This document shows positions 1-64,000 of a stretch of 64,000 bases of DNA, piece by piece. The stretch lies in the NCBI GenBank assembly GCA_010093815.1, contig ML996565.1. The stretch is one strand, 5' to 3'. The notes beneath the pieces were generated by a model, which saw nothing but the letters and a program-made list of their open reading frames with translations, searched no databases and was not told where the DNA came from. Within the stretch, counting starts at the first letter, position 1, and every line of letters begins with the position of its first letter. The translations under genes and the position numbers were made by a program. The stretch is from Pseudovirgaria hyperparasitica (taxonomy: Eukaryota).

Positions 1-274
1 TAGCTCTAGTAGTTTCCTTAGAATAGAATAGAGTAGAGTAGAACTCTATAGAACTTATAGACTCTATAGTAGAACCTAATAGAACTCTATAGAAGTTCGT
101 GTTTCTAAAGACCTCTAGAAGTTTCTAGAGGGTTCTAGAAACTTCTATAAGAGTATAGAGTATTTATATATATAAGTAGATAATATTAGTAATATTAATT
201 ACTAATATTAAGCTATTCCTAATAAGGAAGTACCTTATATAAACTTATTAGATATAGTAGAGGTTAAGTTTATA
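1..274 (-). repeat. End of an LTR-like element (family F) inserted into the gag zinc knuckle of Gypsy A copy 2
   Basis: Homology to Gypsy A gag (cf. 37301-37320 aagaagaaaggtaagtat) stops abruptly at 275. On the minus strand the new sequence starts TATAAAC (RIP of TGTAAAC) and contains a TATATATAAA box. The rest lies outside the window, and orientation is uncertain. Confidence 0.5.
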
Positions 275-1694
275 ATACTTACCTTTCTTCTTTAGTTATT
301 CTCTTTCTTTATTAGATAGGTGTTTTATCTATAAGGTACTAAGTTCTATTAGTATAGGTCTATTATAGAATCTCTTATATAGGTAGTTTAGAGCTTTATT
401 AATATAACTCTTCTAAGTATCTTATTTAAGTATAGATTAAAAGATCTTTTTTTCTCTTTTCTCGTAGCGTCTCTTATATAGTTAGTTATTAATCTAGACT
501 ACTAGCTTAATATACTCTTAGAGGTTAGTAGAATAGTCTCTCTCTCTAGAGATTTTATCCTTAATATTATTATATAATCTAGTATAGAACTAAAGGATTA
601 GGGGTTTATCGTCCTATCCTAGCTAACTAGAGATTTATTAGAATTTTAAGGCGTAGTTAGATATAGATTTTATCTAGACTATTTACTAGATTTATCTCTT
701 AGCTATCCTTTATTTATCTATATCTCTAAAGGTTATTTTAATATATTCCTTAAATTCTTTAAAACGTTTAAAGATCTTAGTAGTATTATTCTATTAATTC
801 TATAGATTATTTTCTATAAAGTCACTTAAATAGAGTTTAAACTAAGCGAGTGTATCTCCCTTTAGTAGTCTAGTAGTAAATATAACTTATTCTTCCGGGT
901 TCTAAATTTAATAGGCCTAGAGGTATATTCTAATCTATATTAGAAATCCTTAGAGTTTACTTTACTTATCTTTAAAAGGTTCTAGGATTTTTCTTTTAAA
1001 GCCCTCTTTAGCTTTTCTAAGTTTAATATTTTCTCTTTAGAGCTCCGTAACTTACTCCTCTAGTTCTATAATAAGGTATCTAACTTATTCTATAGTTAGA
1101 GCTTATAGAGTGGTTTATAAAGATAAGGACTATCTATTATTTACTATTTTATATTTAAATAGATAGCGTGAATACTTACTTTAGAGTCTAAGTAGAAGTA
1201 ATTAAACTATAATAAACCTTCTCTAATAAGGATACGGCTTATCCCTAAAGTACTCTATTATATAGAGTATTCTAGCTTTCCTAAAGGTAAAGATACTTAG
1301 AAAGCTTAGAAGAGTATAAGTAGATTTATAATAAGTATTAATAGGGTATAAATAGTAACTAGCTAGTTAGCGAGTAAAGTAGTAATTATATTAGTATAAG
1401 TTTAAATTAATTACTATAGAACTATCTCTAGAGATTAGGTCTAAAGGGTCTATATAGTTCTACTAAGGTCCTCTAATTAGAATACTTATTCTAAGCGTTT
1501 AGTATATTACTTAGAATATCTATTCTAAGTACCTATAATTAGCTCTCTCTATAGATATCTATCTTAGCCTTAGGTTATTGCCTAAAGCTATCTATTATAT
1601 TATAGGCGCCTCTTCTATATGTTATACTATCTCTTACGCTACTTATACTAGAGTCTACGTATCCCCCTATGGCCCTAGCTAGTAATTTATTATA
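275..1694 (-). mobile_element. Gypsy family A, copy 2 (5' LTR plus gag relic), inserted into Gypsy B integrase region
   Basis: Reverse complement of 35857-~37318, differing mainly by transitions. Confidence 0.92.
1208..1694 (-). repeat. 5' LTR of Gypsy A copy 2 (487 bp)
   Basis: Matches LTRs 35857-36385 and 52974-53502 apart from a 42-bp indel between two tattctaagta direct repeats. Confidence 0.9.
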
Positions 1695-4129
1695 CTTTCT
1701 TATAGAGATATAGTATAATATCTTTATAAATCTATCTAGAACTATAAGTAAACTATTATAAATATATCTAAAATACTTACTTAGAGGTAGATCTATAATA
1801 AAATCTATTAATAATTTCTTCTATACCTTCTTTAGTATAGATAATAGCCTTAATTTACTATATAGTAAGTATCTATATACTTTTATATACTAGTAAACGT
1901 TATACGTTTTTATATAGTCCTTTATATATTTATAAAGATCTAGCTAGTTATATATTCTTTAGATTAAATTAACTATTCTTATAATATTAAAGTATTCTAC
2001 TAACGTATAATTATACTATTCCCTTAAAATATTAATTTATAAGCTGTCTTCTAGTATATAGAGTCGGTCTTAGAGTAGATTACGTCTAATTATTATTTCT
2101 ATCTTAATAACTATAGCGGATCTATAGCGCTTTCTTTTATACTTATAACTTTCTTTACTAATATATTAGAATTCTAGATAGATTTAATTAAGTCTTTAAG
2201 GGTTTTCTTAGTTTCTTAGATATTTATTTAGATTACTTAATACCTACTCTAATTTCTACGGAGAATTACTAAAAGTATCCTAGCTTTAGATATTCTATTA
2301 GATAACTAGTCTTATAGTATCTATAGTATAGTATAGTCTAAGTTATACTAACTATCTATATTATTCTATAATAATTTCTTATAATCTTTACACTACGATA
2401 GAGGATTAGCTTTATTCTCTCTTCTAGCTCTATATAAGATTTTAAAGTTAAATATTAATATCTACTTAGTCTAATATACTTATTAGTAATTAAGGATCTT
2501 AGTTAATATAAAGTAATATAGATTTATATAATCTAATAATAATTTAATCTAATATATAGAACCTTTTAAATAATATTACTATTACTTAAAACTCTTAATA
2601 ATTATAAGTAGTTTCTACTTATATATATTATAACACGTCTTTATATCTACTATTTTATAGAAAAAGAAGGCGACTAGATACTATTATACCTTATCTTTTA
2701 TATTCTTATATAGTTAACTAATAATTCTAGTAATTATAAATTCTAATATATTAGTTTTAATCTAAATATACTTCTTAGAGTTAAAATATCTAAGAATTAG
2801 TATAGTTATAAAGTAATTCTTTAATAATTAGAACGTATCTTATACTTCTAGTATTAACTATATCTTAACTAACTTAGCTTTACGCTATACTTACCTATCT
2901 ATAGAGATTTTACCGCTATTTTTAGTAAGTTTATTAAGTAGCGCTATAATCTATAAGAAGCCTATAATAAATTTATAATAATAGTTTATAAAACCTATAA
3001 ACGTTCTAATTTAATATATAGTAGTAGGTTCTAGCTATTCTATAATAGTCTTTATACGCTCTAGCTCTATTTTTAGACTACTATATATTATAATAAAGCT
3101 AAGAAATCTAACTTCTTATTAGTAGAACTTATATTTAGATAACTTTATATAGAGTTTATACTATCTTAGATAATTTAGTACTAATTTTATATATTCTTTA
3201 TAATTCTATATACTATTAGAGTAAATTAGTATATTATTAAGATAAACTATATAGATTACGTTGAGTAATTCTATAAGTATAGTATTAATATATTCTTAAA
3301 ACGCTTCTAGTATATTTATTAGTCTAAATAGTATAATAGTATACTTAAAATAACTATATCTAGTCTAAAATATAGTTTTCTACTTATCTCTATAACGAAT
3401 TTAAAGCTAGTAATATATATCTTATAAATCTAGCTTTATAAAGTACTTTACCTTTATTAATTAGTCTAAGAATTTATTAACTAGTAGTAATAGATAATAA
3501 TTCTTCTTAGTTACTATATTTAGTATCTAATAGTTAATATATAGATATAAACTTCTATCTTTCTTCTTTATAAAGAGAATAGATATACTAGCTAATAATA
3601 TACTATAATATATCTAGTCTCTTCTAAGGTATTCTTTTATATATTTATAAAGAACTTTAGTCTTAAAAGTAGATAAAGTAGACTATAGAGAATGTCTACT
3701 CTCTCTTTAAGCTTAATCTCTAGCTTATATAGTCTATAATTAGAGAGAAGTAACGCGTCTCCTACTAAAAATATATCTATATACTATAAATATATATTAG
3801 ATAGCGTGTCTTTACTCTAATTATTACTATTATTCTTATCTTTATTAATAATTAATAGAGATATAAGATAGATTAGTAATAATTAAGTCTATATAGTAAG
3901 GTTCTATACCTTCTTACTAATACTTATAACTTACTAGTATAATTTACTATAATATTAATAGAACGTTAATATTATCTTCTAAAAATTAAGAATAGAGTTT
4001 AGACGTTTAAGCTAAGGTATCCCTAGAATTATATTCTATTAGCTAATATTAGCTATAATAAATTTATTAGATATCTACTATTTTATTATCTTTAAGTTAT
4101 AAACTTTATAATTTATTATAGCTTTATCT
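1695..4129 (-). pseudogene. Gypsy family B pol relic (RT, RNase H, start of integrase)
   Basis: Minus strand near 3220-3247 reads GTT TAT CTT AAT AAT ATA CTA ATT TAC, i.e. RIPed VYLDDILIY. Continues at 17437 across the Gypsy C insertion (TSD TATCT). Confidence 0.85.
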
Positions 4130-4369
4130 TATTAGGGCTGACACTAGAATAGACTCAACTAGACTACTATGGTCTAGTACGGTCCGTGACAGGTGGACCT
4201 AGGTTAAGCTAGCTAGAATAAGCGAGACTACTATATAAGTAGGCCGCACATACTTAATTTCTACTCTTTAGGAATTAACCTCGTTAGAAGAGTAGACTAC
4301 CCTTTTAAATATATTCCTAAATCCTCCTATAACCTATTAGACTACTATCCTATGTCTATAATCCTTATA
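4130..4369 (+). repeat. 5' LTR, Gypsy C
   Basis: Direct repeat of 17197-17436. Confidence 0.95.
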
Positions 4370-4410
4370 TTTTAATTCCTCTTTATATAGCACGACGGTA
4401 GTTTATAGAA

Positions 4411-7400
4411 ATGGCTCTAACTACTTATTATAACACTCGTAGTACCGCCTCTTATAGTAGACCTTCTCCTAACCTAAATAAGGAGAATAGTCTACCTATA
4501 ACTACCCCTACTAATAACTATACCTTATAGACTATTATACCGATAACTCGTATAATATTCTATATAACTATAGAAGATATTATAGAATACGAGGATAGAG
4601 TCTATTATACTCTATCTTAGTCTAGTTTAAACTATACTAGACCTAACCTTAACACGAGGCTAGACCTTATTAACGTTAACGAGTTAATCCGTTAGAATCG
4701 TCTAATATTAACTATATCTTATAATAACGTATATACTAGACTATACGAAGAGAGGTAATAATAGGTTTAACTCGAGTAATAACTACGTGAACTCGATAAA
4801 GCTCGAGGACGTACTACGAGACTTAAAGCTATATTACACGCTTTAGTTCTAGTAATAACTAATCTATATTTATATAGATCTATACTAACTAAAACAAAAG
4901 AACTTCTCACACCCTAACGGACTAAACTGGTTAATTCGGGGCAATACAGCGATCTACATACATTAAATAATAGAGTATACCAAGTATAACAACCTCTAAT
5001 ACACGCACGTACGTACAGCGTATAATACGCGACGATACCGATATATAGAGACGCTATATATATACGCTCGAAGGCTCTTCGACGACACGAGTATAGACTA
5101 TCTCTAATAAACGCTAACACGCTAACCCTCTTTTTATTAGTTACGGGTAGCCCTTTACTAATAATTATAGCGGCCTTAGGCACCGACGTACCTCGGCTTC
5201 TACCGGGTATACCCCTAATACTAGTACGGTAGAAACGGCTATATAGCGGCATATCCTAGGACGATTAAACCCCCGTCTAATAAATGACAAATAACTAAGG
5301 GTATATAATACTATAGATAATAGAGATAGAGGGGACTCTACCCGGGGAGACCCTCCCGGATAAGATTAACTACTAGGTAGTACGTATAGAGGGGGAAGTC
5401 GAGAAGGGAGAAACGGCCCTTCTTAGTATCTTCCGGAACCTTATCCAGAATATTAGGGAGCTTACTATAGAAGTAAAATAGGCGCCGGAACTAGACCCGG
5501 AATCTAGACTAGATTATATAGAGGCTAGCCTATAGAGGATCTAGAAGGGCCTTACCTAGGGAAAACGCCCTAGCACGTGGGCATAGGTCGCCGCACCCAT
5601 AAGCGGAATAGCTATATTAGCTAAAATACTAAGGGCACCCACGGACGGGGTATATAGTATATAAGTCGCTATCTAGGATAAAGAAGTACTCGTATAAGTC
5701 TAGTAAGCGTCCCTAAAGGATATTATAAATAAGATTAACGAATAGAAAGAGATATAGTTAAATATAGTAGCTACTAAACTCACCCTAGGAGGTATAGTAC
5801 TAACTACTACTACTAACACGGTCTAGTAGACTATCTTACGCGACCCGAACGTAATTAACGATATCTTCTCTAGCGCGTCCGTCCGCGTAACCATATACCC
5901 GATATAAGTATATACTATCTCTATCCGAGGACACGTCATTAAAGAAGATAATATTAAGCGAATAGAGTAATCTAATAAACCAAAGTACCCCGGGATTAAG
6001 ATCGCGAAGGCGTGGTAGAAGAACGTCTAAGGGATCAAGATAAAATTAAAAAAGCACTCTACTATAATAGTAGAGCTTAGGGACCCCGCTCTCGCCTATA
6101 GAATAATATAGGAGGGCTTCCTAGCTAAAGGAGAGCTACTTACGGCGGAACTATAGGATAGGGCATAGGTAATAACGCAATGCTTTAACTATTAAGGATA
6201 TAGATACACTAGGTAGAGGTACTCTTAGAAGACCGCCTATAGGTAGTATAAATAGGGCCATAACACTAAGGAATACCCTTATAAGACGCAGAGCGATGAG
6301 ACGCGAGATAGGGACACCGCTAAGTACTCTAACTACGATAGGAAACACCTATTCTAGTCGGTAACGTGCACGAAACGTAAGTAGATTATAGAATATATTA
6401 ACGTGATAAAGATAAGAGGGGTAAGATAGATATACTAAGCCATAAGGCCCTCGCTACCCTCGCCGCCATCCCTAACTTTACTTATAAATCCAGTAACCAC
6501 CCCCCGAAGGGGAGAGGATAACGTGTAATAGTATACTATATAGAGAAAGATAGGCCGACCCCGGGGTATACTTAAAGCCCCTACCGCGCGAGGATAATCA
6601 CGCCTTAGCGCCACTAATATATAGACTCGAACTTTCCCTAGCACCTAATAAGAGTATAAGATACACTTATTATTATATAGGTGAACGTATAATATAAATA
6701 AGAAAACCAAGCGACGCTTCTAGAAGAGATAGGAGCCGTAATAATAGCTATCTAGGAACTATATAAACACTACTAAACTAATAAGCTAATAATATACCTA
6801 GGATACTATACCATCTACCCTACGGGCCCGGATAGGAGAGTTATGTTTTATATATATAAGTCGATCCCGCTCTTAGAATAGTCTTATACTAAACGTGATA
6901 ACCTCCGGATGACACTACATCTCTAGATAAGTATAGGGCCTCTCTATATCTATAATATCTATAATTAATAGCGATCGCTTATACTAGATAATATACTCGA
7001 GGGCACCACGACGCCGGGATAACATATCCTCCTAGGCGACTTTAATCTCTACTATAGGTAGTAGGGAGGCCTAGCCGTCGCGAGAGAAGAACTTAGAGTA
7101 AGGGAACTATATATACGGTACCATGACTTCCTATACCTCCTTATACCTATAGAGTAGATTACCTAGAGGAAATATAAATAGGACGAGGACGGGTCTACGC
7201 TCGACCTTACCCTCGCCACCGAGTATATTAGCTATAGAGTATAGTACTACCGCCCGAGCCGGATATAGACGGACTCCGACCACGAATATATAGAAACCGT
7301 AATAGACGTCTCTACTCTTAACGAATAATATAGGAAATAGCTATAGAAGGATACTAATTAGGATAAATACCTAGAGGACCTAGAATCGGCGATTCTAGAC

Positions 7401-10400
7401 CCCTCTATAGTCGACGTATCTAACGGCCTAGCCATAGATAAGGCCGTGCAAGTCCTCCTTTAAGCATATTAAGCCATAAGAGATAAACACGTGCTATACT
7501 AAACGTATAGACCCCTAGAAGCGAGGGGTATACCTTAAATACGAGAGTATAGAAGAGACGCCCGTAGACTATATATATATATATACTATATCTAGACAAC
7601 TAAGGCGTAGGAAGAGTAGAAGGAAGTAGTACGATATCGTGATAGGGCCCTCCGTAATAAACGATGAAAATAATAGTATATAATTACCAATAAACACATA
7701 CGGCAAGCCGTAGGGCTATAGCGTATAGTAAAGTAGGCTAAGGGTATAGACGCGCCGATACCGCCGCTACTAATACCTCCTCTAATATACTAAGAGAGGA
7801 TATACTCTATAAGCCCGGAGAAGACGGAGATCTTACGTAAAGTTATATTCCCCCTCCCGGAGCTAGTAGACCTATTAGACATTAATAATACTAAATACCT
7901 AGATATAATTAATATCCCCTAAGAGGTCACCGAGGAGGATATACTCGACACCGTTAAAGTACTCCCGAATAATAAGGTACCCGGACTAGATAGGATACTA
8001 AATAGATACCTTAAATGTACTATACTAGCTACCCTACCGCTTATTAGTTATATATTTTAAGTATATATTAAGAACGGATACCACCCCTAAAGCTTCCGGG
8101 CTATCTATACTATTATACTCCCGAAACTAGAGAAGAACCCTAGCTCCCTAAAAGGATGGAGGCTAATCGCCCTCCTCTTCTATCTTGGGAAGATACTAGA
8201 GGCTATGATCGCGAAGAAGATAAGCGTCGTAGTATAGAAATATAATCTCCTCCTAGTAAACTAGAAGGCGAAGGCTAGAAGCTCCCTAATTACCGCTATC
8301 TAATATATTCTTAAAGTCATCTAGACCGCATAGAAGTAGGGACGTATAGTAATACTACTCTCCCTCGATATAGCCGGCGTATTCGATAAAGTAAACCACA
8401 CGAGACTCATCTATAACTTACGGAAGAGGCGTATACCCGCGTAGATTACGCGGTTTATATAGTCCTTCCTCGCTAAAAGAGTTACCTAGATATATATCCC
8501 CGGATATTAAAGTAAGTACGAGAAGACGGCTTACGGTATTCTATAAGGAAGTACTATCTTTCTAATTCTCTTTCTCTTCTTTACTATAGACCTCCTCTAG
8601 GGAATATAATATATAGAGGTAGTAGAATACGTAGACGATATATATCTTCTAGCTATCGATAATAATACTAGCTAAATATATAGACGACTTAAATAAGACC
8701 ACGGGAGATACGTCTAATAGGTAAAGCGCTATAGAGTAAAGTTCGCCCCCGAAAAGTACTAACTTATACACTTTATTAACCGCCGTGGGAAATAGGCTAC
8801 TAGAGAAGGCGAGCGACGCCCTAGAATAGACGCCTTCGATAAACCGCCGATATAAAGTATACGCGTACTCGGCGTTATAATCGATAATAAGCTTAAATAG
8901 AGACTATAGGTAGCATACGCCGTTTCTAGGGCCCTCTAGATAGAAGCTACTATATACTAGATTACGGCCTCCACGTAGGGAACCGCCTAGGATAAGACAT
9001 GCTAGCTATATATATCTATAGCACGACCCGCCTTTACGTATAGACACGAGTGCTAGTATATAGCCCTTATATAGACTAGGCGAATAAAGCTCGAATCCAT
9101 ATAGAACCGTATACTCCGTCTTATATTAGGCGTATATAAAGCTACTAACACGGTACTACTACGACGCGAGACAGACGTTATAAGTATATATAACTTCTAC
9201 TAGATATAGAGGATAGTATACTTTACTAAATAATAAGTATAGGAACGTATAGAAAATATAGAATATACCTTCGCCGCGCTACGCGCGCGAGTTAGTATAT
9301 ACTACTAAGTACTCTTATATATAGGCTAGACTTAACTACGGTATAAGTACCCGATAGAAATAGACTCGAACTAAGTAGTATAAGAGATTAAGGATAACCT
9401 AGATATCCTTCTAGACTAATAGAGCCTTTAAGAGCTCGGACGAAGTATATAGTTATAGATCTAAGATAAGTAGAAAGAGACACTCTAGGCCTAGTAGGCC
9501 TCCTAGTAGAATAGATACCTAGAGTAGATCTAAGGACCATAGAAGGAGCCGAGTAAATAGATATATAAAGGGCTTATAAAGGCCTAGGTATCTATACTCC
9601 TCTAAGCCCGAACGGGCGCTATAGAACTCCTATACTACCTCTATAAGAGAGGCGTCCCTAATATATCTCTATAGTATAAGGCGTACGGCCGGAGAGATAT
9701 AATATACTACTATCTTATAATATACCCTGATCTTCATACGTAAAGGTAGAAGCTTATCTATATAATAAGAACCCCCGATATCGTATAATGGCTTAATAAG
9801 TACTCTAAGGACGTCGCCCGGTAGATAATTATATACCTACTACTCCTCTAATTCTAGTAGATCTAGAAATATATACTAGAAGAAACCCGGTATATATCGG
9901 AGGAAACCCGGCATATACCGGAAGAACCCCTTAACTAATAACCTCCGTACCTATACGTGCTACCTAAGGGTAAAATAACGGTAATATAGGCTATAGGCTA
10001 ATAGGTGTACCCTATGGCTATATACTTAAGAAGAAATAAAGGTTTAACGAGATGTAATTATCGACATAAGGAAGTTTTCCCCTCTTAGGTTTCTTCTTAT
10101 ATAGTAGCTTAGACTAGAGGAGGCATAGGCCTATAGAGTACTACTCTACCTAGTTATATAATATTATTATTATTATTATACTAACTAAAACGATCTATTC
10201 TAGTCTACTACTATCTTAATTACCCCGACCTAAGAAACCATCTTACTTTAATAGTAAAAGTAGAAAGAGTTTCTATATATAGGCTTACTAATATAGCCGA
10301 TTCTTCTATCTATTTATAAACGATAGCGATAAAATTAGATTCGCCTAGAACTACCTTAACCCGACGCCTTTAGAACGTTAGATAGTATACCGAATTAAAC

Positions 10401-13400
10401 ATTCTAAGGATACCTATAACTAGGATATGTTCACCGAATTTCTCCTCTAATATTTTAGTAATAGGGCTAAACGACGTAACTAGGCCTAGGGCCATATCTT
10501 CGAGACTCGATAATAAGATAATTAGTTACCATTATAACTCCTTAAATACCTTTAGCCCCTCTAGAGAGAAGCCAAAGAAGATTATATAATTTAATAGTAT
10601 AATAACTTTAAACGGTCCCTCGCTCTAAATATAAAGGACCGTCTTAATCTTATAATAATAATCTCTATAGACCTCTAAGCTCTTATAAACCTCGCGGAGC
10701 GATACTAGTATATAATAAATAATTAATACCGCGCTAGTACACAACTATCCCTAACGATCTAATCTAACATAAAATCATCTAACTAAAACCAATTTAGTAA
10801 TAGATCTCGCGGGACGTTACAAGGCTACTACCACACCTTAAATTTAAAACCACACGGATCATATCGTGGATCTCCCTACTAATTAACACATTAAGATATA
10901 AGGACCGACTCATATAAACGACCTAAAGTCACTTACTACACCTATAGTAGAATAGACTATATAGCACCTAAGTACCATTTAGGGAAGCTACCGAGTGCTA
11001 ATATAACTAACTAACTAGTTATATACTATAAGTGCTAGTAGCTAGGACATATCGCGCCTAACTACCTAGTATAGAATATAAAAAACTAATAGTCTACAAG
11101 AAACCCTCGCGACTTATAGACGCGACTATAATAGAGGGGTAATCCGCTAAATAGTATATCGAACTATAGACTAGATCTATCGAGGTCCCTTATAGATAAT
11201 ATTAGACTATAATACTCGATAGTAGGTTAGCTACTAACGTTATATCGATCTAACGAGCACGAGAACTTAACGCCGATATCTAAGCTCTAATAGATACTAT
11301 ATTCCATGGTATCGACGGTCCTATTAAGTTATACGGTATCTATACTATTAAATATAGTATCTAGAATAGCGGAGGGAAATAGAAACTCTACTACTTAACC
11401 TTTATCGTGGTAGATAGTCCCTTTAATATAATCCTAGGTATACTATAGCTTAAGAAATATAATCTAAAACTAGACTTCCTTAAGAAGATAGCTAGCTAGC
11501 ATATAAATCTACCTTAATAGAAACTAGTATAGCTTATTAACGATAAATAATTCTAGAAAGATTATAAGAAGGCGATCTCTACTATCTACGTACTCTTACT
11601 CACGTAAAATAGCGAGCTTAGTATTAAAGTAGATAAAAACCTACTATATTAGTATAAAATGTACTAACATATCGCGTTAGTAATTGATTCCTCTAAACTA
11701 TCTTAATACTAATCTACTAACCTTACTATTAATCTCGAAGACGGCTAGTAACCTCTATATAGATCTATCTACCCTCTTTTAGAATCTAAGTTATAAGCCC
11801 TTCGAGAATATATCGAAAAGAACCTTACGCGAGGATAGATTAGGCCTAGTATATCTCTAGCCGGAGCTCTAATCCTCTTTATAAAGAAGAAGGATAGAAG
11901 CCTCCATCTATATATCGACTACTATAGCCTAAATAATATTATATAAAAGAATCGTTATCTACTACCTCTTATCTCTGAGTCTATTAATAGACTAGAACGC
12001 GTAAAGATCTTTACTAAGCTCGATCTACGTAACGCCTACTATCGCCTTTATATTAAGGAAGGCGACGAATGGAAAACGGCTTTTAGGACCCGTTATAGAT
12101 ACTTTAAGTATACTATAGTCCCTTTTAGACTAACTAACGCGCTAGGTACCTTCTAAGCGTATATTAATAACACGCTAGTAGGCCTACTTAACACGACATA
12201 TATCGTGTACCTAGATAACATCCTTATCTTCTTAGATAATAAGGAGGAGTATATCTAGTACGTACGTATAGTCCTAGATAGGCTAGAAAAGTATAAGCTA
12301 TATATTAAGCTATCTAAATACAAGTTCCATTAGGACTATATTAACTTTCTTAGCTTCGTTATTACTAATTAAGGTATAACCATAGAGAGAGATAGAGTTA
12401 CTACTATTATAGACTAGTCTAAACCAAAATCCGTTCGAGATATACGTGTCTTCATTAGCTTCGCTAACTACTACCGAAAATTTATTAAATACTTCTCCCG
12501 TTTAGCCGCACCACTTAATACGTGTACTACTACCACTGACTCGTCTATTACGGTCCGTGGTAGATAGAAATAGTATAATATTAAATTATAATCTATTAAA
12601 TTAACTAAGGTTAAAAGAACATCCTTCGAGAAGATTAAAGAAGCATTTATAACCGCCCTATTACTAGTGTACTTTAACCTAACTAAACCTATTTACGTCG
12701 AAACTAATATATTAGAATTTATAATCTCGGGTATACTCTCCTAGCCTAGACTAATAGAGTCTAAAAAGGTCTAATAGTATCTAGTTACGTTCTTCTTACG
12801 TAAGATAGCTAACGTCGAGACTAGATATACTATTTATAACTAAGAGCTACTAGTAATAGTAGAGTTATTTAAGTAGTAGCGATATTATCTTAAAGGTACT
12901 ATATATAATATTAAGTTACTAACTAATTACTATAACTTAAAGGGGTTTATAAGTACGATAGTTTTAAATCGTTAATAGGTTTAATAGACTAAGTAGCTTA
13001 TAGATTTCTACTTTATAATCTACCATCGACCTAGAAGTATAAACCTAGCTAATAGAATATTAAGAAGACCCGACTATAAAGAAGGCGCCTAGGATTATAG
13101 TAGCTATAGGGTCCTAGAGTAGCTATAGGCCTAACTCTTAAGGACGAGGTTAGATAATAAGTTATCTAACGATTAGCGAGATACTAATACTAATACTAGT
13201 AATCGAATTTATAAGACCGAAGCTAGTAACTAAAGACGCGGTACCGAAGTCCCTAGTAAGCTATTTATTAGCGCTATTAGAGAGGGCGATGGTACCCGGC
13301 GTGTATATTAAGTAGACCTCGCCTAGTTAATCGTAGATCTATAAAAGATAGACCTAATAGTTTTAAAGTTACGTAAAATATAGTAAGATAGATTATTATA

Positions 13401-14860
13401 GACTAAAGTAGACTATAAGTAGACCTTCGTAGACGGCTTACTCTACTACGATAGAAAGTACTATATACTAATAGATAACGCATGATTTACTATAGTTAGC
13501 CGATACTATGACGCTAACCTAGTAGGATATTTCGGGTATATACGCACCCTAAGCTCGATTTATTAGTACTATTTTTAGGAAGATATACCTAAGTACGTCG
13601 AAGAATGGATAGCTACTTATCCGATTTATTAAAGAATAAAGGTACCTAGGCATAAGCTATATAGAAACTTATAGCCTCTACTAGTCCCCCTCTTTATATA
13701 GGAAGATATTACTATAGATTTTATAGTTAACTTATCTCTAAGTAAGATGCTTAGAATAAGTTATAATTTAATTCTTATTATTATAGATAGACTTATAAAG
13801 ATATCTAGGTACGTCCCTATATAGAAGACGATTATATTAAAAGAACTAGTATAAGTATTCTAGAATAAGATTATTAAGGTCTATGGTATACTAAAAAGGA
13901 TCGTTATAGACCGAGGGAGTATATTTATATCTAAATTCTAGACGTTATTCTATAAAATGGCCGGTATAAATAGAAATATATTAATAGCATTCCATCTATA
14001 AATAGATGGTTAGATAGAGCGATAGAACTAAACGCTCGAGGCCTACCTTCGTGTATTCTATAATTTCGAATAAGACGACTAGGCCTCTCTACTAAGTATA
14101 GTAGAATTCGCGTATAATAATAGTTATTATAGTATAATAGGTGTTACGCCCTTCTAGACGAACCTAGGACGTAGTCTAAGGATAGGTTTCGAACCTTATA
14201 CGGTCTAGTTTAACCGAATGATAGATGTTAACGTCCACGCGTAGGAACTAGCGATTAAAATCTTTAAAACCGCACGTAACTATCGCGTAATAATCTAGTA
14301 AGTAAATAAGTCGTATATAAAGTACTATAATAGATTAGTTAAAGATTAAGCGTATAAGGAGGGAGACGAAGTCCTCCTTAACGTCTATAATATATAAATA
14401 TCGCGAGTAAATAAAAAGCTTAATTATAAAATAGCTAGTCCCTTCCGAATCAAACGTTGTATTAGTATAAGAGTCTACGAGCTCGACCTAGGAAACGATA
14501 TAAAAGTCTATAATGTATTCCATGTCTTATTACTTAAAAGGTTTCGACCTAACGTGTATAAACGTATGAATGTATAATTATACTCTATTATACCCTAAGA
14601 TAGACTAGACGTGTACGAAGTAGACTATATTATTAAATATAGGCTCGACGAGAACGGTGTCTAAAAGTATCGAATCCGTTAGAAGAACTATACCAAGGAT
14701 AAGAACACCTAGAAACCTACGGTATATATCTTAAGTACCGCGATAGCTATATATAAATAGAGGTTATAGAATAATACGTTACTACCGTAAACCTAGCGCC
14801 GTCGGGGCCGTTATAAAAAGAAGAAGAATACTATAGAGAACGAAGTGTTAAATTACGAAT
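4411..14860 (+). pseudogene. Gypsy C gag-pol relic, interrupted by LINE 4896-10176
   Basis: ATG at 4411. De-RIPed motifs: CCHC knuckle CYKCQQPGHIAPNC ~11022-11065, protease ALIDT ~11285, RT VYLDDIL ~12205, RNase H ~12690, integrase ~13700-14100, chromodomain YEVDHI..YRIRWKNY..NTWEP ~14613-14718. Confidence 0.9.
4896..10176 (+). mobile_element. Full-length Tad1/CgT1-like LINE, copy 1 (ORF1 with CCHC knuckles; ORF2 APE-RT-CCHC)
   Basis: 15-bp TSD tatactaactaaaac (4881-4895 and 10177-10191), (TAT)n tail, ORF1 knuckles from ~6181, APE motifs LLGDFNLH ~7030 and DSDH ~7270, RT KAPGxDxIP ~7975 and Y(A/V)DD ~8628. Confidence 0.95.
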
Positions 14861-15103
14861 CCTAAACGTACACTAGGAAAACTCTATAAGGTAGCCCTAT
14901 AATTTAAGTAATATACGGTTACCAAACGCGAAGAAAACGTAAATAACCGTTATAGGCACGCGACGTAATATATTATAATAGAATAACATAGAGAAGTCTA
15001 GAATAGACTAACATAGACCATTATACATGAGAAGAACATGGGACTAAGAAACTAAAAAGGTACCCTACTACGGAATTAAACTCGTAACATATAATATAAA
15101 AGG

Positions 15104-15153
15104 TTAGAGTACCCGAACCGATAACTACTAGGCTACTAGTTCGGGTACTCTAA
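15104..15153. other. Perfect 15-bp inverted repeat (hairpin, 20-nt loop) in the Gypsy C 3' region
   Basis: ttagagtacccgaac (15104-15118) and gttcgggtactctaa (15139-15153). Confidence 0.85.
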
Positions 15154-15404
15154 TATAATTTAGAGAGATAAACCAATTTATATATGATACCTATACTTAA
15201 GTAACTTAAAGGAAATTAGAACCTAAAATTTAATAGTTATAGAATAAATAAGAACGCATATAATATCATTAAGTTAAGAATTAAATTACTAGAAAACTAG
15301 TAGATAGGTATCTAAACGGTCTAAAAAGAACCAAAACGGATAGAAACTAGGTAGATAGAGCCAACACACACTATATAGAAACCCTAGTAAATAGAGCCAT
15401 AGAG

Positions 15405-16709
15405 CTACTCCTCTATCTTATTATTACTCTTAGAGCGTAGTAAATAAACTAACTAAGTAATAGAGCGACGGAGGTTAGAGATCTTATCCTCTAGAGTAAC
15501 CATACGCTTAGTTAGAGCCTAGTAAGACGACGACTAAGCGCTAGAGCGGAGCGACTAGATCTAAAGTTAGCTAACGCGGTCTAGAATAATCTAGAATAGA
15601 ATATATACCCTCTTATAAGGTAACTTAGAAGGAGAACTAGTAGATCTCTTATAAGATCTATTAGTAGCATAAGGCGGGCAGGAAGGAATAGTACGAATCT
15701 CTTCTATGGCCTTAGTAGCTAAAACCGACTCTCTAGAATAGGTAGCCTAAGCGCTAGGAATCTCGCGGCGACTAAAAATTATAAGCTAAGGTTAATAATA
15801 ATTAACGGTTTCTAAACTTATACTTTAATAACCTCTAGAAAAAGCTTATAGCGCTCTCTAAACTCCCTATATATAGAAGCTAGATAACCGCTAGAACCGC
15901 CGAGAGTCTCGCGGACGCGAAGATTATTATATATATCTTATATATAAATAGAAACCTAAAAACGTATTAGTATAGATAACTTTAGATTACCCTAGACTAA
16001 AATAGCCTAATAGACTTACCTAAAGATAAACTTTACTAAGAATAGTATAGCGGTAGTAGTAGGTAGGGAGCTTAAAGATTAGATATATAGGCCTATTACG
16101 GTTAGTAGAGTAGTAGCTAATACTAGAGTTAGAGCGGAAGAGATATTTAGAGCTAGTAGTATAAGCCTTAATATACTTAAAGTATATCGAACCGTAGTTC
16201 GCCGTTTTCCTATAGCGTAAACCGCGACTACGTTTAGTATCTTTAGCGATCTAGGCCTTATTATTACTAGGGCTAGGTTTAGAGCGAATATTAAGGTTCT
16301 AAAAGAACCTAGAGTAACTAAGTTAGTCTATATTAGACTAAAAAGAGGAACGGTATTTAGAGCGAGGCGGCGAAGGCGTAAACTCTTAATTATCGTCTAT
16401 GACGAGATCTTCTTTATCCTCTAAAGGAGGTAGAGTAGATAGACGGCACGAGTAGATGTAGATAGGCTTTATAGCTACCTCTTCTATAATACTAGTACTA
16501 GGATTACCTAGATTAGAGCGACTAGTGGCTACGTTAGTAGTAATAGTAGTAGTAGCCTTAGCTACCTTCTTCTCTAACTTAGAGCGCGCCTTTATACTAC
16601 TACGATAAGTGGATTTTTTAGCTAGTATAGCCGGGGTAGAGATAATCCCTTTAGAGCGAGTCTTATAAGAGGAGGAGGTAGGCTTAGGAATAGAACTAGT
16701 ATTAGATAT
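15405..16709 (-). pseudogene. Antisense, intron-containing accessory gene of Gypsy C with Zn-cluster-like Cys pattern
   Basis: Frame from ATA(ATG) at 16709 has only TAA/TAG stops. Intron 16019-15956 (GTAAGT...ACTAAT...TTTTAG) is phase 0 and keeps the frame. Tyr codons (RIPed Cys) form CxxC...C...CxxC-x6-C just before the intron. An upstream GCTAAC...TAG acceptor abuts the start. Confidence 0.7.
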
Positions 16710-17196
16710 CTATATATACACGTTAGCTAGAGATCTAAGAGTAGAATACTTATTTAGCCTTAAAGGCGATTAAAGAAGCTAAATTAGTAACCGTAATAAC
16801 GCGAATAGATTATATAGAACTAGCTCTAATAAAAATAGACTACTCTAGATCTAAACGGATCTAAACTAAAGGAGATAGTATACGAATTAACGACTTACCT
16901 TAAGAGTAAGGTAGATATACTAGAGAAGAAAATTTAGAATAAGAGAACTAAATATAAGCTTAGTTAATATAGCGGTCATATAACCCGCGGAGCTATCTCT
17001 AAGGTAGTAGCTATGAAGTAAGGGATGAGCGCGTATATAAATAAAAGTAAACTAGAGCTTAAGTTTACTATTATAAAGACTATTAATAACGTTATATAGA
17101 TTTAATTAGATGCGCGTATAAATATAACGCTTATAGAATTACGGATTTATATATAGCTAAGTACTTTAGGGCGAAGCATAAAAAGAAGAAGGATAT

Positions 17197-17436
17197 TATT
17201 AGGGCTAATACTAGGATGGACTTAACTAGACTACTATGGTCTAGTACGGTCCGTGATAGGTGGACCTAGGTTAAGCTAGCTAGAATAAGCGAGACTACTA
17301 TATAAGTAGGCCGTACACACTTAATTCCTACTCTTTAGAAATTAACCTCGTTAGGAGAGTAGACTACCCTTTTAAATATATTCCCGAATCCTCCTATAAC
17401 CTGTTAGACTACTATTCTATATCTATAATCCTTACA
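17197..17436 (+). repeat. 3' LTR, Gypsy C
   Basis: Direct repeat of 4130-4369, followed by TSD TATCT. Confidence 0.95.
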
Positions 17437-19262
17437 TATCTAAAGTTCTAACTTTATATCTATTAACTATAATAGTTTAGTTAACTTTACTAAGATTATA
17501 TAATAATCTATACTCCTTTATAAGAATTAATAAAATATAGTTATCTTCTATACTAGTATCTATAAGGGCCTATATAGTTTTATTACTATTTACTATAGGT
17601 AATAATACTTTTAGTAATATAAGGTCTTTACTTACTAGAAGGCGCTATAGCTTCTTCTAAGTATATATAATTTAGCTAAGAACGTGGTTAGGTCTTATAT
17701 ACTAGTCTATTCTTTTTTTAGATTCTTATAGTTAAGTAAAATATATTCTATTTCTCTATACTTATAGTAATAAAGTATACTATAATCCTACTATTTTATA
17801 ATAGATATTATATTTAAGTCTATATCTTATTCTTTTCTATATTAAGAAGTACCGCCTTAATTATTTTAGTATCCTCTTAGCGCGTTTCTACCCTAATTTA
17901 TACTCTTCTAGCGCTAATTATAGTAAGGTTACTCTTAATTAAATATATTTAATTAACCTTATTTCTAATCTATATAGAGTTTATCGGTTTTACCTAGAGA
18001 GCTATATTCCTTAAGAATATAGTAGTATTTATTAGCTTTCTCCTCTAATTTATATAGATAGTTAAAACTTAATAATACTATTTCTAGTCTTTTATAGATT
18101 AACGGAAGTAGTACTTCGCAAAACTAGAATATATAAATATTTTTCTATAGCATAGGGATATTATTCTATAGGTTTTAGAGATATTATAGTAGTTAAGTAG
18201 ATATCTAGTTTAGTCATTATACTACGCTTCTTAACTTAGATAGTACCTTTCTTTTACATTCTCTATCCATTCCAAGAGTATTTAGTATAAATATAGCTAA
18301 ATATTCCTAGGTTATCATAGATAGTAGCTATACTTCCTTCTATCTATTCTATTAATTATAGGATTATAAGTCTAGGTATTATTCTCTAAATAAAATATAT
18401 TATACTTTAGTAGAAAAGAGTAGAGGGTTATTAAGGAAGTACTTTTTATAGTCTCTCTTCTAGTCTTTCTACTTCTTTTAGTTCTTCTCTATAAATATAG
18501 TTAGATCTTTAGATTTAGATATATCTAGAAAAGAAGTAGAGTAAATTAGTAACGAAGTAGCTAGAAGTATAGTAGATTATTATAACTCTAATAGTAGGTA
18601 AACTAATTCCGCCTAAATTAGTATAGAAAGTTATCTATCTATTATTATTTAGCGTAGTTCTTTAAGAGACTTCTTAAGTTCTTATCTCTTTATAAGGAGT
18701 TTCACGCGTTCTATCTACTCTTTAAGAGTTTAAATCTCTTAGGCCTAATTCATAATATATTTCTAAATTTTAGTAATAGTTTATTATAATACCTTATATA
18801 GCTTCGCTATAACTCGTTATCCGGCTTTATATTATTAGAAGTTACTTAGTATATCTACTATTTCTTTATCTAAAAGCTCCGTAATTTAGTCTAATATCTC
18901 TACTTCTTAGTTAGAAATAGCTAGATTTAATACTAATTATAGAGGATCTCTATTATTTAATATAGTATTACTTATCTCTATAGTAGATTATATTAATCTT
19001 CTTAGTTCTAGTTAGACTATCTTAACTATAGTACTATATAGGGAGTAATTTAAATATAAGAATAGGGTTATTAGATAGTAGTATAGTTAGATAGAATAAT
19101 AGAGTATATTCTATTATAGAATAAATTACTACTAAACTCTTTTAATAGAAATCTAAGAGTATATATATAAAGAGACGCTAATCTATCTAGTATATAACTA
19201 TTTACTACTCTTCACGCTATCTTCTAACTATATTAGCTAAGGTATATACGGATCGGGTTATA
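17437..19262 (-). pseudogene. Gypsy B 5' part: protease, gag, and possible 5' LTR (~19112-19262)
   Basis: Minus strand GCC CTT ATA GAT ACT AGT (ALIDTG) ~17552-17569, and a RIPed CYKCGExGHIxxNC knuckle ~17727-17769. The LTR limits are a guess from TAT...ATA ends. Confidence 0.75.
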
Positions 19263-19429
19263 CCTAAGGCTAGGTCCTAATAGATATAGACTAGGGTAGT
19301 CTACGGCCGGTAGGCTGTAAGTAGCCTAGAAATTTAATCTACTTTCCTAGGGTATAAATACTCTTTAGTCTATCTAATCTACTAATTAATAGTTTACATT
19401 ATATATTAGTATATATACTACTTTATATA

Positions 19430-19837
19430 TCACTCTATATATTAACTCTATATTAACTCTCTATTAACCCTCTATTAACTCTCTATTAATTCTCTATTAA
19501 CTCTCTATTAAGTCTATATTAATTCTCTATTAACTCTATATTAATTCTATATTAACTCTCTATTAAGTCTATATTAATTCTCTATTAACTCTATATTAAT
19601 TCTTTATTAACTCTCTATTAAGACTATATTAATTCTCTATTAACTCTCTAATAAGTCTATATTAATTCTTTCTTAACTCTCTATTAAGACTATATTAATT
19701 CTCTATTAACTCTCTATTAACTCTCTATTAAGACTATATTAATTCTCTATTAACTCTCTATTAACTCTCTATTAAGACTATATTAATTCTCTATTAACTC
19801 TCTATAAACTCTATATTAATTCCCTATTAACTCTCTA
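19430..19837. repeat. 11-bp minisatellite (attaactctct variants, about 37 units)
   Basis: attaa recurs at 19441, 19452, 19463, 19474, 19485, 19496 and onward. Confidence 0.95.
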
Positions 19838-20063
19838 TACTAATTTAAAGATAGTATTATTTATTTTCTAATATTTTCTTCTATATTCTTTCTTACTTTC
19901 TACTCTATATATTATTCTATACTATCTTCTATCTACTTTATTATAGAGAATATATAAAGTCTATTTTAAGTTCTAAGAAGTAGATATCTATTATATATTA
20001 TTCTAATTAATAATAAAGTAAAAGAAAAGTATTAGAGTTAGAAGAATTATCTTTAGATAAGAA

Positions 20064-20155
20064 GCGGCCTTAGCGCCTTAGATAGGGCAGCCTTAGCGCC
20101 TTAGATAGAGTAGTCTTAGCGCCTTATATAGAGCGGCCTTAGTACCTTAGATAGA
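20064..20155. repeat. 23-bp tandem repeat, 4 copies (gcggccttagcgccttagatagr)
   Basis: Directly visible. Confidence 0.9.
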
Positions 20156-20186
20156 GAAGTTAGGCTAGAGACTTAATATAAAACTA

Positions 20187-20269
20187 CTAAATAGTTAAGA
20201 ATCGAACCCTTAACCTTTCTATTACTTTCTATTCCTATCTATACTATATACTACTATACTATCTATCTA
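20187..20269 (-). pseudogene. tRNA-like / Pol III promoter relic (A and B boxes)
   Basis: Minus strand has TAGTATAGTAGT (RIP of TGGTGTAGTGGT, 20261-20250) and GGTTCGATTC (20208-20199), about 41 nt apart. The cloverleaf is only partly recoverable. Confidence 0.4.
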
Positions 20270-22450
20270 AGTTCTAAAGAGTCTTACTTCTAGGGTTAAT
20301 AAACCCTTTCTACTTATACTTAAAACTCTACTCTTACCCTCTAATAGAGTACTATATACGCTAAAAAGTAGATAGAATTACTTACTATAAAGAGATCTAT
20401 AAGATAGTTAGCTTAGAATTCTTAATTAGGCTATAGGTAATTTATTATATTATAAAATATAGATTATTTATTATAGTTTAGACGTAGAGAGAGAGTAAGG
20501 TACTAAGGTATACTAGAAAATCCACGGCTAAGCCGTACGAATTTTTAACTCTTAAACCTACTACTAAATGTAATACTAGAGACTTATAAACTCTACTTAT
20601 CTATAATAATATAGCTATATATAGTAAAAAGTATATAGAATTACACAGCGGTTTATTCTCTATAGAATTATTAGTTAAATTTTTAATTAAGAGTATGGTT
20701 AATTTATTATATTATAAAAGGTAGTTTTCTAGTTATAGTTTTAGTAAGAGCGCTAGCAGGCACTAGATAAAATATTATATCTTTTTATAATTTCTTTGGA
20801 ATTTATATAGATTTATTATAATTTACTATAATTAATATAGCTTACTAATTTTTATAGTATATATAGCTAGTAATAATAATAATCTATAAGAATCTATATA
20901 AATTAGTAATAATTATAATATAGTTTTCTAAAGCCTTAATATTTAGAAGTAATTAGTATAGAAATAGATACCTTTAAATAATCTCTATCTTATATATATT
21001 ACTAATATATTAAAAGCTATTAATCTACTCTAACCTAGACTAGACTCTAATAATCTAGCTATATATTATTATAGTTATTACTTTCTATTATATACCGCTT
21101 ATAGTAGTACTAATTCTATAACTTATAGTATCTATATAACTAAAAAGTATTATTATTTATAGATATTTAAATAGGTTTAAAGAACTTTATATAGATTTAC
21201 TTATATTAGTATAGATTACTACTAGGCCTCTAGTAACCCCTACTAATAAGAAATATAGTATTACTAATTATAATATCTTAGAGAAGACTTTCTATAAGTT
21301 ATATATCTATAGTAAGAAGTATATCTAGAAGTATAATTCTAATATAATCTATAAAGATTTAGTAGAATCTACTATAGCTATTATTACTATAATTACTAGA
21401 TAATATTATTTTTCTTAAATTATTATAGATTCTTACTAATATATATTAATCTCTATAATAGTACTAAAATCTCTACTACTTTAGACTTCTTTCTATATAC
21501 TAATAATATTAAAATTCCTAGAAAAGATTCTAGTAAAAAAGCTAAGGTTCCTTTCTTATATATATCTAAGAGCTATAAATTTAGAGAAGATAGCTCTAAT
21601 CTAGAAATTTCTATACTAAAGATATATAGTTCTATACTAATTATTAAATCTTTTTACTAATTTATATAATTCTTAGTATATCTATACTAGTCTATCTCTC
21701 TCTATTCTAGTTTCTACTACTCTATAGATTTCTATAGAGAAGTTTATAGCTATAAGATATACTATATAGAGTTTATAGTATTAGAATAAAAGGCTAGAGA
21801 CCTATATTATAAAGCTCTATACTATACTAAATAAAAATTAGTAGAAGAAATTAAATATAATTATTATAATAATTAGTTCTTCTACTTCTACTCTAACTTA
21901 ATTAGTTTAGATCTATACTAATTAGTACTAATATATTTCTTTTATCTAGTATTTTTAGTTTTTAGTTTTAATTTTAAAGTAATCTTACTTCTTCTAGATA
22001 GATTAGTATAAGTTTATATAAATCTATATAGATCTCTATATTTTCTTCTAGTTTTCTTAATTTTATCTTTCTTTAATAATAACTTCTTTAATCTCTTTAG
22101 TAATCTATACTAATCTATACTAATTAGTACTAATTTTTAATATCTATTTCTCTTAGTAAATAATTTTTTTAAATCTCTTTTTTTAGTTAAATTCTTTAAA
22201 GTTCTAAGTTTAAACTCTCTAAGAAAGTTCTAAGTCTAAACTTTCTAAGGAAGTTCCTTAATTCCTTAGAATATTTTAAAGATCTATATTACTTTTACCT
22301 TCTTCCTTTTAGATAGCTATCCTTAGTACTAAACTATACTAAAAAACGTTAAATTACTATACTTTATTATAATTCTCTATAATTCTATAGCTTTCTTTAT
22401 TAATTATTACTTATATACTAATATTACTACTTTACTTATATTTATTATAG

Positions 22451-22600
22451 TGTTATAGCTATAGTAGTAGTATATACCATGTATAATTAATATAGGTAGT
22501 AGCGAACCGGTCGTTTATATAAATATAACTAACTAGATATATATATAGAAAATAGTATACTTTATAACTAATATAACTTAACTTATTAATAATCTTAATA
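22451..22600 (+). repeat. 5' LTR, Gypsy D (150 bp)
   Basis: Direct repeat of 31850-31997, differing in length by one TA unit. Confidence 0.93.
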
Positions 22601-25600
22601 AAGTAGTAGCTAAAAACTAGTATCTACTAGTTCGTATACTTCGAATACTAAGTCCTTTTTACTAGGCTATCTTAGTTAATATAGTAATAATAGAATAATT
22701 ACTAGTTTAAGTAACCTCCTTCTTACTATACTATCTATACTAACTACTTTATTATAGGCTAGTAAAACGTCCTTCTCCTAGTATATAGTATAAGTAGAAT
22801 AGACTCGTTATATTACTATAAACTTAACTCTCTAGAGCTCGAGAACGCTCTATTTACTAGTTATAAGACTATATATAGATCGAACTAGATATCTATAACT
22901 TTATTACTTCTATATTTTACTATTTAGCTTAAAAGTTTTCTATTATATACTAGATACTAGTAATTTTATATTTCCTATACTCTTACTAGCCGCTTATAAT
23001 AATAGCTTATATTACTACTAGAGGACTTAGTTCTCCTAGAGTATTAACTATTTAGTTATAGATAAGTTAATTAATAGATGTTTAGAAATCTACTACTACT
23101 TAAGATAGTACTTAATTATCTTATTACTAACTATCTATCGCCCTCTACTCTAGAATGTTTCTTATAAAATAGAAGGCTAGCTACTAAGCCTTTTCTACTA
23201 TAGTAGTTAATAAATCGCCTAGCGTTATAAGAGGCGTATAACTTATTTCTAAATAACCCGTTAATCTAAGCTTAGTACCCTTTAACTACTAGACTCTCTA
23301 GGGCTTTCTTAAGCTTATCGGACTCGGTTAATTATATAGTAAGCTCTAGTATAGACGCTACTATATCTAACTACCCTAAACGTACTAGTACTTTAGTAGA
23401 ATATACTATACTATATTAGATAGATATAGACGCCGGTAATAGTAGTACGCTAGCTAGGGCTCTAACGACTAATAATAGAGACTTTATAGTAAGATAGTAA
23501 GCTATAATTATAGCTATAATCTAGTAGACTCTTACTTAGCGGGCGGGTAGTTTATAGAATAATAACTAAAACCTAATAGATAGTAGTAAAAACCTACTAT
23601 TTAACGATAACGAAGACGGTTAAGAGTTTAGAATATAAGAAATTAGATTCTTCTAATCTAACTTAGATTATAGCTTTAGAGATAGAGATATTATTTTTAC
23701 TAGTTAGAATATATATATATATAGTATATATATTTTCCTTAACTAGATTAAAGACACTACTATAGCTAGAGGAACCGAAACTATTAAGTTAAAAATCTCT
23801 TAGTATCTATAAGAATATACCCTTAAGTAGTTTATATTAGAATTATTTAATCTTAAGAAGAAGGCGCTCCGTTACTTACCTAGTTTAGATACCTAGACTA
23901 TAGCCTTAATTAAGTAGTTTAAGTAGCTATTATCTAATACTCTATTATTCCTTATAATATAAAGATATACTCTCTAATAGACCCGCTCTTAAACCGACGT
24001 TACTTTATATATATATACTATAGCTCGCGACTATAGTACTATATAACTATTAGGCCCTTCTAGCTAAAACGCTTAGATGTTCGCATAGAATGGTATTAAT
24101 ATCCTCCTTTACTAGGGTCTACCTCTACTAATAGAATCTATATCTCTAGTCTAATTTATATAAACTCTATAGATAAAATATAAAGAATAGTACTAACTTA
24201 TCTACTATTACCTTAGTAGTATATAGCACGGTACTTTAAGTTAATTTACTTAATAAGGAAGAGAAGATAGTTAATATAATAGCTCTTATTACTATAACTT
24301 ACCTTAACTATTTAGTAACTCTTAAGACTAGGGCTAGTCTAATAGTTATTATCTTATAACCGATTAACCTAATTAACGCTATAACTTATACTAGCTCTAC
24401 CCTCTATAATAGTTCTAATAAGAAATTAGAAGATTTAGATAAAGATAGTTAAAAGACATTAGCTAATATATATTAGCTACTAGCTATAACTAGTACTTCT
24501 ATAGATTATTCTACCAGTTCTAGAATAACTAATAAGCTCTATACTAGCTAGTCTTAGTCTCTTAGTAATAATAGATAATTTACCTAACTACTACGACCGT
24601 TCTACTAGGCGTATAATATTTAGAAAGAATTATATAATCTAGATATTAAAGACGCTTACTATATAGAGGTTAAAGAAGCTTTCTTCTACCTTAGGCTAAC
24701 CGATATAGATACTATTAAACTAGTATAGTTTAGTAACGAAACCGGCCTTACTAGCCTTAATCTACCGCCTAGCGATATTAACAAGAGTCTACCTTTATAA
24801 TTTATAGTATGCTAAGTAACTAATATATATCTAGTATACTAGATCTAATATAACGTTTATAACGAGGTATTTCTATCGCGAAATAAGCTATTTAAGTACC
24901 TTAAGAATAGAAAGTACCTTAAGATAATAGTAAAGGCTAAGGTTCCCCTATATAATTATATAGTTCTAAGATTAGATATTATATATTATAATATCTAGGG
25001 TAATATAGTACTATTATTAGTTAGTAACCTACTAGATACTAGCTAAGTATATAAAGGATTATACTATATCTAAGTTAAGGTCTTACTTAGTCTTAACGGC
25101 TCTATTAAATATATCTATCTAGATATAGAAAGTATAGTAATACTAATTAACCGAGCTTTTCTTAAATAGTAGAACTCTAATATCTAAATACTTATCTAAC
25201 TAGCTATTTCTATTTAAGAAGTAGAGGGAGTTAAGCCTATAAAGTCGACTAAGTTTATAGTTATTATACTATTTCTCCTAGGCTAAACGTCTAATAGTTT
25301 AACTACTATAATTATAAAAGTAATATATAAAGTATATATTCTTAACTATTTATAGATAGATCTTCTTCTTAGAACTAACGTTATAGTATCTTAGAAGATA
25401 GATATCTATATAAGTATATATATAATAACTATTAGTATATATAGCGGGATTACTATACTAACCTTTACTACTACTATTCGACTAGTAGTACGCTAGAGAG
25501 TAACCGTTTTATAGTATACTATCCTCTAGCTACGAATACTTATACTAGTCCTAATTATAATCTATTACTAGCACGAGTTAGCCGTAGAAGATTATATATT

Positions 25601-28600
25601 TACCCTAATATATATAAGTATAAGGCTTGGTTAGGGTAGAGACGTCTATATATATCTTACTAACTAAAATATAGTATATATATTTATTATAAACTATAGA
25701 TTTAGGTTAGTATATATAAATAAAAATATAAGACTTAGTATATTAATAGACGAAATAGATACCCTCTATATATTTTAGACTAAAGTAGTCCCTTTAGACG
25801 GTATAGAGGGATTATCTATAAAGCTTACTTAGCTTAATAAAGTTAAATAGATAGGCGTGTTTAGTATAAAAATTTACGCTAAAGATAAAGTAACTACCTA
25901 GATATTTAATAAGATTATCTAAAGTTATACTATCTTATTTTATAATACTAGACTTATAAATATTCTAGAGAAAGACTAGATATATATCCCCCTAGTAAGT
26001 AACTAGAAAATAGCTAGTATAAAGCTAAGCTACTATATCTACCTATTAGGGGCAAGTAGTAAGACTATTATTAATAAGATATATACTAAGCTTTATATAT
26101 AAGGTCGCATAGAATACCCGATATAGTTAATACCATTTAGTTTCCTAATATTTATTATATACTCTATAGTAAAGTTACTTACCTAGATATCGTATAAGAA
26201 CGCCGGTCGGGTAGTTAGAGATATAAGAGGCCTAAATAAAATTAGTATTAAGAACTTCTATCTATTACTACTCTAGGGTAATATTATCTAATATATAGCT
26301 AGAAAAAAGTTTATATCTATTATTAATATAGCTAGCTTCTTCTACTAGTAGCCGGTCGCTAAGGAAGACCGTTATAAACTAATATTTATATTATACTAGG
26401 GCTAGGAGTAGTTAAACGTTATTCTAATAGGTTTCGATAACTCTCTACTATACGTATAGAGATAGATTAATAAGATCTTATACGACGCTAGATACGAGGC
26501 GTTTACTATAGCGTATATTAATAATATTTCTATATTTAGTAAGGAACTTAACGAGTATCTTAACTACCTTTAGTAGGTATTTACTATACTATAAGTAAGA
26601 AACCTAACGCTTAAAGGTAAAAAGTATTACTTAGAATATCTATCTATTACTCTACTTAGTTAGAAGGTTAATACTTATAGACTCTCTACTATAGCTAAGA
26701 AATTAGTAGCTATATATAATCTCTAGTATCCCGAAACGCTTAATAAGCTTAAATACTACCTTAGACTAACTAGATAGTTATAGTAATACATGCTATATTA
26801 TACTTAACTTACCTAGAATCTATAGGCTAAGAAAACGCGTCTTCTTAAAGAAGTACCTTTAGCGGGATATATATATATAGTATACTATAAATGAATAAAG
26901 ATTACTTAAATAGACTAGCTATTAGTATTATAGAAGGGTATTTAGACCGCCTTCGCGGATAAGACTAAGCTTATCTACTATAATCTAAAATAATAGCTCT
27001 ACGTAGATATTAATATATTAAAGTATAGCTTTAGAGTCTTTACTTACTATATTAAAGGGGAAGTAGACGATATTATAAAGATTAGATAATTAGATATTAA
27101 GTCTATTCTATACCTTAGTAAAGAACTCTCTATAGCCGAGTCGTGGTACTAGCTAATAGAGCTAGAAGTAGTAGCGGTTATATAGACTATACGCTAAATA
27201 TACTATATAGTTAATAGTTTAGACTAACTAATAATTATTATTACTAACTATATAGCTATACTAAGTATCGTTTAATAGATAGCGCTTATAAGCTTATTAG
27301 TTAATAAGCTAAATCTCTAACTAGTATAGATCTTATAGTATCTATTATAGTTTAATCTAGAGCTTAAATATAGACTAGATAAAGAGCACGTAGTATCTAA
27401 TACTCTTTCTTAGCTCCGTTAGATCTATAATAGAGCCTAGCTAAGAGACTTAGATATCCTTAAGAAGCTCTTAATATTTAATATTATAATAGTTAAGATT
27501 AATCTAAAATTCATAAGGTAACTAGCTAACGTATACGATAATAATAAGTACTAGATAAGTATAAAAGCTATAGTACTAGACTAGAATAATAATCTTACCT
27601 AACTAATTCCTTTCTAATTTACTAATAGTATAATTTATTATATTAATTAGCTCGATGGATGATATTAGATATACGTACTAAAATTACTTAATAGAGATAT
27701 TTTTACTTAATTCCATAATAAGAGCGCTTATATAGGATTTTTCTAAGTATATAATTAGATTCGCGTAGACTACTTTATTTATTAACTTATAAAGCGTCTA
27801 AAGTACTATATTTAGTACTATCCTATATATAAAACTTACTAGATATAAAGATATATACCGTATAGTAAGTTAAAGCTAGTCTAGTTACTACTAATACTAT
27901 TTTATATAGTTATAATAGACTTTATTATTAGTCTACTAATATAGAATAGATTTAATACGCTACTTACTATAATAGATAAGTTTACTAAGCGAATCTACCT
28001 CGTTCTAGGCCGGAATAACTAGACTACTATATAATAGATAACTATATTTAGGAGGAGTATACTACTAGAATAGAGAGTTCTAGCTATAATTATTTATAAT
28101 AGGGACCGAAAATTCCTATTATTATTTTAGAAAGGAATTTTCGAGGGAATTAGTACTAAAATCCTAGTATTAACTACTTATTATAAATAGAGTAATAGTT
28201 AAAGCGAGCGCACAAACTAAACGGTTAAGATTACCCTATATTTTCTTATTTTAATATTACTAACTATAGGCTAGATAACCTATATTCTATTAGTCTAGTA
28301 GCTTATAAATAATTTAACGAATACCTCGATCTAAAAATCTCTAAATAAGATAGTATATAGCTTCTAACTATCTAAAGGCACCCTATTTAAGGAAACTAGT
28401 TTAATAGAAGTAAATGATTACGCCTAAAAGTATAATATAAACTAGAAGAAGGCGTTAGACGTGCTAGTATTTACCTAGACGCGTATAAAGGAGTGTTTCA
28501 ATAGATACTATACGTCTCTACTAGATCTCGCTCCTAGTAACTAGGTCTATATTTAACTATATAAAGGGTATAAGATTCTAGGTACTTATTATAAGCTTAG

Positions 28601-29100
28601 CTAATAGTAAGTCGAACTAGTATTAATTAAACGTATAGTAGACCGTTAGATATATAAACTAGAGCTACTAGAGACGTAGAAAATATACCTAGTAATATCT
28701 ATTAAGTAGTTAGAACTATTCCTAAAGGAACTCGACCGCTTTAACTATAGAGAAGATATATACCTACTTACTATTATAAATAAGTAGATAGCGATAGCTA
28801 TCTATAATCGGCGCTATATTTAAATTAGGTGTAATCGTAAACTAACTATTAAATACTAGGTAATGGTATATAGTAATAGTCTAGAATTCGGTTAATAGAT
28901 ATAGCGAAGTATACTTCTATTAGACTTAGTTAAAGAATATAACCTTAGATAAGCTTACTAGAATAGTCTACTAGGAGTCTAGCTAGATTAATAACTACTT
29001 AAAGTTATAATATCTATCCGCCCCTACCCATCGTAGATAGAGAGCTATTAATATCTATTATAATAAGCGGCGTTATAATATATATATTTACTAAAGTATT

Positions 29101-31749
29101 TTATAGATATATAACTATTAAGTACTTCCTTATATTATTTACTTAAAGGTTAGTACTAGAGCTAGATCTATTAACTAAAGACGAGTACTATAGTTAAGCT
29201 AACTATATAGCCCGCTATACATAGTTACTAACCTATAAATATTCTATAATATTAACTAATTACTATATATAACTAGCTTTATCCTTATAAGACCTAGTAT
29301 ATTAATTTAGTAGACTTATAATAGTTATACTTAATCTAAACTAACTAATATTCTTCTATGTCTATATCTAAAGGTAGGTAAAAAGTACTACTATTAGCCT
29401 ACTAAAAAGATTTAGGCGCGAGTAAATATTAAACTAGCTAATTAACTATTCTATATAGATCTATATAACGTAATAGCGGACTAGGTAGATTCTAAGAATT
29501 TTCCTAGCTTATTAAAAGCTTTTCTACTAATTCTTCTAGAATATATAGTAATAGAATACCCTTTATTATTAGCTCTATCTATATAGATCTCTAGTAACGG
29601 GCTAGTAGTAGGTAATTTCTCTATAACTAAATAACGGCACCTATTAAAATACGATTCGCAGCTATTTTATATAGATTATACTATTAATATTATAGAGAAC
29701 TATATAACTTAGCCGTCTATAAACGTCTAGCCGTCTAACTAAGTAAAATTACTAATTATTATAGTAATAGAATAATAGATTATAAGAAAGGGTAAGGTTA
29801 GTATCTACTAGCCGGCCGTCTTCTTAAAAGATGAATAGTTTTAGAAAGAATATCTACCGTGTAAAGCCCCTAGCGTTTTAAATAGTAAAGTCACGATTAT
29901 ATTTAATTAATTTATACTTAGTAGAGTAGTAATATTACTACTATATTATTAGTAGATCTTAGAGAAGACTCGTTCTAAGCCCTAGGTAATTAAAGATAAG
30001 CTACTTATAGCGAATAAAGCCGACCATTATAATTAGGCGGTACCCTTAGATATTAATCTAGTATACGGGCATAAAGATAATAATAGTAGTATCTTAGCTA
30101 AGTAACTATTAAAGATTATAAGCGCTATATAACTAACTATAAAGAGTCTAGTAGATAATCTAATTTTAGCCTAATTATAATAATTAGATTATATACGTAC
30201 TATATTACTTATATTACTAACTACTATTAATAATTCGGATTTTAGCTTACCGCGTAGTTAATTAAGTAGATAGTAAATAAACTCGGGTAGCTTAGTACTA
30301 AACGTTAGTAACCTATTACTTTTCATACCTAAATTAAGTTATATAATTAATTTTAAAACTAGTACACGAAGATTTAATCCGATTATAATTCTATAGAAAG
30401 ATTAGCTAGATAATAAGAAAGTAACTATATTAGATATCTATGTATATAACCTAGACGTAGTTAAAAGAATTATTAACTAGTTAACCTAGACTAACGTCTA
30501 TCTTACTAATATCTACTAATAGCTATACGATATAACCTCGTCTATTAAGGTAAATATAGTTAACTAGAAAACCATAGTAGCTACCTAGGTATAATTTTTA
30601 ATATCCGTTCTAATAGCTACTAGAAATAATCTACGCGTAATACTTCTTAAGTAAGCTAAAACTCTTTATAAACTTATTAGTAATAAAGGTATTAACTTAG
30701 TCGAAAGTAGATATAAGTAATCTATATTTAAGTATACTATTTTAATAACTAAAGACTTCTTTAAAGTTAAGAGTAATCTAGATATATATATTATATTATT
30801 CTAGAACTTTTAGTAGAAAGTAAGTACTACTAAAAAGACATAGAGCCTTAATAGAGTAGTTATAGAAAGTCTAGTTTTTAAAAAACTAACTATTAAGAGG
30901 GACCTCTATATTATCTAACCTAAGCTTATAAAGAAATAAGTTATTATCTTATCTAATAAGGAAGAAATTAATAGTAATTTTACTATAGTATAGCTCTACC
31001 TAGTTATAAAGATAACCTTAGCCGCCTTAAAAATATTATCTTAGTTATTTTAATAAAAGTCTAAGTAGTCTAATTTAGTCAACCGTCTAGGTCTTCTATC
31101 TAGCCTAAGTAAGTTAGCTTATCCTCTAGCTAACTATAGAGAACTAGAATATTACTTATACTAAATAGATAAGCTAATTAAGCGACTAGGGCCTCTAGAG
31201 GAGGTAGTTAACCTTCTTAAGCCTATAAAGTTAATTTATAAGTATAGTAAATATACTATAAGGTCGTTTAATAACGAAATTAGTAAGTATATATAGAAAT
31301 ACCTAAACTATATCTATAACGCTAAATATAAGTTCTATACTAAGGAGTTAAGATTAAAGTAAATAGTTAAATACTACTAGAATATCTACTACTATTATAG
31401 CTTTAGACTTAAAGACGCTACTATAGCTACTTATAGTTATAAGTAGTATAAACCTTACCTTACTAAAATACTACTAAATAGACTATTATATTATAAGACG
31501 TGCTAAAAGATTATAAAGCTAGTTTTTCTAGATAATAACTCTAATAGTATATAAGATAAGTCTATAATAGCTTTATATAAACTAACTAGCGTACTATCTA
31601 CTAGTAAAATATAGTAAGTTAACTAGAATAATAATAAAGATATTAAGGTTACTAAGCTACTAGCTAAGTAATAAGGTCGCTCTAAGGGGACTATAAAGCA
31701 TATCATGTCTACTAAGAAACTCCCTAATATCGGTTTAGCTATAGATTAA
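29101..31749 (+). pseudogene. Relic long sense ORF downstream of pol in Gypsy D, with Cys/His-rich C-terminus; function unknown
   Basis: One frame reads protein-like for ~2.6 kb with only TAA/TAG stops. Repeated Y-x2-Y (RIPed CxxC) at 31243-31254 and 31327-31338, and TAT AAG ACG TGC at 31492-31503. The start position is uncertain. Confidence 0.5.
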
Positions 31750-31849
31750 CCGTACCGTGGTATCTATAAAGATATAAACCCGTGTCTAGCTAAGTATCGC
31801 GTATAAAGCTACTAAGGGTAATAGTAGGTTTTCTTAAATTCGGGCACCT

Positions 31850-31997
31850 TATTATAGCTATAGTAGTAGTATATACTATATATAATTAATATAGGTAGTA
31901 GTAAACCGGTCGTTTATATAAATATAACCGACCGGATATATATAGAAAATAGTATACTTTATAACTAATATAACTTAACTTATTAATAATCTTAATA
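31850..31997 (+). repeat. 3' LTR, Gypsy D
   Basis: Direct repeat of 22451-22600. Confidence 0.93.
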
Positions 31998-32129
31998 TAT
32001 AGGTTTCTAAGTATCTTTATTAGAATTATATTCTTTCTAATAAATTTTATATAGCTATATACTATCTTTAGTATATTATTAGCTAAGTATCTACTTAACT
32101 TTATAGATATCTATAAAAATAGAAGTACT

Positions 32130-35100
32130 AAATAGATTATAAGCCGAATAACAATCTATATACATTAATTAATAGAGTATACTAAGTATAATAACCTCTA
32201 ATATATATATATATATATAGTATATAAGATATAATAATACTAATATATAGAGATACCATATATATACACTTAAAAACTCTTTAAAGATATAAGTATAGAC
32301 TACTACTACTAAACGCTAATATACTAACTCTCTTTTATTAGTTAAGGATAGCCCTTAACTAATAACTATAGAGGCCTTAGGCGTTAATATACCCCAGCTT
32401 TTACTAGATATATCTCTAACCCTAGTACGGTAGAAACGGCTATATAGTAGAATATTCTAGAATAATTAAACCCCTATCTAAAAAGTAATAAATAACTAAG
32501 GGTATAAAGTACTATAGACGAAGAAGAAAGAGAGAACCCTATCTAGAGATACCCTTCTAGATAAAATTAACTACTAGATAGTATATATAGAGAGAGAGGT
32601 TAAGAAAGACGAGACTACCCTTCTTAGTATCTTCTAGAGCCTAGTCTAGAATATTAAGAAGCTTACTATAAGAGTAAAATAAACGCTAGAGATAAGTCTA
32701 GAATTAAGGTTAGACTAAATTAAGGCTAGTCTACTAAGGATCTAGGAAGGCCTTATCTAGAAAAAATACCTATCTATCTAGGCCTAAGTTATAGTACCGC
32801 TAGGTAGTATAACTAGAATAATCTAAATACTAAGAATACCTATAGAAGAAGTATATAGTATATAGATTATTATCTAGAATAAGAAAGTCCTTATATAGGT
32901 CTAAAAGGCGTCCCTAAAGAATATTATTAATAAGATTAATAAATAAAAAAAGATATAGTTAAATATAGTTATAGCTAAACTTACTCTAGAAGGTATAATA
33001 CTAACTACTACTACTAATATAGTCTAGTAGACTATCTCCCGTAATCGAAATGTAATGAATAATATCTTCTCTAGTATCTTTATCTACGCTAATATATATC
33101 TAATATAAGTATATATAGTTCCTATCTAGAGATATATTATTAGCGCTAATAATATTAAGTAAATAGAATAATCTAATAAATAGAAGTACCCTAGAATTAA
33201 GATTATAAAGGTATAGTAGAAGAATATATAAGAGATTAAGATAAAATTAAAAAAGTACTCTACTATAATAGTAGAGCTCTAAGACTCTACCCTCGCCTAT
33301 TAGATTATATAGAAAGGCTTCTTAGCTAAGGGGGAGTTACTTATAGTAGAACTATAGAATAGGGCTTAGATAATAATCTAATACTTTAACTATTAGAGAT
33401 ATAGATATATAGAGTAGAGGTACTCTTAGAAGACTATCTATAGATAGTACTAATAGAACTATAGTATCTAGAAATACCTATATAAAGTCTAAGGGGACTA
33501 TATATATAATAAAGATACTACTAAGTACTCTAACTATAATAGGAATCATCTATTATAGTTAGTAATATATATAAAATATAAATAAGTTACTAAATATATT
33601 AATACTATAAAGGCGAGAGAAGTAAGGTAGATATAATAGACTATAAGGCCTCTATTATCTACTCTAACTATATCTATAAATATACTAACTAATATATAAG
33701 AAGGCGGGACTAATATATAATAGTATACTATATAGAGGAAGATAGGGCGACCCTAGGGTATTCTTAAGGTAGCTACCGTGTAGAGATAGTCGCGCCTTAA
33801 TACTACTAGTATATAGGCTTAAGCGTTCCCTAGTACCTAATAAGAAGCTAAGATATACTTATTATTATATAGGTAAATATATAATATAAATAAGAAAACT
33901 AGACTATACTTCTAGAAGAGATAGATACTATGATAATAGCTATCTAGAAGCTATATAAATACTACTAAACTAATAAACTAACGATATATCTAGAATACTA
34001 TACTATCTACTCCCTAGACCTAGATAGAAGAGTTCTATTCTATATATATAAATCTATTCTACTCTTAGAATAGTTCTATATAGAATAAGATAATCTCTAG
34101 ATAATACTATACCTCTAGATAGAAATAGAGCCTCTCTATATCTATAATATCTATAACTAGAGAGAATTACTTATACCGGACGCTATACTAGAGAGTATTA
34201 TAGAACTAGAATAATATATTCTTCTAGGTAACTTTAACCTCTACTATAGATAATAGAGAGGCCTAATAGTTATTAGAAAAGAGCTTAGGGTAAGAGAACT
34301 ATATATAAGGTACTACGACCTTCTATACCTTCTTATACTAGTTAGATAAATTATATAAAGGAAATATAAGGAGGATAAGAAGAGATCTATACTCGACCTT
34401 ACCCTTACTATAGAATATATAAGCTATAGAGTATAATATTACTACCCTAGTAAGATATAGATAGACTCTAACTATAAATATATAGAGACTATAATAGATA
34501 TATCTATATCTAATAAATAATAGAGAAGATAGCTATAGAAAGATACTAACTAGAAGAAGTATAGGGAGGACCTAGAATTAGTAATTCTAGACCCCTCTAT
34601 AGTTAATATATCTAATAGCCCGGCTATAGATAGAGCTATATAAGCCCTTCTTTAACCCTTCTAAAACTTAAGAGATAAACACGTACTATACTAAATATAT
34701 AAGCCCCTAGATATAAGGGATATACCTTAAATATATAAAAGTAGAAGGGAAGCCTAGAGACTATATATACGTATATACTATATCTAGATAACTAAAGTAT
34801 AGAAGAAATAGAAAGAGATAATCTAATCTTATAATAGAACTCTCTATAATAAATAATATAAATACTAGTATATAATTACTAATAAATATATACGCTAGAC
34901 TATAGAACTATAGTATATAGTAAAGTAGACTAAGAGCGTGGATATACTAATACTACTACTACTAATACCTCCTCTAATATACTAGAGAAGAATATATACT
35001 ATAAGCCTTAAAAAGATAGAGATTCTCTAAGAAGTTATATTTCCCCCCCTAGAGCTAGTAGACCTATTAGATATTAAGAATAATATATATCTAGACGTGG

Positions 35101-35856
35101 TTAATATCTCTATAGAGATTATAGAAGAAGATATACTTAATACTATTAAAGTACTCCCGAATAATAAAGCGCCTAGACTAGATAGAATACTAAATAGATA
35201 TCTTAAATATATTATATAAGTAACCTTACTACTTATTAGTCTTATCTTCTAGATATATACTAAGAATAGATACTATCCCTAAAGCTTCTAGACTATCTAT
35301 ACTATTATACTTCTAAAGTTAGAGAAGAACTCTAACTCTCTAAAAGGATAGAGACTAATTACCCTTCTCTTCTATCTTAGTAATATACTTAAGACTATAA
35401 TTATAAAGAAGATAAGTACTATAGTATAAGAATATAACCTCCTTCTAGTAAACTAGAAGATAAAGACTAGAAGTTCTCTAATTACTACTATCTAATATAT
35501 TCTTAAAGTTATCTAGACTATATAGAAGTAGAGACGCGTAGTAATATTACTCTCCCTTAATATAGCCGGCGTATTTAATAAGGTAAACTATATAAGACTT
35601 ATCTATAACCTATAGAAGAGATATATACCCGAATAGATTATAAGATTTATATAGTTCTTCCTTACTAAAAGAATTACCTAGATATATATCCCTAGATATT
35701 AAAGTAAATATAAGAAGATAATATATAGTATTCTATAAGAAAGTACTATCTCCCTAATTCTCTTTCTCTTCTTTACTATAGACCTTCTATAGAGAATATA
35801 ATATATAGAGGTAGTAGAATACGCTAATAATATATACCTTCTAGCTATTAATAATA
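32130..35856 (+). mobile_element. LINE copy 4, part 1 (5' UTR, ORF1, ORF2 to RT YADD)
   Basis: Colinear with 4930-8665. Cut by Gypsy A at TSD TAATA just after TAC GCT AAT AAT (YADD). The 5' boundary is approximate. Confidence 0.9.
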
Positions 35857-36385
35857 TATAATGAATTACTAGCTAGGGCCATAGGGGGATACGTAGACTC
35901 TAGTACGAGTAGTATAAGAGATAGTATAATACATAGAAGAGGCGCCTATAATATAATAGGTAGCTTTAGGTAATAACCTAAGGCCGAGATAGACACCTAT
36001 AGGGAGAGCTAATCACGGGTACTTAGAATAGGTATTCTAAGTAGCCTACTAGGTAATTAGAAATAGAATATTAGTATTCTAAGTAATATACTAAATACTT
36101 AGAATAAGTATTCTAATTAGAGGACCTTAGTAGAACTATATAGACCCTTTAGACCCGATCTCTAGAGATAGTTCTATAGTAATTAATTTAAACTTATACT
36201 AATATAATTACTACTTCACTCGCTAACTAGCTAGTTACTATTTATACTCTATTAATACTTATTATAAACCTACTTATACTCTTCTAAGCTTTCTAAGTAC
36301 CTTTATCTTTAGAAAAGCTAGAATACTCTATATAACGGACTACTTTAGAGATAAGCCGCATTCTTATTAGAGAAGGTTTATTATA
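35857..36385 (+). repeat. 5' LTR, Gypsy A
   Basis: Direct repeat of 52974-53502. Confidence 0.95.
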
Positions 36386-38200
36386 GTTTAATTACTTCTA
36401 CTTAGACTCCGAAGTAAGTATTTATACTATCTATTTAAATATAAAATAGTAAATAATAGATAGTCCTTATCTTCGTGGACCGCCCTATAAGCCCTAACTA
36501 TAGAATAAGTTAGATATCTTATTATAGAACTAGAGGAGTAAGTCGTAGAGCTCTAAAGAGAAAATATTAAACTTAGAAAAGCTAAAGATAGCTTTAAAAG
36601 AAAAATTCTAGAACCTTTTAAAGATAAGTAAAGTAAACTCTAAGGATTTCTAATATAGATTAGAATATACCTCTAGGCCTATTAAATTTAGAACCCGGAA
36701 GAATAAGTTATATTTACTACTAGACTACTAAAGGGAGATACACTCGCTTAGTTTAAACTCTATTTAAGTGACTTTATAGAAAATAATCCATAGAATTAAT
36801 AGAATAATACTACTAAGATCTTTAAACGTTTTAAAGAATTTAAGAAATATATTAAAATAATCTTTAGAGATATAGATAAATAAAGGATAGCTAAGAGATA
36901 AATCTAGTAAATAGTCTAGATAAAATCTATATCTAACTACGCCTTAAAATTCTAATAAATCTCTAGTTAGCTAGAATAAGATAATAAACCTCTAATCCTC
37001 TAGTTCTATACTAGATTATATAATAATATTAAGAATAAAATCTCTAGAGAGAGAGACTATCCTACTAACCTCTAAGAGTATATTAAGCTAGTAGTCTAGA
37101 TTAATAACCGACTATATAAGAGATGCTATAAGAAAAGAGGAAAAAAGATCTTTTAACCCGTACTTAAATAAGATACTTAGAAGGGTTATATTAATAAAGC
37201 CCTAAACTACCTATATAAGAGATTCTATAATAGATCTATACTAATAGAACTTAGTACCTTATAGATAAAATATCTATCTAATAAAGAAAGGGAATAACTA
37301 AAGAAGAAAGGTAAGTATCTCTACTATAAAGAAAAGGGATACTATACCCGCGAATACCCGAAAAATAAGAATAAGAAAAATTTAATTAAAGACCTAGTAC
37401 TAAGATAAGGGAACTTTACTATAGAAAAAGAAGAAGTACCTTATATAGCTATATTATAGACTAGTTATACTAATAACCTCTATTTTATATATAAGTTAGA
37501 AAAAGATAGCGTAGATTAGTATCTAAAGAAAAGAAATATTTTAATAGCTAGTAAATAACCCCTATTACTTTATAAAAAAACGGAACTATAGAAGTACTTA
37601 GAAGTAATAAGAATATCTAAATTAACTAAAGAAATAGTATCTAAAGAAGTAATAATTAAAGGAAGTACTACTAAGGAAGATAGTAAGGAAGAAACCCTTA
37701 CTATAGAAGAACTATATAATAAGTTAATAATAAACTAAGACTCTATTACTTACTATATTATCTATTATTATAGAAAATATATAAGTAAAGATAATAGAGA
37801 CCTATCTTTAAGAGATATAGAAATCTAACTAGAAGATAACTAACTTATTTTACCCTACTATAAGGAATATAGTAAGACTTTCTAGGTTATCTATCTCTAT
37901 AATAACTATCTTTATTATCTTTATAAGAAGCGAACCTAGAAATAGTTCCTATAATAGTATTAGAATTAAGCGATTCTAAAAGTCTTTAGAGACGAAGATA
38001 TATAATAGTATAAAATAATTACTAAGGAAGCCGATAAAAACTACTTTATATTAAAATAGATAGAAAATAAGATTTATCTAGAGAACCAATATACCTAATA
38101 TCCGGACGTTACGTGCCGAACTTATCTAATATCTAAGGCTATTATATAGTATAACCTTTAAGTAGACTTAGGCAAAATTAAGAAATAAGTTTAATCTATA

Positions 38201-41200
38201 ATAATAATAATAATAATAATATTATATAACTAGATAGAGTAGTTTATTCTATAGACATATACCTTCTCTAGTCTAAGCTATTATATAAGAAGAAACCTTT
38301 ATAAAAGGAAAAACTCCCTTCTCTCTATAACTATATCTTATAAAGTCTTCGCGTTATCTTAAGTATATAGCTATTAGAAATATCTATAGGTCTATAACCT
38401 ATAGTACTATTATTTTTACCCTTAGGTAGTACGTATAGAGTACGGGGGTTATTAGTTAAGGGTTATCCTTTAACTAATTATTAGAGTTCTTCCGGGGTTC
38501 TTCCGGCGTATACTAGGGTCTATCTAGTATATACCTAGTTATATTTAGTATATATATCCGGGTCTATTAGTATTAGGGGAGAGGGAGATATATAAGTATC
38601 TACCGGGCGATCTTCTTAGAATACTTATTAAGCTACTATATAATATTAGAGGTCCTCGTTATATAGATAAGTAATTATCTCTATATATAGAGGTCTAGGT
38701 ATATTATAAGATAGTACTATATTATATCTCTCTAGCTATATACTTTATACTATAGGGACGCGTCTAGAACGCCCCTCTAGTCTAGATAGTATAGAAGTTC
38801 TATAGCTTCTATTTGCGCTTAGAGAAGAATAGATACTTAGGCTTTTGTAAGCCCCTTATATATCTATCTACTTAGTTTCTTCTATAGTCTCTAAACCTAT
38901 TCTAGATACTTATTCTATTAGGATACCTAATAGGTCTAGAGGACTTCCTTCTATTTATTCTAGATCTATAACCGTATAGCCCGTATAAGCTTCTAAGGGT
39001 TCTACTAGTCTAGGGAGGTGTCTAGGTTATCCCTAATCTCTTATATAATTTAGTTTAAGTCTATCTCTATTAGGCTCTTATACTATAGTTAAGTCTAGCC
39101 TATATATAGTAGCGCTTAATAGTAGATACTAATTTATATACGTAGTATGGCGAAGGTATATTTAGCGTGTTCTATATATTTCTATACTTATTATTTAGTA
39201 AAGTATATTACCCTCTATATCTAGTAGAAGTCCTATATACTTATTATATTTATCTTATATTATAGTAGTATTATATTAATAGCTTTATATACGCTAGATA
39301 TAAGGTAGAGTATATAGTTCTATATAGACTCGAGCTTTATTTATCTAGTCTATATAAGGGCCGTGTACTAGTACTTATATCTATATATAAAGGCGGGTCG
39401 TACTATAGAGACGTATAGTTAGCATATCTTATTCTAGGTGGTTCCCTATATAGAGGCCGTAATCCGGCGTATAGCGGCTTCTATCTTAAGGGCCCTAGAT
39501 ACTACGTATATAATCTATAGGCCCTATTTAAGTTTATTATTAATTATAATACTAAGTATATATATACTCTATATTTATAGTTTAGTAAAAGTATCTATTC
39601 TAGAACGTTACTCTTCTTCTCTAGTAGTCTATTTTCTATAGCGGTTAATAAAGTATATAAGTTAGTATTTCTTAGGGGCGAACTTTACTCTATAGCGCTT
39701 TATCTACTAGATATATCTCTTATAGTCTTATTTAAGGTATTTATATATTAAACTAGTATTATTATTAATAGCTAGAAGGTATATATTATTAGCGTATTCT
39801 ACTACCTCTATATATTATATCTCTTATAGAAGGTCTATAGTAAAGAAGAGAAAGAGGATTAGAGAGATAGTACTTCCTTATAGAATACTATATATTATCT
39901 TCTTATATTTACTTTAATATCTAGGGATATATATCTAGGTAATTCTTTTAGTAAGGAAGAACTATATAAATCTTATAATCTATTCGGGTATATATCTCTT
40001 CTATAGGTTATAGATAAGTCTTATATAGTTTACCTTATTAAATACGCCGGCTATATCTAGAGAGAGTAATATTACTACGCGTCCCTATTTCTATATAGTC
40101 TAGATAACTTTAAGAATATATTAGATAGTAGTAATTAGAGAGCTTCTAGTTTTCGCCTTCTAGTTTACTAGAAGAAGATTATATTCTTATACTATAGTAC
40201 TTATCTTCTTTATAATTATAGTCTTAAGTATCTTACTAAGATAGAAGAGAAGGGTAATTAGTCTCTATTCTTTTAGAGAGTTAGAGTTCTTCTCTAGTTT
40301 TAGAAGTATAATAGTATAGATAGCCCGGAAGCTCTAGAGGTGGTATCTATTCTTAGTATATATCTAGAAGATAAGACTAATAAGTAGTAAGATTATCTAT
40401 ATAGTATATTTAAGGTATCTATTTAGTATTCTATCTAGTCTAGACGCTTTATCGTTCGGGAGTACTTTAATAGTATTAAGTATCTTCTCTTCTATAATCT
40501 CTATAGAGATATTAATTATATCTAGATATATATTATTATTAATATCTAAAAGATCTACTAGCTCTAGAGGGGGAAATATAACTTCTTAGAGGATCTCTAT
40601 CTTTTTAGGGCTTATAGTATATATTCTTCCCTAGTATATTAGGGAAGGTATTAGTAGTAGTAGCGTCGGTATATCTATACTCTTAGCCTACTTTACTATA
40701 TACTATAGCTCTATAGTCTATTATATATATTTATTAGTAATTATATACTAGTATTTACGTCGTTTATTATAGGGAGTTCTATTATAAGATTAGATTATCT
40801 CTTTCTATTCCTTCTATATCTTAGTTATCTAGATATAGTATACGCGTATATATAGTCTTCGGGCTTCCCTTCTACTTTTATATATTTAAGGTATATCTCT
40901 TATATCTAGAGACTTATACGTTTAGTATAGTACGTATTTATTCCTTAAGTTTTAGAAGGTTTAAAGAAGAACTTATACGGCTCTATCTATAGCCGGGCTA
41001 TTAGAGATATTAACCGTAGAGAGGTCTAGAATCGCCGATTCTAGGTCCTCTCTATACTTCTCCTAGTTAGTATCTTTCTATAGCTATCTCCTCTATTATT
41101 CGTTAGGTATAGATATATCTATTATAGTCTCTATATATTTATAATTAGAGTCTATTTATATCTTACTAGGGCGGTAATATCATACTCTATAGCTTATATA

Positions 41201-43468
41201 TTCTATAGTGAGGGTAAGGTCGAGTATAGATTCCTCCTTATCTTTCTTATATTTTCTCTATATAATTTATCTAACTAGTATAAGAAGGTATAGAAGGTCG
41301 TAGCACCTCGTATATAGCTCCCTTACCCTAAGCTCTTCTCTAATAACTATTAGGCCTCTCTACTATCTATAGTAGAGATTAAAGTCGCCTAGAAGGATAT
41401 ATTATTCTAGTTCTATAATACTCTCTAGTATAGTATCCGGCGTAAGTAATCCTCTCTAGTTATAGATATTATAGATATAGAGGGGCCCTATATCTATCTA
41501 GAGGTATAGTATTATCTAGAGATTATCTTATTCTATATAGAACTATTCTAAGAGCGGAATATATTTATATATATAGAAGAGAACTCTCCTATCTAGGCCT
41601 AGGGGGTAGATAGTATAGTATCCTAGGTATGTTATTAGTTTATTAGTTTAGTAGTATTTATATAGTTTCTAAATAGCTATTATCGCGGTGTCTATCTCTT
41701 CTAGAAGCGTAGTCTAGTTTTCTTATTTATATTATATATTTACCTATATAATAATAAGTATATCTTAGCTCCTTATTAGGTGCTAGAGAATACTTAAGTC
41801 TATATACTAGTAGTGTTAAGGCGTAACTATCTCTATACGGTAGCTACCTTAAGGATACCCTAGGGTCGCCCTATCTTTCTCTATATAGTATACTATTATA
41901 TATTAGCCCTACCTCCTTATAGATTAGTTAGTATAGTTATAGATAGAGTTAGAGTAGATAGTAGAGGCCTTATAGCTTAGTATATCTATCTTACCCCTCT
42001 CGCCTTTATAGCGTTAATATACTTAGTAACTTATCTATATTTTATATATATTACTAACTATAATAGATAGTTTCTATTATAATTAGAGTACTTAGTAGTA
42101 TCTTTATTATATATATAGTCCTTCTATCCTTTATATAGATATTTCTAGATATAATAGTTCTATCGGTACTATCTATAGATAGCTTTCTAAGAGTATCTCT
42201 ATCTAGTATATCTATACCTCTAATAGTTAAAGTATTAGATTATTATCTATACTCTATTCTATAGTTCTACTATAAGTAACTCCCTCTTAGCTAAGAAGCC
42301 TTCTTATATAATCTAATAGATAAGGGCGGGGTCTTAGAGCTCTACTATTATAGTAGAATGTTTTTTTAATTTTACTTTAATTCCTTATACGTTCTTCTAC
42401 TACGCCTTTATAATTCTAATTCTAGGGTATTTCTAGTTATTAGATTATTCTATTCGCTTAATATTATTAGTACTAATAATATATCCCTAGACGGGAACTA
42501 TATATATCTATATTAGGTACGTGTTAGCGTAGACGGACGTACTAGAGAATATATTATTAATTATATTCGGGTTATAAGAGATAGTCTACTAGACTATATT
42601 AGTAGTAGTAGTTAGTACTATATCTTCTAGGGTAAGTTTAGCTATAACCATGTTTAACTATATTCCTTTTTATTTATTAATCTTATTAATAATATTCTTT
42701 AGAGATACCTTCTAGACCTATACGAGAACTTTCTTATTCTAGATAGTAATTTATATACTATATACTTCTTCTATAGATATTCTTAGTATTTAGATTATTC
42801 TAGTTATACTATCTAATAGTACTATAACTTATACCTAAGTAGTTAGACGTCCCTCCTAGGTAAGGCCTTCTTAGATTCTTAGTAGACTAGCCTTAATTTA
42901 GTCTAGTCTAGACTCTAGACTTATTTCTAGTATCTATTTTACTTCTATAGTAAGCCCCTTAATATTCTAGACTAGGCTCTAGAAGATATTAAGGAGAGTA
43001 GTCTCTCCCTTCTTAATCTCTCTCTCTATATATACTATCTAGTATTTAATCTTATCTATAAGGGTGTCCGTAAGCGGAGTCCTCTCTATCTTAGTTATCT
43101 ATAGTACTTTATATTTCTAGTTATTTTTTATTTTTTAGATAGTAGTTTAGTTATTCTAGAATATACTACTATATAGTCGTTTCTATTATACTAGTAGTAG
43201 GGGTATATCTAGTAGAAGCTAGGGTATATTAATGCCGGAGGCCGCTATAATTATTAGTTAAGGGCTACCCTTAACTAGTAAAGGGGGTTAGCGTGTTAGT
43301 ATTCGTTAGTAGTAGTATTAGTACCGTCGTGTATTATATACTATATGTACGTACATATGTCGGAAGTTATTATACTTAGTATACTCTATTAATTAATATC
43401 TATAGATCGCTATATCGCTCTAAATTAACTAGTTTTGGTCCCTTAGGGTGTTCCTAAAAGAATTCTTC
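38201..43468 (-). mobile_element. Full-length LINE copy 3
   Basis: (ATA)n tail at 38201. 15-bp TSD taa(g/a)tttaatctata at 38186-38200 and 43469-43483. Reverse complement closely matches copy 4. Confidence 0.93.
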
Positions 43469-45508
43469 TAAATTTAATCTATAATCTAACTTATATAGAA
43501 AACGGAATAGGAACTTAGTAAGCTATAAAAAAACTAGGAAGGCCGGATATACTAAGAGAAACGGCTAAGTTAAAAAGAAAATCTCTTATATCTATTAGTA
43601 GCTTAGATAATAAGATATAAATATCTCTTAAAATTTAGCTCTATTAAAAATACTCTATTAAAGTACTAATTAATAGCGGAGTATAGTCTAATTTTATTTC
43701 TCTAACTATAGTAGATAAACTAAAAATACTCTATAATAGTAAAGAAGAACTATATAAATTATCTATATTTAAAGGACTTAATATAGAATATACTAATAGA
43801 ATAGTATACTTAGAAATAGAACCTCTAGATTTAGTCTTAATAGTAGAATACTAATAACTATAATTAGATATAGTAGAGCTAGAATAATATAACTTAATTC
43901 TAGGAATACTATAGCTCGAAGAAGTTAACCCTACGATTAACTAGAAAACTAAGGAAATTATACCCTAGAAAATATTAAGACCCTTAGAAACTATTAAAGA
44001 AGAAGTAGAGATTAATAAACCTATAAAGGCGCTAACGACTAGAAAGTCTATCTACTATATTTAGAAGCTTAATAATAAGTAAGGTAATATAAAGAGCGGA
44101 CCCTTATATAAGAAATATATAGTATAATAAGGTATACCTATAGATAAATAGATTTAAAAAATAAATAATATACTCGTACTAAAGAAATACTACTAATATT
44201 ATATTATCTTTAAAGAAGGACTTAAGATGGAACTACTAAAGCGTAGTCTATATAATTATATAATAATACTCTAACTAGGAATAGCACCTATATTTAAAAG
44301 TATATATTAACTTACTAAAAAATAACTAGAAATAACGCGATAATATATTAAGAAAATAGAAGTAAAAGAATATATCTAACCCTCTAAATTACCTATAGAA
44401 TATCTAATACTCTTTATACTAAAGAAAGATAAAAGTAAATAACCTTATATAGACTATTAATACTTAAATAATATTACTATTAAAAATAGATACTCTCTAC
44501 CCTAAATTAATAGATTATAGAACTAACTTATAGAAGCTTAGTACTTTACTATAATAGACTTATAAGAAGTCTATAATCTTATATATATAGTAGAAGAAGA
44601 TAAATAGAAAATAGCCTTTCGGACTTAATACGGCTACTATAAATATCTAGTAATACTATTTAGACTAACTAATATACTAGCTATATTCTAAGTACTAATT
44701 AATAATATACTAAGAGAATACCTTAACTACTTTATAATAGTCTACCTAGATAATATATTAATTTATTTAAGAAATCTATTAGAGTATAGAGAATATATAT
44801 ATAAGATACTTTAGAAATTATAAATAGTAAATCTACTAGTAGAATTAAAGAAGAGTATCTTCTATATATAGAAAGTTATATTTTTAGAATTTAAGATTAT
44901 ATCTAGAGAAATATAAATAGATCTAAAGAAAATTAAGGCTATTAAAAACTAGAAGTAATCTAAGATAGTTAAGGAAATCTAAGGATTTACTAGATTTATA
45001 AACTTTTATAGAAAATTTATATATAACTATTCTATAAAAACGGCTCTACTATATAAGCTTATAAAGAAAAATATAATATTTAAATAGGGACTAAAGTAAG
45101 AATAAGTATTTTAATAGCTAAAAGAGTCTATTATAACCGAACCTATATTAAAGATATATTAAATAGAAAAACCCTATAAAGTTAAGATAGATATATTAGA
45201 ATTCGCTATTAGAGGGTAGTTAACCTAGATAGATAAATAAGAGAAAAGATATTCTATAGTATTTCACTCCTGAAAGTTCTAAGGATTAGAAATAAACTAG
45301 CTAATCTATAAAAAAGAACTCTATACTATAATTAAATACCTTAAGGAATAGAGAAGCTATCTCTATAGATTAGACTATATAGTAAAAGTCTATACTAACT
45401 ATAAAAACCTAACTATCTTTACTATAATAAAGAAACTATAAAAGAAATAAATTAGTTAGTATAAGCTTCTTATAGAATTTAATATCTAAATTATATACTA
45501 TAAAGAAT

Positions 45509-48500
45509 GTAGGGTACCTATACTATTAAATATACGGAAAACTTCTCACACCCTAACGGACCAAACTAGTCAATTCGGGGCAAAACAGCGATTTACATAC
45601 ATTAAACGATAGAGTATACCGAGTATAATAACCTCCGATACACGTGTGTACGTATAGCGTATAATACGCGACGATACCGACGTATAGAGACACTATATAT
45701 ATACGCTCGAAGACTCTTCGATAATATAAGCATAGACTATATCTAATAAATACCGACACGCTAACCCCCTTTTATTAGTTAAGGGCTGCCCTTAACTAAT
45801 AACCATAGCGGCCTTAGGCATCGTAATACCCTAGTAGACGCCGGATATGCCCCCACTAGTACGGTAGAAACGGCCATATAGCGATATTAATGTGGATAGC
45901 TAGACACCTATCTAAAATATAGGTACTAACTAAGGGTGCGAAGCGCTATAGATAATCTAGACTAAGGGGACCCCGAGAGGGGAGACCCTCCTAGATAAAA
46001 TTAAATACTAGGTAATACGTATAGAGAGGGACGCCAAGGAGGGAAAGAAGACCCTCCTTTATATATTCCGGGACCTTATCCGGAACCTAAGAGAAATTAT
46101 AGAGGAAGAAAGGAAGTCGCCACGAGAGGAACCTAGTAGTAGACTTAACTAAATAGAAGCCAGCCTACGGAGAATCTAGGAAGAGCTATTCTAAGGTAAG
46201 CGCCCTAACACGTGGGCTTAGATTATAGTAACACCCGGAGCTACCGCACTAAGGACTACTAGGACCATAGATAGAGTATATAGTATACGTATTATAATCT
46301 AGGATAAGGACACGCTAGCGTAGATCTAATAGGCATCCCTAAAGGAAATTATAAATAAGATTAACGAATAGAAAGGAATGTAGTTAAGCGTTATGGCTAC
46401 TAAAGTTACGCTAGATAGGGTAGTACTTACTACTATAATAAATACTACGTAGTAAAACATCTCGCGAGATCCGAATATAATAGGTAGTATCTTCCCCGGC
46501 GCGTCTATTAGGGTAGCTATATACCCGATTATAGTATACGTAGTACCTATGCGGGGATAGGCTATCGGAGCGGAGGATATTACGCGTATAGAATAATCTA
46601 ACACGCGAAAATACCTAGGGATTAAGATCGTGAAAGCGTGGTAGAAGAACCCATAGGCGATTAAGACGACGGCGAAAAAACACTCTACTATAATTATAGA
46701 GCTCCGAGACCCCGCCCTCGTATAATATATTATATAGAAGGGATTTCTAATAGAAGGAGAGCTCCTTATAGCCGAGCTATAGGATAGGATATAGGTAATA
46801 ATATAGTGCTTTAACTATTAAGGGTATAGATATACTATATAAAGGTACTTATAGAAGACTAAGTACGGATAGTACCGTAGAGACTACGCTATCTAGAAGT
46901 ACCCTTATAAACCGCGAGGAGACGGACCAAGAAATAGAGACATAGTATAGTGTTTAAACTACGATGGGAAACACCCGTTATAGTCGTTAACGTGTATAAA
47001 ATATAAATAGGTCATAGAATATATTCGTACGATAAAAGCAAGAGACGTAAGATAGTTATAGAATATAATACCTACTATAAGCCCTTTCTTTATAATACCC
47101 CTAACCTCCCCTCCGGAAGATAGTTAGACGGGATAGTAGACTATCCTAAAGACGATAGGACGACTAAAAGGTATAGTTAAAGCCGCTACCGCGCGAGGAT
47201 AGTCGCGCCTCTAAGGAATAAGTATATAGATATATATACTCCCTAGTACCTAATGAGGGACTAGAATATACTCTAAATTATATAGGTAAACATATAATAT
47301 AAAAGAGAGAACTAGGCGATACTCCTTAAAGAGACCGGGGCTATAATACTCGCCATCTAGAAACCCTATAAATACTACTAGACGAGTAAACTAACCACAT
47401 ACCCCGGATACCATACTATACACCCTCTAGGACTAGAAAGATGAGTCCTCTTCCACATTTATAGGTTAATACTACTCTTATTATAGTCGTATACCGAGCG
47501 CGATAACCTTAGGATAATACTATACCTATAAATAGATATAGGCCCCCTATATATATATAATATATATAACTAATAACGTGTACTTATACTAGACGAGATG
47601 CTCGAGGGTACTACGGAACTAGGGTAACATATCCTCCTAGGAGACTTTAACCTCTACTACTAATGGTAGGGAGGCCTAGCCGTAGTAAGGGAAGAACTTA
47701 GAGCAAGGGAACTACGCACCCGCTGCCACGACTTCCTATACCTACTTACACCTATAGAATAAGTTATATAGAAAAAATATAAATAGGACGAAGACGGGTC
47801 TATACTTAACCTTACCTTTGCCACGGAGTATATTAGTTACCGGATCTAATACTACCGCCTAAGCTAGGTATAGACGGATTCCGACCACGAATATATAGAA
47901 ACCGTAATAAACGTATATACCCCGAATAAATAATGGGGATAATAGATATAGAAGGATACCGACTAGGAAAAGTACCTAAAGGACCTAGAATCGGCGATCC
48001 TAGATCCCTCTATAGTCGATATATCTAACGACCTAGCCATAGACTAGGCCGTATAGATACTTCTATAAATATACTAGAATGCGAGAAATAAACACGTACT
48101 ATACCGAATATACCGGCCCCCGGAAGTAAAGGGGATTCCTCGAGTGCGGGAAAGTAGATAAGACGCCTAAAGGCTATATATATACATATACTATACGAGA
48201 ACACCCGAGTCGTAGGAAGAATAGAAGGAAGTAATACGATAACGCAATAAAGTTCTCCGTAACGAAAGGCGTAAATAGTGGCGTATAATTACTAGTTAAT
48301 AGATATAATACGTAATAGGGCTATGGCGCATGGCGAAATGGGCCAAGGGCGTAGATACTCCGACACCCCCGCTACTTATACCTCCCCTAATATATTAGGG
48401 GAGAATATACTCCACGAGCCTTAAGAAAACTAAGGCCCTACGGGAGGCCATATTCCCTCTCCCGGAACTAGTAGACCTATTAGACGTTCACGGCGCCGAA

Positions 48501-50817
48501 TATCTATACACGGTAGATATCCCCAAAGAAGTTACGGAGGAGAATATACTTAATATTATTAAGATACTCCTAAATGATAAAGCACCCGGACTAGATGGAA
48601 TTCTAAATCGATGCCTAAAAAGTACTATAAAAGCGACCCTACCGCTTATTACTTATATATTCTAAGCATGCGTCACGTAGGGGTACCACCCCTAGAGCTT
48701 CCGAGTTATCTATACTATTATACTCCCGAAACTAGGAAAGAGCCCTAACTCCCTAAAGGGATAGAGACTAATCACCCTTCTCTCCTACCTAGGTAAGATA
48801 CTAGAGGCTATAGTAGCGAAGAAGATGAGTACCGCGGTATAGGAATATAATCTCCTCCCTCCGAACCAGAAGGCAAAGGTAGATAGCTCCCTAATAATAG
48901 CTATCTAATATATTATCGAAGTCGTCTAGGCCGTATAGAAACAGGGACGGGTAGTATCGCTCCTCTCCCTCGATATGGCCGGAGCGTTTAATAAGGTAAA
49001 CTATATAAGACTTATTTATAACCTCTAGATAAGACGAATACTAGAATGGATTACACGCTTTATATAGTTATTCCTTATAGGAAGAATAACTTAGATATAT
49101 ATCCCTAGGTACTAGAGCGAATATAAAGAGACGGTATACGGCATCCTATAAGGGAGCACCATCTCTCCGATTCTATTCCTCTTCTTTACGGTAGACCTTC
49201 TTTAAGGAATAAAGTATATAGAGATAGTCGGATACGCCGATAATATATACCTCCTAGCCATTAATAATAATACTAACCGAACGTGTAGACGACTAGAATA
49301 GGACTACGAGAGGTGCCTCTAGTAGGTAAAACGCTATAGAGTAAAGTTCGCCCCGGAGAAATACTAGCTTATGCACTTTATTAACCGTTAAGGGAAATAG
49401 GTAACTAGGGAAGGCGAATAACGCCCCCGAATCGACGCATTTAACGAACTACTAGTATAAAGCATGCGCGCGCTCGGAGTTATACTAGATAGTAAGCTTA
49501 AATAGGGACCATAAGTAGTATACACCGTCTCTAGGGCCCTCTAGATAGAAGCTACTATATAATGGATTATAGCCTCCACGTAGGGAACCGCCTAGGATAA
49601 GGCACGCTAGCTATATATATCTATAGCACGACCCGCCTTTACGTATAGACACGAGTGCTAGTACACGGCCCTTATATAGACTAGGCGAATAAAGCTCGAA
49701 TCTATATAGAACCGTATACTCCGTCTTATATTAGGCGTATATAAAGCTACTAATACGGTACTACTACGACGCGAGATAGACGTTATAAGTATATATAACT
49801 TCTACTAGATATAGAGAGTGGTATACTTTACTAAATAATAAGTATAGGAACGTATAGGAAACGTAGAATATACTTTCGCCGCGCTACGTATACGAATTAG
49901 CATATATTACCGCGCACTCCTATATATAGGCCGGAATTAAATACGGTATAGATGCTTAATAGAAGCCGACTCTAGCTAAGTAGTATAAGAAGTCCGAGAT
50001 AACCTAGACGCTCTTCTAGACTAGTAGAGCCTTTAAGAACTTATAAAAAATATACGGTCGTAGACTTAAGATAAGTAGAAAGAGGTACTCCGTGCCTACT
50101 AGACCTCCTAATAGAATAGATACCTAGAGTAGATTTGAGGGCCATGGAAGGAACTAAGTAAATGGATGTATAAAGGGCTAACGAAAGTCTAAGCATCTAT
50201 ACTTATCTAAGCCCGAACGGGCGCTATAGAACTCCTATACTATATCTATAAGAGAGGCGTTCCCGATACCTCCCTATGGTATAAGGCGTGTGGCCGGAGA
50301 GGTATAATACGCTACTATCTAGCTATATACCCTAACCTCTATATATAATAGTAATAGCTTATCTATATTACGAAGACTTTAGATATCGTACGATAGCTTA
50401 ATAAGTACCCTAAGGATGTCTCCTAATAGATACTTATATATCTACTACTCCTCTAGTACTAGTGGACCCGGAAATATATACCGGAAGAGACCCGGTATAC
50501 GCCGGTAGTAACCCGATATATACCGGAAGAACCCTAGGAGAACCCCGATTATTAGTTAAGGGTAGCCCTTAACTAATAACCTCCGCATCTATACGTGCTG
50601 CCTAAGGGCGAAATAATAGTAATATAGGCTATAGGCTAATAGGCGTACCCTATGGCTATATACTTAAGACGAAATAGAGGTTTAATGAGATGTAGTTATA
50701 GACATAAGGAAGTTTTTCTCTATGGGGTTTCTTCTTATATAGTGGCTTAGACTAGAGAAGGCATTGGCCTATAGAGTACTACTCTACCTAGTTATATAAT
50801 ATTATTATTATTATTAT
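45509..50817 (+). mobile_element. Full-length LINE copy 2
   Basis: 15-bp TSD tatactataaagaat at 45494-45508 and 50818-50832, (TAT)n tail, TAATG ORF1/ORF2 junction at 47251, GYADD ~49230. Confidence 0.95.
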
Positions 50818-52329
50818 TATACTATAAAGAATCTAAAAATAGAAGAGCTAACGCTCTTAGCTAATAAGTAGAATATAAATAAAAAGAACCTACTATAGAA
50901 TAGACTATATTAGAGATTACTAAAGATAGAAACCTTAGACTAATATAATATATTATAGTAATATAAAAAGAATTTATACTTAAGAACCCTAAGAGAAGAA
51001 GTATAATCCCTAGAGATAAGGCCTACTATTTTATTAAAGAATTCTATAAAGATCTAATATATAGATATTAAAGAGAAATAAAAACTTATAAAAGATTTAA
51101 GAGATACTATATAACTTATAAGGAAAGATAAGTTATTAAGGAAGTTATATAGAACTACGTTCTATATAATAAAAGCTAATCTAATAGATATAAACTATAT
51201 AGAGAACTCTAACTAATTCCTCTACTATTATATACTTAGGAAATAATCTCTATAGATTTTATAATAGACCTACTACTCTTAAGAGAACTAGTCTTATAAG
51301 TATAGTATAATACTATACTAGTAGTAGTTAATAAACTTATAAAGTATATCTACTTTATACTCTATTAAAAGAATATAGATATAAAAGAAATAGTCTATAT
51401 ATTTCTATAAGTAGTTATAGTAAACTATAGTTTATCTAATAGTATTATATCTAATAGAGATAAGCTCTTTATATTAAATTTTTAGAAAAGCCTAGTATAA
51501 TAGCTTAGAATAAACTACTAACTATTAATAGTCTATTATCTATAGACGGATAGATAAATAGAGATTCTAAATAGAACACTAGAACAATATCTATAATACT
51601 ATATTAATAAATAGTAAGATAATTAGATAGAACTACTACTACTAGCTTAATTCATCTATAATAGCGCGATAACCTTAATAACTAAAACCTTACTATTCTA
51701 TATAAACTATAGATTTAACTCTATAGCTAGCTATAATTATAAACTAGAATAATCTATACCGAAAGTAAAGATTAAGGTAGAATAACTATATAAACTATAT
51801 ATAGAGCTATAAACTAAACTTTCCTTTATAAATAAAAGAATAGTAAAATATATAAACTAAAAGAGAATAAAGGGACTAACTCTAAGGGGGGAAGACCTAG
51901 TATTCCTTATATAAAAAAATATTAAGATATAATAACTAAATAGTAAACTAGACTTTAAGAAGATTAGACCTTTCTAAATAAAATAAAAAATTTTAGAAGT
52001 TAATTATAAACTATCTTTACCTTAGAATATAAGAATATACCTAGTATTTTATATCTTATTACTAGAACTAGTACTATATAATATAAAAGTCGAAACTAAT
52101 ATTAAAGCTATAGATAAAGAATTTAAAGTTAAAAAGATTCTAGAATCTAGAATTAGTAATAAAATATTAGAGTATCTAATTAAGTAGAAGGGCTATAGAC
52201 ACGAATTAAATACTTAGGAACCTAGAGAATATTTAATAAACTACTAGTAACTATTACGGAAGTTCTATTAAATAAACCTAGATTTACCTAGTTCTCTATA
52301 CTAAGCTAAGAATTATTAAAACCTAAGGG

Positions 52330-52864
52330 AGGATTTAGAACCTCCTTAATAGTAACTCTCTATTATTATTTAAGTTACTTCTCCTTCTCCTTAAGATCTA
52401 TTACTAATAGATTCTAATAAAGTATATTATTTTAATAACGCTCTAATAGCTTCTACTATTTCTCTAGATACTCTAGACGCGTAAAGGCGGTCTAAGTATT
52501 CTACTAAGCTTTTCGCTAAGTAGCGGCTATATATTCTTTCTCTAGCTTAAGATAAGTCTTTTTAGAATAAATCTTCTTATCTAGAAATATTACTTACTAG
52601 CTCTAATAAAAAGAAAGAGAACTTATAAGATAACTTACTTAAAGCCTTAATTCTATACTTACTTACTAAACGACTCTAATAAATATACTCTAAATACTTA
52701 TCGGACTTTATAAATACTACCCTATAGATTAAGCTATATTTCTTATAAAATAAGTAAGGAAAAGGTATTTCATCCCCTTTATAATTAATTAAAATAGATA
52801 GAGTAACTCTCTATTTTACTAGATTAGATTTAGAAGACTTAACTAATTTTATAACTCTAGATAT
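52330..52864 (-). pseudogene. Antisense accessory ORF of Gypsy A, Zn(II)2Cys6-like
   Basis: The minus frame reads G D E M P F P C S F C K K H G L I C x9 C S E C x9 C after restoring TAT/TAC to Cys, i.e. C-x2-C-x6-C-x9-C-x2-C-x9-C (~52756-52655). A charged helical segment follows. The 3' end is uncertain. Confidence 0.7.
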
Positions 52865-52973
52865 AACGGAAGAAAAGGAAGAAGGGCTCCTTACCAAAGG
52901 AAGTTAGAATAACTCTCTACTTATAAGTAGCTATAGAAGTACTTTAGGACGAAGTACCTTAGAAGGGGTATTA

Positions 52974-53502
52974 TATAATAAATTACTAGCTAGGACTATA
53001 GGGGGATATATAGACTCTAGCACGAGTAGTATAAGAGATAGTATAATATATAGAAGAGGCGTCTATAATATAATAGATAGCTTTAGATAATAATCTAAGG
53101 CTAAGATAGATATCTATAGAGAGAGCTAATTATAGGTACTTAGAATAGGTATTCTAAGTAGTCTACTAGGTAATTAGAAATAGAATATTAGTATTCTAAG
53201 TAACATACTAAATACTTAGAATAAGTATTCTAATTAGAGAACCTTAGTAGAACTATATAGACCCTTTAGACCCGATCTCTAGAGATAGTTCTATAGTAAT
53301 TAATTTAAACTTATACTAATATAATTACTACTTTACTCGCCGACTAGCTAGTTACTATTTATACTCTATTAATACTTATTATAAACCTACTTATACTCTT
53401 CTAAGCTTTCTAAGTATCTTTATCTTTAGAAAAGCTAGAACACTCTATATAACGGACTACTTTATAGATAAGCCGCATCCTTATTAGAGAAGGTTTATTA
53501 TA
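52974..53502 (+). repeat. 3' LTR, Gypsy A
   Basis: Direct repeat of 35857-36385. Confidence 0.95.
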
Positions 53503-53954
53503 TAATAATACTAGTTTAATATATAAATACCTTAAATAAGACTATAAGAGATATATCTAGTAGATAAAGTACCATAGAGTAAAGTTCGCCTCTAAGAAAT
53601 ACTAACTTATATACTTTATTAACTACTATAGAAGATAGACTACTAAGGAAGAAGAGCGACGTTCTAGGATAGATACTTTTACTAAACTACTAATATAGAG
53701 TATATATATACTTAGTATTATAATTAATAATAAACTTAAATAGAGTCTATAGATTATATATATAGTATCTAGGGCTATTAAGATAGAAGCTACTATACGC
53801 CGGATTATAGTCTCTATATAGAGAACTACCTAGAATAAGGCGCGCTAGTTATATATCTCTATAGCACGACCCGCCTTTATATATAGATATAAGTACTAGT
53901 ATATAGCCCTTATATAGACTAGGTAAATAAAGCTTAAGTCTATATAGAACTATA
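53503..53954 (+). mobile_element. LINE copy 4, part 2
   Basis: Resumes exactly where part 1 stopped. Confidence 0.9.
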
Positions 53955-56176
53955 ATAATAATAATAATAATAATAATATTATATAACTAGGTAGAGTAGT
54001 ACTCTATAGGCCTATGCCTCCTCTAGTCTAAGCTACTATATAAGAAGAAACCTAAGAGGGGAAAACTTCCTTATATCGATAATTACATCTCGTTAAACCT
54101 TTATTTCTTCTTAAGTATATAGCCATAGGGTACACCTATTAGCCTATAGCCTATATTACCGTTATTTTACCCTTAGGCAGCACGTATAGGTGCGGAGGTT
54201 ATTAGTTAAGGGGTTCTTCCGGTATATACCGGGTTTCCTCCGATATATACTAGGTTCCTTCCGGTATATATTTCTAGGTCTACTAGAATTAGAGGAGTAG
54301 TAGGTGTATAATTATCTACCGGGCGACTTCCTTAGGGTACTTATTAAGCTATCGTACGATATTAGAGGTTCTTATTATATAGATAAGCTTCTACCTTTAC
54401 GTATAAAGATCGGGGTATATTATAAGATAGTAGCGTATTATACCTCTCCGGCCGCACGCCTTATACTATAGAGATACATTAGGGACGCCTCTCTTATAGA
54501 GGTAGTATAGAAGTTCTATAGCGCCCGTTCGGGCTTAGAGGAGTATAGATACCTAGGCCTTTATAAGCCCTTTATATATCTATTTACTCGGCTCCTTCCA
54601 TAGTCCTCGGATCTACTCTAGGTACCTATTCTACTAGGAGGCCTACTAGGCCCGGAGTATCTCTTTCTACTTATCTTAGATCTATAACTATATACTTCGT
54701 CCGAGCTCTCGAAGGCTCTATTAGTCTAGAAGGGTATCTAGGTTATCCTTAATCTCTTATACTACTTAGTTTAAGTCTATTTCTATCGGGTACTTATACC
54801 GTAGTTAAGTCCGGCCTATATATAAGAGTGCTTAGTAGTATATACTAACTCGCGCGCGTAGCGCGGCGAAGGTATATTCTATATTTTCTATACGTTTCTA
54901 TACTTATTATTTAGTAAAGTATACTACCCTCTATATCTAGTAGAAGTTATATATACTTATAACGTCTATCTCGCGTCGTAGTAGCACCGTGTTAGTAGCT
55001 TTATATACGCCTAATATAAGATAGAGTATACGGTTCTATATGGATTCGAGCTTTATTCGCCTAGTCTATATAAGGGCTATATACTAGCACTCGTGTCCAT
55101 ACGTAAAGGCGGGTCGTGCTATAGATATATATAGCTAGCGTGCCTTATCCTAGGCGGTTCCCCACGTAGAGGCTATAATCTATTATATAGCGGCTTCTAC
55201 CTAGAGGGCCCTAGAAACGGTGTATACTACCTATAGTCCCTATTTAAGCTTATTATCGATCATGACGCTAAGTACGTATATACTTTATATCGGCGGTTCG
55301 TCGAAGGCGTCTATTCTAGAGCATTGCTTGCCTTCTCTAGTAGCCTATTTCCTATAGTAGTTAATAAAGTACATGAGTTAGTACTTTTCGGGGGCGAACT
55401 TTACTCTATAGCGCTTTGCCTATTAGACGTATCTCCCGTGGTCTTATTTAAGTCGTCTATATATTTAGCTAGTATTATTATTAATAGCTAGAAGATATAT
55501 ATCGTCTACGTATTCTACTACCTCTATATATTATATTCCCTAGAGAAGGTCTATAGTAAAGAAGAGGAAGAGGATCGGAGAGATAGTACTTTCTTATAGG
55601 ATACCGTAAGCCGTCTTCTTATACTTACTTTAATATCCGGGGATATATATCTAGGTAACTCTTTCGGCGAGGAAGGACTATATAAACCGCGTAATCCACG
55701 CGGGTATACGCCTCTTCCGTAAGTTATACATAAGTCTTATATGGTTTACTTTATTAAATGCGCCGGCCATATTAAGGGAGAGTAGCGTTACTATACGTCC
55801 CTACTTCCATACGGTCTAGATGACTTTAAGAATATATTAGATAGTAGTAATTAGGGAGCTTCTAGCCTTCGCCTTCTAGTTTACTAGGAGGAGGTTATAT
55901 TCCTATACTACGGCGCTTATCTTCTTCGCGATCGTGGCCTCTAGTATCTTCCCGAGATAGAAGAGGAGGGTAATTAGCCTCTATTCTTTTAGGGAGCTAG
56001 GGTTCTTCCCTAGTTTCGGGAGTATAACGGTATAGGCGGCCCGGAAGCTTTAGGGGTGGTATCCGTTCTTAATACATGCTTAAAATATATAACTAATGAG
56101 CGGTAGAGTAGCTAGTATAGTACGTTTAAGACATCTATTCGGTATTCTATCCGGTCCGGGTACCTTATTATTCGGG
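53955..56176 (-). mobile_element. 5'-truncated LINE copy 5 (same subfamily as copy 1)
   Basis: (ATA)n tail at 53955. Reverse complement of ~7965-10176. Homology ends at ...ttattcggg (56176). Confidence 0.93.
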
Positions 56177-57377
56177 CCTCTAGTTCGAAGTCGGATAACT
56201 CCTATAGGTTTGACGTGCCCTATACTATTAGGCCCTACTCCTATTTTCGCCTTATCTCATCCCCTTTAGGCTTATACCTCCGGCTCTACTAGAAGAGGGG
56301 CACGACGCCTTATCTAGCTAGGAAACTACGAGGTTTACTCCTTAAACTTATATTACTAGCATGCGTGCCTAGCGACACGTTCTATCTCTTTATAAATCGA
56401 TACGCGCATCCGTTCTCTCGGGCCATATAGTAGTCTCCCCGGCTAGAATATAATCCCGTCTACTTCTAGATATACTAAAGGTTAGAGCCTATTAAAGGGG
56501 TGAGGTCCTTAGAGCTAGTAGTTACTACTATATACCACGCCCCGCCTTTAAGTATAGCTACTATCCGGTTTCGCGTTACCTATGAGGATCTCTCTACGAT
56601 AGGCCGACCGTGTCTTATAGGCGAGCATCCTTTAAATTCTATACGTATATACTCGCGTGACGCGCCTAGGCGACTTAAGCATCCTCTATCTACTAACCCG
56701 ACTTATTTCTACTACTTTTTAATGGGTCCCTATAGCCGCCTCTTGCCTATGTCCGTGTACTATTATCTATGTATACTAGCGCCCTACCTTCTATGGTAGA
56801 CTATAATATCTCTCGTACACGGGAGCCGCTCTATCTATCCTAGACCTAAGCGGTATCCCGTATCGAGCGAAAGGTCTTAATAGAGTCGCGCTACTAGTGG
56901 TCGCGCTAGGCGTCTTAATAAACGTAGTTTAATACTATAGGAGAGTTAGCCTTAATAAGTTCATCCGTAGTAGTTTATAGTTGCCCTTAACGTGATTTCT
57001 CGCTAATCCTTACGTACCTAGAGCTATTTAAGCCTCAAGGTGTCCTATCGCGCTACTAGGACTTCCGCTTTCTCTACCCACATAGTAAGGTAGATTTAGG
57101 CCTGCTTTCGATACCGTAGTAGCGCGTTAGGTGGTTTTCTTATCCCGGTATCCTCGTAGACTCCTCTTAACGCGTTAATTAAGAATAGGATAGAAGTATA
57201 TACTATCCTAGCTGGTTTATTACGGTGTGGTCCCTATAGAGTAACGCGTCGCAAAAACTCTATAACCATCTACCTAGCGACGACGAGGTCGCCATTAACG
57301 CCGCTCCGAATCTCTTACTACCTCCGAAGAGGCATTGCCTAGCTACGATAACGTGGACGCGGTTTGTGAGACTTCAT
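56177..57377. other. 1.2-kb non-LINE sequence fused to the 5' end of LINE copy 5
   Basis: No similarity seen to the other LINE copies. Lies inside the 18-bp TSD agtctatatagaactata (53937-53954 and 57378-57395). Confidence 0.85.
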
Positions 57378-58472
57378 AGTCTATATAGAACTATATACTT
57401 TATCTTATATCTAGTATATATAAAGCTACTAATATAGTACTACTATAATATAAGATAAATATAATAAGTATATAGGACTTCTACTAGATATAGAGGGTAA
57501 TATACTTTATTAAATAATAAGTATAGAAACGCGTAGAATATACTAAATATACCTTCGTTACGCTATATATATAAGTTAATATCTACTATTAAGCGCTACT
57601 ATATATAGACTAGACTTAACTATAGTATAAGAGTCTAATAGAGATAGACTTAAACTAAATTATATAAGAGATTAGGGATAACCTAGACGTCTCTCTAGAC
57701 TAGTAGAACCCTTAGAAGCTTATATAGACTATATAGTTATAGACCTAGAATAAATAGAAGGAAGTTCTCTAGACCTATTAGATATTCTAATAGAATAGAT
57801 ACCTAGAGTAGATTTAGAGACTATAGAAGAAACTAAGTAGATAGATATATAAGGGGCTTATAAAAGCCTAAGTATCTATCCTCCTCTAAGCCTAAATAGA
57901 AGCTATAGAACTTCTATACTACTTATACTAAAGAGGTATTCTAGATATATCTCTATAGTATAAAGTATATAGCTAGAGAGATATAATATAATACTATCTT
58001 ATAATATATCTAGACCTCTATATATAGAGATAATTACTTATCTATATAATAAGGACCTCTAATATTACGTAGTAGCTTAATAAGTACCCTAAGAAGATTA
58101 CCTAGTAGATACTTATATACCTTTCTCTTCCCTAATACTAATAGATCTAGATATATATACTAGAAGTAACTAGATATATACTAGATAGACCCTAGTATAC
58201 GCCGGAAGAACCCCGGGAGAACCCTAATTATTAGTTAAGGATAACCCTTAACTAATAACCCCTGTACTCTATATATACTATCTAAGGGTAAAATAATAGT
58301 ACTATAGGTTATAGGCCTATAGATATTTCTAATAGCTATATACTTAAGATAATATAAAGGGTTTATAAGATATAGTTATAGAGAGAAGAGAGTTTTTCCT
58401 TATGTAAAGGTTTCTTCTTATATAATAGCTTAGACTAGAGAAGATATACGCCTATAGAGTAAACTACTCTAT
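57378..58472 (+). mobile_element. LINE copy 4, part 3 (3' end, tail missing)
   Basis: Resumes after the TSD and ends at aaactactctat, about 14 nt short of the tail seen in the other copies. Confidence 0.88.
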
Positions 58473-59121
58473 TAAATTTTTTTTATTATACTAAGCTATA
58501 GCTTTACTATACTAAGCTATAATAAGAGAATAGAGTAGAGTATAAAAGATATAGAAATAAAGTTATAATAGAAGAAGTAACTTACTTTATTATTTTAATA
58601 ATAAGGGCCTTTTTAGTATAAAGTAGTAATAGTAGTAACTAAAGATAAGGTTATAGAGAGATACCTTTATACTATATAATATAAGCTCTAGATTAATACT
58701 AGTACTACCTTTAGTTATAGTAAATAGAATATATTTCTATTATTACTCTATTATTCTACTAATAATAATATTATATAGTATTCTATCTATAGTAGAGAAT
58801 TTTCTTATTAGCTACTATTCCCTCTCTATAATAGATAAAGACTATCTATTAGCTATCTACTTATATATAAGAAATAAGATTTTAGATATATTACTAAGAA
58901 CTTATAATACTCTAGTTTAGTTATAGTCTAAGGCCGTATATATATTACGTAATATAGTCTCTTTCTAAGACTCTACTCTATAATACTATACTCTAAAAGA
59001 CTTTACTCTATAATACTATACTCTATAAGACTCTACTCTATAATATTAATACCTTTAGAATTCTAGAAAAGTAGCCTTAAATTTAAGGCTACTTATAGTC
59101 TACCGGCCGTAGGCTACCCTA
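58473..59121 (-). repeat. TIR-element end with subterminal 30-bp repeats (left arm of inverted duplication)
   Basis: 58628-59121 is the reverse complement of 59622-60115. Confidence 0.9.
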
Positions 59122-59621
59122 GTTAGAGATATAAATATACTAGATAGAGATACTCTTAGAAAGCTATTTATAGATAGTATTAATAGAACTACTATATCTA
59201 GAAATACCTATATAAAACCTAGAGGGATTATATATATAATAAAGATACTACTAAGTACTCTAACTATAATAGAAACTATCTATTATAGTTAGTAATATAT
59301 ATAAAATATAGATAAGTTACTAAGTATATTAATACTATAAAGGTAAGAGAGATAAGATAGATATACTAGACTATAAGGCCTCTACTATCTACTCTAATCT
59401 TATCTATAACTATACTAACTAATCTATACGGGGGCGGGACTAATATATAATAGTATACTATATAAAGAAAGGTAGGGCGACCCTAAGATATTCTTAAGGT
59501 AGCTACTATATAAAGGTAGTTATACCTTAATACTACTAGTATATAGACTTAAGTATTCCCTAGTACCTAATAAGGAGCTAAGATATACTTATTATTATAT
59601 AGATAAATATATAATATAAAC
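59122..59621 (+). mobile_element. 500-bp internal LINE fragment (ORF1 knuckles to ORF2 start)
   Basis: Matches 33392-33891 of copy 4. Confidence 0.9.
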
Positions 59622-60115
59622 TAGGGTAGCCTACGGCTAGTGGACTATAAGTAGCCTTGAATTTAAGGCTACTTTCCTAGAGTTCTAAAGGTATTAGTAT
59701 TATAGAGTAGAGTCTTATAGAGTATAGTATTATAGAGTAGAGTCTTTTAGAGTATAGTATTATAGAGTAGAGTCTTAGAAAAAGACTATATTATATAATA
59801 TATATATAGCCTTAGACTATAACTAAACTAGAGTATTATAAGTTCTTAGTAATATATCTAAAACCTTATCTCTTATATATAAGTAGATAGCTAATAGATA
59901 GTCTTTATCTATTATAGAGAGGGAATAGTAGCTAATAAGAAAATTCTCTACTATAGATAGAATACTATATAATATTATTATTAGTAGAATAATAGAGTAA
60001 TAATAGAAATATATTCTATTTACTATAACTAAAGGTAGTACTAGTATTAATCTAGAGCTTATATTATATAGTATAAAGGTATCTCTCTATAACCTTATCT
60101 TTAGTTACTACTATT
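59622..60115 (+). repeat. Second copy of the same TIR-element end (right arm), cut by Gypsy E
   Basis: Starts tagggtagcctacggc. Homology to the left arm stops at TGTAATG (60116). Confidence 0.9.
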
Positions 60116-60317
60116 TGTAATGAATGTAACTAAGGTATTACTACAATAGCAATTAGAATATATTATAATTCAACTTAGAGAGAGTAGGGGTGGCTCGTAT
60201 GGGTTATAGCTTAAGTATAGTCTTAAGCGAGGTCACGTGATACCCCTATACTAGTCTCTATCCGTCCCGGCTCCGTTATGTAATACTAGAGATAAGGTAA
60301 AGCCGAAGTCCATAATA
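60116..60317 (-). repeat. Probable 3' LTR of Gypsy E
   Basis: TGT at 60116 and ...CATAATA at 60317 next to the PPT-like tract. The partner LTR is outside the window. Confidence 0.65.
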
Positions 60318-60409
60318 TACCCTTATTCTCTAGGGTTATCTTAGGGACCGGCTTAGTATTTCATGTAATAATAACCGGCTCGGTTGGGTCTTAGGTTTAC
60401 GGTCTTTAT

Positions 60410-60860
60410 ATCGTACTATATAATAGTAGTAGAGCTATATATTACGTCTAGTAAGGTGGCCGTATCTCGTGGTCGTGTCTCGGTCGCGTAATAGAGGAGG
60501 GTTCCTCTATAACGGCGTCGTTAGTTATATAATCGTATGGTAGTAGTACCTCGTGGTTACGTTCTAGCGGTCACGTGGTAGAGGAAGGTTCCTTATATTA
60601 CTACGTCGTTAGTCATATAATCGCATGGTAGTAGTATCTCGTGGTTACGTCCTAGCGGTCACGTGGTAGAGGAGGGTTCCTCACCTCATAGCGTCGTTAG
60701 TTTTATAATCGCACTATAGTAGTATCTTATAGTCGTGTCCTAGCGGTCACGTGGCGGAGGTGGGTTCCTTATACCACGGCGTTATTAGTCATGTGGTCGC
60801 ACGGCGGTAGTATCTTATAGTCGCGTTCTAGCGGTCACGTGGCGGAGGTAGGGTATCCTA
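60410..60860. repeat. 88-bp tandem repeat, about 5 copies, most with CGGTCACGTG
   Basis: cggtc recurs at 60481, 60568, 60656, 60744 and 60832. Confidence 0.92.
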
Positions 60861-61048
60861 CGCACGAACCGCGCGTCTTGTTTATTATTATTGTTGTCCA
60901 TTTTGGGACCGGCTCCACCCCGGCCCACACGATTTTCCCTAACGCGAGTATATGGGTCCCACGTCTAGCGACTTTCTTCTTCTTTAACTACTATCACGCC
61001 TACTATCTTAATACCGCGTAGTAGCTACCACGATATTAGTAAACTCGC

Positions 61049-62553
61049 ATGCTACCTCGTAGCTTCTATACTATTATTATAAGCGCGCTAGGCCTAAATA
61101 GGCCTATTATAGAAGCCGGCGCCGTCTTAGCGGTGGCTATAGGTGCTAGGGGTTAAGACTCTAACGATTGACGCGCGCCTAGGCGCTAGGAACCGCCTAA
61201 CCGCACCGTGAGTGGGTCCTATCCCTATACCGTTCCTCATGCTAACTAGATAGATTATTCCTCCTACCGCCTCCCGATAGGCTAAGCCTATTTACTATAT
61301 AGGGCTATATATTATAGAGGGTGACTCGTTAGAAGACGAGTATACTAAGTCCGTGTACTTCGTATATTATATATATATAAAGGCCCTAGAGAAGACTAGG
61401 GTGCTTAAGTACGTGCCGTCTCTACGCTATAGTAGCGCCTACTAATCTAGAGCGTAGCTATAAGCCTAGCCGCGGCACTAACTATATAAAGTGCCATACG
61501 TTAAAAGGGATCTACTTATAGAATACTAAGGAGCTCGCTACGTACCTAGCCCTACGTAAGGCGTAGAGCCGCCTTAAGAAGTTTATGCACGAGTCGGTTA
61601 ATAATAACTTTAGTTATATAATAGACCGTGGTAGTCGCGGCCTAGACCCGACTAAGCCTTCGTCCGGTAAGTAGCCACGTATAAACTCTAAGTTCTACCG
61701 CCTATATAAGGACTATAAGTCTAACTTAGAGATTATATATATCGCCCGCCGTAACGCTAGCATTATTAGTTAGGTCCCTATAACGCCTAATCATAGTGCC
61801 ATTACGGTAATTAAGATGCTATATCGTGGTAGTAGTAACCGTAGACAGCTTAGTAGTGTGATTCACTAGATAAATTAGTATATATTATATAACAAGGCCT
61901 AAATGGGCGAGTTACGCACTAATATCGGCGCCCTATAGGTATATACTTAGTTAGCCTAATTACTACTATCTTAACACGTGACGTAGGGTTTAATATAGTA
62001 GGTCGCTTCCGGCCTAGTACGCCTAGCCGAGCCGCCGCCTCGCCGACTCCTTATCTAGGCGGTTATAGAGGAGGAGGAGCCTCGTTTAAGTAGTAGTCGC
62101 CTACGCCGCCCTCGGCTAAGCGGCCCTAAGGAGTCGCCTACCTATAGCCCGCGCCATTACTATACTACCCCCTACTAGCTCCCTATTACTCCCCCCCCGT
62201 AGGAGGCCTCGCTATCACCACGCTATCCCTATACCCCGCCCCGCCACCGTAACCCGTCCTAGCGCCGCTCTCGCTCGCCGGAGCGCTATAGCCGGTCCCC
62301 CGACCGCCGCGACCGGTCCCCTTACTACCGTGACTAGTCCCCCCGCCGCCGTGACCGTTTCTATAAGCGTTACCGCCGATCCCGTGACCGCTAGCGTCGT
62401 ACCATTAAGGGTCGTCGCTTATCGCGTCGTTACTAGTCGCCGTCTCGTAGCCGCTATAGCCGCCCCGATGAGGTATATAACTCCCCCTTACCGCTAAGCT
62501 AGATTAATAATTACCCCTACCGCTAGGAGCCGGCCTAGGGGAGGACTAGGTAA
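61049..62553 (+). pseudogene. Antisense, two-intron accessory gene of Gypsy E: Zn-cluster-like domain plus Arg/Ser/Pro-rich tail
   Basis: ATG at 61049. Intron 61208-61253 (GTGAGT..GCTAAC..TAG, phase 0) and intron 61409-61457 (GTACGT..TACTAAT..TAG). The spliced frame gives C-x2-C-x11-C-x7-C-x2-C-x6-C, including an unmutated TGC at 61492. RSPERxSRSPDRRDRSP repeats at 62270-62460. The true stop is uncertain. Confidence 0.72.
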
Positions 62554-64000
62554 CTAACCTTATAGTTAGAATTTACGGTTAAGGACCGTGCCGGCCCCGG
62601 CGCCGTATAGACCTAGGGTAGAGCTAGGAGAATAACCTTTTTATGTCTTAAGGAGGGTGTCGGTTTATTATTAGGTTACTTAGGTACTTAGCGTTTAGCG
62701 TTTGGTCTTTATAGAATCTCTACTCTTATATCGGGTTATTAGGGCCGCTATAGGCCCGTAATAGTAGATTAATATCTTTATTTAGGGATGCGCTAAAGTC
62801 GTAGGCCGTTATATAATCGCGCGCTACTATACCGGGCCTTAAACCTATCTAGTGCCTTGGTATCCTCTACGTCCTCGAGTGGTACCTATATTAGCTATAG
62901 CTAGCCCTTCTATTTTATGAGTACTTACCTCTTATTTCGCCCACGTGCGTTTTTCGCCCGAAGGATATCCTTAACCTTATATTTAGTAACGTCCTCGTTA
63001 GCTTTATTAAGTTTAAGTACCGGGCCCGGGCGAGTATCTAGCTACTCCTAGCTAGGTAGGGGGTCCTCTACGGCGCGCTCGACTAGGCTAATATAGACCG
63101 TCTTATAAAGGTCCCTAGGGAGGTCGAGGGTTACTATTAGGGGGGTAGATTAGGCGAGAACCCTATACTTAGCCTATAGCTAGTCGAGTTTCCGGCTTAG
63201 GTAATTAGTCTTTACGTTTCGGAGTAAGAACTATACTATATTACTAACCTTAAAGCGTTTAGCTAGGCGGCGTGACTAGTTAGCCGAGTTCTAGAAATAT
63301 TACTCGGCCTAGGCGATAGCCGCCTACGCTAGGGTAGTGCCGTTATAGAGGTACTTAAGGAAGTTTATAGCCCGGCCTTTCGCTAAGGTCGTGGAGGTGT
63401 TAGGGAGTGGCTATCGCGGTAATAGTTCGATATAGTATCTATTTAGAAGTAGGTTCGGCGCTATGCCGGTTACTAATAAGGTGCGGTTATTTAGGGCGAG
63501 CTGGCATGCCGGTAGATACTCCGGCTAATTAGTTTACTCGAAGGTTACTATAACGCGAAGCACCGCCTAGACCTCCTAGTTTACTCGCTCTATACTACCG
63601 TCGGTCTATAGGTGGTAGGCTATAGAGAGGTTCTAGTACACGTCCGTTATGGAGTAAAGGGTTATCTAGAACTACCCTAGCTAGTCCGAGCCCCGGTCGG
63701 TAATAATAGACTATAGAAACCCCCAGAAACGCTACCATATATCGCGGAATCGCGCCGCGTAGTCCTTAGCCGCCATAGAGGTTATCGCCTCTAGCTAGAT
63801 AAATTTTAAGAGCCAATCCGTGATAACGAGTAGGTACTAGAGCCGTAACGGGTCCGATTAGGGGAGGTCGGTTATAAAGTCTATAGAAATCTAGGACTAG
63901 AAACGGTCTAGTATCGGAAGCGGCTAGAGGAGCCTAGAGGCCTTACGCCGATTTATATAAGCTCCGTAGTAGTCGTAGTTCCGCATAAATCGCCGGATAT

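Follow-up and report, generated by a model that had tools for sequence, protein, structure and literature searches.

The DNA analysed here, referred to as the window, is a stretch of 64,000 nucleotides of contig ML996565.1 of Pseudovirgaria hyperparasitica (assembly GCA_010093815.1). It contains LINEs and four chromodomain Ty3/Gypsy relics, nested and heavily RIPed, and the mark of RIP is found in all 32 of its 2-kb bins (TA/AT 1.53-2.37; (CA+TG)/(AC+GT) 0.02-0.33). An earlier, sequence-only reading had described three regions as RIPed, had assigned them to elements with dissimilar LTRs (families C, A and E) and had placed in each an ORF relic after pol and antisense to gag-pol. RIP of the three regions and the dissimilarity of the LTRs are borne out, the elements belonging to three unrelated Gypsy families, and the location holds for C, A and E alike: pol is followed by the relic and then by a polypurine tract (PPT) that directly adjoins the 3' LTR. 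All three relics thus lie between pol and the PPT/3' LTR, the place by which antisense additional ORFs are defined. The pol-to-PPT interval measures about 2.3 kb in C, 0.62 kb in A and about 1.8 kb in E. In C, RT, RNase H and integrase stand in the order typical of chromoviruses and are followed by a C-terminal chromodomain; in A and E the chromodomain is recognised by eye only.

The family C element is delimited by a 5' LTR (4126-4388, + strand) and a 3' LTR (17193-17459, +), direct repeats that are 90.6% identical over 267 columns, and a LINE is nested within it at 4901-10179. Its pol relic (10951-14850, +, end approximate), which comprises RT, RNase H, integrase and chromodomain, is identified by matches to Pfam (RVT_1 8.4e-19, RT_RNaseH_2 2.6e-13, SH3_Tf2-1 4.2e-10 and Integrase_H2C2 0.0023, in an X-masked frame) and to Gypsy polyproteins, 12 of which match the segment 13396-14760 (best 3.3e-47). 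Of the segment from the integrase to the end, 95% can be aligned with P0001, a PF00385 carrier, and a chromodomain can be read by eye at about 14626-14730. Downstream lies the extra-ORF relic (15393-16757, - strand in the antisense reading; about 455 codons in one frame), and a purine run at 17180-17192 (+), the PPT, stands directly before the 3' LTR.

Family A sits within a LINE, whose copy at 32154-35856 resumes at 53502-53950, and two further LINEs are nested within the element. Its 5' LTR (35852-36385, +) is 94.4% identical to the 3' LTR (52969-53502, +). An integrase and chromodomain relic is recognised by translation at 50823-52350 (+), where pol ends in a triple stop; in tblastn this frame matched 70 of 80 metagenome loci (best 1e-36). 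The claimed antisense ORF relic (52330-52864, -; 178 codons) fills the interval before the PPT (52961-52968, +).

Family E lies in the opposite orientation and runs off the window, so far as its integrase and chromodomain relic is concerned (62830-63998, -, read by eye; nothing in Pfam at E<=0.01). Its PPT is found at 60972-60985 (-) and its 3' LTR, which begins at about 60971, holds 4.3 copies of an 88-bp tandem repeat (60481-60859, -), each with a CACGTG core. The extra-ORF relic (61237-62520, +, antisense to pol; about 428 codons in one frame) ends in a low-complexity tail rich in Arg, Ser, Pro and Asp (62101-62520, +), which bears a weak 21-bp repeat and leaves each of the six frames almost open. 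In the fourth family, D (LTRs 22453-22613 and 31852-32010), the interval measures 2.9 kb and contains a periodic frame that reads best in sense. Pfam gave no family for this frame, and none in the six frames of 17461-32160, yet a Gypsy pol is readable there by eye.

Stop density was considered as a coding test and dropped: true pol frames of the window hold 7-9 stops per 100 codons, as many as other frames, and frames as open as the claimed ones are present in 20-30% of same-length windows. Purine/pyrimidine 3-periodicity was used instead, a RIP-invariant measure, since RIP transitions cannot alter the pattern of purines and pyrimidines. The chi2 of this measure peaks at 20.9 in C and at 41.2 in E (12-41 over the E relic), against 15-24 for a LINE ORF1, and it exceeds 13.8 in only 6% of 424 windows; in C, the purine content of a single phase is 0.58-0.76 over 15301-16650. 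Tandem repeats do not account for the periodicity of either relic. In A there is none (chi2 0.3-3; purines by codon position 0.56/0.52/0.54); by our arithmetic, a gene of A's length resembling the intact metagenomic one described below would give a chi2 of about 11.

The E stretch could also be followed in other copies. A search of sequencing run X1 returned 1181 contigs (identity classes of 302, 291, 369 and 219), which are diverged contigs of the same genome and give no copy count; they cover all 30 bins of 60300-64000, and 454 of 475 changed places are transitions. Two further runs, X3 and X4, which carry the same species label and come from another sample, gave no contigs for this stretch. 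The coverage of the E interval by many diverged contigs means that the interval belongs to the family. Given that the C and E intervals are as periodic as real ORFs, and that E's is shared by diverged copies, both families probably carried an extra ORF, and extra-ORF relics after pol are a likely feature of these Gypsy families. C and E would each have carried an ORF of about 430-455 codons in the pol-PPT interval, and family A may have carried a small one of about 180 codons.

An alternative is that the intervals are not element genes at all, being instead long untranslated tails, captured host sequence or old nested fragments whose ORF-like appearance stems from composition and RIP. Consistent with this, no homologue came from any library searched: a phmmer search of 1.84 billion representatives with the C relic as query found nothing at E<=0.001, and word-index protein searches with the C and E relics gave nothing at E<=1. 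Low-stop frames are common in the window, nesting is rampant (LINEs lie within both C and A), A lacks periodicity and part of E is of low complexity with six frames open. Furthermore, most intact relatives have short intervals, 11 of the 14 metagenome loci with an LTR pair having 36-600 bp between pol and the 3' LTR. Against it stand the periodicity of C and E, which matches that of real ORFs and which repeats do not explain, and the presence of the E interval in many diverged copies. By blastn the intervals of C, A and E match nothing elsewhere in the window, and even a captured fragment would be coding DNA. We regard this alternative as tenable though doubtful. Our preferred reading is that the relics are RIP-killed, lineage-specific additional ORFs that lay between pol and the PPT in several chromodomain Ty3/Gypsy families, and we give it a probability of about one half.

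The strand of these ORFs is harder to read from RIPed DNA. The extra ORFs of C and E might have been sense genes following pol, third ORFs comparable to the env-like ORFs of other Gypsy elements. Owing to RNY symmetry the mirror sense frames of C and E are also candidates; the mirror frames are nearly as open as the antisense ones, and in C both strands hold 25 stops (those of the relic all TAA or TAG). Purines still predominate on the + strand of the C interval, as they do in pol and in other ORFs recognised in the window, and the D interval, as noted, reads best in sense. A codon model that had learned from the RIPed pol and LINE frames of the window, and that recovers held-out LINE frames, also scores all three antisense frames of C negatively; this model is confounded by the A-rich sense strand and was therefore counted only as evidence against. 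The sense reading is opposed by the frequency of G at codon position 2 in C (0.27 on the + strand, against 0.17 on the - strand) and by a content of Arg, Leu and Ser of 39% in the + strand frame, typical of wrong-strand reading. In E, stops over 60990-62830 number 45 in the antisense frame, none of them TGA, and 60 in the mirror sense frame, of which three are TGA; TGA counts in C and A are too few to be informative. The intact relative, moreover, codes on the antisense strand. A sense ORF is quite unlikely in our estimation, and the extra ORFs of C and E were most likely read antisense to gag-pol. Of the original proposal of antisense ORF relics, what stands is the coding-type periodicity of C and E, with the antisense strand favoured; what does not is A, which lacks periodicity, and the argument from low stop counts, such counts being not unusual (the A frame has 9, against 16-27 in the five other frames).

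The same proposal had credited C and E with canonical fungal introns, and this is not confirmed. C offers one loose match (16019-15956, 64 nt, against 0.48 expected), which would shift the frame, though the periodic phase is equal on both sides of it. E has an intron-like GTGAGT...CTAAC...TAG at 61208-61253 (+, 42 or 46 nt), one of six strict matches when both strands of the window are counted. The C-terminus of the C relic, where L-x6-L-x6-L-x6-L follows a basic stretch, was examined as a possible bZIP and rejected; there is no Pfam match, and four heptad-spaced Leu are not rare by chance.

The most specific claim concerned the products, each of which was said to show a six-cysteine pattern once RIP is reversed. 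In the Zn(II)2Cys6 (Gal4-type) cluster, the cysteines are spaced C-x2-C-x6-C-x5-12-C-x2-C-x6-8-C. RIP makes no indels, so that the spacing of a motif should survive. When Tyr was allowed in place of Cys, this strict spacing was found 15 times in the six frames of the window and never in C, A or E; the last loop of A has 9 residues, the first loop of E has 11, and C has no such motif. A pattern relaxed until it fits both A and E matches 62 loci in the window, with two matches seen in the regions against 1.62 expected. The near-match of A (52655-52756, -), with Tyr codons starting at 52754, 52745, 52724, 52694, 52685 and 52655, has the spacing x2, x6, x9, x2, x9 and one stop inside; it is one of 16 near-strict matches in the window, and a third-order Markov simulation gave 4.4 +/- 2.2 per 64 kb. 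The cluster of E (61399-61515, +), which lies downstream of the intron-like motif, consists of surviving TGC codons at 61402, 61414 and 61492 and of Tyr codons starting at 61423, 61459, 61483 and 61513, and with Tyr taken as Cys its spacing is x2, x11, x7, x2, x6. Tyr accounts for 10.0% of all six-frame codons of the window, a background made by RIP that calls for caution with any motif read from RIPed DNA.

Other copies of E show, furthermore, that Tyr codons can derive from residues other than Cys. The Tyr codon at 62173-62175 is CAC (His) in other copies, and TAT at 62143-62145 is CGT (Arg), as inferred from two changes (62143-44) in the same 5 contigs; the stop TAG at 62392-62394 reads TGG. 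The E stretch has 499 variant sites, and the 40 inspected all lie outside the Tyr codons of the motif. Pfam, Zn_clus (PF00172) included, gave no family at E<=10 for nine antisense frames and four short in-frame pieces, a weak test for the relics, as Pfam missed E's integrase too. The six-cysteine claim thus fails for strict spacing even with Tyr read as Cys, its near-matches occurring at the rate of chance, and the zinc-cluster identity of the window's relics is unproven.

A gene of the proposed kind does exist elsewhere. It was found in L001, a chromovirus contig of 6.9 kb (GC 0.57) among public metagenome data, which is intact and circularly permuted and comes probably from a basidiomycete, as suggested by an Atlas lead only. 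Its pol belongs to the same clade and, with the C pol as query, ranked first among 80 metagenome loci (414 bits; 376-395 for the next seven). Between pol and the 3' LTR, in an interval of about 1.9 kb, it carries an extra gene that is antisense and tail to tail with pol, on a strand that is clearly coding (G1 0.49, A3 0.08), with a single canonical intron of 57 nt (GTAAGT...CTGAC...TAG). Exactly six Cys are present in the product (residues 77, 80, 87, 99, 102 and 109), in the spacing C-x2-C-x6-C-x11-C-x2-C-x6-C; beyond them come a helical segment, which probably forms a coiled coil, and an acidic tail. This strict Cys-only pattern is rare: the 80 loci, 469 kb read in six frames, hold only two matches. 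The Atlas cluster closest to the product bears the automatic name "Zn(2)-C6 fungal-type domain-containing protein" (0.89; 182 of 256 features) and is possibly L001's own; with residues 1-60 and named clusters only, the score was 0.77, below use. The product matched neither Pfam Zn_clus (E<=1) nor PDB sequences, and a single-sequence model of the cluster (pLDDT 60) gave no match in Foldseek against the PDB and none at Z>=2 in VIA-align wide. Viral contigs held no relative of the gene or of its pol. Of the loci, 27 extend far enough downstream to be judged, and one of them has such an antisense gene; among the loci with an LTR pair, the intervals of L003 and L056 are also longer but not clean. 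The long apparent intervals of L003 and L005 proved to be gag of the following element.

It has been proposed that an antisense gene of Zn(II)2Cys6 type underlies each of the three relics, and that such genes form a recurrent accessory module of chromoviruses. L001, from the same broad clade, speaks for this with its antisense gene, canonical intron, rare strict spacing and Zn(2)-C6-named cluster; so do the layout of the A relic, which is that of L001 (tail to tail, cluster near the N-terminus) with five of six [C/Y] positions canonically spaced, and the three surviving Cys codons of E, which fall within 31 residues downstream of an intron-like motif. It is contradicted by the spacing counts given above, by the His and Arg origin of Tyr codons in E, by the failure of even the intact L001 product to match Zn_clus and by the rarity of such genes among the loci. 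Additionally, the relics resemble neither each other nor the gene of L001 (z 0.05-0.62, where a pol control reaches 24.8), and when the C, A, E and D intervals were compared by tblastx nothing fell below E 0.004. The data therefore do not show one homologous module that recurs; as far as sequence comparison can tell, the three relics are not detectably related to one another. We consider this proposal very unlikely. What can be kept of it is the kind of gene, antisense, with an intron and six Cys, which is present intact in L001. The broader idea that fungal chromoviruses repeatedly carry small, intron-bearing antisense Zn2Cys6-type genes, of which A, E and perhaps C would be RIP-killed members, seems to us improbable.

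By analogy with L001, with brtn and with the plant antisense ORFs discussed below, an extra gene of the kind favoured here, a lineage-specific additional ORF, would be expressed from a promoter of its own, situated in or next to the 3' LTR. An intron in it could be retained through retrotransposition because the gene is antisense to the genomic RNA, and its product might be a small nuclear nucleic-acid-binding protein that regulates the element. Extra genes of LTR retrotransposons are already known, but almost all are without an assigned function. If some fungal chromoviruses do encode a zinc-cluster protein, they would offer a testable case of an element that brings its own transcription factor, acting on its own LTR or on host silencing, and the intact L001 gene makes this idea testable. 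For the window alone the result is more modest, as the relics are dead and mutually unrelated and the cysteine argument fails.

Among known systems, the Gal4-type Zn(II)2Cys6 factors (PF00172) share with the L001 product the six-Cys spacing, a helical stretch and an acidic tail, and with A and E a partial [C/Y] spacing. The L001 gene and the relics differ from these factors in being small, in lacking the usual middle homology region and in matching no profile or PDB entry. L001 itself shares with the relics the pol clade and the interval; it differs from them in being intact, and its gene has no detectable similarity to theirs. No paper joining an LTR retrotransposon with a zinc-cluster extra ORF was found in the literature searched, and the word 'antisense' does not occur in a survey of fungal LTR elements (PMC3248453). 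In plants, antisense additional ORFs are described from Grande, RIRE2, Retand and PvRetro13 as family-specific, of no known function and kept in most copies of a family (PMC7264820). They agree with the relics in place and, on the antisense reading, in orientation, whereas the plant lineages are mostly not chromoviruses, and presence in many copies is seen here for E only. The antisense extra gene in a fungal chromovirus, which the sequence-only reading had left open as possibly new, has in fact been described: brtn of Boty is an extra gene of a fungal chromodomain Gypsy element, located between pol and the 3' LTR and antisense to gag-pol (Zhao et al., 2011, Virology 417:248, as cited in PMC8365987 and PMC7264820). 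The relics belong to other families and are RIP-dead; in the type of host element, in place and, on the antisense reading, in orientation, brtn is like the relics of the window.

Families C and E, two of the four chromodomain Ty3/Gypsy relics in the window, very probably each bore a lineage-specific extra ORF 3′ of pol. The four relics and several LINEs are nested among each other, in DNA where RIP has left its signature in every one of the 32 two-kb bins (TA/AT 1.53–2.37; (CA+TG)/(AC+GT) 0.02–0.33), GC content is 0.21–0.50 and only two stop-free frames of at least 120 codons occur. A Gypsy identity for the multi-copy 5.3-kb repeat is ruled out by its LINE domains (Pfam Exo_endo_phos_2, 2e-05; RVT_1, 2.9e-12), and its copies lie at 4901-10179, 45540-50820, 43451-38198 (reversed), 56176-53961 (reversed) and 32154-35856, the last resuming at 53502-53950. 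A LINE fragment (59123-59620) also separates the arms of a 497-bp inverted duplication (58628-59124 and 59619-60115), which are 97% identical and have diverged far less than any other pair of repeats here. An 11-bp unit is repeated at least 37 times in AT-rich, otherwise unannotated DNA (19347-20000) lying between C and D.

Family C is bounded by LTRs at 4126-4388 and 17193-17459 (90.6% identical), and its pol still matches Pfam (RVT_1, 8.4e-19; RT_RNaseH_2, 2.6e-13; SH3_Tf2-1, 4.2e-10). Family A, with LTRs at 35852-36385 and 52969-53502 (94.4% identical), sits inside a LINE and has two further LINEs inside it. Family E, on the minus strand, extends beyond the window edge; its integrase and chromodomain are recognisable by eye and without a Pfam match. 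The sequence-only reading had placed antisense Zn(II)2Cys6-like genes between pol and the 3′ LTR of these three families, at 15405-16709 (C), 52330-52864 (A) and 61049-62553 (E), and this position is borne out: each region is flanked on one side by the end of pol and on the other by a polypurine tract adjoining the 3′ LTR (C, 17180-17192; A, 52961-52968; E, 60972-60985, minus strand). Family D, a chromodomain Gypsy relic outside those three, has LTRs at 22453-22613 and 31852-32010 (90% identical). From pol to the polypurine tract, the interval is shortest in A (about 0.62 kb), followed by E (about 1.8 kb) and C (about 2.3 kb); in D, where it is given up to the LTR (28960-31851), it is longest, at about 2.9 kb. 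The four intervals show no likeness to one another or to the rest of the window. Within the 3′ LTR of E, an 88-bp unit with a CACGTG core is tandemly repeated 4.3 times (60481-60859); other genomic copies skip 63–103 bases here, so that the repeat number differs between copies.

Stop counts cannot discriminate coding from non-coding frames in such DNA, since true pol and LINE frames are themselves stop-laden (7.2–9.3 stops per 100 codons, as against 5.1–7.4 in the claimed frames) and 20–30% of windows of the same length contain a frame at least equally open. Coding was therefore assessed by the three-base periodicity of the purine/pyrimidine sequence, chosen because RIP makes transitions only and leaves purine/pyrimidine order unaffected. 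Known ORFs (LINE ORF1 and parts of the Gypsy pol genes) give chi-squared values of 12–24, and a value above 13.8 is seen in just 6% of 424 windows. For the C interval the maximum is 20.9, with a single constant phase over 15301-16650, and tandem repeats do not account for this signal. In E the values are 12 at 61501-61950 and 41 at 62101-62550, and the interval contains a weak 21-bp repeat only. Many diverged contigs of the same genome cover 30 of 30 bins of the E interval, which makes it part of family E rather than a one-off insertion; in one sequencing run, 219 of the 1181 contigs aligned to the E stretch did so at less than 90% identity, and 454 of 475 changed places were transitions. The D interval gives 16.6 at 30301-31050, within a protein-like frame on the plus strand (about 29900-31400; chi-squared 15–16.6, purines at codon position 1 0.65–0.67, G at position 2 0.08) in which no Pfam family was found.

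The relics had further been read as antisense to gag-pol. Periodicity leaves the strand unsettled, because an RNY-type signal is identical in a frame and its mirror; for C and E we nonetheless consider antisense the likelier direction. In C, codon position 2 has a G fraction of 0.17 in the antisense reading and 0.27 in the sense one, and Arg, Leu and Ser would make up 39% of the sense reading. A sense ORF is favoured there by the plus strand, purine-rich throughout like pol, and by a codon model trained on the RIPed ORFs of the window, which gives negative scores to all antisense frames. For E, the count over 60990-62830 is 45 stops in the antisense frame, none of them TGA, against 60 with three TGA in its mirror. 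Sense is the best reading in D, and the A interval (52201-52651; chi-squared just 0.3–3) lacks periodicity altogether. As to the canonical introns proposed for C and E, E retains one strict match, at 61208, which is one of six in the window; C offers a single loose match of 64 nt (counted by hand) that would shift the frame, yet the periodic phase is constant across it.

The Zn2Cys6 identity of the relics, by contrast, is not supported by the window, in which the pattern stands at chance level. RIP turns TGY (Cys) into TAY (Tyr), and six-frame codons are 10.0% Tyr and 0.35% Cys. With Cys or Tyr accepted at each position, the strict Zn2Cys6 spacing has 15 matches in six frames of the window and none in the three regions where six cysteines had been seen after reversing RIP. 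The zinc knuckle of LINE ORF1 accounts for four of these 15 (6190-6276, 33391-33477, 42139-42225 and 46816-46902), an example of a RIPed Cys motif, with only Tyr codons at the Cys spacing in all four copies; such patterns also recur through element repetition alone. Permitting a last loop of nine includes the A motif and brings the total to 16 (simulated sequence, 4.4 ± 2.2), and a pattern loose enough for both A and E finds 62 loci in the window, with 2 observed in the regions versus 1.62 expected. A true relic should retain the fixed spacing, as RIP makes no indels; A departs from it with a last loop of nine and E with a first loop of 11, and nothing in C matches. Other copies of E have CAC (His) for TAC at 62173-62175 and, as T>C and A>G on the same five contigs suggest, CGT (Arg) for TAT at 62143-62145. 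The latter change would mean that transitions struck CpG as well as CpA in family E, so that Tyr codons in this fungus's RIPed DNA may derive from Arg too. At 61492, conversely, E has a Cys codon where other copies have Tyr, and no motif Tyr is among the 40 variant sites listed of 499 in the E stretch.

Homology searches, which are weak for a 35-residue cluster stripped of its Cys, gave no Pfam match, Zn_clus included, in any relic frame of C, A or E, nothing at E ≤ 1 for C and E in a word-index search, and nothing at E ≤ 0.001 for C by phmmer against 1.84 billion representatives. A C pol segment of equal length and RIP load, used as control, retrieved 12 Gypsy polyproteins (best 3.3e-47). Relics without conserved relatives on record have the appearance expected of lineage-specific extra ORFs; Zn2Cys6 survives as a minority reading of them because an intact chromovirus, L001, shows the class to be real.

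L001 is one of 80 loci retrieved when the best pol match served as query against metagenome contigs. Sequence 3′ of pol was sufficient in 27 loci, an LTR pair was identified in 14 of these, and the interval was 36–600 bp in 11 of the 14; long apparent intervals in two loci (L003 and L005) proved to be gag of a following element. The L001 contig (7010 bases) is a circularly permuted 6.9-kb unit whose ends share 127 identical bases inside gag, which continues across the join, and its 1307-residue pol is intact. A predicted gene of the kind that had been imagined lies on the minus strand, tail to tail with pol (5042-5884; ATG at 5884, stop at 5044-5042), with codon use clearly coding on the antisense strand (G1 0.49, A3 0.08, GC3 0.73). 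Its sole in-frame stop falls in a predicted 57-nt intron (5663-5607; GTAAGT...CTGAC...TAG). The 261-residue product would have a charged, helical N-terminus, exactly six Cys (residues 77, 80, 87, 99, 102 and 109; C-x2-C-x6-C-x11-C-x2-C-x6-C) and, beyond them, a helical stretch, a part rich in Ser, Pro and Arg, and an acidic tail. Six frames of the 469 kb of loci contain just two matches to the strict Cys-only pattern, the second of them stop-riddled. The nearest Atlas cluster (59 members, basidiomycetes where known; score 0.89) carries the automatic name Zn(2)-C6 fungal-type domain-containing protein and, as it may be L001's own cluster, serves as a lead only. Pfam Zn_clus and PDB sequences gave no match to the product, and the quality of a single-sequence structure model was too low for fold comparison. 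By tblastn the gene was found neither in the other 79 loci nor in the window, and RIP-aware alignment to the relics gave z of 0.05 (A), 0.62 (E) and 0.15 (C), against 24.8 for the pol control; at the level of sequence, the L001 gene is not detectably related to the relics. Family A, reminiscent of L001 in its layout and partial spacing, is a weak candidate for an extra ORF.

Our literature search found no description joining an antisense extra gene of an LTR retrotransposon with a zinc cluster, and no account of an antisense single-intron six-Cys gene in a chromovirus, as in L001. The arrangement itself is familiar: Boty-like chromoviruses of Botrytis and Sclerotinia are described as carrying an antisense extra gene, brtn, in the stretch that separates pol from the 3′ LTR, and several plant elements likewise have one there (PMC7264820, PMC8365987, PMC4227169, PMC5987419).
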